From NCBI GenBank assembly GCA_036009085.1, contig DASYMM010000615.1:1-36786 (forward strand): a stretch of 36,786 nucleotides of DNA. The letters run 5' to 3'. The translations under genes were made by a program, and so were the position numbers. Position 1 is the first letter of the stretch. The number at the start of each line of letters is the position of its first letter. The notes under the pieces are model-generated. The model worked only from the letters and a program-made list of their open reading frames with translations, was not told the DNA's origin and did not search any database. This document shows positions 1 to 36,786 of the stretch, piece after piece. The DNA is from Pyrinomonadaceae bacterium (GTDB lineage: Bacteria; Acidobacteriota; Blastocatellia; Pyrinomonadales; Pyrinomonadaceae).

Positions 1-1
1 C

Positions 2-697
2 ACGGGCGGGCGCAAGGTCGGCGTCATCAACATGACGGACAAGGCGGGCGGCGAGCCTTACAACGATCTCGACCTGCACCTGCTGGAGACGATGGTTCCG
101 CAGATGGCGCTCGCGCTCGACCGCGCCGGTTGGCACCAGAAGGCGACGCAGTTTCAACTCCTCTCCATCACCGACCCGCTGACGGGTTTGCTTAATCGTC
201 GCTATCTCGAAGAGCGTCTCGGCGAGGAGTTCGAGCGTTCCAAGCGACACCGTTTCCCCATGAGTTTTTTGATGGTGGATATAGATAATTTCAAGGAGTA
301 TAACGATCTCAACGGGCATCAGGCGGGCGACATCGCTTTGGAGATCACGGCGCAATGTCTGAAGTCTGCGCTGCGTTCGGCTGACGTGGCCTCGCGCTAC
401 GGCGGCGAAGAGTTCAGCATCCTTCTGCCGCAAACCAATCTGACGGAAGCCCTCGTGATCGCCGAGCGCATTCGCAGCCGCGTGGAGAAATCTTCCTACC
501 CGCACGGCGAGAGCCAGCCGCACGGTGCGGTCACTGTCAGCATCGGCGTCTCCGCCTTCGGGCCGAAACTCGAAACCCCTTCGAGCATCATCGGTGCAGC
601 CGACCACGCGCTTTATGTCGCCAAGAGCCGCGGCAAAAACTGCGTCGTCTCTTACGTCCCTCCCACCAATTCATCCCCCGCCCGCGATGTCAACTGA
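2..697 (+). CDS. GGDEF-domain diguanylate cyclase, C-terminal part (5-prime end lies outside the window)
   Basis: Reading frame is open from base 2. Motifs: RYGGEEFSILLP (GGEEF active site), RSAD (RxxD I-site five residues upstream of GGEEF), VDIDNFKEYND. The upstream residues GVINMTDK resemble the end of a GAF domain. Stop TGA at 695-697. Confidence 0.9.
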   Translation, partial: TGGRKVGVINMTDKAGGEPYNDLDLHLLETMVPQMALALDRAGWHQKATQFQLLSITDPLTGLLNRRYLEERLGEEFERSKRHRFPMSFLMVDIDNFKEYNDLNGHQAGDIALEITAQCLKSALRSADVASRYGGEEFSILLPQTNLTEALVIAERIRSRVEKSSYPHGESQPHGAVTVSIGVSAFGPKLETPSSIIGAADHALYVAKSRGKNCVVSYVPPTNSSPARDVN

Positions 698-2957
698 AAA
701 CCTCTTCAAGGCCGCCCCGGCCAAGCGCATACTGGGTCGCGTCGCGCCCGAAAACTTTATCGGGCGAAGCGAACACTTGCGCGAAATCCTCGCGCTCGCG
801 CCGCAGATGGCCGCGCGACGCGGCCTGCTCGTCCACGCCGCGCCCGCCGCCGGAGCCTCGGAACTCTTACGGCAGGCTTACGACAAACTCTTCCAGCAAC
901 GCGGTGGCGCGTCGCCCATCTATTTCGCGTTCACGCGACAGGAACAGACCGTCGCGGCAGCCGCGCGCCGTTTCCTGCACACGTTTCTCACCCAACTCAT
1001 CGCGCACCGTCGCGGCGACGCATCCTACGTCAACGCGCCGCCCGCGCTGCGCGACCTGATTGAACTGGCAGACCCTGCGGACTACGAATGGATCGAACGT
1101 CTCGTCGTGACTTACGAGCGTGCGCGCGAAGCGAGCGACGAACTCGCGCTCGTGCGCCTGTGCCTGAGCGCGCCCGTGCTCGCGGCGGCGCGCGGGGCGC
1201 GCTCCGTCGTATTGGTTGACGAGATACAGAACATCGAAAAGCTCAGAGGCGAAGTCGAACTCGGCAACGAGATCGCGCAGGTCTCGATGCACGGCGACGT
1301 GCCTTTCGTCTTGTGCGGATTGCGTCGCGGCCTGCTCGACGAGTTGAGCGGCGGCAACGCCCCGCACCGTTTCGACGGCTTCGGCACGATTCATCTCGAA
1401 GGCTTGAAGGAGGCGGACGCGCGCACGCTCGTCGAGCGTCTGGCCTACACGGAGCGCGTCGCGCTCAACGACGAGACGCGTGATCTCGTCGTGCAACTGT
1501 TCAACGGCAGCCCGTTTTACATCACGTCGTTTATGTACGCGGCGCACCGGGATAACGTCTCGCTCACGAGTTTTCTAGAGTGCCAGAAAGTTTACGTGGA
1601 CGAAGTTCTGGGCGGGCGCATCAATCGCCGCTTCAACGCCATCCTCGAAGAAGTGACGCCCTCCGTCACCACGCGCCGCGCTCTCGTGCGCCTGTTGCAC
1701 GATGCGGCGACGAACGCCGGAGGCAAGTCGCCCGTTGAGGCTTGGCGCAGGCGTCTCGAACTCGAACCGGACGAACTCTACCCGCTCATGTTCGCCCTCC
1801 ACGTGCGCGAACTCGCCGGCTTCAACGCGACCTTCATGGAGATCGGCACGGAGTCGCTGTGGCGCGATTACCTGCGCGCGAGTTATCGCCTGCAAGTCTC
1901 CGCCGAACCGCGCGCCTTAGTTGTGGCCGACACACTGGTCGAGACTTTGAAGCGTGCGCCGCAGACGATGGCGCGCCACTATCGCCGCGCCGCCGCGCTG
2001 GGCTTGCGCGAACTGCTCGCGCGTTTTGACGAGCAGCGCGTCGCCGCGAGCCTCCTCCATCACGACCGTTTCAGCCGCATCTATCGCGGCATGGAGACGG
2101 ATGAGATCGAACTCGGACTCGACGCCGAAACCGACCTGATACGCCTGCCGCAAATTGTCCACGCGGCGAGTTGCGCTTCGTTCCACCCGCCGATGCTGCA
2201 CGTCTGCGACGAGGAACGCGCCGCCGTCGCACACGGTTTCGACGCGATGCCTTACACGGACGCGAACGAAGTCGTCTGGCTCACCGCCGAGATTGATTCC
2301 AAACTCGAAGCCGGGCGCGCCGTGACAGAAGTTTGGTGCGAACGCCTCACGCAGGTCGGCTACGCCTGCGGCTTCAAACGCTTCAAGCTGTGGCTGGTCG
2401 CCCCCGAAGGATTTTCGGCGGAGGCTTCGGAACTGCTGAACGAGCGAGACGCTTTCAGTTCGAGTCGCAAACAACTCGAACTCCTGACGGCGCGCCTCAG
2501 CCCCGAAACGACCGACGCGCACGCGGCGGCGGAGGCGAATGCGCCGGACGAATTCGAGATGGTGATCCCGATGGGGAGCGATACGGAACTCATCGCGGCG
2601 CACACGGTCGAGCAGATCGCGCGGCGTCTGGACTTCTCGGCGGAGGCCATCAACCAGATAAAAACCGCGCTGATCGAGGCTTGCATCAACGCTTCGGAGC
2701 ACAGTCTCAGCCCCGACCGAAAAATTTATCAACGTTTTCGTCTGGAAAGTGATAAATTAGTAGTCACAGTATCAAGCAGGGGTATTATCGTGCCCTCTCC
2801 CACACATGCCGGAACCAACGGCAGCGAAGCACGAGAAGAGAATAATGGACGCCGGGGCTGGGGTCTGAAACTAATTCGCACTCTGATGGATGAAGTCGAG
2901 TTCGAGCGGGTTGACGACGGCACGCGCCTGCGGATGGTCAAGTACCTACACCGTTAG
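687..2957 (+). CDS. Large multidomain protein: archaeal-type/STAND-like ATPase module with degenerate Walker A, fused to a C-terminal RsbW/SpoIIAB-type anti-sigma serine kinase (HATPase_c)
   Basis: ATG at 687 overlaps the GGDEF stop by 11 nt (ATGTCAACTGA). The N-terminus FIGRSEHLREIL...GLLVHAAPAAGASELLRQ aligns to the FxGRxxEL...GxRRxGKT pattern, but GKT is replaced by GAS. Walker B-like VVLVDEIQNI is present. The C-terminus has an N-box (ALIEACINASEHS) and a G-box (RRGWGLKLIRTLMDEVEF), typical of RsbW-like kinases. The 525 start in the ORF track lies inside the upstream gene and was not used. Confidence 0.75.
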   Translation: MSTENLFKAAPAKRILGRVAPENFIGRSEHLREILALAPQMAARRGLLVHAAPAAGASELLRQAYDKLFQQRGGASPIYFAFTRQEQTVAAAARRFLHTFLTQLIAHRRGDASYVNAPPALRDLIELADPADYEWIERLVVTYERAREASDELALVRLCLSAPVLAAARGARSVVLVDEIQNIEKLRGEVELGNEIAQVSMHGDVPFVLCGLRRGLLDELSGGNAPHRFDGFGTIHLEGLKEADARTLVERLAYTERVALNDETRDLVVQLFNGSPFYITSFMYAAHRDNVSLTSFLECQKVYVDEVLGGRINRRFNAILEEVTPSVTTRRALVRLLHDAATNAGGKSPVEAWRRRLELEPDELYPLMFALHVRELAGFNATFMEIGTESLWRDYLRASYRLQVSAEPRALVVADTLVETLKRAPQTMARHYRRAAALGLRELLARFDEQRVAASLLHHDRFSRIYRGMETDEIELGLDAETDLIRLPQIVHAASCASFHPPMLHVCDEERAAVAHGFDAMPYTDANEVVWLTAEIDSKLEAGRAVTEVWCERLTQVGYACGFKRFKLWLVAPEGFSAEASELLNERDAFSSSRKQLELLTARLSPETTDAHAAAEANAPDEFEMVIPMGSDTELIAAHTVEQIARRLDFSAEAINQIKTALIEACINASEHSLSPDRKIYQRFRLESDKLVVTVSSRGIIVPSPTHAGTNGSEAREENNGRRGWGLKLIRTLMDEVEFERVDDGTRLRMVKYLHR

Positions 2958-2973
2958 AAGGGGCCGCAAAAAA

Positions 2974-3381
2974 ATGGGTAACTCGCACGACCGTTCTCCG
3001 GTGCGCTCCGAGCGCAACGGGGACATCGCCATTATTTATGCCAGCGACTATCTCAACAAGTTGAGCGGCGAACGCGTCGAACGCGAATGCCGCGTGCAAC
3101 TCGACGCAGGCTGCCGCGCGCTTGTCGTTGACTTCAAAAACACCGGACTCGTCAACAGCATCGGCGTCTCGATCATGCTCGGCGTGATTGACGCGGCGGA
3201 GCGCGCCAGCGCGCCGCTCGTCTTCTCGAACGTCAACGCGCAGGCCGCGCAACTCTTCGAGATACTCGGCCTGACGCGCCACGCCCTGCTCGCGCGTGAT
3301 GAAGCGGACGCGCTCGCGATGCTGTCGGAAGTGAACGCCCCGCCGCACGGGCGTCAGGTTCCGGTGGGCAGGCACACTTAA
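2974..3381 (+). CDS. STAS-domain anti-sigma-factor antagonist (SpoIIAA/RsbV-like)
   Basis: ATG at 2974 is preceded by GAAGGGG. The sequence ALVVDFKNTGLVNSIGVSIMLGV matches the STAS phosphorylation loop (DxSxxxxxDSxG-like, candidate Ser in VNSIG). It lies directly downstream of the kinase-domain gene. Confidence 0.8.
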   Translation: MGNSHDRSPVRSERNGDIAIIYASDYLNKLSGERVERECRVQLDAGCRALVVDFKNTGLVNSIGVSIMLGVIDAAERASAPLVFSNVNAQAAQLFEILGLTRHALLARDEADALAMLSEVNAPPHGRQVPVGRHT

Positions 3382-3396
3382 TCGCCGCTTGATTCG

Positions 3397-4671
3397 ATGA
3401 CTGATCAAACAACTAAACTCATTCACGCTTTCTCCGCCCTCGCAGACCTCGGCGAAGAACTCGCCGACACGCGCGACTTCGAGGAGATGGTGCGCTCCAC
3501 GCTCCATGTCGTGCTCGGTTCGCTCGGCGTCATGCGCGGCGCGGTGGCCGAGTATGTGCAGACAGACGATTTGCTGCGCTTCGTGGCCGCGTGGGGACTC
3601 GGCGAAGACACGCCCGAAAAGTTTCCGCTCGATTCCCGAAACGCGGAAATCTTCTCCACGGCAGACCCGCGCGCCCTCTCGCTCGTCGATCAGGAACAAC
3701 TCGCGCTGATCGAAACCCGCCTCGGCACGCAACTCACGGGCGCGCTCCGGGAACTTCACGTCAGTCTCGTCGTGCCGCTCGTCGTGCATAAAAAATTCGT
3801 CGGCGTGATCCTGCTCGGCGGCAAGGCGACGGGAGAAAGTTTCACTTCGGACGAGAGGGAAGTCGTGCGCACGATGGCGCGCCACATCGGCGTGGGGATT
3901 TACAATCACAGGTTGCTGCGCGAAGTGGAGCAGCGCGCGGAAGAGAATCGCGGACTCTACGAAGACTTACGCACCATCTACAAAGACACCGTGCGCGCCT
4001 TTGCGGCGGCGATTGATTGCAAGGACAAATATACGCAGGGGCATTCGGAGCGCGTCGGGAAGTATAGCGAGATCATCGCGCGCGAAATGGGTTGGAGCGA
4101 GGAACGCGTGGAAGGCATCGCGGTGGCGGGTTACCTGCACGACATCGGCAAACTCGTCGTCGAGCGCGACATCATCAACGCGCCCTATAAAATTGACGCC
4201 AAGCAATCGTCCGAACTCAACCGTCACCCCGCCGCCGGTTACGAAATACTCGCGCCCATCAATCACCCGTTCGCGGACATCCCTCTGATGGCGAAGTATC
4301 ACCACGAGCGCATTGACGGGCGCGGCTACCCGGAAGGCTTGACCGGCGAGCAAATCCCTCTGGGCGCGAAGATCGTCTCGGTCGCAGATTCGTTCGACGC
4401 GATGACGACGGATAGGACTTACAAGCGACGAAAAGTTTTCACAGAAGTCGTCGAAGATTTTCGCAAGAACGCGGGCAAGCAGTTTGCACCCGAAGTTCTG
4501 GCCGCACTGTGCCGCGCGCTGTTGAAGGAAGTGCAAGGCGAGACGAAAGAGCGACGCATGACGAAGCTTCTCGGCAAAGACTACCTCGAAGCCGCAGAGT
4601 GCGCGCCGCTCCTCATCGAACTCATCGCCGAACTCGAATCCGGCGCGACGCTCGCCGCGAGCAGCGCGTAG
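3397..4671 (+). CDS. GAF-domain HD-GYP c-di-GMP phosphodiesterase
   Basis: Motifs HSERVGKY, GYLHDIGKL and HHERIDGRGYPEGL (HD-GYP signature). The N-terminal approx 170 aa is GAF-like (FVGVILLGGK). Confidence 0.88.
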   Translation: MTDQTTKLIHAFSALADLGEELADTRDFEEMVRSTLHVVLGSLGVMRGAVAEYVQTDDLLRFVAAWGLGEDTPEKFPLDSRNAEIFSTADPRALSLVDQEQLALIETRLGTQLTGALRELHVSLVVPLVVHKKFVGVILLGGKATGESFTSDEREVVRTMARHIGVGIYNHRLLREVEQRAEENRGLYEDLRTIYKDTVRAFAAAIDCKDKYTQGHSERVGKYSEIIAREMGWSEERVEGIAVAGYLHDIGKLVVERDIINAPYKIDAKQSSELNRHPAAGYEILAPINHPFADIPLMAKYHHERIDGRGYPEGLTGEQIPLGAKIVSVADSFDAMTTDRTYKRRKVFTEVVEDFRKNAGKQFAPEVLAALCRALLKEVQGETKERRMTKLLGKDYLEAAECAPLLIELIAELESGATLAASSA

Positions 4672-4682
4672 CCAAAAGCACT

Positions 4683-4784
4683 CACCGCAGAGGCGCAGAG
4701 CCAAACCGCAGAGGGGGCGCAGAGAATTAAGTTTCTCTGCGCCCCTTCTGCGTGATCTCTGCGTCTCTGCGGTGAAGGTTTTAT
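4683..4784. terminator. Long palindrome of the CGCAGAG family between convergent genes; plausible bidirectional intrinsic terminator
   Basis: Left arm caccgcagaggcgcagag...ccgcagagggggcgcagagaa (4683-4726), loop ttaag, right arm ttctctgcgccccttctgcg...ctctgcgtctctgcggtg (4733-4774). Outer 18 nt pair with 1 mismatch. Flanked by aaaag (4674-4678) and ttttatt (4778-4784), so a short U-run follows the stem on either strand. Confidence 0.55.
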
Positions 4785-5077
4785 TGCTCCGGTTGTTTGC
4801 ACCCCGGCCCTAAGAGCGCGTCAATCTTGCCGCTGAGGATGGGATGCTTGTCTGCCTCCGCGTTCAATTCCACCCAGTCTTGAAACTCGACGGGCAGCGC
4901 GGCATCCGAGAAGATCGCTTCGACGGGACACTCCGGCACGCACGCGTCGCAATCAATGCAGGTTTCCGGGTTGATGTAGAGACGATCCGGCAGTTCGTGG
5001 AATGCTTCGACGGGGCAGACCGCCGCGCAGTCCGTGTATTTGCAATCAACGCAAGCCTCGGTCACGATATACGTCAT
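4781..5077 (-). CDS. fdxA: 7Fe-type ferredoxin (3Fe-4S plus 4Fe-4S)
   Basis: MTYIVTEACVDCKYTDCAAVCPVEAF...CIDCDACVPECPVEAI gives the CxxCxxxxCxxxCP and CxxCxxCxxxCP cysteine patterns. Start taken at the ATG at 5077 (MTYIV) rather than the ORF-track start at 5152. Confidence 0.85.
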   Translation of the reverse strand: MTYIVTEACVDCKYTDCAAVCPVEAFHELPDRLYINPETCIDCDACVPECPVEAIFSDAALPVEFQDWVELNAEADKHPILSGKIDALLGPGCKQPEQ

Positions 5078-5152
5078 CGTCTGTTTGTCTCCTCGAACAA
5101 TCCGCCAAAAGTTTCGCGCGCCGGTTTTGTCAACACGCGCGCCGCGCATCAA

Positions 5153-6007
5153 TCAACGCGGTTGGATGCGCAGGGTGTAGCTGCAAATTTCGATCTTGTC
5201 GTCGGGCGCGACGGGCACGCTCTCGTCGCGCGGGGCTTCCGTGCCGGAGATGAGCGTGGCGTTGCGGCCTTTGGCGGTCAGCCAGTATTTGCCTTCGGGG
5301 TCGCGCGAGAGCGTCGCATGCACGCGGCTCACTTCCGGGTCGCCCTTGATCGGCAAGTCAACCGCGACGGACTTCGAGCCGCGCCCGATGGTGATCTCAG
5401 GCTTCGTGACCGGCACGACTTGTTGACGCACGCCGCCGCGCCACAGTTCGACCGCAAACAACTCGACGACCCGCGCGCTGACGCGTGTGACTTCGCCTTC
5501 GTTCGGTTCGCCTTCGCCCTGCAAGGCCGCATCGGGCGTCGTCGTCGCGCCAATCTCCGCCGCTTCGGGGCGCGCCGTCACCATCGTGTGCCCGCTCTCG
5601 GTCGCGTCCCAGACGGGCTGCACGCGAAACTGCCCCTTCTCCAGAGTGCCGTCCACGCGCAGTTCGACGGCGAAGGATTTCGTGGCGAGTTGCGTCGAGC
5701 CGCTCAATTCGCGCGCGCGTTCGGAGAGCACGTAGAAGAGTCCCTGTTCGAGGCCGCGCCGCTTCTCGCCCTGCCAGTCCTTGTCGTCTTCGCCGCTTAG
5801 ATAGACGATGTACTCGGGCGGGATGTAGGTCTGCCCGCCGGGCGGCGTGAACATCTCGCGCTGCATCACGATCTCTATTTCGCGCGCGACCTTGACCAGA
5901 AACTCTTCCCAGACGCGGCGCGGTTTCGCCTGCTCGTCAACGGAAGCGAGCGGGTCTTCCTCGCCCTCGCCATCAATCCACTTGCGTATGGATTCCAGTA
6001 TGCTCAC
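5153..6007 (-). CDS. FHA-domain protein with FhaA-like (DUF3662-like) N-terminal domain
   Basis: C-terminal FHA core: ITIGRGSKSVAVDLPIKGDPEVSRVHATLSRDPEGKYWLTAKGRNATLISG. GTG start at 6007 preceded by GAGAGGTGG. The N-terminal region (IPPEYIVYLSGEDD) resembles the FhaA N-domain. Confidence 0.8.
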   Translation of the reverse strand: MSILESIRKWIDGEGEEDPLASVDEQAKPRRVWEEFLVKVAREIEIVMQREMFTPPGGQTYIPPEYIVYLSGEDDKDWQGEKRRGLEQGLFYVLSERARELSGSTQLATKSFAVELRVDGTLEKGQFRVQPVWDATESGHTMVTARPEAAEIGATTTPDAALQGEGEPNEGEVTRVSARVVELFAVELWRGGVRQQVVPVTKPEITIGRGSKSVAVDLPIKGDPEVSRVHATLSRDPEGKYWLTAKGRNATLISGTEAPRDESVPVAPDDKIEICSYTLRIQPR

Positions 6008-6078
6008 GTTTCATCCACCTCTCACGTCATGTGCGCCAACAACTCGCTCTTGCGTTCAAAAAAACTTATCTGAAAAAC

Positions 6079-7701
6079 TTATCTTAACCTCGTGCCGTCA
6101 ATCCAGCCTTGATCCGCAGACTCTTCTCCGAGACGCGGGAAGCCGCGCTGTATTATTTCGACTTCGCACCAGTTGCCGCTCACTTGCAGGATACGCACGC
6201 GCGAACCGCTCTCCACCTCGCCGATCCTGTTATAAGTTCTGCCCGCGCCGGATCGCAAGTTGACGTTGGTGGTCGTCGTCATCTCGCGCCCGACTTGCAG
6301 GCCGCCGGGATTCGCAGGCGTCGTGCTCTGTCCGGTTGACGCCGGAGCCGTGGGCGCGCTGCGTTGACGGCTGCGCACTTGATATTGAATGCCGAGCAGC
6401 AGGAGCGCAAAACCCGCGAGCAGGAGCAGCGCGACGATCCACGGGCGCGCGTGTTCCGTAAACCAGGTCTTGCGCGGCATGAGCGTCGCGCCGCGTTCTT
6501 TAGGCTTCGCGGCGGGCGCGTCCGGCTTCGGCGGCGTCTGCATCTTCCGCTCGTTTGACGTTTGAGACATCGCCGCCGTGGCTGCCGCCGCTTCAACTGC
6601 TTTCGCCTGCGGCTTGGGCGGCTCGGCGAGCGCGACGGGCACGACGATGCGCGGGCGAACTTTCGCGCCGCCGCTTTGCTGTTGCGGTTGAACCTGCGGC
6701 TCGAATTGCGCGGGCGACGGTTCGGGCGGCAGAGGCACGACGCGCTGTGCGCCGCTGACTTGCGAGAGCGGGCGCGTCTCTTCGCCGTTCGGCTGCGTCA
6801 AGAGTTGCGTCTTCGGCATCAGGGCGTCGCTCAGTTCGTTCCAGAAATCGCGCACGCTCTGGTAACGCTTCGCCGGGTTCGTCTCCGTGCCGCGACGCAA
6901 AACGCGCAGGACGAAAGAAGCCCACGGCGCATCAGCCATGTGCGCCGGCAACTCCGTGATCGGTCGCTGCGAGAAGCGTCGCGGCGCTTCGCCGGTCAGG
7001 AGCATGTAAGCCGTCTTCGCGAGCGAGTACACGTCTGCGGCGGGCGTCAGTTGCGTGACGGGGCTGGTGAGCGAGCCTGTGCCGAGCACCCCGGCCTGCA
7101 TGAGCGGGTGATGCTCCGGCGCGGCGTACACGTCCGTCCCGACGCGTGTGATCAAGCCTTCGGTGGCCTCGATTTTGGCGACGCCGAAGTCCGCGATCTT
7201 GACGACCTGCCTGTCGGCCGTGAGTAAAAGATTCTGCGGCTTGATGTCTCTGTGAATAACGTCGTGCTCGTGCGCGTGCGCGAGGCCGTCGCAGATTTGG
7301 TCTAGATAGTAGAGCGCGCGGTCGAGCGTGAGCGGGTGGCTGCGGCAGAGCGCGGCCATGTCGCCGCCGGGCAGGTATTCGAGGACGAGATAGTGAAACG
7401 TCGTGCCCGCCATGTCTATCGCCGTGCCGTGGCCGAGACGATTGATGATGTTCGGATGGCGCACGCGGTCGAGCGCGACGGCTTCGTTGCGAAAATTTTC
7501 GATGAGCGTGTGTTCGAGTTCCTGATCAATCGAGCCTTGCAGGAAAAGGTTGAGGGCTTTGATGACGACCATCTGCGGCGAGCCGCCGCCCGCCGCCGCG
7601 TCGCGCGCCAGATAGACTTCGGCATAGCTGCCGCGCCCCAGACATTCGAGAATGTCGTAGCGCCCGTCGAGCCTGCACTGTTGAAGTCTTAATTCACTCA
7701 T
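6079..7701 (-). CDS. Transmembrane Ser/Thr protein kinase with extracytoplasmic SH3b-like domain
   Basis: Hanks motifs GRGSYAEVY, VVIK, HRDIKPQNLLL, IADFGVAK, YAAPE. Pro/Ala-rich linker, then TM segment WIVALLLLAGFALLLLGIQY. C-terminal NVNLRSGAGRTYNRIGEVESGSRVRILQVSGNWCEVEI is SH3_3-like. Confidence 0.88.
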   Translation of the reverse strand: MSELRLQQCRLDGRYDILECLGRGSYAEVYLARDAAAGGGSPQMVVIKALNLFLQGSIDQELEHTLIENFRNEAVALDRVRHPNIINRLGHGTAIDMAGTTFHYLVLEYLPGGDMAALCRSHPLTLDRALYYLDQICDGLAHAHEHDVIHRDIKPQNLLLTADRQVVKIADFGVAKIEATEGLITRVGTDVYAAPEHHPLMQAGVLGTGSLTSPVTQLTPAADVYSLAKTAYMLLTGEAPRRFSQRPITELPAHMADAPWASFVLRVLRRGTETNPAKRYQSVRDFWNELSDALMPKTQLLTQPNGEETRPLSQVSGAQRVVPLPPEPSPAQFEPQVQPQQQSGGAKVRPRIVVPVALAEPPKPQAKAVEAAAATAAMSQTSNERKMQTPPKPDAPAAKPKERGATLMPRKTWFTEHARPWIVALLLLAGFALLLLGIQYQVRSRQRSAPTAPASTGQSTTPANPGGLQVGREMTTTTNVNLRSGAGRTYNRIGEVESGSRVRILQVSGNWCEVEIIQRGFPRLGEESADQGWIDGTRLR

Positions 7702-7754
7702 GCGTTGTTCGCAAACTTAACTCAAAACCTTTTCGCCCAAACGACAGAGACAAC

Positions 7755-9395
7755 TTAACGCGGCTGTTGCGGCGCGGTGTCAACTGTAGGAACGCTCGTC
7801 GCGCCCGTTCCTTGTTCTTCGATGACGCCGCCGAAGGAATCGGAGGCGACGCGAATGGCGTCGGGGTTATTCGCGCGCAAGGCGGCTGCCGCGAGCGTCA
7901 TGCGCGTGTCGAGCCTGACCGGGTCGCGACCGGGCGCGAATTGGGCGTCAATCTTGTTATTCGCGATCTTCAAGGCTTCGACCGCTTCCGGGTATTTGCC
8001 GGACAGAAAGAGCGCGCGCCCGTAGAGCGCGAGGAAGACGGCGTCGGTCGAATCGAGCGGTTTGCCGCCGTTTTCGTTCGCCATGCGCTGCGCTTCTGCG
8101 TGCGGCGAGGAATCAACCGCAGCCTTCAACCTGTTATAGGTGTCGTTGATGTTTAGCTCGCTCGCGGGCGTCGGCGTCGCGGCGGTCGGGGTGGACGACG
8201 CGGCGGTCGGGTTCGCATTGCCCGAGTTGGCGGCGAGTGCGGCGTTAGACTGATTTTGCTGGTAGCGCATGCCGCCGTAGAACGCCGCCGCCGAGGCGAC
8301 TAAGAGCAACAGAAGGACGCCGAACCAGCGGCTCGCGCGACCCGTCGGGCTGCGCTCCGCCTGCGCGCGTGCGGGTTGCGGCGTCGCCGTAGATGCGGCG
8401 GTAGCGGCGGCGTGTTCCTCCGTGTCTATGCGCAACTTGGTGTTTGCGGCGGCGCGCGGCGTGGCGTGCGTGTCGGGGAGGTCTGGCGCGAACGCGCCCT
8501 TGATGGGCGTCTGAAACATCGTCGTCGTTGACGCGGCGACCTCACCTGCTTTGTTCGCGCCCGCCGCGACTCGCGCCGCGCGTTCGGTCAGAAGCGTGCG
8601 TTCGTCTTCGTCCGCCGACGCGTCTCTGCGTGGCGTGTAAGCAGGCGCGCCGACGCGGACGACGACCGCCGTGAGATTATCCTCCGCGCCGCGCTCGAAG
8701 CAGCGTCGCTTCATCTCCGCGCAGGCCGCGTCGAGCGACTCGCCGCCGCGCAGGAGCGTGCTCAACTCTTCGTCGGGCAAGTGGCGCGTGATGCCGTCGG
8801 AGCAGAGCAGAAAGATCGTGCCGTCTTCAACCTCGATGGTCTTCATGTCAACTTCGACGGCCTGCTCCGCGCCGAGCGCGCGGCTGATGACATTGCGGCT
8901 CGGGTGATTCAAAGCCTGTTCGGGCGACATGCGGCCTGCGCGCACCTCTTCTTCCACCACCGAATGATCTTCCGTCTCGCGCTCAAGTCGCCCGTCGGGC
9001 GTGAGTCGATAGAGACGCGAATCGCCGACGTGGCCGATGGTCGCCTGATGGCCGTCGAGATGGAGCGCGACGATGGTGGTCGCCATCATGGAGAGTTGTC
9101 GCTGCTCGTGCGACATCTGGTAGATGGAAGCGTTGGCGCGCTGGATGGCGATCTCCATCAAGTCTTCGATGTCGTCGCCGTCCTTGTGATGCCGGAAGGC
9201 TTCGCCGAGCACCTCGACGGCGGTTTGCGAAGCGACCTCGCCCGCCTGCGCGCCGCCCACGCCGTCTGCCACGGCGAAGATGCCGCGCTCCGCGTCAACG
9301 AGCATCGAATCCTCGTTGAGCGGTCGCTTCTGGCTCAGTCCGCGGTCTGTAACGGACGCGACTTCGACTCTGACTCCGGCTGATTGCTCACTCAT
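7755..9395 (-). CDS. Transmembrane PP2C-family Ser/Thr phosphatase with C-terminal extracytoplasmic helical (TPR-like) domain
   Basis: Motifs NEDS, FAVADGVGG, LLCSDGI, GAEDNLTAVVVRV. TM segment WFGVLLLLLVASAAAFYGG. The start ATG overlaps the stop of the downstream SEDS gene by 4 nt (ATGA at 9392-9395). Confidence 0.88.
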   Translation of the reverse strand: MSEQSAGVRVEVASVTDRGLSQKRPLNEDSMLVDAERGIFAVADGVGGAQAGEVASQTAVEVLGEAFRHHKDGDDIEDLMEIAIQRANASIYQMSHEQRQLSMMATTIVALHLDGHQATIGHVGDSRLYRLTPDGRLERETEDHSVVEEEVRAGRMSPEQALNHPSRNVISRALGAEQAVEVDMKTIEVEDGTIFLLCSDGITRHLPDEELSTLLRGGESLDAACAEMKRRCFERGAEDNLTAVVVRVGAPAYTPRRDASADEDERTLLTERAARVAAGANKAGEVAASTTTMFQTPIKGAFAPDLPDTHATPRAAANTKLRIDTEEHAAATAASTATPQPARAQAERSPTGRASRWFGVLLLLLVASAAAFYGGMRYQQNQSNAALAANSGNANPTAASSTPTAATPTPASELNINDTYNRLKAAVDSSPHAEAQRMANENGGKPLDSTDAVFLALYGRALFLSGKYPEAVEALKIANNKIDAQFAPGRDPVRLDTRMTLAAAALRANNPDAIRVASDSFGGVIEEQGTGATSVPTVDTAPQQPR

Positions 9396-11110
9396 TCAAC
9401 AGCCTCCGGGATGAAAGGTTCTCTAGCGGTGCTTGACGACGACGCCGACGCGGGGCGCGGTCGCGCGGAATTCGCGGCGGCGTCGCGCGCGTTGCGATTG
9501 GAAAAAGCCATCAACATGCCGAGCATGGCGAAACTCGTGATCAAACTGAATCCTCCGTGGCTCACAAACGGGAGCGTGATGCCCGTCATCGGCAGGGCGC
9601 GCGTGATGCCGCCGATGTTGATGAGAGCTTGAAAGCCGATGAAAGCCGTCAAGCCCGCCGAGCAGAGCTTGGTGAACATGTCGCGCGCGTCAATCGCCGT
9701 GCGCATCCCTGCGTTGACGAACACGATCAGGGCGAGGATGACGAGCGCGCCGCCCGCCAACCCCAACTCTTCGCCGATGGCCGCGTAAATATAGTCGGAA
9801 TCGGCGACCGGGATCACTTCCGCGAAACCGAGTCCGAGGCCGCGCCCCGTCAGGCCGCCCGAAGCGATGCCGAAGGTGGCCTGCGCGGGTTGAAACGCGA
9901 TGCGGTCGAACCACACGTCAACGTTCACCGTGTCCCTCATCGTCTCGCTCGATTCGGCGAGTTCGCGCATGCGCTGATCTCTGGCGAGCGCGTCGTCGTA
10001 GTCTTTCTTCCACCAGGATTCGTTGGGCGAGGGCGGGTTGAAGCCGTCGAGCCAGAGATGGAAACGCTGCTTGATGCGCGCAGGCAAAGCGGCCTGCACG
10101 GGGCGCGAGAGCGTCGGCAAAAGCGGCACTTTCTCCTGCACGTTCGGCGGGAGCGACCCCGCGACGAGCACGCCGATGACGAGCACGACCGAGCCGACGA
10201 AGACGAGGAGTTGCGGCCAGCGACGCACGGCGACGAGATAGAGCGTCGCGTATGCGCCGCTGAAGACGAGCATCTGCCCGAAGTCTTTGAGAGCGAAAAA
10301 CGGGATGAAGGGAATCATCGCCATCACAATCAAGGGCACGATGGCCTGTGCGCGCGGCATGCCCCAGTAAGTTTTGGCGAGGTCGCGGTAGTAAGCCGTC
10401 AGGATTCCGGCGAAGCCGAGGAGGAAGGGAATCTTTGAAGGCTCCCAAGGCGTCATGTTACCTAACGCCTTGCCCGCGCTCGACGTGACTACAGCCGCGA
10501 CGAGCGGGACGAGCGTGATGAGCACGATGATAAAACTGTGCCGCTGCACCCAGTTGAGAAATTCGTCGCGCATGCAGAAGTAGTAGGCGATGCCGAAGGC
10601 GACGAAGGCGAGAATCGGAATCCACGTGTAGCCGGACGTGAGCACGCGCGCGACCGTCACGTCCGATTGCGTCTCGGCCTGATTTTGCAACTGCGCTTCG
10701 ACCTGTTCGCGGTTGGTCGAGAAGCCCAACATCTTCTTCTTGTCGTCGTCGTAAAATTTGTTGATGAAGCGTAGGCGTTGCACCTGCGTCTTTTCGGCGC
10801 GCGCTTCGGCCTTGTTGCGCGAGCCGTATTCGGGGTCGCTGTAGAGGCGATATTGCACGAGCATGCCGAGCGAGAAGAGCAGGATCGCCGTCGTGTACAA
10901 AGCCCAGTTGCCGCGAAACTTCATCCGCCGCGCGAGCCACAGCACGAGAAAGAAGACGGGGACGTAGAGCAGGAGATCGCGCACCGCGCTCACGGTCGAA
11001 GGTTGATAACCGCGCAGGAGTGCGGCGCGGCCGACGGCCACGTAACCGGCGATCTGCAAGCCGACGATGAGCAGCAGGATGAAGAGATGTGTCGAGGCAC
11101 GATTTTTCAT
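9392..11110 (-). CDS. SEDS-family peptidoglycan glycosyltransferase (FtsW/RodA/SpoVE), unusually long at 572 aa
   Basis: Multi-pass membrane protein. Conserved C-terminal region GLTGRGLGLG...DSDYIYAAIGEELGL...LPFVSHGGFSLITSF. It sits next to a class B PBP, so a RodA-type role is likely. Confidence 0.85.
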   Translation of the reverse strand: MKNRASTHLFILLLIVGLQIAGYVAVGRAALLRGYQPSTVSAVRDLLLYVPVFFLVLWLARRMKFRGNWALYTTAILLFSLGMLVQYRLYSDPEYGSRNKAEARAEKTQVQRLRFINKFYDDDKKKMLGFSTNREQVEAQLQNQAETQSDVTVARVLTSGYTWIPILAFVAFGIAYYFCMRDEFLNWVQRHSFIIVLITLVPLVAAVVTSSAGKALGNMTPWEPSKIPFLLGFAGILTAYYRDLAKTYWGMPRAQAIVPLIVMAMIPFIPFFALKDFGQMLVFSGAYATLYLVAVRRWPQLLVFVGSVVLVIGVLVAGSLPPNVQEKVPLLPTLSRPVQAALPARIKQRFHLWLDGFNPPSPNESWWKKDYDDALARDQRMRELAESSETMRDTVNVDVWFDRIAFQPAQATFGIASGGLTGRGLGLGFAEVIPVADSDYIYAAIGEELGLAGGALVILALIVFVNAGMRTAIDARDMFTKLCSAGLTAFIGFQALINIGGITRALPMTGITLPFVSHGGFSLITSFAMLGMLMAFSNRNARDAAANSARPRPASASSSSTAREPFIPEAVE

Positions 11111-11138
11111 GACTGGTCGGGTCTAGAACGCAACGCTT

Positions 11139-11235
11139 AAAAGCGAAAGACATGAACCACGAAATGACACGAAACAACGCGAAAAATTTTTAGCGTGTCT
11201 TCGTGTGAGTTCGTGGTTTTGCTTTTCATGCTTTT
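11139..11235. repeat. Imperfect palindrome of the CACGAAA family, copy a
   Basis: Core aaccacgaaatgacacgaaacaacgc (11155-11180) pairs with gcgtgtcttcgtgtgagttcgtggtt (11193-11218). It shares extended left-flank similarity (TAGAAC ... AAAAGC ... AACCACGAAAT) with the copy at 14412-14530. Lies between the PBP stop and the SEDS gene start. Confidence 0.8.
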
Positions 11236-11286
11236 TATTTATGAGCTTATTCCTGATAACTTTTACTCAACGATGACAACTTCGTT

Positions 11287-13254
11287 TTATTGCCTGACGG
11301 CGACAGCCTTCGGCGTCGGTTTCGGTTGCGACGGGCGCGGCGTCGGCTGCGTCTGTCCGGGTCGCGGCGTGGCCGACGGTTGACGCGTGCCGTTCGGTTG
11401 CGCCTGTGGCCGCGCCTGTTGCTGCTGCTGTTGTTGCTGTCCGCCCGGCGCGCCCTGAATGTTGCCGAGCAATCCGAGGTCGCGCGCTTTCAGGACGAGC
11501 GCGGCGGCGATGGGCGCGGCAGCGCGCGAACCGTAGCCGCCGCCTTCGACGATGACGGCCATCGCGATTTGCGGGTAATCGAGCGGCGCGATGCAGAGAA
11601 ACCAACTGTCAATGCGTTTCTCTTCCGAGATCACGATCTGCCTGTACTCGCGTATGATGTTGCCGCGCCGGTCGCGTTCGTATTTTTTGACGGTCTTCGG
11701 TTCGCCCGTCTTCGGGTCGTATTCGGGCACGTCCTTTTGCGCCGTGCCGGTCTTGCCGCCCGAAGTGATGCCCGCCGCTTGGACGGGGCCAAAGACGCCG
11801 CGCGCCGTGCCCGAAGGGCCGCCCGTGACGAGTCCCATGATGCGACGCATATCTGCGGCCTTGTCAGGCGAGACGACTTGATTGAACACGGCGGGCGGTT
11901 GGTTGTACTCGATCTTCGGCTTCATCAACTTGCCTTCGAGGTTGGCGATGGCCGACGCGGCGAGCGCCATCTGAAACGGCGTCATCTGTCCGGCGTAGCC
12001 TTGCCCGAAACCTTCGATGGCGAGATCGTAAGGGCGCATCTTCGCCGCCGTCACGATGGTCGCTTCGCTCGGCGCGAGCGCGCGTGCGAGGGCGGTGCTT
12101 GAGGTGTTCCAGATTTCAGTTTGACGACGCCCGCGCGTCGCTTCTTCGGGCGTCGCGTACGCGCCGATGCCGACGAGTTGCGCGCCCTGCTTCAAGCGTT
12201 CCGCGCCCATCTTCACCGCCGCCTGCGCGAAATATTGATTGCACGAAACTTCATAGGCCGTGTCCACGCCGATCAAGCCGTGGACTTCGCCCGCGCCGCC
12301 ATCGTCGAAAATGGCTTTCGCGCCGGGCTGCGCGTAGTAGCCGCCGCCGCTGCACAGGTATTTGTCGTTCTGCGTCCCGGCGAGATACTGCGCGATCATG
12401 GTGACGGTCTTGAAGGTCGAACCGGGAATGTAGTAGCTGCGGAGCGAGCGGTTGACGAGCGGGCTGTTGCGTTTGTCGGCGTCGAGTTTGATCCAGTTGC
12501 TTTCGTCCTGCACTTCGGCGAGCGTGTAGGTGGGGTTGCTGTACATGGCGAGCACTTCGCCCGTCTGCGGATTCAACACGACCACCGCGCCGTGCCGGTC
12601 GCGCAACTGTTCGACCGCGGCCTTCTGCAACTCGCTGTCAATCGTCAAACGCACGTCGAGGTTGGCGGGCTGTTTGATGTCGCGCTCGAAGAGCACGTCA
12701 ATCGCTTCGGGAGCCGCGCCGCTTTGCACGCCGAAGAGCGCGCGCTCGATCCCCGCGTCGCCGCGTTCCGAACCGAACAACTGCGCCATCTCTCTGTCCA
12801 TCGGATACTCGCGCACGATGCGCCCGTTGTCGCCGCGTTTATAGAGCGCGAGCGCGCGGTCGAGGCTGCCGGAACGATCCAGAATCCAGCCGCGCAGCGT
12901 TGATTCCGAAAGTCTACGGTTGCGCAAATCTTTATAGTTGAGATCGGAGAAACGGTCGTTGCGCTCTTCGGCGTAGCGCGCCCAGTAGACGTGGAAGCCG
13001 AAGACCGTGAGCGAGAGGATGAGGAAGAGCCAGCGCAGCGCGTAGAGTCCGCGATTCGTGGAGGTGACGCCGAGCCTCTGCCGCACCTCGGCCGGCAAAT
13101 CCGCGGGCGCAACCGACGCCAGAGCCGAACGCCGCCGACGCATCCCCAGCACCAGCGACAAACCGAGCAACAAGATCATCAACCCCAGTCCCGCCACGTA
13201 AATCAAACTCAACAGGGCGGGCTGCTTCTCCGGTATAACTTCTAAAAGAAACAT
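11287..13254 (-). CDS. Class B penicillin-binding protein (PBP2/PbpA-type transpeptidase) with Gln/Pro-rich C-terminal tail
   Basis: N-terminal TM anchor. Motifs STFK (GSTFKTV), SCN (YEVSCNQ) and KTGT (GGKTGTAQ). The tail reads QQQQQQQQARPQAQPNGTRQPSATPRPGQTQPTPRPSQPKPTPK. Confidence 0.9.
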   Translation of the reverse strand: MFLLEVIPEKQPALLSLIYVAGLGLMILLLGLSLVLGMRRRRSALASVAPADLPAEVRQRLGVTSTNRGLYALRWLFLILSLTVFGFHVYWARYAEERNDRFSDLNYKDLRNRRLSESTLRGWILDRSGSLDRALALYKRGDNGRIVREYPMDREMAQLFGSERGDAGIERALFGVQSGAAPEAIDVLFERDIKQPANLDVRLTIDSELQKAAVEQLRDRHGAVVVLNPQTGEVLAMYSNPTYTLAEVQDESNWIKLDADKRNSPLVNRSLRSYYIPGSTFKTVTMIAQYLAGTQNDKYLCSGGGYYAQPGAKAIFDDGGAGEVHGLIGVDTAYEVSCNQYFAQAAVKMGAERLKQGAQLVGIGAYATPEEATRGRRQTEIWNTSSTALARALAPSEATIVTAAKMRPYDLAIEGFGQGYAGQMTPFQMALAASAIANLEGKLMKPKIEYNQPPAVFNQVVSPDKAADMRRIMGLVTGGPSGTARGVFGPVQAAGITSGGKTGTAQKDVPEYDPKTGEPKTVKKYERDRRGNIIREYRQIVISEEKRIDSWFLCIAPLDYPQIAMAVIVEGGGYGSRAAAPIAAALVLKARDLGLLGNIQGAPGGQQQQQQQQARPQAQPNGTRQPSATPRPGQTQPTPRPSQPKPTPKAVAVRQ

Positions 13255-13262
13255 ATTTTTAA

Positions 13263-13395
13263 GTGACGAGTGACGAGTAACGAGTTGAAGACAAGATCAA
13301 GTTTTCCTTTAACCTTTCAGTTAATCTCTCTGTGACGAGCGAAAGACAAGTTTTTTTGTTTTAACTTGTCACTCGTCACCTGTCACTCGTCACTG
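13263..13395. repeat. GTGACNA-family heptamer-arm palindrome, copy 1
   Basis: Plus-strand arm gtgacgagtgacgagtaacgag (13263-13284). Inner hairpin gtgacgagcgaaagacaagtt / aacttgtcactcgtcac. Terminal arm ctgtcactcgtcactg ends at 13395. The TGA stop of the FHA gene (13390-13392) lies inside the terminal CAGTGAC. Confidence 0.9.
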
Positions 13396-14238
13396 CTTTT
13401 TGAATCTGACCTCGACATCGCCGAAGCCGACGACATCGCCGTCTTCGAGTTGGCGCGCTTCGCCGTAATTGATGCGCCTGCCGTTTATATAAGTTCCGTT
13501 TACCGAACCTGTGTCGGAAACGAGCAAAGTTCCTTCGCGGTTCATCAAAATCGCGGCGTGAATCTTCGAGACGCTCGGATGCGCGAGCGACAGATCGCAA
13601 TCCGTCGCTCGCCCGACGCTCAGGCGTCTGCCGCCCGGTTTGAAGTAGAGCGTCTGGTCTTCCGCCTCCTTGCCGATTTGGATGCGCGCGTGCACCGCTG
13701 TATTTTTCGCCGCCGCTGCTCCGAGAGACGACGAAGGCACGGCTCCTGCCGCTGCTTCTCCCGCCGCCGCACGCGCGCGCTCCTCATCCTCGCGCTGCAA
13801 CTCCTCTTCAAACTCGCCGAAGCTCGGATCGACCGCAATGCCCGTCGTGAAAATATCTACGAGCGTTTCCACTTCGACGGGCGCGAGCGTACGCAGGCGT
13901 TGGTCGTTGATGTGATCGATGGCGGCGGCCAGCACTTCGTTCTCCAACTCCCTGACCGATTCCGGCGGAGCCTCGGAATGAGTGCCCCACTCGACCTTGA
14001 GTTTCATCACGTGCGGCGCGATGCGCCCGCGCTTCGGGTCGTTGCGCACGCGTTCGTCAATCAAACGGTTCATGCGTTCGATCAGGCGCGTCGTCGTAAA
14101 ACCGCTCTGCGGTTCGAGTGTGCGACCGAGCGAACGGTCAACCACCGCGCCGACGCGATCCAGCACGCGCCTGAGCAGTCGCTCGGCCAGAGCTTCGTCG
14201 CGCTTCGGCACGCCCTCTTTTTTCTCTGTCTTGTCCAT
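13390..14238 (-). CDS. FHA-domain protein (second FhaA-like paralogue, first gene of the minus-strand cluster)
   Basis: C-terminal FHA core LSVGRATDCDLSLAHPSVSKIHAAILMNREGTLLVSDTGSVNGTYINGRRI. The N-terminal domain is similar in layout to the 5153-6007 product. Confidence 0.82.
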   Translation of the reverse strand: MDKTEKKEGVPKRDEALAERLLRRVLDRVGAVVDRSLGRTLEPQSGFTTTRLIERMNRLIDERVRNDPKRGRIAPHVMKLKVEWGTHSEAPPESVRELENEVLAAAIDHINDQRLRTLAPVEVETLVDIFTTGIAVDPSFGEFEEELQREDEERARAAAGEAAAGAVPSSSLGAAAAKNTAVHARIQIGKEAEDQTLYFKPGGRRLSVGRATDCDLSLAHPSVSKIHAAILMNREGTLLVSDTGSVNGTYINGRRINYGEARQLEDGDVVGFGDVEVRFKKQ

Positions 14239-14444
14239 GCGAATCTATACGCCCACACGCCGACGAGGTTCAGTCAACGTCTAACTGCTCAGAGTAAACT
14301 ACGCACGCAAAAGTTGCGCGCCGCGGGGGAGGGAATTGTAAATATTTTCGGGCGCGGACTATTTTAAGGGGAAAAGGGGAAAAGTAAAAAGGGGAAAGCT
14401 CGAAGCCGCCGTTTAGAACCGTTCTTATACAGAAAAAGCCAGAA

Positions 14445-14530
14445 AGGCGAAACCACGAAATCACACGAAGCAACACGAAAACGGACTAAATTTGTTTCGT
14501 GGCGTTTCGGGTAATTTCGTGGTTTCGCCT
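14445..14530. repeat. Imperfect palindrome of the CACGAAA family, copy b; possible terminator of the TrmH-family gene
   Basis: aggcgaaaccacgaaatcacacgaagcaacacgaaa (14445-14480) pairs with tttcgtggcgtttcgggtaatttcgtggtttcgcct (14495-14530). The outer 17 nt pair perfectly. On the minus strand a TTTTT run (14433-14437) follows the stem. Confidence 0.8.
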
Positions 14531-14565
14531 CTCTCGCTCCGATGTCGTTTGTTCCAACTTCCGCG

Positions 14566-15366
14566 CTACGCACTCGCCGCCGCACGCTGCCGCGCCGCTT
14601 CGTAAAGTATCACGGCGAGCGCGACCGCGACGTTCAAGCTTTCGACGGGCGGTTGCATTGGGATGCGTATGCGCTCGTCGGCCAGACGCGTTTCTTCGTC
14701 CGACAGCCCTCCGGCCTCCGCGCCCATGAGCACGGCGTAAGCGTCTGTCCAGACGAGATCGGTATGCGCCTGACGAGCCGCGAGGTCTGCGCTCACCGTG
14801 CGTATCCCGTGCGCGCCGCACCATGCGACGACTTCGGCGAAGTCCGCGTTCGTCCACAGCGGCAGGCGAAAACTCGACCCCATCGCGCCGCGCAAAGCTC
14901 TCGGTGAAAGCAGGTCGGTTGTGCCGGCGGTTGAGATCACGCCCGTCGCTCCCGCTGCCTCGGCCACGCGCAGCATCGCGCCCGCGTTCGCCGGATTGTT
15001 GACGCGATGCAGGACGACGAGCAGCGCATCTGCGCGGAGCGACTTCTCAAACGTCGCGCGATCCGTCGCCTGCCTCTGCGCGAGCAGGATGATCCCCTGC
15101 GGCGTCTTCGTGTCGCTCAAGGACGCGAAGACCGGCTCGCTGACGAGGTTGAAGCGCGGGTTCAGACGCTTGAGTTCGTCGAGCAGTCGTGCGGCTCGCG
15201 GGTCTGCGGCAAACTTCTCCGTGTAGAGCACCTCCTCGCAGGCGCGGCCGGAGCGCGCGGCCTCCTCGCACAAGCGCAAGCCTTCGACGAAGAGCGTGTC
15301 TTTCGTCGCGCCTCTGCTCGCGTCGCGTGCGCGCTGGATGAGTGGATTCTGGCGGCTCTTGATCAT
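14566..15366 (-). CDS. TrmH/SpoU-family RNA 2-prime-O-methyltransferase
   Basis: Motifs NPANAGAMLRVAEAAG, LLMGAEAGGLS, IPMQPPVESLNVAVALAVILYE. Start chosen at the ATG at 15366 (MIKSRQNPLIQRAR, a typical family N-terminus). An alternative ATG at 15405 would add 13 aa. Confidence 0.8.
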   Translation of the reverse strand: MIKSRQNPLIQRARDASRGATKDTLFVEGLRLCEEAARSGRACEEVLYTEKFAADPRAARLLDELKRLNPRFNLVSEPVFASLSDTKTPQGIILLAQRQATDRATFEKSLRADALLVVLHRVNNPANAGAMLRVAEAAGATGVISTAGTTDLLSPRALRGAMGSSFRLPLWTNADFAEVVAWCGAHGIRTVSADLAARQAHTDLVWTDAYAVLMGAEAGGLSDEETRLADERIRIPMQPPVESLNVAVALAVILYEAARQRAAASA

Positions 15367-15483
15367 CTGGACTGGTGCGGGACTTCCGCAGGAGTCGCGC
15401 GGCATTGTTCCGATTCAGACGGCATTGCTAAACTACACTACGGTTTTAATATCGCATCTTCCTTCGCGCCTTCTGGTTTACCT

Positions 15484-15527
15484 CTTTGCGCCTTTGCGAG
15501 AAATACAGTTCACGCAAAGGCGCAAAG
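15484..15527. repeat. Perfect 15-bp hairpin of the TTTGCGC family in a divergent intergenic region
   Basis: ctttgcgcctttgcg (15484-15498) is the exact reverse complement of cgcaaaggcgcaaag (15513-15527), with a 14-nt loop. A further cgcaaagg follows at 15541. Confidence 0.85.
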
Positions 15528-15578
15528 CCGGAACTTAAGCCGCAAAGGATTGAGTACTCTTGGAGAGAGTTGGCGCAG

Positions 15579-15941
15579 ATGAAGAGACGCGTGGTCGTGT
15601 TGGTTGAAGACCTTTTTTTCGCCGCGAAGATTCGCGCGACGGCGGAGCACCTCGGCGTCGAAGTGCTGTTTCCCCGCAGCCCGCAGGCTCTCCTTGAAGC
15701 ATTCAACCCGGACGCGCCCGCGCTCGTCATCGTTGACCTGCACCTGCAACGCGACGACCCGTTTCTCATCGCAGGCAAATTAAAGTCGGACGAGAAACTT
15801 AGCGCGACGCCGCTCGTCGGCTTCTTCTCGCACGTGCAGGTTGAATTGCAGAGGCGCGCGGAGGCCGCGGGTTTCGACCGCGTCTTGCCGCGCTCCGCGT
15901 TCACCAAACGCCTGCCGGAAATTTTGCAGGGACACTTTTAA
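15579..15941 (+). CDS. Stand-alone response-regulator receiver-like domain (atypical)
   Basis: ATG at 15579 preceded by GGAGAGAG. VVVLVEDLFF...ALVIVDLHL...PLVGFFSH gives a CheY-like beta-alpha pattern with a candidate acceptor Asp in VIVDL. The conserved Lys position reads VLPRSAF rather than KPF. Confidence 0.6.
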   Translation: MKRRVVVLVEDLFFAAKIRATAEHLGVEVLFPRSPQALLEAFNPDAPALVIVDLHLQRDDPFLIAGKLKSDEKLSATPLVGFFSHVQVELQRRAEAAGFDRVLPRSAFTKRLPEILQGHF

Positions 15942-15956
15942 ACGCCGAACTTGTTC

Positions 15957-16976
15957 TTAACCGACGGGCGCGGGCGCGATCACTTCATGGATGGCGCGCA
16001 CCTCCGTCACGAGTTGTTCGTACTGTTCGAGCGTGAGCGCTTGCGCGCCGTCCGAGAGCGCGCGTTCCGGTTGGTCGTGCACTTCGATGATCAGACCGTC
16101 TGCTCCGGTGGCGACCCCGGCGCGCGCGAGCGGCGTGACCATGTAATTCTTGCCCGTGCCGTGCGAGGGGTCTATGACGACGGGGAGATGCGAGAGGCGG
16201 CGCACGGCGGGGATGGCCGCGAGGTCGAGCGTGTTGCGCGTGTGCTGCGCGAAGGTGCGTATGCCGCGTTCGCACAGGACGACGTTGTAGTTGCCCTCGG
16301 CCATGATGTACTCGGCGGCGAGCAGCCATTCGTCGAGCGTGGCGGCGAGCCCGCGTTTGAGCAGGACGGGCAAGGGCGAGCGTCCCGCGCGTTTGAGCAG
16401 CGAGAAGTTTTGCATGTTGCGCGCGCCGAGTTGGATCACGTCGCCGTAGCGTTCGACGAGGTCAACGCCGTGTTCGTCCAACGCTTCGGTCACGATCTTC
16501 AACCCGTAGGCTTCGCGCACGTCGGCGAGAATCTTCAAGCCCTCTTCGCCGAGTCCCTGAAAAGCGTAGGGCGAGGTGCGCGGTTTGTACGCGCCGCCGC
16601 GAAAGAAACGCGCGCCGCTGCGGCGGACGGTTTCGGCAATGGCAAACGCCTGCGCGCGGCTTTCGATGGCGCAAGGCCCGGCGATGAGCGCGAGTTCATC
16701 GCCGCCGATGGCCGCATCGCCGACGCGCACCACCGTCTTCTCCGGTTTCAAATCGAGCGAGATCAGCTTATAGGGCTTCGTGACGCGAATCGCTTCGGCC
16801 ACGCCCGACATCGTTTCAAAGCGCGTGGCATCAACCGCGCCCTGATTGCCCGTCACGCCGATGGCCGTGCGATTCGCTCCCGGCAGCGGGTGCGCCCTCA
16901 ATCCAAGTTCCGACACGACGCGGACAACTTCTGCGACATCGTGCTCCGTCGCGTCGGCTTTCATCACAATCAGCAT
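15957..16976 (-). CDS. aroF: 3-deoxy-7-phosphoheptulonate (DAHP) synthase, type I-beta with N-terminal ferredoxin-like regulatory domain
   Basis: [14 protein letters not shown] (regulatory domain), [37 protein letters not shown] at 16976 preceded by GGAG. Confidence 0.88.
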
Positions 16977-16990
16977 AAGAAATCTCCAAA

Positions 16991-17206
16991 GTGACAATAA
17001 AACAGTGACGAGTGACAGGTGACGAGTGACGAGTTAAAGAAAAGATTTCAGCCACTTGATCCTTCAAGGTCTTCTTTGCGTCTGTGCGCCTTTGCGTGAG
17101 AATAGTTTTTCACGCAAAGGCGCACAGACGCAAAGAAAGACAGGAAGAAGTTTTGCCACGCACACTGAGTTTAAACTCGTCACTCGTCACTTGTCACTCG
17201 TCACTG
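16991..17206. repeat. GTGACNA-family palindrome, copy 2, composite: outer arms flank a nested TTTGCGC-family hairpin
   Basis: Outer arms are cagtgacgagtgacaggtgacgagtgacgagtt (17003-17035, with an extra gtgacaa at 16991) and aaactcgtcactcgtcacttgtcactcgtcactg (17173-17206). Confidence 0.9.
17072..17137. repeat. Perfect 27-28 bp hairpin of the TTTGCGC family, nested in the loop of the element above
   Basis: tctttgcgtctgtgcgcctttgcgtga (17073-17099) is the exact reverse complement of tcacgcaaaggcgcacagacgcaaaga (17110-17136). Loop is gaatagtttt. Confidence 0.92.
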
Positions 17207-17209
17207 TCT

Positions 17210-19282
17210 TCACATTCTTTCGGGAACCGAGATGCCGAGCACAGAGAGCGCGGCGGTTAGTTGGCGACGTGCAAGGTCGGCGATGTTGACGAGCACGGCG
17301 CGGCGCGTTTCGTTCTCTTCGGCGATGATGCGGTGGCGGTGGTAGAAGAGGTTGAAAGCCTTCGCGAGTTGGAAAGTGTATTTTGCCAGATAGGCGGGTT
17401 CGGCTTGCGTCGCGGCCACGGCGACGGTTTCGTCCAGACGCGCCGCGAGCGTGACGAGCGACCACAGTTCGTCGCCCGTCTCGCCCGTTAAAATCTGCCG
17501 GACTTCTTCCGCGCCCGTCTCCGTCTCATTCAACTTCAAAGCGAAGTCGCGCGCACGCTCGAACGTCGCCTCGTCCAGCTTGCGGAAGATTGAGTTGGCG
17601 CGCACGGCTGCATACTGGCAATAAGGGCCGGTTTCGCCCTCGAACGAAAGAGCCTCTTTGAAATCGAAAGCGATGAGCGAATTGCGCGTCCACTTCAAGA
17701 GAAAGTAGCGGAGCGCGCCCGTGGCAATCGTGTGCGCCGTCTCAAGCTTTTCGGCGGCGGTCAGTTCGGCGTGGCGCGATTCAACCTCGCGCAGCGCGTT
17801 TGCTTCCAGACGATCAATGAGGTCGTCAACTTTAACGCCCAGACCTTTGCGCCCGCTCATCTCGATGTGCGGGCGGGCGCGGTCTTCCGGCGTCAACTCG
17901 AAGCCCAACTCTTCCGATGCAGCGGGCGACAACGCGACCATCTCATAGGAGAGATGCACGCTCGGCTCGCGCGCGAGTCCGGGCACGACGGCCTGCACGC
18001 CGCGCTGCACGATGTCCTGCGTGTACGACTGGCGCGAATCAATCACGTTATAGACGACGCTCCCGCCGCCGAACCTCGGCGGCTGATTCGCCACCATCGC
18101 TTCGGCGGTGGGCGGCGAAGAGGTCGTCACCCAGACGGTGTGGCCGTCGTCGTATTGCTGAAACGGCTTGTAGTAGAAATCGAGTCCGAGTTCGCCGAGC
18201 TTCCAGAGTTGATAGGCGATGTCTTTGCCCGCGTAAGTGACCGTGCCGTTCGAGCGGACGATGATCTTGTCTGCGTCGTGCTCGTCGGTTCCGGTGTGCG
18301 CGTCGGAAGGCATCACCCAGCAGCCTGCGTTGCGGCCTTCGGTCTCGAAGCGAATCGTGCCGGTCTCTTTGAGCCGCGTGAAGGCTTGATCCCAGAAATG
18401 CAGGTGGAGGATTTCGGATTCGCGCGGCAACACGTCGTAGCGTATGCCGAGCCGCGCCATCGTCTTCAAGTGGCACTGGACGATGCGCGTGGCGACGTAA
18501 TCGGCGAGTTCCGCCGTCGGGTTCGCGCCCGCTTCGACGGCGTGCAGCGTCTCGCTACGCAGTTTCAAAAGCTCCGGGTCTTCTTTGGCCTCGGCGTCGC
18601 CGTGGCGATAGAAGAGTCCGACACTCGCGTACAAATCCCAACAGTAATAATCGAACGGACGCTCGGGCGGGAGCGACTCGTCCAGACGGCGCACATCTTC
18701 GAGCGTCATGCGTTCGATGTGCATGAAGCCGACGACGACATCAGCGACCTGCACGCCCGTGTTGTCAATATAATTTTGCACTTCGACCGGCGCGCCCGTC
18801 GCGCGCAGCACGCGCACGAAGGTATCGCCGAGCACGGCGTTGCGCATGTGTCCGATGTGCGCCGCCTTGTTCGGATTGATGTTCGTGTGCTCGACGATGA
18901 CTTTCGACTTCTCGCCCGCGCCCGTCGCGTCGGCCTGTTGGTGTTCGAGACTTGCGTTCGAGGCGGCGACGAGGTGTTGCAAACTTTTGGCGCGATCATA
19001 AAAGACGTTGAGATAGCCCGCGCCCGCCACTTCGACGCGCGCCACGCCCTCTTCCGCTTCGAGCGCGGCCTTCAACGCTTCGGCGATGGCGCGCGGGTTG
19101 GCGCGCTCCCCGCGCTCCTGTTTGAGTCGCTTCGCCACCTCGAAGGCGACGGGGAAGGCTATGTCGCCGAGTTCGGTGCGCGGCGGTATCTCGCCGTTAA
19201 CGGTCGGAAACGAAACGAACTTCTCTTCAATCGTGCGCTGCACGCGCGCGCTCAATCTTTGTTGCAATTCAAGCAGATTCAA
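17210..19282 (-). CDS. argS: Arginine--tRNA ligase (long form, 690 aa)
   Basis: HIGH-type motif NKAAHIGHMRN. C-terminal DALR-type anticodon-binding region ending in the family-typical ...PERM. Apparent TTG start at 19282. Confidence 0.9.
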   Translation of the reverse strand: MNLLELQQRLSARVQRTIEEKFVSFPTVNGEIPPRTELGDIAFPVAFEVAKRLKQERGERANPRAIAEALKAALEAEEGVARVEVAGAGYLNVFYDRAKSLQHLVAASNASLEHQQADATGAGEKSKVIVEHTNINPNKAAHIGHMRNAVLGDTFVRVLRATGAPVEVQNYIDNTGVQVADVVVGFMHIERMTLEDVRRLDESLPPERPFDYYCWDLYASVGLFYRHGDAEAKEDPELLKLRSETLHAVEAGANPTAELADYVATRIVQCHLKTMARLGIRYDVLPRESEILHLHFWDQAFTRLKETGTIRFETEGRNAGCWVMPSDAHTGTDEHDADKIIVRSNGTVTYAGKDIAYQLWKLGELGLDFYYKPFQQYDDGHTVWVTTSSPPTAEAMVANQPPRFGGGSVVYNVIDSRQSYTQDIVQRGVQAVVPGLAREPSVHLSYEMVALSPAASEELGFELTPEDRARPHIEMSGRKGLGVKVDDLIDRLEANALREVESRHAELTAAEKLETAHTIATGALRYFLLKWTRNSLIAFDFKEALSFEGETGPYCQYAAVRANSIFRKLDEATFERARDFALKLNETETGAEEVRQILTGETGDELWSLVTLAARLDETVAVAATQAEPAYLAKYTFQLAKAFNLFYHRHRIIAEENETRRAVLVNIADLARRQLTAALSVLGISVPERM

Positions 19283-19472
19283 TGATGCGTGTGTCCTTCT
19301 CTCGCGTGTTTGACGGCGGCGACGCGAACACTGTTGCGGACTTTACGGAGCCATCCGCGCGCCACTCGAAAAGAGGGAAGTATAGCGCGAGCGCGTTGAG
19401 AGTGGCTAATCGCGCCGAAACCTCGCTTGACACTTCGTCGGTCGCCTCTGCTACCATCGCCGCCTGATTCCG

Positions 19473-20228
19473 ATGCCGACACAGACTGATCCAGCTTTGC
19501 TCAGAGAGTTGCGCGAGCGACTCCGGGGCGCGCGCCGCGTCTTTGTTTTGACGGGCGCGGGCGTGTCCGCCGAGAGCGGCGTGCCGACGTTTCGCGGCGG
19601 CGGCGACTCCGCGATCTGGAAGGGCATGCCCTTCGACGTGATCTCGTCCGCGGGGATGCTCGCGCGCGATCTGGCCGCCGTCTGGGAATGGTTCGACTAT
19701 CGCCGCAAACTGCTCCGCGACTTGCAGCCGAATCCGGCGCATCGCACGCTCGCCGCTTGGCAGGACAAGTTCGCGCACTTTCGTCTCGCCACGCAGAACG
19801 TTGACGGCCTGCACGCGGCGGCCGGTTCGCGCGACGTGCTCGAACTCCACGGCAGCATCTGGGCTGCGCGCTGTACGAAGTGCGGAGCGCGCGAGTCTTT
19901 ACATGATGAGCGCGTGGAAGGCGAACTCGGACGGCCGCCCATCTGCCGCGCGTGCGGCAACGCGATGCGCCCCGACGTGGTCTTGTTCGGCGAACTGTTG
20001 CCCGCGGGAGTCTTTGAACAGGCGGCGGAGGACGCGGCGAGTTGTGATCTCTGTTTCGTCATCGGCACTTCGTCGCTCGTCTATCCGGCGATGCGCCTGC
20101 CGGAGATCGCGCTCGAAGCGGGCGCATACACCGTGGAGATCAACCCGGAAGCGACGCCCTTCTCCAAGCGCGCGAACGCGGCGATTCAAGGGCGCGCGGG
20201 CGACGTGTTGCCCCAACTGGAATTTTAA
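19473..20228 (+). CDS. cobB: NAD-dependent protein deacylase, Sir2 family
   Basis: Motifs GAGVSAESGVPTFRG and QNVDGLH. Zn-binding cysteine pairs CTKCG ... CRACG. Confidence 0.9.
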   Translation: MPTQTDPALLRELRERLRGARRVFVLTGAGVSAESGVPTFRGGGDSAIWKGMPFDVISSAGMLARDLAAVWEWFDYRRKLLRDLQPNPAHRTLAAWQDKFAHFRLATQNVDGLHAAAGSRDVLELHGSIWAARCTKCGARESLHDERVEGELGRPPICRACGNAMRPDVVLFGELLPAGVFEQAAEDAASCDLCFVIGTSSLVYPAMRLPEIALEAGAYTVEINPEATPFSKRANAAIQGRAGDVLPQLEF

Positions 20229-21464
20229 ATGCGGACACTCTATTTCGATTGCTTTGCCGGAGCGAGCGGCGACATGATCCTCGGCGCACTCGTCGCCGCC
20301 GGAGCGGACGCGCGCGCCCTCCGGGAGCAACTCGTGCTGCTCGATGTCTCAGACTTTGAAGTCGGGTTCGAGACGGTTGACCGTTCGGGCATCAGCGCGA
20401 CGCACGCGCGCGTCCGCACAGTTGACGAGAGACAGCATCGCCACCTGAGCGCAATTCTCAAGATCATCGCGGAGTCGCGTTTGAGCGCGGCGGTCAAGTC
20501 GCGCGCCTCGCGCATCTTCGAGCGTTTGGGCGAAGCGGAAGCGCGCGTGCATAACGTGCCGGTCGAGCGGATTCACTTCCACGAGGTCGGCGCGATGGAT
20601 GCGATCATTGATGTCGTCGGCGCGTGCATCGGGTTTGAACTGCTCGCGATTGAACGCTTCGTCTCGTCGCCGCTGCACGTCGGGAGCGGCACGGTCGAGA
20701 TGGCGCACGGGCGTTTTCCCGTCCCGCCTCCCGCCGTCACGGAACTACTGCGAGACGCGCCCATCTATGCGACGGACATCAAGGGCGAACTCGTCACGCC
20801 GACGGGCGCGGCGATCATCTCGACGGTGTGCGCGGAGTTCGGTGCGCTGCCGCGTATGCGCGTCGCCGCGACGGGATACGGGGCGGGCACGCGCGAGTAC
20901 AAAGATTTCCCGAACGTGCTGCGCGTGCTCGTCGGCGAGTCGGACGAAGCCGCGGCGACGGACGAATCCGTAGCGGCGACGCACAGCGAAAAACTTTTAA
21001 TGATCGAGACGAATCTCGACGACACGACGCCGCAAGTTCTCGGCTACGTGTTGGAGCGCGCGTTCTCGCTCGGCGCGCTCGATTGTTTCCTGACGCCCGT
21101 GCAGATGAAGAAGAATCGTCCCGGCACGCTCGTCTCGATCCTGTGCCGTCCCGCCGAACAAGAAACTCTAACGGGGTTGCTCTTTGATGAGACGACGACG
21201 CTCGGCGTCAGAAGTTATGAAGTCGTGCGACGCGCGCTCGAAAGGGAGTTTGTGAGCGTCGAAACTGAGTTCGGGGCGATCAGTGTTAAGGTGGCGCGCG
21301 CAGAAGGCGGGCGTGTGAGCAACGTCGCGCCGGAGTTTGAAGATTGCCGCGCGGCGGCTCTCGGTGCGGGCGTGCCGCTCTACGTGGTTGAGCGCGCGGC
21401 GCGTGCGGCATTCGATAAGGTATCGGCGGGTGAGAAGGAAAAAGATGAAAGCGAAAGAAGTTGA
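20229..21464 (+). CDS. larC: Nickel-pincer cofactor biosynthesis protein LarC (DUF111 family)
   Basis: N-terminal [17 protein letters not shown] and [16 protein letters not shown]. The ATG directly abuts the cobB stop (TAAATG). Confidence 0.85.
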
Positions 21465-22026
21465 TCTCAAGAAGATCGGCGAAGGCGTGCGGCTCATTCT
21501 GGAAGGCATCGGCGAAGACCCGGAGCGCGCCGGGTTGCAGCGCACGCCGCAACGCGTCGCGGAGATGTACGCGGAACTGACCGCAGGGATGCGCGAAGAC
21601 CCGCGCGCGCACGTCACGCCGCTGCCGGGCGACTCGCACGACGAGTTGGTGATCGTCAAAGATATTCATATCGCTTCGATCTGCGAACATCATCTCGCGC
21701 CGTTCGTCGGGCGTTGCCACATCGCCTACATTCCGAAAGGCGGGCGCATCCTCGGCCTCTCGAAACTGGCGCGGCTGGCCGACGCCTTCGCGCATCGCTT
21801 GCAGGTGCAGGAACGTCTCACGTCCGAGATCGCCGACACGCTCTTCGACGGCCTCGAACCGCTCGGCGTGATGGTCGTCATCGAAGCCGAACACACGTGC
21901 ATGACTCTGCGCGGCGTCAAAAAACCGGGCGCGCTCACGATCACCTCCGCCATACGCGGCGCGTTTCGCAAAGACCCGCGCACGCGCGCCGAAGCCATGT
22001 CGCTCATTCAAGGCCACAGAGCGTAA
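21445..22026 (+). CDS. folE: GTP cyclohydrolase I
   Basis: Motifs [36 protein letters not shown] at 21445 preceded by GAGAAGGAAAAAG. Overlaps the larC end by 20 nt. Confidence 0.9.
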
Positions 22027-22067
22027 AGCGCAAATTGACTAAGAGGGCGTGACAAAATTACAACCTG

Positions 22068-22098
22068 TTTACGATTTGCGATTCAAGATTTACGATTC
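22068..22098. repeat. Half-element (one arm only) of the TTNACGA family directly upstream of the metG start
   Basis: tttacga tttgcga ttcaaga tttacga ttc. This is the same unit series as the right arms at 26056-26086 and 36265-36296. No matching left arm was seen. Confidence 0.65.
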
Positions 22099-22105
22099 TT
22101 TAGTT

Positions 22106-24295
22106 ATGAAAACTTTTTACGTCACGACGCCGATTTATTACGCCAACAGTTTGCCGCATCTGGGTCACCTCTACACGACGATGGTGGCCGATTGCGTGGC
22201 GCGCTACCGGCGACAGCGCGGCTATGAAACCTATTTCCTGACCGGCACGGACGAGCACGGCATCAACGTCCAACGCGCCGCCGCGCGCAGCGGGCGCACG
22301 CCGAAAGAGCACGTGGATTATATCGTCGGCGAGTTGAAGCAGAGCTTCGCCGCCTTCGGACTCGACGGCGAGCACGGCGGCTACGACATCTTCATGCGCA
22401 CGACCGAGCCTTTTCATTATGAAGCCGTCGCAGAGTTCTGGCGTCGGGTCGCGCGCGGCACCACGCCGAAAGGGCGCGAGGCGATCTACAAAGGCCACTA
22501 CGAAGGCTGGTTCTGCGCGCCGTGCGCGACGTTCAAGACGGAGGACGAATACGCGAAGCCGGAACGCGAAGGCGACCCGCCGCTCTGCCTGATCCACGAA
22601 GCCCCGCTCGACCGCGTGGCGGAAGAGAGCTATTTCTTCCGTCTCTCCGATTACGGAGAAGCGTTGCTCGCGCTCTACGAGTCGCGGCCTGATTTCGTGC
22701 GCCCCGAGGCGCGTCGCAACGAGGTCGTCAGTTTTGTGACGCGCGGCTTGCAAGACTTATCCGTGAGTCGTCTGAAAACTTCCGTCAGTTGGGCGATCCC
22801 CGTGCCGGACGACCCGGCGCACACGATCTACATCTGGCTCGACGCGCTCTCGAACTACATCACCGCACTCGGCTGGGGAAGCGCGGAAGGCTTGCGCGAA
22901 AACATCTTCGATAAATTCTGGCCGGGCGTCCACCTGATCGGCAAAGACATCCTGCGCCAGCACGCGATCTACTGGCCTGCGTTTCTCATGGCTGCCGGAA
23001 TCGAACAGCCGCGCGCCGTCATCGCGCACGGGACGTGGCTCGATCATCTGGGGCGCAAGATGTCGAAGACGCTCGGCAACTCGATTGACTTGCCCACGCT
23101 GCGTCGCCATTTCGCGCCCGACATCGTGCGCTACTTTTCCCTGCGCGAGATGGCCTTCGGGCAGGACAGCAAGTTCGGTTACGAAGCCCTCATTGATCGC
23201 TCGAACAGCGATTTAGCGAGCGGCCTCGGCAATCTATCGAGCCGCACCTTGACGATGATCGGGCGTTACTGCGACGGGCTGACGCCTGCGCCCGACATCC
23301 CGGAAGAGAAACGCTTGCAGGCCAAGCGCGCGGGCGTTGATGCGGACGGCGGGGAACTCGCCAGCGCGCTCGAACACGCGCGCGATTCCTTCATACAGCA
23401 TTTCGAGGATTATGCTTTCGGGCGCGCGCTCGAAACGGTCTGGACGGTCATCGCACGCGCCGACAAGATGATCTCGGACGCGAAGCCCTGGGAGCTAGCG
23501 AAAGATGAGACGCAGCGGCAGACCTTGAACGCCGTCCTCTATCGCGCCGCCGAAACGCTGCGCTGGCTCGCCGTCCTGCTCCATCCCGCGATGCCCGATG
23601 CGACGCGCGCCATCTGGCAGCAACTAGGGCAGACGGACGACATCACGAAACACGATCCGGCAAAACTTCGATGGGGAGGTCTTCGAGCGGGCGAGCGCAT
23701 CGGCGAAGTTGCGCCCGTCTTCCCGCGCATAGATAAAGCAAAAATTATGGCTGAGATAGAAAAAGAGAACGAAGCGAAACAGGCCGCGCAGGCTGAAACC
23801 ACGGCGACGCAAGCCGGAACACACGCGACCGAAGCCGACGCCGCGCCCGGTTCGGCACACGCTGCCGAGACGACGACGCCACCGCCGCAACGCGGCGCGA
23901 CCGAAGGCGATGCCGCGCCCGCCACGCAACAAAATGCGCCCGGAGGCCCTGAAGGTATTGTCACTTTGATCGGCATCGAGGATTTCGTCAAAGTCGAAAT
24001 GCGCGTCGGGGAGATACTGACCGCCGAGCGCATCCCGAAGTCGGACAAACTGCTGCGCTTCACGATTGACCTCGGCGAAGCCGCGCCGCGACAGGTGCTC
24101 GCCGGAATCGCCGAATACTACGAACCCGACGCGCTCGTCGGTCGCAAGATCATCGTGGTGTCGAATCTGAAACCGCGCAAACTTCGTGGCTTTGAATCTC
24201 AGGGCATGGTGCTCGCCGCCTCCATCGGCGACGAAGGCCGCCCCGTCCTCGCCACCTTCAACGAAGACGTGCCGAACGGAGCGCGCTTGAAATAG
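22106..24295 (+). CDS. metG: Methionine--tRNA ligase with C-terminal tRNA-binding (Trbp111/EMAP-like) domain
   Basis: MKTFYVTTPIYYANSLPHLGHLYT (HIGH motif) and KMSKTLGN (KMSKS motif). C-terminal FVKVEMRVGEILTAERIPKSDKLLRFTIDLG. Start at ATG 22106 rather than the ORF-track start at 22049. Confidence 0.92.
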   Translation: MKTFYVTTPIYYANSLPHLGHLYTTMVADCVARYRRQRGYETYFLTGTDEHGINVQRAAARSGRTPKEHVDYIVGELKQSFAAFGLDGEHGGYDIFMRTTEPFHYEAVAEFWRRVARGTTPKGREAIYKGHYEGWFCAPCATFKTEDEYAKPEREGDPPLCLIHEAPLDRVAEESYFFRLSDYGEALLALYESRPDFVRPEARRNEVVSFVTRGLQDLSVSRLKTSVSWAIPVPDDPAHTIYIWLDALSNYITALGWGSAEGLRENIFDKFWPGVHLIGKDILRQHAIYWPAFLMAAGIEQPRAVIAHGTWLDHLGRKMSKTLGNSIDLPTLRRHFAPDIVRYFSLREMAFGQDSKFGYEALIDRSNSDLASGLGNLSSRTLTMIGRYCDGLTPAPDIPEEKRLQAKRAGVDADGGELASALEHARDSFIQHFEDYAFGRALETVWTVIARADKMISDAKPWELAKDETQRQTLNAVLYRAAETLRWLAVLLHPAMPDATRAIWQQLGQTDDITKHDPAKLRWGGLRAGERIGEVAPVFPRIDKAKIMAEIEKENEAKQAAQAETTATQAGTHATEADAAPGSAHAAETTTPPPQRGATEGDAAPATQQNAPGGPEGIVTLIGIEDFVKVEMRVGEILTAERIPKSDKLLRFTIDLGEAAPRQVLAGIAEYYEPDALVGRKIIVVSNLKPRKLRGFESQGMVLAASIGDEGRPVLATFNEDVPNGARLK

Positions 24296-24410
24296 TGACA
24301 AGTGACGAGTGACAAGTGACGAGTGACAAGTGACAAGTTAAAAAGAAAACTTGTTCTTAAATTTATCTTCAACTCGTCACTTGTCACTCGTCACTCGTCA
24401 CTTGTCACTG
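24295..24410. repeat. GTGACNA-family palindrome, copy 3
   Basis: Six left heptamers (gtgacaa gtgacga gtgacaa gtgacga gtgacaa gtgacaa, 24295-24336). Inner mini-hairpin acaagtt/aacttgt. Right arm aactcgtcacttgtcactcgtcactcgtcacttgtcactg (24371-24410). Confidence 0.92.
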
Positions 24411-24417
24411 CCTTCTT

Positions 24418-25215
24418 ATGTTTATTGATTCACACGCGCACATTGACGGGGCGGAGTTTGATGCGGATCGCGACGAGGTGGTGGCGCGTGCGCGCGAGGC
24501 CGGGGTCGTGGCGATCTTGAACGTGGGGACGGGCGACCCGCACGGCGGCGAGTTGGAGCGTGCGGTCGCCGTGGCCGAACGTTACGAAGGCGTGTATGCG
24601 GCGGTTGGCGTGCACCCGCACGATGCGCGTCTGTTTGACGAGCGCGCGGCGGAGCGTGTCTATGAACTTGCGCAAAGTAGCGAGCGCGTCGTCGCGTGGG
24701 GCGAGATCGGGCTGGATTATCATTACGACAACTCGCCGCGCGAGGTGCAACGCGAAGTCTTCGCACGACAGTTGCGCCTCGCGCGCGAGTTGAACTTGCC
24801 TTGCATCATTCACTCGCGCGAGGCGGACGCGGACACGGTTGCGACGCTGCGCGCGGAGTGGGACGGCGCGACGCGGGGCGGCATCATGCACTGTTTCGGC
24901 GGCGGTTGGGAGATGGCCGCGAGCGTGTTGGAATTGGGATTTATGATTTCGTTCGCGGGCAACGTGACGTTTAAGAAGGCCGAAGCCTTGCGCGACGTGG
25001 CGCGGCGCGTGCCGCTCGAACGCATGTTGATCGAGACGGATTGCCCTTTTCACACGCCCGTCCCTTTTCGCGGGCGGCGCAACGAACCGGCGCGCGTCGT
25101 CGAAACCGCACGCCACCTGGCGGAATTGCGCGGCGTCGAGCTCGCGGAGTTTGGCCGGATCACGACGGGCAACTTTCAACGCTTCTTCAATCTTCCCTCA
25201 ACTGCCATCACTTAA
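24418..25215 (+). CDS. TatD-family metal-dependent hydrolase
   Basis: Motifs MFIDSHAHID, GEIGLDYHY, IIHSREA, ETDCPF. Confidence 0.88.
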   Translation: MFIDSHAHIDGAEFDADRDEVVARAREAGVVAILNVGTGDPHGGELERAVAVAERYEGVYAAVGVHPHDARLFDERAAERVYELAQSSERVVAWGEIGLDYHYDNSPREVQREVFARQLRLARELNLPCIIHSREADADTVATLRAEWDGATRGGIMHCFGGGWEMAASVLELGFMISFAGNVTFKKAEALRDVARRVPLERMLIETDCPFHTPVPFRGRRNEPARVVETARHLAELRGVELAEFGRITTGNFQRFFNLPSTAIT

Positions 25216-25217
25216 TC

Positions 25218-25326
25218 TTCTCTGCGCCCCCGCTGCCGCTTTGCTCTCTGCGTCTCTGCGGTGAGCGATAGTTGATCAATCGTTCACCGCAGAGACACGG
25301 AGAACTCGCGGAGGAAGCGCAGAGAG
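25218..25326. repeat. Palindrome of the CGCAGAG family, copy b (arms in opposite order to the 4683 copy)
   Basis: ctctgcgccc...ctctctgcgtctctgcggtga (left arm), loop gcgatagttgatcaatcg, ttcaccgcagagacacggagaactcgcggaggaagcgcagagag (right arm). Starts 2 nt after the tatD stop. Confidence 0.8.
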
Positions 25327-25403
25327 TTAAGCTGACACTGGAACGCTTACTTGCCACTGCGCAACTTTTACTGCTTGGTCGTTAATGTTATAAATGCTGC
25401 GGC

Positions 25404-25461
25404 GTGAAAGTGACTATGTTTTGCTTTTAACTCGTCACCCGTCACTTGTCACCCGTCACTG
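25404..25461. repeat. GTGACNA-family element, copy 4, asymmetric (2 left units, 4 right units)
   Basis: gtgaaagtgac (25404-25414) and aactcgtcacccgtcacttgtcacccgtcactg (25429-25461). It ends 7 nt before the yajQ ATG. Confidence 0.75.
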
Positions 25462-25468
25462 TTCTCTT

Positions 25469-25966
25469 ATGGCACAACAAAATTCATTCGATATTGTCTC
25501 GCAGGTTGACCGCGCGGAGATCACGAACGCGCTCGATCAGACGATGAAAGAAGTGCGGCAGCGTTTCGACTTCAAGGGCAGCGCCGCCGCCGTCGTGTTG
25601 GAGAAGGAAGAACTCATCCTCACCGCCGAGGACGAGACGAAACTGCGCAACATGAACGATATCTTGCAGCAGAAACTCGTGCGGCGCAGCGTGCCGCTCA
25701 AGGCTTTCAGCTACGGCAAAATCGAGCCGGCGCTCGGCGGCACGGTGCGCCAGCACGTCGCGATTCAACAGGGCATCCCGACCGAGAAGGCGAAAGAGAT
25801 CGTCCGCTTCATCAAGGACTCGAAGGCGAAGGTGCAAGCCTCGATTCAGGGCGATGTCGTGCGCGTCACGGGCAAAGACCGCGACACGCTGCAAGACATC
25901 ATCGCCAAACTTAAAGCCAAAGATTTCAACATCAACATGCAGTACACCAACTATAGAAGCAACTGA
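25469..25966 (+). CDS. yajQ: YajQ-family nucleotide (c-di-GMP)-binding protein, UPF0234
   Basis: MAQQNSFDIVSQVDRAEITNALDQTMKEVRQRFDFKGS is a typical YajQ N-terminus, and the approx 165 aa length fits the family. Confidence 0.85.
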   Translation: MAQQNSFDIVSQVDRAEITNALDQTMKEVRQRFDFKGSAAAVVLEKEELILTAEDETKLRNMNDILQQKLVRRSVPLKAFSYGKIEPALGGTVRQHVAIQQGIPTEKAKEIVRFIKDSKAKVQASIQGDVVRVTGKDRDTLQDIIAKLKAKDFNINMQYTNYRSN

Positions 25967-25973
25967 TGGATAA

Positions 25974-26125
25974 GTGACGAGTGACGAGCGACAAGTGACG
26001 AGGAAAAGACGTAAATCGTGAATCGTACATCGTCGATAGAGTTAAAACTGCTTTCCTCTATTTGCGATTTACGATTCACGATTCGCTTGTCTTCACCCGT
26101 CACCCGTCACTGGTCACTCGTCACT
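25974..26125. repeat. GTGACNA-family palindrome, copy 5, composite with nested TTNACGA-family hairpin (26010-26086)
   Basis: Outer left arm gtgacga gtgacga gcgacaa gtgacga (25974-26001). Outer right arm cttgtcttcacccgtcacccgtcactggtcactcgtcact (26086-26125). Inner hairpin cgtaaatcgtgaatcgtacatcgtcgatagag / ctctatttgcgatttacgattcacgattcgc. Confidence 0.88.
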
Positions 26126-26133
26126 CTTAAAAT

Positions 26134-27153
26134 ATGATTACTTCCAGCCATCTCGCCGCAGTTGAAGAACCGCAAGTTGCGGCGACGCGCATCTTTAGTT
26201 TGATCGCGGCGGAACTGGCTTCCGTCGAAGAAGAGTTTGAACGACAGGCGCGCTCGAACATTCAGGTGATCGCTTACATCGGCGACTACCTGCGCGCGTC
26301 CGGCGGCAAGCGCGTGCGCCCCGCGCTCACGATTCTCTCCACCTACGCGTCGGGCGGCCACGCCGCGCAGCCGAACGTGATCCGTCTGGCGACCGTCATG
26401 GAGTTTCTACACACGGCGACGCTCGTGCACGACGACATCATTGACAATGCGGAGACGCGCCGCAATCGTCCTTCCATTAACAGTCGCTTCGGCAACCAGA
26501 CGGCGGTGCTGATGGGCGACTGGCTCTACATGTCAGCCTTCGAGGCGAGTCTCGCGGAGCGTTCGCTGCCCGTGCTCGACATCCTCACGGCCGTCACGCG
26601 CCGCATGACCGAGGGCGAGTTGCTGCAACTGACGATGCTCGGCAGAAGCGACGTTACCGAAGAACAGTATTTCGACATCCTGATGCGCAAGACCGCGTAT
26701 CTTTTCAGCGCGTGCTGCGAGATCGGCGCGCTGCTCGGCACGAATGAAGCGGAGACGCAACTCGCCTTGCGCGACTACGGCATGAACCTCGGCGCGGCTT
26801 TCCAACTCATAGACGACCTGCTCGATTTCACCGCCACCGACGACGCGCTCGGCAAAGCCGCAGGGGTTGACCTGCTCGAAGGCAAACTCACGCTCCCGCT
26901 CATCTATCTGCTGGAAACCGACCGAAAATGGCGCGCCGACGTGCAATCCGTGATGCGCGACGGCAACTACGAAGCCATCTCGCGGGCTTCTCTGATGCGC
27001 GCGGCCGGGGAGTCGGGCGCGACGGAGCGTGCGCGCCGTCGCGCACACGATTTCGCCACGGCGGCCAGAAAATCTCTTGACGTGTTGCCGCACACCAAGT
27101 ACCGTGATGCCTTGAGTTCGATTCCGACTTTTATCCTTGAGCGCGACAGGTAA
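26134..27153 (+). CDS. Long-chain polyprenyl diphosphate synthase (IspB/HepT-like)
   Basis: First DDxxD in LVHDDIIDNAETRRNRPS and second in FQLIDDLLDF. Confidence 0.88.
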   Translation: MITSSHLAAVEEPQVAATRIFSLIAAELASVEEEFERQARSNIQVIAYIGDYLRASGGKRVRPALTILSTYASGGHAAQPNVIRLATVMEFLHTATLVHDDIIDNAETRRNRPSINSRFGNQTAVLMGDWLYMSAFEASLAERSLPVLDILTAVTRRMTEGELLQLTMLGRSDVTEEQYFDILMRKTAYLFSACCEIGALLGTNEAETQLALRDYGMNLGAAFQLIDDLLDFTATDDALGKAAGVDLLEGKLTLPLIYLLETDRKWRADVQSVMRDGNYEAISRASLMRAAGESGATERARRRAHDFATAARKSLDVLPHTKYRDALSSIPTFILERDR

Positions 27154-27216
27154 AACGACAAGCCGGAACGATGAGAAAGAGGAGCGAATATTGAACAACT
27201 CTATGCGGTTCTTATT

Positions 27217-27244
27217 CATCCCTCATCCCTCATCTCTCATCCCT
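27217..27244. repeat. Tandem heptamer tract (CATCCCT)x4, single-armed, ending 7 nt before the next start codon
   Basis: catccct catccct catctct catccct at 27217-27244. Only a weak possible partner (gatgagaaagaggag, approx 27169-27183). Confidence 0.8.
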
Positions 27245-27251
27245 TTTGCCT

Positions 27252-27863
27252 ATGCCGGACGATAATCTCTTAGCCACGCTTGAGCAGAGTTTGCGCCAGA
27301 CGCGCGCCACGCGAAACCGTCTGGCCGCGCGCCTCGCCGACCTCGAACTCGAAGCCGAGAAACTACGCACCGAACTCGGCGAGATGGATGCCATCGCCAC
27401 GCAGACCGAGGCCGCCATGTTTCGCATCCTCTCCTCCGTGCTCAACACGGTGCCCGCAAAATCGTCGCCTTCGGACGCCGAGATTGATTGGGCTTTGCGC
27501 CGCGATGAAGCGCAGACGCGTAACAGCAACGCGCACCCGTCCGCCTATCAAGCCGTGCCGCGTCCCGCGCATCAAACCGTGCCGCGTTCGACTTTGCCGC
27601 CCGTGCGTACCGACGTGGAAGTGACGAGCGAGCGTTTTCTCGACCGCACGATCCCGCAGGCCACCGCGATGCTTTTGCGCGAAGCGGCCGCGCCGCTCCA
27701 CGTCAACGAGATTTATAATCGCCTGCTCGAAGGCGGCTTCCAGTTCACCGGCCACAACCCCACGATCAGCATCGCCGTCTCGCTCAATCGCAATCGCCGC
27801 TTTCGCAAAGTCGCCCCCGGCACCTTCGATCTCACCATCCGCGACGCCGCACAGGCTTCTTGA
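27252..27863 (+). CDS. Hypothetical protein: N-terminal coiled coil plus C-terminal HARE-HTH-like winged-helix domain
   Basis: C-terminal IPQATAMLLREAAAPLHVNEIYNRLLEGGFQFTGHNPTISIAVSLNRNRRFRKVAPGTFDL fits the HARE-HTH pattern. The N-terminal LATLEQSLRQTRATRNRLAARLADLELEAEKLRTELGEM is heptad-like. The ATG at 27252 is preferred to the TTG at 27246. Confidence 0.6.
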   Translation: MPDDNLLATLEQSLRQTRATRNRLAARLADLELEAEKLRTELGEMDAIATQTEAAMFRILSSVLNTVPAKSSPSDAEIDWALRRDEAQTRNSNAHPSAYQAVPRPAHQTVPRSTLPPVRTDVEVTSERFLDRTIPQATAMLLREAAAPLHVNEIYNRLLEGGFQFTGHNPTISIAVSLNRNRRFRKVAPGTFDLTIRDAAQAS

Positions 27864-28013
27864 AGTTGCGCTCGCCGAAGTTTAAGAATATCTTCAAAGT
27901 CTCGGAATATCGTTCGGCCTTTCTCCGTCGCGCCACGCGCGCGTGTCTGGTCGCTCTCTAAATACGCCCGTCGTTGGCAGCACACACGTCGGCAAGATGA
28001 AAGGCAGCAGCAA

Positions 28014-28373
28014 GTGAAGAAACTCAAGACCGGATACACCTTCGACCCGCACGCCGGGGCGACCTACAACTTCGAGCACATGCCGCTCGCAGACGCAGAA
28101 GCCCGCGCCGAAGCGACTGAGACTCCGCACATCGTCGAGGCCATCAACTGGACGAAATCCGAAGGCAGCGACGTGCATTACAACCGCTACTTCGCGCACA
28201 ATTTCGACGAGGCGCTCGGCCTTGCCGTCCGTCTCCGAATAGGTTTCGAGGAGGGCGTGGAAGAAGTGGTTGCGATTCGCGCGGCCACCAAGAGCGAAGC
28301 GGCGGGCGGCAATAAAGCCTCCGCGCATTTTCTCGAATTGATGCCGCTTGCGATCTCCAGCATTGATAAGTAG
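28014..28373 (+). CDS. Hypothetical protein (119 aa, no recognisable domain)
   Basis: ORF with a GTG start and coding-like codon usage but no clear RBS. No motif recognised. The start site is uncertain. Confidence 0.4.
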   Translation: MKKLKTGYTFDPHAGATYNFEHMPLADAEARAEATETPHIVEAINWTKSEGSDVHYNRYFAHNFDEALGLAVRLRIGFEEGVEEVVAIRAATKSEAAGGNKASAHFLELMPLAISSIDK

Positions 28374-28387
28374 GAAGGTATAAAAAA

Positions 28388-28609
28388 TTGAGTGATGAAA
28401 CTAAACTGATCGCGCTCTCAACCTTGTTTGAGGATGTATCGAGCGTGCGCGGCAAGATTCCCGTTCCGGTCGTCAAGGCACTTAAAGCCAAAGCCGGTGA
28501 CATGCTCGCTTTCGAGCGTCGGCCTGACGGCACGGTCGTCGTGCGTAAGTCCACCGCCGCCGAGCGCAAGGCGGGACAGAGCCGTCGGCAGGGCGGCGGG
28601 AAAAAATAA
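28388..28609 (+). CDS. SpoVT/AbrB-like small DNA-binding protein with basic tail
   Basis: VRGKIPVPVVKALKAKAGDMLAFERRPDGTVVVRK matches the looped-hinge-helix AbrB/MazE pattern. TTG start with GGAAGG 8 nt upstream. Lys/Arg/Gly-rich C-terminus. Confidence 0.55.
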   Translation: MSDETKLIALSTLFEDVSSVRGKIPVPVVKALKAKAGDMLAFERRPDGTVVVRKSTAAERKAGQSRRQGGGKK

Positions 28610-28646
28610 TCGGTGCGACAGGCTGTGAGGGAAACTAGCTGAACTT

Positions 28647-29633
28647 ATGCGTGCGATGATTCTGGCCGCCGGTTACGGCACACGTCTCTGGCCTCTGACG
28701 CTCGACCGCGCCAAGCCCGCTCTGCCTTTCATGGGACGCCCGCTCGTCGGCTACGTCGCGGAATATCTGGCGCGCTTCGGGTGCGACGAGATAATCGTGA
28801 ATCTGCACCATCGCCCGGAATCCGTGCGCGCCGCGCTCGGCGACGGGCGCGACTTCGGCGTGCGTCTGAGTTATATCGAAGAAGCGCCGGAAATCCTCGG
28901 CACGAGCGGTGCGATTGACAACGCGCGCGAGTTTCTCGAAGGCGACACTTTCATCGTCGTCAACGGCAAGATCGCCACGGACATTGACCTCGGCGCGGCT
29001 CTCGAAACACACCGCCGCACGCGCTCGCTCGCCACGCTCGTCCTGCGTCCAAACCCCGCGCGCGAACGCTACAGCGTCGTCGAAGTCGAGGACGGTCTGG
29101 TGAAGGAATTTGGAGGTTTCCCCGCGCTTGACGCGGCGACTGAGGACGAAGCCGCGCCTTTGATGTTCACGGGCATTCAAATCCTTGAGCCGCGCATCTT
29201 CCAATGCATCCCGCGCGGCGTGGCCTCGGATTCCGTGCCGCATGTCTATATCCCCGCCATCGCGCGCGGCGAACGCATCGCGGCGCACACAACTTCCGGC
29301 ATGTGGCACGAACTCTCCACCATCCAACGCTACCTGAACATCAGCCTCAGTTTGATGAAACAGGAAGGGCGCGACGTGCAACTCGGCGCAAACGCGCACA
29401 TCGAAGCGGGCGCGGACGTGCGCGAGGCTCTGCTCTGGGAAGACGCGCACGTCGAAGCGGGCGCGCGCGTGCGGCATGCGATTATCGGCGCGGGCGTGCG
29501 GATTCGGCGGGGCGAAGTAATAGAGGACGCGGCGGTCGTGCGCGCCGCGCTCGTCGGGCGCGAAGCGCGACCCGCGAAGGCGCTCGCGGGCGAGGTTCGT
29601 GGCGATAATTTTGTCGTCCCACTCGCGCAGTGA
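28647..29633 (+). CDS. Sugar-1-phosphate nucleotidyltransferase with C-terminal left-handed beta-helix (MurU/GlmU-like architecture)
   Basis: MRAMILAAGYGTRLWPLTLDRAKPALPF (GxGTRL signature). C-terminal hexapeptide-like repeats GANAHIEAGADVREALLWEDAHVEAGARVRHAIIGAGVRI. Confidence 0.8.
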   Translation: MRAMILAAGYGTRLWPLTLDRAKPALPFMGRPLVGYVAEYLARFGCDEIIVNLHHRPESVRAALGDGRDFGVRLSYIEEAPEILGTSGAIDNAREFLEGDTFIVVNGKIATDIDLGAALETHRRTRSLATLVLRPNPARERYSVVEVEDGLVKEFGGFPALDAATEDEAAPLMFTGIQILEPRIFQCIPRGVASDSVPHVYIPAIARGERIAAHTTSGMWHELSTIQRYLNISLSLMKQEGRDVQLGANAHIEAGADVREALLWEDAHVEAGARVRHAIIGAGVRIRRGEVIEDAAVVRAALVGREARPAKALAGEVRGDNFVVPLAQ

Positions 29634-29742
29634 TACAATCCCACGCGTTCCCAACAGCTATCGAACTTGCGGACAAAACGGGACTTCCAGACGTAAGCGA
29701 CAAATCGCACACACGCGAGCGACGGATCGCTACAGCTGCGAG

Positions 29743-29790
29743 CGATAAATTGCTCGATAAATTGCTCGATAAACTGCGCTATAAATTACG
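29743..29790. repeat. Tandem 12-nt repeat x4, AT-rich, 33 nt upstream of the kinase-gene ATG
   Basis: cgataaattgct cgataaattgct cgataaactgcg ctataaattacg at 29743-29790. Confidence 0.9.
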
Positions 29791-29822
29791 CTTGGCGTCT
29801 CTCCGCACCGCGTCAAACATCC

Positions 29823-30875
29823 ATGAGCCACCCGTCGGGCATCACTGCGAATGCGTTTCTCGCAAGCGCGCATGAACGCTTAAGCGACTATCTCGTGCGC
29901 GCCAAACTCGACGCGGCGAAGATTCTCGCGCTCACGCCCGACGCCTCCACACGCGAATATTTTCGCATCCCCTGGAAGAAGCGCAACGCAACCGCCGTCG
30001 CCGCCGTCTATCCCGAACCGTTCGACCCCGAAATTCACCCGTTCCTCGATGTCACGCGCCTCTTCGTCGCCGCGCGCCTGCCCGTGCCGGAAATTTTAGA
30101 CGTGGACGCCGCGCACGGCATCATCGTGCAGGAAGACCTGGGCGACCAGCAACTCCGACGCGTCTTTGAAACCGTGAGCGACGACGAGCGCGAGGTTTAC
30201 ATCGAGCGCGCCATCAGTCTCATCGCCGATATTCAGGCGGCCACGCCGCTCGCCTTCGAGCGCGATTCCATCGCCAGCCGTCTCGCCTTCGACGAAGCCA
30301 AACTCTTCTGGGAACTCGAATTTTTCCTCGAACACTATTTCAAAAGCTATCGCAAAGAGACCTTGAAGCACGCCGAGGAAGCGGAAATACGCGCCGAGCT
30401 AAACGACCTCGCCTCGGAACTCGCCGCCCGCCCGCGCGTCCTCTGTCACCGCGACTTCCACACGTCGAATTTGCTTTTGGACAAAGAGAATCGTCTACGC
30501 ATCATTGACCATCAGGACGCGCGTATGGGGCCGGTCAGTTACGATCTCGTCTCGCTGCTGCTCGACCGGCAGACGGGCGTGCCTTCGCTCGCGGAGATAC
30601 GCGAACGCAGGTTATATTTTTTGGAAGAACGCCGTCAGCGCGGGCTTGATGCGCTCGACCCGGACGAGTTCGGGCGCGAGTTTCGTCTGATGACGGTGCA
30701 GCGTTGTTTGAAGGCGGTCGGCACGTTCTCCTATCAAAGCGGCGTCTGCGGGCGCGACGAAGTTTACGCGCACTTCATCAACCCCGTGCTCCTGATCGTC
30801 TTGCAGGCTCTCGAATGGCTCGCGCGTTTTCCGGTGCTGCGCGAAAGTTTGCGCGCGCGCCTCTCCGAGAAATGA
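29823..30875 (+). CDS. Aminoglycoside-phosphotransferase-fold kinase (AmgK-like anomeric sugar kinase candidate)
   Basis: LCHRDFHTSNLLL (catalytic loop) and IIDHQDARMGPVSYDLVSLL (DxD metal site). Adjacent to the nucleotidyltransferase gene, as in amgK-murU pairs. Confidence 0.7.
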   Translation: MSHPSGITANAFLASAHERLSDYLVRAKLDAAKILALTPDASTREYFRIPWKKRNATAVAAVYPEPFDPEIHPFLDVTRLFVAARLPVPEILDVDAAHGIIVQEDLGDQQLRRVFETVSDDEREVYIERAISLIADIQAATPLAFERDSIASRLAFDEAKLFWELEFFLEHYFKSYRKETLKHAEEAEIRAELNDLASELAARPRVLCHRDFHTSNLLLDKENRLRIIDHQDARMGPVSYDLVSLLLDRQTGVPSLAEIRERRLYFLEERRQRGLDALDPDEFGREFRLMTVQRCLKAVGTFSYQSGVCGRDEVYAHFINPVLLIVLQALEWLARFPVLRESLRARLSEK

Positions 30876-30945
30876 ATAATCGCTCGTTGAATTTGAATCT
30901 TGACGTGATTTGAAAGCGTTAATTTGAAATTATTAGAAGGTAACA

Positions 30946-32313
30946 ATGTCAACTGAAAAACTTGATCAAGAAGAACAGTCGGCGGCGGAAGTTAAAAGTT
31001 TGCCGCAGGTTTACATCAATCAACTGTCGGCGCACGTGGGCGAAGAAGTGACCTTGCGCGGGTGGCTCTACAATCTGCGTTCGAGCGGCAAACTCCTGTT
31101 TCCGCAACTGCGCGACGGCACGGGGATCGTGCAATGCGTGGTCTTCAAAAAGGGCGTCTCGGAAGAACTGTGGGACGCGCTCAAGAATCTCGGACAGGAA
31201 TCCGCGCTCACGATTCGCGGCACGGTGCGCGCGGACGAACGCGCGCCGGGCGGGTACGAAATTGATGTGGTCAGCGCGGAAGTGTTGCAGGCGGTCGAGG
31301 GCTACCCGATCACGCCGAAGGAGCACGGCACGGAGTTTTTGATGGATCACCGGCACGTCTGGCTGCGCTCGCGCCGCCAGCACGCGATCCTCAAAGTGCG
31401 TCATACGGTCGTGCGCGCCGTGCGCGATTTTCTCGATAACGACAACTTCACGCTCGCCGATTCGCCCATCCTGACGCCCGCCGCCTGCGAAGGCACGACG
31501 ACGCTCTTTGAAGTTGACTACTTCAACGACGAGAAAGCGTACCTGACGCAATCCGGCCAACTCTACAATGAAGCGACCGCCGCCGCTTTCGGTAAATCCT
31601 ATTGCTTCGGCCCCACCTTTCGCGCCGAGCGTTCTAAGACGCGTCGCCATCTCACGGAGTTCTGGATGGTCGAACCGGAGATGGCCTTCGCACATCTCGA
31701 CGACGTGATGAATCTGGCCGAGCGTTTCCTCGCCAGCATCGCCGCGCGCGTGCTGGATGAGAGGCAGGAAGAGTTGAAGGTGCTGGAACGCGACACGTCG
31801 AAACTCGAACTCATCGTGCCGCCGTTCCCGCGTCTGCATTACGACGACGCCGTGAAGATGCTCCACGAAGGTTACGAGCGGAAAGAACTCGAAACGAAGT
31901 TTGAATGGGGCGGCGACTTCGGCGCGCCTGATGAGACGTACATCTCGAAGCAGTTCGAGAAGCCTGTGATGGTGCATCGTTACCCGGCGGCGATCAAAGC
32001 CTTCTACATGGCGCGCGACCCGGAGCGCGATGATCTGGCTCTGGGCGTGGACGTGCTGGCCTCGGAAGGGTATGGCGAAGTGATCGGCGGCGGCGAGCGC
32101 GCCACCTCGCTCGAATTCCTCGAAGCGCAGATCAAAGCGCACGACCTGCCGCGCGAGGCTTTCGAGTGGTATCTGGATTTGCGTCGCTACGGCAGCGTGC
32201 CGCACGCGGGCTTCGGCATGGGCATCGAACGCTGCACCGCCTGGATGTGCGGCATCGAGCACGTCCGCGAAACGATCCCGTTTCCGCGCATGCTCTATCG
32301 CCTCCGACCCTAA
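30946..32313 (+). CDS. asnS: Asparagine--tRNA ligase
   Basis: Class IIb signature [29 protein letters not shown]-terminal [10 protein letters not shown]-terminal OB fold. RBS GAAGGT. Confidence 0.9.
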
Positions 32314-32316
32314 AAG

Positions 32317-32415
32317 CAGTGATGAGTGACAAGTGACAAGTTAAAAACTAAGAACTAGGAATTAAAAACTTGTCTTGATTCTGGCTCGTCACTTGTCACT
32401 CGTCACTTGTCACTG
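32317..32415. repeat. GTGACNA-family palindrome, copy 6
   Basis: cagtgatgagtgacaagtgacaagtt (32317-32342). Inner pairing gacaagtt/aacttgtc. Right arm ctcgtcacttgtcactcgtcacttgtcactg ends at 32415. Confidence 0.9.
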
Positions 32416-32422
32416 ATTTCTT

Positions 32423-32974
32423 ATGAGTAGTACACAGGAACGCATCGTAACGATTTTCGGCGGCTCGAAGTGCGGGGAGGACTGCGCGGAGTATGCGGAG
32501 GCGCGGCGCGCGGGGCAGCTTTTGGCCGAGGCGGGTTTTACGATCTGCACGGGCGGATACCTGGGCGTGATGGAAGCGGCGAGCCGGGGCGCGCACGAAC
32601 GCGGCGGGCGCGTGCTCGGCATCGTGATGAACCAGTTTAAGAAAGAGCCGAACCGTTTTCTGACGGACAAAGTTGCGACGCCGCATTTTTACGACCGCCT
32701 GCAACACTTGATCGTGCGCTCGGTCGGCTTCATCGCGCTGCGCGGCGGGATGGGCACGGTGACGGAGCTTTCACTCGTCTGGAACAAAATTCAAACGCGC
32801 GTTATCGAACCGCGCCCGCTCGTCCTGTTGGGCGATTGCTGGCCGCCCGTCATAAAGGCGTGGCGCAAGCATTTGATCGTGAGCGAGGAAGACGTGCGGA
32901 TGCTCGATCTGGCAGAGACGCCGGAGGAAGCTGTCAGGATCATCATCGAAAAGTCGAAAGGAGTCAGTGTATGA
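32423..32974 (+). CDS. LOG-family / TIGR00725-like (SLOG-fold) protein
   Basis: IVTIFGGS...ICTGGYLGVMEAASRGA...ALRGGMGTVTELSLVW (PGGxGTxxE-like motif). Confidence 0.78.
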   Translation: MSSTQERIVTIFGGSKCGEDCAEYAEARRAGQLLAEAGFTICTGGYLGVMEAASRGAHERGGRVLGIVMNQFKKEPNRFLTDKVATPHFYDRLQHLIVRSVGFIALRGGMGTVTELSLVWNKIQTRVIEPRPLVLLGDCWPPVIKAWRKHLIVSEEDVRMLDLAETPEEAVRIIIEKSKGVSV

Positions 32975-33909
32975 ATTGTCCGGGTTGCGGCGCACCTGTG
33001 ATCAGCGGGGCGCAGTTTTGTGGAGCGTGTGGAACGCGCATGACGCCGGGGACGCCCCCGCCCGCGTCGAATGTGTCGGGCGGAGGTGCGTGGGGCGGAG
33101 GTGCGGCGAGCGAAGGAACGACTGGTGGCGGTGGCATTGGTGGCAGCGGTCACGGCATCCATATCGACGCAGATTCGCGCGGGCAGGGGCGCGGCTACAG
33201 TTTTGAAATTTTGCACCAGCCGTCGTTTGCGCTCGCGGTGGTTCAGTTGCAGGCGGAACAGTCTATCCTCGCGGAAGCGGGCGCGATGGTTTCGATGTCT
33301 GCGAACGTCGAGTTGCAATCGCAGATGAAGGGCGGTCTGATGGGCGCGTTGAAGCGCGCGGTGGGCGGCGAGTCGGCCTTCGTCTCGACGTTTACGGCGC
33401 GGGGCGGCGCGGGCGAAGTCACGTTTGCGCCGGGCGCGCCGGGCGACATCGCGGCGATTGACATGAATAATCAGATGTTCATGGTGCAGTCGAGCTCGTA
33501 TCTGGCGGGCGACGCGAGTTTGACGGTTGACACGAAATGGGGCGGGGCGAAAACTTTCTTTGGCGGCGAGGGCTTGTTCGTCATGCAAGTTTCAGGGACG
33601 GGCTTGTTGCTGCTCACCTCTTTCGGCGCGATTCACCGGCGGACGCTCAAACCGGGCGAACGCTACGTGGTGGACACGGGGCATCTCGTGGCGTGGGAAG
33701 CCTCGATGCAATATTCTCTACGCAAGGCCGCGTCCGGTTTCTTCCGCACGATGGTTAGCGGCGAAGGCATCGTGGCGGAGTTTGCAGGCCCCGGCGAACT
33801 GTTGATTCAGACGCGAAACCTCGCGGCCTTCGCCGGACTATTGAAGCCTTTCTTCCCGTCGCAGGGCAGCGGCGGCGGCAGCGGCTTCAACCTCAATCTC
33901 GGCGGGTGA
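32971..33909 (+). CDS. AIM24/TIGR00266 (DUF124) family protein with N-terminal zinc ribbon and Gly-rich linker
   Basis: The ATG overlaps the LOG-gene stop (ATGA). MNCPGCGAPVISGAQFCGACG (CxxC...CxxC). Core AEAGAMVSMSANVELQSQMKGGLMGALKRAVGGESAFVSTF...GEGLFVMQVSGTG...HLVAWE is typical of the family. Confidence 0.78.
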   Translation: MNCPGCGAPVISGAQFCGACGTRMTPGTPPPASNVSGGGAWGGGAASEGTTGGGGIGGSGHGIHIDADSRGQGRGYSFEILHQPSFALAVVQLQAEQSILAEAGAMVSMSANVELQSQMKGGLMGALKRAVGGESAFVSTFTARGGAGEVTFAPGAPGDIAAIDMNNQMFMVQSSSYLAGDASLTVDTKWGGAKTFFGGEGLFVMQVSGTGLLLLTSFGAIHRRTLKPGERYVVDTGHLVAWEASMQYSLRKAASGFFRTMVSGEGIVAEFAGPGELLIQTRNLAAFAGLLKPFFPSQGSGGGSGFNLNLGG

Positions 33910-33937
33910 GAAGCTTTAACCCGCAGTTTGGAGCATT

Positions 33938-34903
33938 ATGTCGGCTTTAAGTGACCAGACGAAGTCTTCTCTGATTAACCTGCCACCGGGCGACGGGCGG
34001 CGCGTCTCGATCATCGGCGTGCCGCTCAGTTTCGGCGCGGGAACGGCGGGCGTTGATTTAGGCCCGGCGGCGATGCGCGTGGCGCGTCTCAATCAAAGGC
34101 TCGCGCTGCTCGGTTATGAAGTGCGCGATCTAGGCGATATGCGTCTGGAGCGACCGACGCACATCGCCGCGCCGCAGGACAAAGCGAAGTACATGCGCGA
34201 GATCAGCATCGCGTGCGAAGAACTCGCGGCGGAGGTGGAGCGCGTGATGCGTGCGGGCGAGTTTCCGATTGTGCTCGGCGGCGACCATTCCATCGCCGCA
34301 GGCTCGATAGCGGGCGCGGCGTCAGTCATGCACGAGCAGCAGAAACAGATCGGTCTCATCTGGTTCGACGCGCACGCGGACATGAACACGCCGGAGACGA
34401 GCCTCTCCGGCCACGTCCACGGCATGCCGCTCGCCGCGCTCCTCGGCTACGGCGCGCCGGAGATGACGCACATCGCGGGCTTCTCGCCCAAACTCGACCC
34501 GCGCTACTGCGCGCACATCGGCGCACGCGACCTCGACCCGGCCGAACGCGATCTGATTCGCGAACTCGGCATACGCTTCTTCACCATGCGCGAAATTGAC
34601 GAACGAGGGATGAGCGTGTGCATAGACGAAGCGATTGAAATTGCGAAGGGGGCGACGGGCGGTTATTACGTGACGCTCGACGTGGACGCGCTCGATCCGG
34701 TCGTCGCGCCGGGTTCGGGAACGGTCGTGCGCGGCGGGCTGACTTACCGCGAGTCGCACCTGGCTCTGGAGAAGATCGCCGAAGCGGGCGGCATGATCGC
34801 CTTTGAAGTAGTGGAAATCAACACCGCCCTCGACATCAACAACCGCACGGCGGAACTCGGCGTCGAACTCATCCTCTCGGCGATGGGCAAAACGATTCTA
34901 TAA
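33938..34903 (+). CDS. rocF: Arginase
   Basis: Motifs GGDHSIAAGS, WFDAHADMNTP, LDVDALDP, GGLTYRE. RBS GGAGCA. Confidence 0.85.
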   Translation: MSALSDQTKSSLINLPPGDGRRVSIIGVPLSFGAGTAGVDLGPAAMRVARLNQRLALLGYEVRDLGDMRLERPTHIAAPQDKAKYMREISIACEELAAEVERVMRAGEFPIVLGGDHSIAAGSIAGAASVMHEQQKQIGLIWFDAHADMNTPETSLSGHVHGMPLAALLGYGAPEMTHIAGFSPKLDPRYCAHIGARDLDPAERDLIRELGIRFFTMREIDERGMSVCIDEAIEIAKGATGGYYVTLDVDALDPVVAPGSGTVVRGGLTYRESHLALEKIAEAGGMIAFEVVEINTALDINNRTAELGVELILSAMGKTIL

Positions 34904-35039
34904 CAGTGACGAGTGACAGGTGACGAGTGACGAGCAAGAATCAAGACAAGTTTTAAGATAGGTTATCTTCTTCTCCAACTTGTCACTCGTCACCTGTCAC
35001 TTGTTAGTGTTTTAACTCGTCACTCGTCACTTGTCACTG
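34904..35039. repeat. GTGACNA-family palindrome, copy 7 (one left arm, two right arms)
   Basis: cagtgacgagtgacaggtgacgagtgacgag (34904-34934). Inner pairing gacaagtt/aacttgtc. Right arms aacttgtcactcgtcacctgtcacttgt and ttaactcgtcactcgtcacttgtcactg (ends 35039). Starts immediately after the arginase TAA. Confidence 0.9.
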
Positions 35040-35061
35040 TTCTCGTCATTGGAGTAAGGGA

Positions 35062-36198
35062 TTGAAGAGAAAAATCAGAGTCGGGGTGATTTTCGGGGGG
35101 CGTTCGGGCGAGCATGAGGTGTCGTTGCGTTCGGGGCAGGCGGTGATTGAGGCTATCGATCACGGAAAGTATGAAGTGATTCCGCTGGCGATTACGAAGA
35201 CGGGGGAGTGGTTGTCGCCAGCCGCCGCGATGGCTCTGCTGCCGCATGCGACGACCGGGTTGCTGTCGCGCGGGATGAGCGAGAACAGGGAAGCGTTGAC
35301 CATCGTGGGCGACCCTTCGCGCTCCGGTCTCGTCGCCGTGGGCAGCGACGGCGAGCGGTCTTCCTCGTCGCTGCCCGTTGACGTGGTCTTTCCCGTGCTG
35401 CACGGGACGTACGGCGAGGACGGCACGATTCAAGGTCTTTTCGAGATGGCCGATGTGCCTTATGTCGGGTGCGGCGTGCTCGCTTCGTCGTGTGGGATGG
35501 ACAAGGTGGCGATGAAGATTTTGTTCCGCGACGCGGGGCTTCCGATCTGCAAGCACCTCTGGTTTCTGCGCTCGGAGTGGGAGCGCGCGGGCGCGTCTAT
35601 CCTGCGTCGCGTGGCGCGCGAGATCGGATTTCCTTGCTTCGTCAAGCCTGCGAATCTGGGTTCGTCCGTCGGCATCTCGAAAGCGACAGACCGCCGCACG
35701 CTCGAAGCGGCGATCAACCTCGCCGCGCGTTATGATCGCAAGATCATCGTCGAAGAGGGACTCGACGCGCGCGAGATCGAGTGCGCCGTGATTGGCAACG
35801 ACGACCCGGAAGCGAGCCTGCCCGGCGAATACATCGTGCACGACCAGCAGGGCGCGTTTCTCGATTACACGGAGAAGTACAGCAACACAGGCCACGTCGA
35901 GTTCGTCGTGCCCGCGCCTATCTCGAAATCTCTAACCGCGCGCATCCGGCGCATGTCAATCGCCGCCTTCAAAGCCATAGACGGGACGGGACTCGCCCGC
36001 GTGGATTTTTTCCTCCGCCGCGACACAAACGAACTGCTCATCAACGAACTCAACACCAATCCCGGCTTAACAGATGTTTCCGGCTACCCCAAAATGTGGG
36101 CGGCCTCCGGCCTCTCCTTCCCCCAAGTCATAGACCGTCTCATCCAACTCGCCCTCGAACGACACAAAGACAAATCGCGCAACGAAACGAGTCTTTGA
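35062..36198 (+). CDS. ddl: D-alanine--D-alanine ligase
   Basis: [22 protein letters not shown] and the C-terminal ATP-grasp motif [17 protein letters not shown] start preceded by GGAGTAAGGG. Confidence 0.9.
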
Positions 36199-36201
36199 GA
36201 A

Positions 36202-36327
36202 CAGTGACGAGTGACAGGTGACAAGAGAAGGCAAGTAAATCGTGAATAGAGAAAACTCGCTTTCTTCTATTGACGATTTACGACTCACGCTTCACGGCTT
36301 TTTCTCGTCACTTGTCACTCGTCACTG
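36202..36327. repeat. GTGACNA-family palindrome, copy 8, composite with nested TTNACGA-family hairpin (36235-36296), between convergent genes
   Basis: cagtgacgagtgacaggtgacaag (36202-36225). Inner hairpin gtaaatcgtgaatagag / ttctattgacgatttac. Right arm ctcgtcacttgtcactcgtcactg (36304-36327). The TGA stop of the minus-strand gene (36322-36324) lies inside the terminus. Confidence 0.9.
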
Positions 36328-36786
36328 TCCTTCCGGCATTACTTCGCCGTTCCATTCGTATTGGGCGGCGACCATGAGCGGGAGGAGGCGTTTGTAGTAG
36401 CGCATGACGTAGGCGAGGTAGCCGCCGGCGAAAATTAGTTGGAGCAGGGCGAAGAGGACGTGCCAGCCGCGCGTGAGAAAGAAGTTCGGCCACTGGTGAA
36501 TCGTGAGCGCGACGCCCGCGCTGAACACCACGGTCATCGGCATCAGGAAGCGCACGTTGGTAATTTGCTCGCGCTCGACGACGACGAGTAGAGCCTGCGC
36601 CGCCTCTTTGTTCAGTTCTTCGAGCCTGCGACGGATCATGCGTAAGTCCACGGCAAACAATATCCAGATGATGCACCCGTAGACCGCGCTCAGAGCGAAC
36701 CAGTAAACCGGGCTTTCGAGTTGAGTGAAGATGATCACTTCGAGCATGGTGCTGGCGATGTAGAGAAAGTTGTGCGGAAACTCAAG
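36322..36786 (-). CDS. Hypothetical integral membrane protein, C-terminal part (frame open to the window edge)
   Basis: Hydrophobic segments (VYWFALSAVYGCIIWILFAV, MTVVFSAGVALTI, VLFALLQLIFAGGYLAYV). The frame stays open for 13 codons upstream of the first Met to base 36786, so the 5-prime end may be truncated by the window. Confidence 0.55.
   Translation of the reverse strand, partial: LEFPHNFLYIASTMLEVIIFTQLESPVYWFALSAVYGCIIWILFAVDLRMIRRRLEELNKEAAQALLVVVEREQITNVRFLMPMTVVFSAGVALTIHQWPNFFLTRGWHVLFALLQLIFAGGYLAYVMRYYKRLLPLMVAAQYEWNGEVMPEGQ

Follow-up and report, generated by a model that had tools for sequence, protein, structure and literature searches.

Intergenic hairpins of inverted heptamer arrays in stop-to-start gaps of Pyrinomonadaceae housekeeping genes

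Eight loci in a 36,786-nt stretch of DNA (the window) from a Pyrinomonadaceae (Acidobacteriota) soil bacterium, whose YajQ homologues are likewise from Pyrinomonadaceae, form one family of intergenic hairpin elements in which two tandem heptamer arrays are inverted relative to each other. This family is one of about 60 that jointly occupy the majority of stop-to-start gaps where neighbouring housekeeping genes of this lineage run in the same direction. With moderate confidence, we interpret the elements as transcribed intercistronic heptamer-repeat hairpins that grow by slippage, turn over as modules and probably act as sites of double-stranded RNA (dsRNA) processing or stability.

Structure and diversity of the elements

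Over both strands, the unit GTGACNAGTGAC was counted 33 times, whereas 100 dinucleotide shuffles gave an expectation of 0.00. All matches fell within the eight loci listed in the initial annotation and none elsewhere in the window, and each of the eight copies was present at the coordinates given (Table 1). Period-7 arrays were called at every arm using Tandem Repeats Finder, and the arms, which carry 2-6 heptamers as given before, paired at 78-97% complementarity in an inverted-repeat scan. The layout is 5'-(GTGACRA)n – A/G-rich junction and loop – (TYGTCAC)n-3'. With regard to the termini described initially, GTCACTG closes 7/8 copies on the right, but exact CAGTGAC opens only 3/7 two-armed copies on the left. 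The inner mini-hairpin ascribed to most copies was found as GACAAGTT…AACTTGTC in copies 1, 3, 6 and 7 and as the variant GACGAGTT…AACTCGTC in copy 2, and GAGAACAGTGAC at 36197 is indeed the exact reverse complement of GTCACTGTTCTC at 25455. The description as palindromes fails for copy 4 (25404-25461), which is single-armed. A second, different periodic palindrome is nested in the loops of copies 2, 5 and 8.

Table 1. Periodic elements of the window, with adjacent genes and predicted folds
Feature	Position	Strand	Organisation	Context	Fold (kcal/mol; z)
Copy 1	13263-13395		left arm 13263-13283 (3 units); internal unit at 13332; mini-hairpin GACAAGTT/AACTTGTC 13345-13370; right arm 13366-13395 (4 units + TG)	FHA-domain gene (stop 13390, minus) / PBP transpeptidase gene (start 13254, minus)	-56.1 (RNA); -7.2
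Copy 2	16991-17206		lone unit 16991; left arm 17005-17032 (4 units); right arm 17177-17206 (4 units + TG); 40-nt arms, 93% complementary	ArgRS stop / DAHP synthase start, both minus	-132 to -138
Period-8 palindrome	17072-17137		(CTTTGCGN)n / (NCGCAAAG)n; 31-nt arms, 97% complementary	loop of copy 2	
Copy 3	24295-24410		left arm 24295-24336 (6 units); right arm 24374-24410 (5 units + TG)	MetRS stop TAG overlaps first unit / TatD ATG 24418	-69.5; -11.1
Copy 4	25410-25461	+	single-armed; one GTGAC at 25410; four TYGTCAC units 25432-25461	ends 7 nt upstream of yajQ ATG (25469); 5' leader, downstream of conserved promoter-like TTTTAC-17-TATAAA	z -2.1
Copy 5	25974-26125		left arm 25974-26001; right arm 26097-26125	yajQ stop (25966) / polyprenyl synthase ATG (26134)	-85.5
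AATCGTN palindrome	26003-26094		(AATCGTN)n / (NACGATT)n, ATAGAG…CTCTAT core	nested in copy 5	
Copy 6	32317-32415		left arm 32319-32339 (3 units); right arm 32386-32415 (4 units + TG)	AspRS stop (32313) / LOG-family gene ATG (32423)	-42.2; -6.5
Copy 7	34904-35039		left arm 34906-34933 (4 units); two right-type arms 34980-35000, 35017-35039	arginase stop (34903) / D-Ala-D-Ala ligase gene	-62.1; -7.4
Copy 8	36202-36327		left arm 36204-36224; right arm 36305-36327	convergent genes: ddl stop 36198; minus-strand ORF ending 36322	-74.1; -10.4
AATCGTN-type palindrome	~36235-36297			loop of copy 8	
Single start-proximal arm, AATCGTN family	22068-22098	+	TTTACGA TTTGCGA TTCAAGA TTTACGA	ends 7 nt upstream of MetRS ATG (22106)	
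Single start-proximal arm	27216-27244	+	(TCATCCC)x4, degenerate purine-rich partner upstream	7 nt before ATG at 27252; conserved in relative L122	
Period-8 palindrome	4675-4782		(CGCAGAGN)n / (NCTCTGCG)n, termini CACCGCAGAG…CTCTGCGGTG	convergent genes	-83.3
Related to 4675-4782	25245-25303				
Period-10 palindrome	11155-11218		(CACGAAANNN)n		
Second period-10 copy	14437-14538		CACGAAANNN family		

As transcripts, the GTGACNA copies were predicted to fold at -42 to -138 kcal/mol. In a shuffle test, from which copies 2 and 5 were left out because they were too long, the two-armed copies 1, 3, 6, 7 and 8 reached z-scores of -6.5 to -11 with 0/200 shuffles equally stable, and copy 4 folded weakly. 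The proposal that the stem can pair in several registers is supported by how rarely the best fold occurs in the ensemble (frequency 0.007-0.03 for some copies) and by the shifted-register DNA folds obtained. Rfam returned no match for the heptamer-arm elements.

The elements had been described as a family at 13-36 kb only, but the window also holds other periodic-arm palindromes and single arms, and of its 22 gaps that measure 25 nt or more, approximately 14 are occupied by periodic hairpins, a single arm or direct repeats. In related loci totalling 956 kb, 140 inverted array pairs were identified, nearly all with period 7, representing about 60 unit families after pooling of the GTGAC variants (62 counted non-GTGAC). 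GTGACNA is the commonest of these many families, which share the hairpin design, and the same unit in the same order, with inner junctions that are alike (RAG-nn-AAAA), is met again at many unlinked loci and in many genomes. Stem length was at least 22 bp in 120/122 hairpins, with a predicted median of ~35 bp. At one locus (L006), a 5S rRNA gene is bracketed by inverted heptamer arrays, and IMG/VR viral contigs whose GC content ranges between 0.32 and 0.69 carry the same hairpins.

Mis-joins at periodic repeats can arise in short-read assembly, and many contigs of metagenome-assembled genomes end inside arrays (e.g. L011, L061, L098), as would be expected of an assembly or scaffolding artefact. 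The same design, and in several gaps the same family, nevertheless occurs at orthologous positions in independent assemblies of different studies, which contradicts an artefact. Two 5-Mb contigs are among the assemblies with such elements, and stop and start codons are respected; we consider the probability of an artefact negligible.

Position and polarity relative to genes

The window genes are housekeeping genes and all eight copies lie in intergenic gaps, usually starting a few bases from the stop codon of one gene and ending ~8 nt before the start of the next (YTTATG), which lacks a Shine-Dalgarno (SD) sequence. In the element census, 78/93 classifiable elements were located between co-directional genes, 10/93 between convergent and 5/93 between divergent genes, with median distances of ~1 nt from stop to array and ~9 nt from array to start; the gene calls underlying these counts are crude, and one window element was misclassified. 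This filling of stop-to-start gaps within operons, the many unit families and the polarity relative to the downstream start codon had escaped the initial annotation.

The left flanks are rich in A, the right flanks in T and pyrimidines. Together with the very stable stems and a location mostly downstream of coding regions, sometimes between convergent genes, this would suit intrinsic (Rho-independent), possibly bidirectional terminators at which transcription stops or is attenuated behind each gene. We regard this as improbable, since the next start ~8 nt past the stem leaves no room for a promoter, the tail is only ~50% T and not a U-tract, and single-armed variants stand in 5' leaders. A terminator consensus scan flagged no element (17 sites vs 24.5 in shuffles), although it was limited to 3-8-nt loops and is blind to elements of this kind.

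The order of the arms is fixed. GTGAC came first in all ~53 genome loci with exact GTGAC/GTCAC runs in both arms, the reverse order never being seen among them, and the 5' arm had more G than C in 44/54 non-GTGAC families (P=3e-6). In 59 unit families, from loci chosen by a GTGAC pattern scan and with several trinucleotides tested, the 3'-arm units contained ATG in 0/59 (expected 4.7, P=0.005), GTG in 0/59 and SD-like 4-mers in 0/59 (expected 4.5). The start-proximal arm was also longer (4.59 vs 3.99 units; 32 vs 14 elements; P=0.003), and the single arms in the window were start-proximal in 3/3 cases. A start-proximal arm that is free of ATG, GTG and SD-like words and often longer points to selection at the mRNA level. 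Within a 7-nt array, any such word would be repeated in every one of the three reading frames, which would explain why the GTGAC arm comes first.

Sense and antisense transcripts were equally foldable (31 vs 45, P=0.68; G·U pairs 185 vs 176); mismatches therefore carry no RNA-specific bias, which counts against an RNA role. Equal strand stability fits a palindrome acting as DNA, either as a binding array for a regulator or nucleoid protein or as a cruciform affecting supercoiling or replication. The arrays are periodic like iterated binding sites, and palindromic heptamer sites in Geobacter metallireducens are annotated as putative global-regulator sites (PMC2700814). However, ~60 units in one lineage and unit changes within a single gap make a sequence-specific binder unlikely, and the start-codon polarity is not predicted by a role in DNA only, so that we consider such sites very improbable.

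Slippage and module turnover in relatives

Orthologous gaps were compared in seven syntenic relatives and, for the two yajQ-flanking gaps only, in three short contigs. This presence/absence comparison, proposed at the outset, found the occupant present, absent or replaced. Unit numbers, nested or solo modules or the whole unit differed even at 98% YajQ identity, one gap carrying GTGACRA in the window vs AAGGGGN in the closest relative. AATCGTN modules were found alone or nested inside GTGACRA arms; the module of copy 5 stands alone in the orthologous gap of relatives L122 and L124. In L125, foreign palindromes are nested in the GTGAC loop. Some relatives have an empty 9-nt gap where others carry a hairpin, and across a range of 87-98% YajQ identity, genomes retain a hairpin of one kind or another in the same gap. 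Variable positions of the two arms matched in 64/140 cases vs 65.3 expected when units were permuted, and the arms are thus not mirror images. Arm length shifts in 7-nt steps, independently for each arm. Entire modules are acquired, placed within one another's loops or lost, so that one gap holds different occupants in close relatives.

The elements had been attributed to either mobility or replication slippage, and each is borne out in part, although neither stands as stated: slippage is well supported by unit-number differences and unmirrored arms, module turnover is evident, and classical transposition is not supported. Non-autonomous mobile elements (MITE/REP-like), with a transposase elsewhere, a preference for intergenic hairpin loops and incidental RNA effects, are an unlikely alternative. 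Mobility would account for the recurrence of one unit, order and junction at unlinked loci and genomes, for gap occupancy that differs among close relatives, for nesting in several combinations (the L125 loop included) and for the hairpins on viral contigs. It is opposed by the lack of a target-site duplication (longest direct flank match 3.08 nt on average vs 3.24 in re-paired flanks) and of a GTAG/CGTC head, by arms that behave as two separate arrays and not like copies of a single master element, and by stop-codon abutment too precise for random insertion. No RAYT or transposase was found among the window genes, as noted before, and tblastn with RAYT and IS200 TnpA found no Y1-transposase homologue in the 1.8 Mb searched, a weak negative given the approximate query sequences.

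Somewhat less probable again is a neutral by-product of replication, in which intergenic hairpins grow by slippage in 7-nt steps with neither function nor mobility, and selection purges harmful variants. Such growth agrees with the dominance of period 7 and with the rank of heptamers as the most frequent unit of long simple-sequence repeats in prokaryotes, for which polymerase slippage has been given as the cause (Mrazek 2007, cited through PMC4679880 and PMC4692102). It also agrees with freely varying unit numbers, independent arms and some empty gaps, and the lack of ATG and SD-like words in one arm can be taken as the outcome of negative filtering alone. In-situ growth cannot, however, swap GTGACRA for AAGGGGN between genomes with 98%-identical YajQ, and it leaves unexplained both the dominance of few units across loci and genomes and hairpin persistence in one gap.

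Comparison with known systems and proposed role

Periodic arms, initially called unusual, are so in comparison with REP/BIME, but inverted tandem heptamer pairs have already been described in Xanthomonas, cyanobacteria and Geobacter. REP/BIME and REPIN elements have been proposed to act in mRNA stabilisation, termination and supercoiling (PMC3733652, PMC3116915). They resemble the present elements as abundant extragenic palindromes, mostly in co-directional or convergent gaps downstream of coding regions, and as plausibly transcribed RNA elements. REPs are 20-40 bp long and non-periodic with an unpaired GTAG or CGTC tag, those with GTAG being associated with RAYT genes, whereas the arms here are periodic, 14-42 nt long and untagged, and no RAYT was found (1.8 Mb, approximate queries).

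Xanthomonas campestris and X. axonopodis carry intergenic tandem GGGAATC heptamers in inverted pairs (Rehm et al. 2015, PMC4692102). Two nearby convergent arrays, capable of forming a stem-loop or cruciform, were counted in 70-75 cases per genome (PMC4692102). On one reading of 'convergent', the G-rich array comes first, as it does here. Xanthomonas has one unit family, studied for G-quadruplexes, in contrast to ~60 units, nested modules, GTGACRA without G-tracts and filled stop-to-start gaps in an SD-poor acidobacterium. The cyanobacterial STRR units, which Mazel reportedly gave in 1990 as CCCCAGT, TTGGTCA and CAACAGT, differ from GTGACNA, as does the phylum. STRR are 7-bp intergenic tandem repeats capable of forming hairpins between co-transcribed genes, e.g. 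hupS-hupL, with a proposed effect on transcript stability or translational coupling (PMC2670836). Nesting, turnover and a start-codon polarity rule were not described for STRR in the literature searched.

The single start-proximal arms resemble the TAACTGA direct heptamers of marine Beggiatoaceae, cyanobacteria and Bacteroidetes (MacGregor 2015, PMC4679880), which occur as 2-6 repeats at ~170 intergenic sites, mostly a few nt upstream of start codons without canonical ribosome-binding sites, and have a patchy phylogenetic distribution with no evident transfer mechanism (PMC4679880). Those arrays are almost all direct (one indirect repeat in 170), whereas the inverted pair is the rule here. In the hmw1A 5'-UTR of H. 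influenzae, an (ATCTTTC)n array forms one arm of a long RNA hairpin that is cleaved by RNase III, which alters expression, and the repeat number shifts by slippage (PMC12721329). This heptamer array in a hairpin just upstream of a coding region is the best experimental precedent for how the present elements might work, although it is a single phase-variable pathogen locus rather than a dispersed family, and only its 5', pyrimidine-rich arm is periodic, the other being a G-rich region.

Given their location inside operons, the elements would be transcribed and would then fold into long dsRNA stems. Selection on the transcript would have purged AUG, GUG and Shine-Dalgarno-like words from the start-proximal arm. 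The most likely mode of action would be a sequence-independent intercistronic dsRNA structure, serving as a processing site (RNase III type) and/or a barrier to 3'-exonucleases and thereby setting the relative stability and translation of neighbouring cistrons, with stem length tuned by slippage. Against this RNA interpretation, the hairpins are dispensable in some lineages, where the same gap can be 9 nt, and the recurrence of GTGACRA at many unlinked loci and genomes is left unexplained. Many copies may be merely tolerated rather than useful. The elements belong to a known, poorly understood kind of bacterial repeat, which is unusually dense, diverse and fast-changing here.

Heptamer-armed hairpins between the genes of the window

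A real and abundant family of inverted heptamer arrays lies between stop and start codons. All eight GTGACNA loci of the initial annotation were borne out, each with a GTGACNA run on the left and a complementary NNGTCAC run on the right, but copy 4 carries a single arm; 7 of the 8 copies are two-armed, with two complementary arrays near each other that are capable of forming a stem-loop. Matches to GTGACNAGTGAC on both strands numbered 33, against 0.00 expected from 100 dinucleotide-preserving shuffles, and all fell inside the eight loci. Every arm was a period-7 array of 2.4-6.4 copies according to Tandem Repeats Finder (TRF), arm pairing was 78-97% complementary in an inverted-repeat scan, and the elements measured ~60-215 nt with periodic arms of 14-42 nt, often with a second palindrome nested inside. 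Another, different periodic palindrome was held in the loops of copies 2, 5 and 8. The CAGTGAC left terminus ascribed to the family was exact in 3 of the 7 two-armed copies and inexact in the remaining 4, and the inner mini-hairpin GACAAGTT/AACTTGTC, thought to occur in most copies, was present in about half.

RNA folds of the two-armed copies reached -42 to -138 kcal/mol. In the RNA shuffle test, which took in copies 1, 3, 6, 7 and 8, z-scores were -6.5 to -11 and 0 of 200 shuffles were equally stable, and DNA folds of copies 3, 6 and 8 gave z-scores of -4.7 to -9.1. The best fold made up just 0.7-3% of the ensemble in some copies, and copy 3 folded as DNA in a register displaced by one unit, both of which support pairing of the stem in several registers, as had been proposed. 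That the elements serve as DNA-level binding sites is a far-fetched explanation.

The window (G+C 61%) carries a housekeeping gene set: PBP transpeptidase, FtsW, PP2C phosphatase, Ser/Thr kinase, ArgRS, DAHP synthase, MetRS, TatD, YajQ, polyprenyl synthase, AspRS, arginase and D-Ala-D-Ala ligase, where the names AspRS and arginase were taken from Pfam annotation of syntenic loci. All eight copies are intergenic and flanked by ORFs with Pfam-supported products, seven between co-directional genes and one between convergent genes. Elements typically start at the stop codon of the preceding gene or a few bases from it, the TAG stop at copy 3 overlapping the first heptamer unit, and end 7-10 nt 5' of the downstream ATG. 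Starts downstream of elements are without a Shine-Dalgarno (SD) sequence. Among 96 called genes of seven syntenic relatives, an SD-like 4-mer at -20..-4 was found in only 18, 84 starts were ATG and the two bases preceding the start codon were most often T (43% and 51%); in hairpin-bearing gaps the start context is typically YTTATG.

YajQ is encoded between copies 4 and 5; its nearest relatives are 87-98% identical and all come from metagenome-assembled genomes (MAGs) of Pyrinomonadaceae or Blastocatellia. An exact-protein look-up of the window TatD returned no record. A promoter-like TTTTAC-17 nt-TATAAA upstream of yajQ (window ~25372-25405), embedded in GCAACTTTTACYGC…GTTAATGTTATAAATGCTGCGG, was kept in the window, in five of the syntenic relatives (L122, L001, L123-L125) and in three short yajQ contigs (L217-L219), with L002 keeping the -10 part. 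The gap sequence around this motif was not conserved, so that yajQ probably has a promoter to itself, with the single-armed array in the yajQ 5' leader. Elsewhere, a 73-aa ORF on the forward strand (window 28388-28609) had weak Pfam matches to MazE/PrlF (AbrB-fold antitoxin; E ~1e-3, under the curated cut-off) and no evident toxin partner; its gap measures 279 nt, against 53-68 nt in L001 and L123-L125, and it therefore looks like a lineage-specific inserted small gene.

GTGACNA is one family among many in a lineage-wide system of heptamer-armed intercistronic hairpins. Approximately 14 of the 22 window gaps of at least 25 nt contained palindromes, single arrays or direct repeats of such kinds. 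The direct repeats between the NTP-transferase and APH genes were missing from the relatives' orthologous gap, which is otherwise well conserved and always starts with TGATACAATCC, and the AAGGGGAA unit is like the hairpin arms filling the MetRS-TatD gap of L122.

Positions of repeat features in the window, and occupants of two orthologous gaps in the window and its relatives
Feature	Unit or type	Locus	Position
Copy 1	GTGACNA	window	13263-13395
Copy 2	GTGACNA	window	16991-17206
Copy 3	GTGACNA	window	24295-24410
Copy 4	GTGACNA	window	25404-25461
Copy 5	GTGACNA	window	25974-26125
Copy 6	GTGACNA	window	32317-32415
Copy 7	GTGACNA	window	34904-35039
Copy 8	GTGACNA	window	36202-36327
Nested palindrome, copy 2 loop	CTTTGCGN	window	17072-17137
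Nested palindrome, copy 5 loop	AATCGTN	window	26003-26094
Nested palindrome, copy 8 loop	AATCGTN	window	~36235-36297
Palindrome	period 8	window	4675-4782
Palindrome	period 8	window	25245-25303
Palindrome	period 10	window	11155-11218
Palindrome	period 10	window	14437-14538
Single array directly 5' of start codon		window	22068-22098
Single array directly 5' of start codon		window	27216-27244
Direct repeats, NTP-transferase to APH gap	period 12/23, GCGATAAATTGCTC GATAAATTGCTC GATAAACTGCGC TATAAATTACGC	window	29696-29787
Direct repeats in 327-nt gap, adjoining period-10 palindrome	(AAGGGGAA)x4	window	14366-14397
MetRS to TatD gap	GTGACRA	window, L124, L125	
MetRS to TatD gap	AAGGGGN	L122 (among closest relatives, YajQ 98% identity)	
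MetRS to TatD gap	TTGTCAG/CTGACAA	L001	
MetRS to TatD gap	CAGTTTT/CTGAAAA	L002	
MetRS to TatD gap	palindrome without periodicity	L003	
YajQ to IspB gap	GTGACRA with AATCGTN nested	window	
YajQ to IspB gap	AATCGTN alone	L122, L124	
YajQ to IspB gap	GTGACRA alone	L001, L125, L003, L217	
YajQ to IspB gap	GC-rich variant	L123	
YajQ to IspB gap	GGAGTCT	L002	

For the wider distribution, 185,579 species genomes were scanned for GTGACRAGTGACRAGTGAC and at least 118 stretches matched. Among the matches listed, about half were from Pyrinomonadaceae, Blastocatellia or other Acidobacteriota and the others from Chloroflexota, Terriglobia, Bacteroidota and more; some of these others that have 21-nt spacing look like coding repeats. 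TRF was run on 126 loci (956 kb) and found 1312 arrays, 607 of them with period 7, and 140 inverted array pairs with complementary units (Pyrinomonadaceae 88, Thermomicrobiales 12, other Acidobacteriota 12, Terriglobia 8); as the loci were picked by the GTGAC pattern, these pair counts are not unbiased densities, though the pattern did not select for the non-GTGAC families. Unit families numbered ~60 (62 counted as non-GTGAC), nearly all with period 7.

On a Thermomicrobiales MAG contig (L019, DATBFX010000377.1, 499-7699), six different heptamer-armed hairpins with the units AGTGGCA, AGCCGGT (twice), GGCGGGA, AGTCTCA and CGAGCTT lie within 8 kb, so that one Chloroflexota lineage or more has this architecture at high density, provided that the MAG was binned correctly. 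On a Cloacimonadota MAG contig (L006, JAZHDE010000079.1, 4865-5118), inverted heptamer arrays, (CTTGTCA)5 and (AAGTGAG)n, flank a 5S rRNA gene (Rfam RF00001, 4952-5068, minus strand, 104.6 bits) at the position of an rRNA processing stem, with the arm order opposite to that of the intercistronic elements and the 3' end of the 23S gene just beyond. Among IMG/VR loci L128, L164 and L206 (GC 0.36-0.38) and L134, L170, L182 and L196 (one 44.8-kb contig), low-GC viral contigs have (GTGACGA)3…(TCGTCAC)3 arms flanking a 120-nt AT-rich core with a MITE-like look. One viral contig, IMGVR_UViG_3300011986_000265, gave eight matches to the GTGAC pattern. Phages may carry or spread GTGAC arrays.

Turnover of hairpins in orthologous gaps

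Seven syntenic relatives, reached via YajQ homologues (L001-L003 and L122-L125, YajQ identity 87-98%), and three further short contigs (L217-L219, YajQ identity 98%) were compared with the window; gene order is conserved among them and the same gaps are thus comparable. In the orthologous-gap comparison, proposed as a means to separate mobility from ancient conservation, the presence of a hairpin in the gap persists and its sequence does not. Unit counts were unequal between all orthologues. In L125 (8712-9062), the loop of the GTGACRA hairpin between MetRS and TatD contains a 280-nt foreign insert of other, non-periodic palindromes (GTCCCGGAGGGAC, CCCAGCGATTGATCGCTGGG), which we take as an example of foreign elements landing in a hairpin loop. 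Downstream of IspB, the polyprenyl synthase gene after yajQ, the gap is only TAAAATATG in L003 versus 100-130 nt in other relatives. Regulatory-looking gaps, such as those from NTP-transferase to APH and from hyp200 to hyp119, are conserved in sequence and without a periodic hairpin.

Arrays are therefore altered in steps of whole units, and modules appear, become nested and vanish again over periods that are short relative to protein divergence. Since the orthologous gaps were reliably hairpin-occupied in the assemblies of the relatives, an assembly artefact was ruled out, its probability being vanishingly small. Arrays of GTGACRA were also met at contig edges (the match lying at position 1-19 or else at the end of the contig) in L011, L061, L098 and other MAG contigs, and appear to break short-read assemblies.

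Mobilisation by a transposase not seen here was weighed against the flanks and the gene content. REP elements are short and non-periodic and have a GTAG or CGTC tag (PMC3733652). The heptamer-armed hairpins share the genomic distribution of REP and differ in length, periodicity and tag: a REP/BIME is an imperfect palindrome of 20-40 bp, whereas the GTGACNA elements are longer and have periodic arms. Position matrices of 51 elements had no GTAG/CGTC tag at the element ends, and CGTC occurred in elements only within the repeated unit TCGTCAC. The longest match between left and right 16-nt flanks averaged 3.08 nt, against 3.24±0.11 for re-paired flanks, and no element had a flank match of 6 nt or more, leaving room for a 2-nt target-site duplication. 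Gene annotation agreed with the earlier statement that the window has no transposase gene, and neither a RAYT (Y1 HUH transposase) gene nor an insertion sequence is present in it; tblastn with RAYT and IS200 TnpA had no match in 1.8 Mb of loci, a weak negative. Such mobilisation is unlikely.

Anatomy of the elements and start-codon signals

Gene calls around the elements were crude, being flank-based on open frame and GC3 periodicity. Among 93 classifiable elements from Acidobacteriota and Thermomicrobiales loci, 78 were co-directional, 10 convergent and 5 divergent with respect to their flanking genes, approximate counts given that at least one window element was misclassified by the gene caller; this placement, 3' of coding regions and between co-directional or convergent genes, is REP/BIME-like. 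The median distance was ~1 nt from stop to array and ~9 nt from array to start, and the median inter-arm spacer was 23.5 nt. Predicted hairpins had at least 22 bp in 120 of 122 cases (median 35.5 bp). In the position matrices, the outer ends of GTGAC elements are A|GTGAC and GTCAC|T, with an A-rich left flank and a T- and pyrimidine-rich right flank, and the inner junctions are RAG-nn-AAAA.

The arms slip independently and modules turn over. Maintenance of mirror-image arms by template-switch correction found no support at the outer ends, where matches were 64 of 140 versus 65.3 expected, with only a weak mirror signal at the inner ends (75 vs 65.9 expected, P=0.026). As the arms are not mirrored at variable positions, they behave as two independently slipping arrays and not as a palindrome kept perfect by template switching. 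RNA-specific selection was likewise unsupported: sense and antisense folds were equally stable (the sense strand was the stabler one 31 times and the antisense strand 45 times, P=0.68), G·U pairs were equally numerous, and the G·U-over-A·C bias expected of RNA selection was not found, the mismatches being without an RNA-specific signature.

Rfam 15 at the gathering score gave 0 matches across the whole window. A consensus terminator scan flagged no element, but it counts only loops of 3-8 nt and is blind to these hairpins. The sequence after the stem is ~50% T and the next ATG follows ~8 nt from the stem; a classical intrinsic terminator with a short GC-rich stem, small loop and U-tract was rejected on these features, which also speak against the elements being leaky terminators, a very doubtful reading.

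A palindrome is identical on both strands, and arm order is therefore an intrinsic property of the element. In the collected genome loci with exact GTGAC/GTCAC runs in both arms, the GTGAC arm came first in ~53 pairs, as counted from per-locus rows, and second in 0; on viral contigs the numbers were 21 and 5. The 5' arm of the 62 other unit families was purine-rich in 45 and pyrimidine-rich in 16 (P=3e-4), with G>C in 44 and G<C in 10 (P=3e-6). Units of the 3' arm lacked ATG in all 59 families (0 vs 4.7 expected with letters shuffled per unit, P=0.005), as well as GTG (0/59, expected 1.6) and 4-mers of the extended SD AAAGGAGGTGATC (0/59, expected 4.5), and SD-like 5-mers were enriched in 5' arms (11 vs 5.5 expected, P=0.012). 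When elements were oriented by their flanking genes, the arm nearer the start had more units in 32 elements and fewer in 14 (Wilcoxon P=0.003), with mean lengths of 4.6 units for start-proximal and 4.0 for stop-proximal arms, and all three single-armed arrays in the window are of the start-proximal type.

Element polarity is thus tied to start-codon signals. An array of 7-nt units repeats any trinucleotide in three frames, so that an AUG- or GUG-containing arm beside an SD-less start would offer competing starts in every frame. We read the arm polarity as having been shaped by selection at the transcript level, a reading that would apply to useful and to merely tolerated elements alike; that the elements are a neutral by-product of slippage filtered by selection is rather improbable. 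Two further ideas on polarity were discarded. Units of the 5' arm contain stop trinucleotides more often than those of the 3' arm (25 vs 9 discordant families), but base composition fully accounts for the excess (32 observed, 30.3 expected) and 5' arms as all-frame stop-codon barriers were dropped; a relaxed polarity between convergent genes was dropped because there are too few elements, they belong to no other families than those found elsewhere and at least one classifier error is involved.

Known heptamer repeats and the proposed role of the stems

Bacterial tandem heptamer repeats (STRR) have been on record since 1990. The STRR units of Mazel 1990 are reportedly CCCCAGT, TTGGTCA and CAACAGT. 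GTGACRA is unlike these and unlike the described GGGAATC and TAACTGA, and none of the five turned up among the unit families here. Of the long simple-sequence repeats (SSRs) in prokaryotes, heptamers are the commonest, which has been attributed to polymerase slippage (Mrazek 2007, as related in PMC4679880 and PMC4692102). Cyanobacterial 7-bp STRR form hairpins between co-transcribed genes, for example hupS-hupL, with a possible effect on transcript stability or translational coupling (PMC2670836). Xanthomonas genomes hold 70-75 convergent GGGAATC array pairs at conserved intergenic positions with variable length and sequence (PMC4692102), five tandem heptamers make up palindromic sites in Geobacter metallireducens (PMC2700814), (GATAGRA)n satellites are described from Chloroflexus aurantiacus (PMC6749651) and marine Beggiatoaceae have ~170 TAACTGA arrays just 5' of start codons without ribosome-binding sites (PMC4679880). 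The one heptamer-hairpin case studied experimentally is the hmw1A leader of H. influenzae, where the transcribed (ATCTTTC)n is one arm of a long hairpin whose cleavage by RNase III raises expression, and where a change of repeat number needs transcription, the hairpin and RNase III (PMC12721329).

The elements resemble STRR and long heptamer SSRs in having tandem head-to-tail 7-nt units, intergenic sites and inverted pairing. In the literature consulted, inverted or tandem heptamer repeats have been repeatedly described and never explained, and the search turned up no account of them in Blastocatellia, Pyrinomonadaceae, Chloracidobacterium or other Acidobacteriota. Heptamer-armed hairpins are a known kind; the GTGACRA family and the host phylum are new, and dozens of unit families, module nesting, replacement of the occupant in a conserved gap and a lack of start and SD-like words in start-proximal arms are features unreported for known examples.

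We infer that the elements are transcribed as part of operon mRNAs, where they fold to long dsRNA stems. There is about an even chance that, description included, they constitute a sequence-independent intercistronic stem that acts as an RNase processing site and/or 3'-exonuclease block, being cleaved by a double-strand-specific RNase and/or stopping 3' exonucleases, with slippage tuning the stem length. Such a role would resemble what was proposed for REP and STRR and demonstrated for hmw1A. A bolder and quite unlikely proposal is that heptamer hairpins are a self-renewing, sequence-independent punctuation of operon mRNAs or a means of translational coupling in SD-poor bacteria such as Pyrinomonadaceae. 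Slippage of 7-nt units would then build long dsRNA stems in nearly all stop-to-start gaps, and the stem base would gather the upstream stop (~1 nt) and the downstream start (~9 nt), directing RNase III cleavage and/or passing terminating ribosomes to the next cistron in a shunt-like translational coupling. As 7 is not a multiple of 3, a forbidden AUG, GUG or SD-like word would recur in every frame and polarity would be enforced; new modules would enter old loops while outer arms decay, so that the gap would stay occupied as its sequence is replaced. None of the readings explains why a handful of units, GTGACRA foremost, turn up again and again at unlinked loci, across many genomes and on viral contigs as well.

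For bacterial tandem heptamer repeats, the commonest long simple repeat in prokaryotes, the lineage is an unusually rich natural experiment, with dozens of unit families, near-saturated intercistronic gaps and many sequenced relatives to compare, and the comparison gives testable rules: independent arm slippage, module nesting and replacement, and a start-proximal arm without start and SD-like words that tends to be the longer one. Annotation of Acidobacteriota and Chloroflexota genomes should reckon with heptamer arrays, inside which several MAG contigs end. Should the stems act as processing or coupling sites, they would be among the main factors that set operon expression in a major soil phylum which is difficult to approach by experiment.

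Follow-up and report, generated by a model that had tools for sequence, protein, structure and literature searches.

Hairpins of inverted heptamer arrays that fill stop-to-start borders in Pyrinomonadaceae look like tolerated, nested palindromic repeats

The REP/BIME sequences of Enterobacteria and Pseudomonads are high-copy extragenic palindromes found inside operons and after stop codons, and since IS1397 inserts into REP loops, REPs are targets of nested insertion, as are the elements described here. Liang et al. placed roughly half of the REPs they counted in E. coli no more than 15 nt from a stop codon, where they affect translation of the upstream gene, as far as that work is recounted in PMC12306157. 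REPs are single palindromes of 20-40 bp with a GTAG or CGTC head and a link to the RAYT transposase (PMC3733652), whereas the elements considered here are 60-215 nt long, have arms built of tandem heptamers and a CAGTGAC head, and no RAYT was seen in their loci. The STRR arrays of Nostoc, Anabaena and Lyngbya are closer in plan, being tandem 7-bp units capable of forming hairpins and dispersed in intergenic and intercistronic regions; they belong to another phylum and have other units, although the Nostoc unit TTGTCAG (PMC2408588) matches TTGTCAC of the present family at six of seven positions. For the STRR hairpins between hupS and hupL, a role in transcript stability or translational coupling was proposed (PMC2670836). 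In the literature searched we did not find reported for STRR the coexistence of many unit families with systematic nesting and replacement, a quantified filling of the space from stop codon to ribosome-binding site or start, or arrays with TGA in three frames, all of which are seen here.

MIRUs are also dispersed repeats at the borders of operon cistrons; they insert at start codons in an arrangement that keeps downstream translation coupled, which is why the insertion does little harm (PMC12548453). They are direct repeats carrying a small ORF that overlaps the neighbouring genes with a -4 nt spacing, while the elements described here contain no ORF and the bridging would have to be done by a hairpin. 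The TAACTGA repeats of marine Beggiatoaceae, Cyanobacteria and Bacteroidetes are stop-codon heptamers in runs of 2-6 with a patchy distribution across phyla (PMC4679880), but they form direct arrays with only one inverted case reported, while in Pyrinomonadaceae the arrays as a rule come in inverted pairs; solo arrays from other phyla and phage contigs are nearer to TAACTGA than the paired ones. Finally, known translational coupling by RNA unfolding or termination-reinitiation involves an SD-less start (one lacking a Shine-Dalgarno sequence) near the upstream stop codon and a structure that masks the start and is opened only by an upstream ribosome (PMC12548453). Known reinitiation, however, requires overlaps or very short linear distances, and a hairpin spanning a gap of 100-200 nt has not been described; moreover, structure placed just after the stop lowered coupling in E. 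coli (PMC12548453). The statement of an earlier note on this DNA that it knew of no described element with such geometry is thus too strong, because the hupS/hupL STRR hairpins, REPs near stops and MIRUs at starts are on record.

The DNA analysed here, referred to as the window, is a stretch of 36,786 nt from a Pyrinomonadaceae bacterium (contig DASYMM010000615.1, assembly GCA_036009085.1). The focal element (24293..24410, plus strand) is located between metG and tatD. Its left arm consists of six AGTGAC(A/G) units (24294-24338), its centre is A/T-rich, and its right arm consists of five units (24372-24409) followed by a closing G at 24410; the arms are 92-97% complementary, and RNA 24286-24425 has a folding energy of -69.5 kcal/mol (z = -13.4). 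The metG stop codon TAG (24293..24295, plus strand) donates its G as base 1 of the first GTGAC, and the stem is followed by the 7-nt pyrimidine spacer CCTTCTT (24411-17), which contains no SD, and by the tatD ATG at 24418 (24411..24420, plus strand, for spacer and start codon). The tatD start agrees with the TatD profile, whose position 1 was aligned to residue 2. The stop codon, stem end, spacer and ATG were exactly where the earlier note had read them.

Eight inverted arrays of the AGTGAC(G/A) heptamer, the focal element included, are present in the window, and all eight are predicted to fold into long stems; GTGACNA occurs 63 times compared with 14.5 +/- 3.2 in shuffles. Gene names and start codons were supported by NCBIfam and Pfam profile alignments. 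On the plus strand, asnS (TAA 32311-13) is separated by AAG from an element at 32317..32415, which is followed by ATTTCTT and the ATG (32423) of a LOG-family gene. A half element at 25404..25461 (plus strand), made of a right array of four units and a short GTGAAAGTGAC partner, terminates with GTCACTG 7 nt (TTCTCTT) before the yajQ ATG at 25469. Upstream of it lies a promoter-like block, CAACTTTTAC-N9-GTTAATGTTATAAATGCTGCGGCG (25362..25404, plus strand), which is kept in six relatives and, judged from sequence, is a putative promoter; this copy would thus be located in the yajQ 5'UTR. The yajQ stop codon (TGA 25964-66) is followed after 7 nt by a composite element (25974-26125, also delimited as 25973..26125; plus strand) with outer arms of GTGACGA units and an inner palindrome of CGT(A/G)AAT units (26003-26094), and the ATG of an ispB-like gene (26134) comes 8 nt later. 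On the minus strand, the element at 13262..13394 has the TGA of an FHA gene (13390-92) within its first heptamer and its GTGAC at 13263 8 nt from the PBP2 ATG (13254). The second minus-strand element (16990..17210) is found between argS (TGA 17210-12) and aroF, encoding DAHP synthase (ATG 16976), and encloses a nested CTTTGCG-unit palindrome (17072-17137); here the stop is followed by 3 nt, the element and 26 nt containing a GGAG, 9 nt upstream of the ATG. The element at 34904..35039 (plus strand) directly abuts the arginase TAA (0 nt), has a duplicated right arm and is followed by a 22-nt spacer with GGAG before the ddl TTG at 35062. Re-reading reproduced each of these junctions as previously described. 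The eighth element, a composite at 36202..36326 (no strand assigned) with GTGAC outer and CGTAAAT-type inner arms, lies between convergent genes: the ddl TGA (36196-98) on one side and, inside its right terminus, the TGA (36322-24) of a minus-strand gene for which the gene calls in relatives L198 and L204 give 296 aa. Hairpins of other families occur in the window as well: one of TCTCTGCG 8-mers (25218..25331, plus strand) directly after the tatD stop (25213-15), a second copy of a CTCTGCG-unit family (4675..4782, no strand assigned) that begins 3 nt past the stop of the 3397-4671 gene, and a degenerate GGGATGA/TCATCCC-family hairpin (27165..27243, plus strand) that ends 8 nt before an ATG at 27252.

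A survey of 116 loci from other genomes yielded 98 further paired copies in related genomes that repeat the pattern of an element spanning from a stop codon to the next start. The common plan places an A/T-rich centre between two arrays of 2-6 AGTGAC(G/A) heptamers that are inverted relative to each other and form near-perfect duplexes of 25-45 bp; sister families have the same architecture with other 7-9-nt units. The ends of GTGAC elements are conserved (AAARCA left, TGYTTT right), and the outward terminal consensus T-G-Y-T-Y-T is present at both ends of the 98 paired copies whatever the arrangement of the neighbouring genes. Paired hairpins outnumber solo arrays in Pyrinomonadaceae-type loci (84 vs 25) but not in other phyla (10 vs 32). 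The arm heptamers carry TGA in all three frames, and at the variable position the two arms agree for only 70% of units. The hairpins are found almost only between co-directional genes, where they fill the whole spacer: the residual spacer is 25 nt or less in 53% of co-directional element junctions, whereas gaps of this size hold 0.7% of element-free co-directional intergenic nucleotides. The upstream ORF stops 0-12 nt short of the array or runs into it as far as a TGA; the stop side falls within -18 to +12 nt of the array in 80 of 95 cases, and in 37 of the 95 it is the TGA of the first, second or third heptamer that closes the upstream ORF. On the other side, the next ATG follows ...GTCACTG after 5-7 nt without an SD, or an SD comes directly after the T-rich terminus; the element adjoins the ATG in 38 and the SD in 22 of 90 start sides. 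Spacing after CACTG has modes at 5 and 7 nt, and an ATG stands 5-10 nt after GTCAC at 56 of 224 array termini as against 67 of 764 control CACTG sites. The geometry is fixed in part: the start side is tight, but the stop side is spread over about 30 nt, and measured from the stem base the stops lie anywhere between -19 and +28 nt. For 32 of the 38 flush SD-less starts the upstream stop lies no more than 12 nt from the opposite end of the element, and in 33 flush co-directional junctions the path from stop to start across the helix has a median of 7 unpaired nt, versus 98 nt of linear sequence. Seven elements, the one at 36202..36326 among them, lie between convergent and five between divergent genes.

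Comparison with relatives points to rapid replacement of elements at stationary sites. At metG>tatD the window has GTGACRA units, L197 has CAGTTGT, and L200 and L204 have GGGTAAA/GGGGAAG, with a four-fold-site identity to the window of 0.72-0.80 among the relatives compared; in more distant lineages the same junction holds hairpins of, by our own count, at least nine unit types, all flush with the genes. A complete swap of families that leaves no outer remnant, as between the window and L200 at this junction, would need fast and symmetric loss of the old arms. Empty orthologous spacers in distant relatives measure 2-21 nt at metG>tatD and 0-28 nt at yajQ>ispB. The latter junction offers a series: L197 has a GTGAC element only, the window has the composite, and L200 has just the inner element beside a TGACAGG remnant. 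In L069, a CGTAAAT-unit element interrupts a GTGAC hairpin precisely at its apex; the orthologous copies of this hairpin in L104 and L100 have no insert. A 109-nt alignment of window sequence 32318-32425 with a non-orthologous copy in a different metagenome-assembled genome (L104) shows 84% identity, and the inner sequence of the 36202 composite recurs in L041. The element loci examined yielded neither a transposase nor a target-site duplication nor an autonomous parent element, and mobility is therefore deduced only from the dispersal and nesting of copies and from shared subfamilies. At the six junctions that bear hairpins, nearly all of the relatives examined have one too (about 33 of 35 instances in a hand count), an occupancy that could equally mean selection for any stable hairpin there. 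AIM24>arginase, APH>asnS and NTP>APH, with conserved SD or promoter-like sequence, have no element in the relatives examined.

The earlier note proposed hairpin-bridged termination-reinitiation. If the hairpin were a selected cis-acting device, a ribosome at the stem base would be handed across the helix to the SD-less AUG 5-7 nt beyond, either in this manner or by strict unmasking of the start. The structural premise holds, given the short path across the helix, the sharp start-side spacing and the placement of stops opposite SD-less starts; in addition, junctions stay occupied while the element sequence turns over, a start so close behind a stem of -45 to -135 kcal/mol would presumably be shut to a free 30S subunit unless the stem base were opened, and coupling has already been suggested for the STRR hairpins. 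That the device is a dedicated one is nevertheless distinctly unlikely, in view of the convergent and divergent copies, the ordinary SD that follows a second class of copies, the loose stop position and the inhibitory effect of post-stop structure in E. coli. The yajQ 5'UTR copy, too, follows a conserved promoter-like block, which leaves an SD-less start with no upstream ORF to couple with. That close relatives differ at one and the same junction, in repeat family or by carrying nested composites, is the behaviour of mobile or selfish repeats, and in the sense strand A.C mismatches exceed G.U (204 vs 154), the opposite of what is expected under selection on an mRNA stem. By inspection of the syntenic block, NTP, APH and yajQ of L197, L198, L204 and L205, which have no adjacent hairpin, also seem to be SD-less; a wider comparison of gene calls was noisy.

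Two further explanations deal with the same observations at other levels. The hairpins may be RNA-level punctuation that uncouples the stability or expression of neighbours in co-directional strings, as RNase III sites, 3' exonuclease barriers, partial terminators or translational insulators, which we consider unlikely; the earlier note had offered a processing or insulation site as its own alternative. RNase III needs a long duplex as substrate, and the near-perfect stems are long enough. They begin 0-12 nt past stop codons, where REPs (within 15 nt of the stop) cause ribosome stalling and lower upstream expression according to the part of Liang 2015 relayed in PMC12306157, and where structure was proposed to insulate cistrons (Chemla 2020, to the extent conveyed by PMC12548453). 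Both ends carry a pyrimidine/T-rich tail like that of a bidirectional terminator, the 25218-25331 hairpin, after the tatD stop and ahead of the promoter-like block, stands where a terminator is expected, and hairpins of any sequence persist at the same junctions. Yet only 34% of 223 termini have at least five T within 8 nt after the stem, and elements are enriched not at convergent junctions (7.9% vs a 12% background) but within co-directional strings, whose downstream genes have no room for a promoter and would fall silent if termination were complete; five copies in divergent, start-to-start regions and the lack of sense-strand G.U tolerance also speak against punctuation. Alternatively, the hairpins could be by-products of a DNA process and not transposed units, for instance of palindrome or cruciform breaks healed by templated addition of heptamers to both ends, or a DNA-binding or repair factor could act at the arrays, their RNA effects being incidental. 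This entirely speculative scenario, to which we give very little credence, accommodates symmetric arms with variable unit numbers and centres, the clean swap of unit families flush with the same boundaries, the imperfect agreement between arms with no RNA-strand signature, the missing transposase and target-site duplication, the occurrence of this heptamer in solo direct arrays across many phyla and in phage contigs, and the dominance of period 7 in unrelated systems such as STRR, TAACTGA and Geobacter heptamers. However, the scenario has no candidate enzyme, composites nested at a defined apex position resemble insertions, and an identical asymmetric inner sequence common to non-orthologous loci and different genomes is more easily explained by copying of whole elements.

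We therefore favour, with moderate confidence, the explanation that the elements are dispersed, nested palindromic repeats comparable to STRR, REP or MIRU and tolerated at gene borders by virtue of a hairpin that holds stop and start next to each other; it draws on family dispersal, nesting, turnover at fixed sites, the pattern of abutting an ATG or SD, and the convergent, divergent and 5'UTR copies. On this view the focal element is one copy of a large non-coding repeat family of Pyrinomonadaceae, whose members are dispersed between genomes, insert into each other's apex and are quickly replaced. The geometry would seem fixed because copies persist almost only in very short co-directional spacers: ancestral spacers would have been just 0-28 nt long, selection would purge copies that separate an SD from its start codon or disrupt an ORF, and TGA in all three arm frames would end an ORF clipped by the insertion within three units. 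The stem of 30-45 bp may loop out the inserted 100-200 nt so that stop and next start remain about 7 nt apart, and a ribosome at the stop may melt the stem base and uncover the adjacent SD-less start; in this way coupling that existed before the insertion would survive. Preserved coupling is not required for expression at yajQ, where the SD-less start behind the array can do without it.

The same GTGACRA unit recurs in different genomes and phyla and in phage contigs, and such conservation is a hint of a trans-acting factor or function, itself conserved, that lies outside the favoured explanation. As for the elements themselves, we see no evidence of a purpose-built translation device; they look like fast-turnover selfish repeats, and the bridging geometry would be the reason why their insertion is tolerated, not a device that evolved to create coupling.

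The element between metG and tatD (24293-24410), when its sequence is re-read, runs TAG-TGAC-AAGTGACGAGTGACAAGTGACGAGTGACAAGTGACAAGTT...AACTCGTCACTTGTCACTCGTCACTCGTCACTTGTCACTG, then CCTTCTT, then ATG. Six AGTGAC(A/G) heptamers form its left arm and five reverse-complement ones its right arm, with an A/T-rich centre between them. Period-7 arrays are reported on both of its sides by Tandem Repeats Finder (TRF), the arms are 92-97% complementary, and the RNA of 24286-24425 is predicted to fold at -69.5 kcal/mol compared with -28.0 +/- 3.1 for shuffles (z = -13.4). The GTGACNA heptamer occurs 63 times in the window, where 14.5 occurrences are expected, and the matches group into eight elements: the one described, six more at 13262-13394, 16990-17210, 25973-26125, 32317-32415, 34904-35039 and 36202-36326, and a half element at 25404-25461. 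RNA folding predicts long stems for all eight (-22 to -136 kcal/mol), and at each of them TRF finds a tandem period of 7 with 2.4-6.4 copies per arm. The element at 36202-36326 lies between convergent genes, since codon-model gene calling puts a gene on the minus strand at 36322-36786, where a 296-aa gene is called in relatives; the element has a stop codon on either side, one of these being the TGA of its terminal heptamer. Hairpins occupy roughly one junction in three or four in the window. A search of the whole window with the curated covariance models of Rfam at gathering thresholds returned no matches.

The earlier note had described these hairpins as bridging the upstream stop codon to the next start codon, and its stop, spacer and start coordinates are all correct on re-reading. 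The genes concerned were identified by NCBIfam and Pfam as those of PBP2, an FHA protein, DAHP synthase, ArgS, MetG, TatD, YajQ and a polyprenyl synthase, and further of AsnS, a LOG/TIGR00730 protein, AIM24, arginase and Ddl. Profile alignments support the start codons that had been proposed: profile position 1 falls on residue 2 of TatD and on the Met at 16976 of DAHP synthase, and profile position 2 falls on the third residue after the YajQ ATG at 25469. A one-genome-per-species scan with CAGTGACRAGTGACRNGTGAC matched at least 116 further stretches. The matches listed (116 loci and the window) comprise 98 paired hairpins and 69 unpaired, or solo, arrays. Reading outward from the last GTCAC, their terminal consensus is T (96%), G (81%), Y, T, Y, T (69%), and it is identical on stop-facing and start-facing ends. 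An ATG is found 5-10 nt past the core at 56 of 224 termini among the matches listed, as against 67 of 764 control CACTG sites, with modes at 7 and 9 nt past the core, i.e., 5 and 7 nt after CACTG. In the same set, 38 of the 90 start-facing ends have such an ATG, flush with the array terminus, typically as TG-YTTTCTT-ATG, and at another 22 the T-rich end passes directly into GGAG or GGAGG with the start 5-8 nt later. On the other side, the ORF ends at the TGA of heptamer 1, 2 or 3 at 37 of the 95 stop-facing ends listed, and at most of the remaining ones its stop lies 0-12 nt upstream of the array. A period of 7 means that three units carry TGA in all three frames, and these arrays terminate clipped ORFs. 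At the 33 co-directional junctions with a flush start among the matches listed, the median distance from stop to start is 98 nt in linear sequence (range 56-231) and 7 unpaired nt (IQR 5-10) when counted across the predicted helix. Spacers of at most 25 nt beyond the cores are found at 53% of the co-directional element junctions listed; gaps this short hold only 0.7% of the co-directional intergenic nucleotides that are free of elements. By these counts of termini, stop-side ends, bridging and short spacers, the stop-to-start pattern is real, non-random and not confined to the window.

Most of the scan matches listed belong to Pyrinomonadaceae MAGs (metagenome-assembled genomes), and the others to Terriglobia, Verrucomicrobiota, Planctomycetota, Latescibacterota, Ignavibacteria, Bacteroidales, Nitrospirota, Chloroflexota and other phyla; copies are present in the complete Pyrinomonadaceae chromosome OY970256.1 (6.27 Mb). 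The window itself belongs to the Pyrinomonadaceae, the name carried by YajQ homologues at 93-98% identity. Pyrinomonadaceae-type loci among the matches listed carry 84 paired and 25 solo arrays, and the other loci 10 paired and 32 solo. Long direct heptamer arrays of other phyla are seen in L040 (6961-7161), L037 (65-111, terminating 5 nt ahead of an ATG), L052 (1404-1450) and L076 (6054-6107), where L numbers denote loci from other genomes. An Ignavibacteria MAG has 29 copies of GTGACGA/GTGACCA, and Verrucomicrobia, Burkholderiales and Opitutaceae MAGs have 7-8 copies. Arrays of GTGAC(G/A)A are also present in 26 IMG/VR viral contigs (L206-L231), mostly as solo forward arrays after a stop and ahead of a Shine-Dalgarno (SD) sequence or ATG, e.g., in L218, L221 and L226, and as a full hairpin in L227. 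A MAG labelled 'uncultured Clostridia' (CAZTUB01; L015, L035 and L054) has a GC content of 58-60% and carries paired GTGAC elements of the usual form, with flush ATGs; it may be mislabelled or misbinned.

The sequence that fills a given junction is far from constant. In TatD-anchored metagenome loci at no more than 75% amino-acid identity, the metG-tatD junction holds hairpins of like architecture made of different units: AGTAGMC in L118, GCAGTAG in L124, AGAAGTC in L120, GGCACAAA in L136 and L147, GGATTTACAAG... in L143 and L144, a CAAAG-type unit in L134 and L135, ATCATTT in L117 and a TTGAGTCA-type unit in L194. In these hairpin-bearing spacers of up to 231 nt the outermost pair is no more than about 5 nt from the stop; it also overlaps the start, or is equally near to it, in all except L120 (12 nt). 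Hairpin-free metG-tatD spacers measure 2, 2, 4, 12, 18, 20, 21 and 27 nt and empty yajQ-ispB spacers 0-28 nt; the ancestral spacers are short. Closer to the window are six syntenic Pyrinomonadaceae loci (L197-L205) with a four-fold-site identity to it of 0.72-0.80; the best nucleotide matches to the window among the fetched loci are about 75-87% identical. Six junctions are filled in nearly every one of these relatives by differing repeat families. At metG-tatD, the GTGACRA of the window corresponds to CAGTTGT in L197, GGGTAAA/GGGGAAG in L200 and L204 and a 345-nt GTGAC composite in L205, and at the convergent ddl-unk junction GTGAC with CGTAAAT in the window corresponds to GGGATGA in L198 and L204. 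Three junctions, AIM24-arginase (27-31 nt with GGAG), APH-asnS (with an AGAAGG SD) and that between the NTP-transferase gene and APH, hold no hairpin in the window or the six relatives; all of these uncolonised junctions hold conserved non-repeat sequence.

Elements are also found inside one another. In L069 the exact apex of a GTGAC hairpin holds a palindrome of CGT(A/G)AAT units that is absent from the orthologues in L104 and L100. The yajQ-ispB junction holds GTGAC alone in L197, L201, L204 and L205, a composite in the window, only the inner element and a TGACAGG remnant in L200, and a 27-nt decayed half array in L198. Asymmetric inner sequence is common to non-orthologous copies in different genomes: window 32318-32425 and a non-orthologous copy in L104 share 84% identity over 109 nt, and the inner sequence of the composite at 36202 is found again in L041. 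No gene enclosed by an inverted array pair was found in the 116 loci, no direct-repeat target duplication is visible in the flanks of the copies, and no empty orthologous site for a GTGAC copy was found among the close relatives fetched. Because of these junction, nesting, dispersal and negative results together, we describe the elements as a set of non-autonomous palindromic repeat families that spread, nest at apices and decay. They are dispersed, nested and fast in turnover, conserved at their ends, and lie with short spacers between a stop and an SD or start.

At least five further tandem-repeat-armed hairpin families are present in the window besides GTGAC. They include CTCTGCG 8-mer hairpins (4675-4782 and 25218-25331), CACGAAA 7-mer hairpins (11155-11218 and 14437-14538) and a GGGATGA/TCATCCC hairpin (27165-27243), as well as the nested palindromes at 17072-17137 (CTTTGCG) and at 26003-26094 and ~36228-36296 (CGT(A/G)AAT); by a hand count of all families, a hairpin is found at ~13 of ~31 gene junctions. 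Spurious long ORFs begin inside elements from a TTG within CTTGTCAC units followed by the stop-free right arm, for example 13366-14367 (+), 15951-16994 (+) and 32396-32707 (-). The start of AIM24 (window 32975-33040; L197, L198, L204 and L205) is called inconsistently, giving a spacer to LOG of 0, 23 or 65 nt, and an N-terminal zinc-ribbon segment is present in some calls and absent from others. In the spacer between the NTP-transferase gene and APH (29634-29822) the initial TACAATCC is conserved in all relatives and distant lineages, and repeats have been added in the window alone: a 23-nt unit at 29696-29754 and the 12-nt unit CGATAAATTGCT at 29743-29787. Many units or heads contain CAGT or AGT (in the window and in L118, L121, L124, L197 and L200: AAAGCAGTGAC, AAAGCAGTAAATCG, GCAGTAG, CAGTAGA and TCAGTTG), as do the Nostoc unit TTGTCAGT and the reverse complement of TAACTGA. 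The cyanobacterial STRR units CCCCAGT and CAACAGT likewise carry CAGT. The common motif may reflect recognition of a shared site, or may be coincidental.

Among described objects the STRR heptamer hairpins come closest; they have been known in cyanobacteria since about 1990, with units such as CCCCAGT, TTGGTCA and CAACAGT. The likeness extends to the 7-bp tandem unit, the many dispersed intergenic copies and the ability of the arrays to pair (eight elements in the 36.8-kb window), but the unit here, AGTGAC(G/A), differs from these and the host is one of the Acidobacteriota. The nearest published unit is TTGTCAG of Nostoc, a 6/7 match to TTGTCAC (PMC2408588). For 7-bp repeats forming hairpins between hupS and hupL, a role in transcript stability or translational coupling was suggested, and the function of STRR is listed as unknown (PMC2670836). 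The TAACTGA direct repeats of Beggiatoaceae, which abut start codons and overlap ORF ends, parallel the solo arrays (PMC4679880). REP/BIME sequences are single imperfect palindromes of 20-40 bp with a GTAG or CGTC head (PMC3733652) and were set aside, the elements here being 60-215 nt long with tandem-heptamer arms and an (A)AARCA-GTGAC head. REP/BIME sequences are also associated with a RAYT (TnpA-REP) gene; in the 8-kb genome blocks of the 116 loci, inverted arrays flank no gene. MITEs share with the elements terminal inverted repeats, a length of 50-500 bp and the lack of coding capacity. Each MITE copy is flanked by a target-site duplication in direct orientation, whereas here the A-rich left flank is complementary to the T-rich right one and the two are not direct repeats. 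A related autonomous IS with matching termini was looked for in 855 kb of loci and not found. Integron attC sites have RYYYAAC...GTTRRRY cores and belong to variable promoterless cassettes beside intI. An attC or cassette array was therefore rejected here, where the ends are CAGTGAC...GTCACTG and the flanks are the housekeeping genes metG, argS, asnS and ddl in conserved synteny; a MIRU-like internal ORF was rejected from the element sequence.

Elements are enriched in co-directional strings and not exclusive to them: junctions with an element are co-directional in 77 cases, convergent in 7 and divergent in 5 among the matches listed, compared with 424, 66 and 66 for junctions without one (Fisher p = 0.04). 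There is no enrichment at convergent junctions (7 of the element junctions as against 66 of the element-free ones). A terminator-like U-tract (at least 5 U in the 8 nt after the stem) follows only 75 of 223 termini (34%) among the matches listed, and a promoter/terminator consensus scan, which is uninformative for long stems, flags no element as a terminator; with this and the lack of convergent enrichment, the intrinsic terminator was rejected. The same scan places three of its seven promoter-like matches in elements because GTGACA resembles TTGACA, and for that reason a mobile outward-facing promoter was dropped. A leaderless-type promoter is unlikely, positions -12 to -7 before flush ATGs being CACTGC, and the complementarity of the arms to the 3' region of 16S rRNA was judged numerology.

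Tolerated selfish DNA is the most probable answer, and we lean towards the reading that the elements are mobile repeats put up with because their stem loops out the insert and keeps a tight stop-start junction working. The elements would be mobile or otherwise self-propagating, and copies would persist only where neither the ORF nor the SD-start unit is broken. The stem in the mRNA would loop the insert out, so that the pre-existing tight stop-start junction would still work; a ribosome at the stop would melt the first ~10 bp, and this may be the sole moment when a start 5-7 nt behind the stem is free. A comparable logic has been put forward for MIRUs: inserted at start codons, they remain coupled (PMC12548453), with the difference that coupling is kept there by a small ORF and would be kept here by the hairpin. 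The earlier note had instead proposed a dedicated device for termination-reinitiation coupling. In such coupling, stop and next start overlap or have only a few nt between them, and translation of the downstream gene depends on that of the upstream one. Here the two are 56-231 nt apart in linear sequence, and a median of 7 nt would remain across the predicted helix if the stem forms in vivo. The bridging geometry behind this proposal holds, but dedicated reinitiation is neither needed nor favoured by the tests run. A block in the tatD-yajQ spacer (25362-25404, CAACTTTTAC-N9-GTTAATGTTATAAATGCTGCGGCG) is promoter-like and is kept in 6 of 6 relatives (L197, L198, L200, L201, L204 and L205); a related ACTTTCACATGC...TTGATGTTATTCTC motif occurs in distant lineages. 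The block resembles a promoter for yajQ, and downstream of it come the half element and the flush yajQ ATG, which has no SD. If the block does act as one, both would be in the 5'UTR, and an SD-less start behind an array would be usable without an upstream ORF. By inspection, the hairpin-free genes of the syntenic block (the NTP-transferase gene, APH, and yajQ in relatives without the half element) are apparently SD-less and CTT-ATG-like, so SD-less initiation seems not tied to hairpins; for the TCTT-ATG context in general, gene calls at element-free genes are noisy, and in the syntenic block SD-less CTT-ATG seems common. We consider a dedicated coupling device quite improbable.

Alternatively, the hairpins may act as RNA punctuation, i.e., as an RNase III site, an exonuclease barrier, an attenuator or an insulator. 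This is suggested by analogy to REPs near stops and to insulation by structure placed after a stop. RNase III substrates such as the T7-like intercistronic hairpin have a dsRNA stem of about 20 bp or more, and the element stems have 25-48 paired positions in predicted folds. If the stem were maintained as sense-strand RNA, G.U pairs should be tolerated and A.C mismatches avoided. The sense-strand G.U excess sought in whole stems of the 77 co-directional elements among the matches listed was not found, and the trend is opposite, with 154 G.U and 204 A.C (p = 0.0095). At the variable heptamer position the pairs are GC 64, AT 68, AC 37 and GT 20; the arms agree in 70% of units, where ~50% is expected if they were independent, with no preference for G.U. 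The 5' arm of these 77 elements prefers GTGACAA and the 3' arm TCGTCAC. We regard RNA punctuation as unlikely. The mismatch pattern fits the creation of a palindrome at the DNA level followed by drift, and an origin of that kind, e.g., by templated repeat addition at broken palindromes, may be considered as an explanation in itself, though a highly improbable one.

The strongest argument for a selected, structure-dependent function is the near-complete occupancy of junctions despite sequence turnover. This persistent occupancy is equally compatible with succession by apex-targeted insertion, and it does not separate the two. It is conceivable, though we think it very doubtful, that at hundreds of Pyrinomonadaceae cistron junctions the hairpin, whatever its sequence, has a functional part in initiating translation. 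In that case the stem would carry the terminating ribosome, or the melted base of the stem, onto an SD-less AUG, and its last turn, 5-7 nt before the AUG, would fill the site of the SD:anti-SD helix on the 30S platform as an 'SD-helix mimic'. If true, heptamer-arm families would be interchangeable parts kept by selection, and persistent occupancy with sequence turnover would be explained.

We found no description of such elements in Acidobacteria in the literature searched; what appears new is the stop-to-start fill in quantified form, together with nesting among several families and their replacement at fixed junctions. The stems matter for gene calling, which is affected where ORFs run into arrays and TTG codons in the arms give false starts, and in soil Acidobacteria they are expected to influence the prediction of operons and the assembly of metagenomes as well. 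An STRR-related system is very abundant in a second, poorly studied phylum. To what is known of such systems it adds a quantified rule, by which the hairpin spans from the stop to the RBS or start and the arms hold stops in three frames, and an evolutionary pattern of apex nesting and family replacement at fixed junctions. Tolerated selfish DNA, a coupling device and RNA punctuation are testable alternatives, and with a phenomenon this abundant, orderly and apparently undescribed in this phylum, the question of STRR-like function becomes experimentally tractable.
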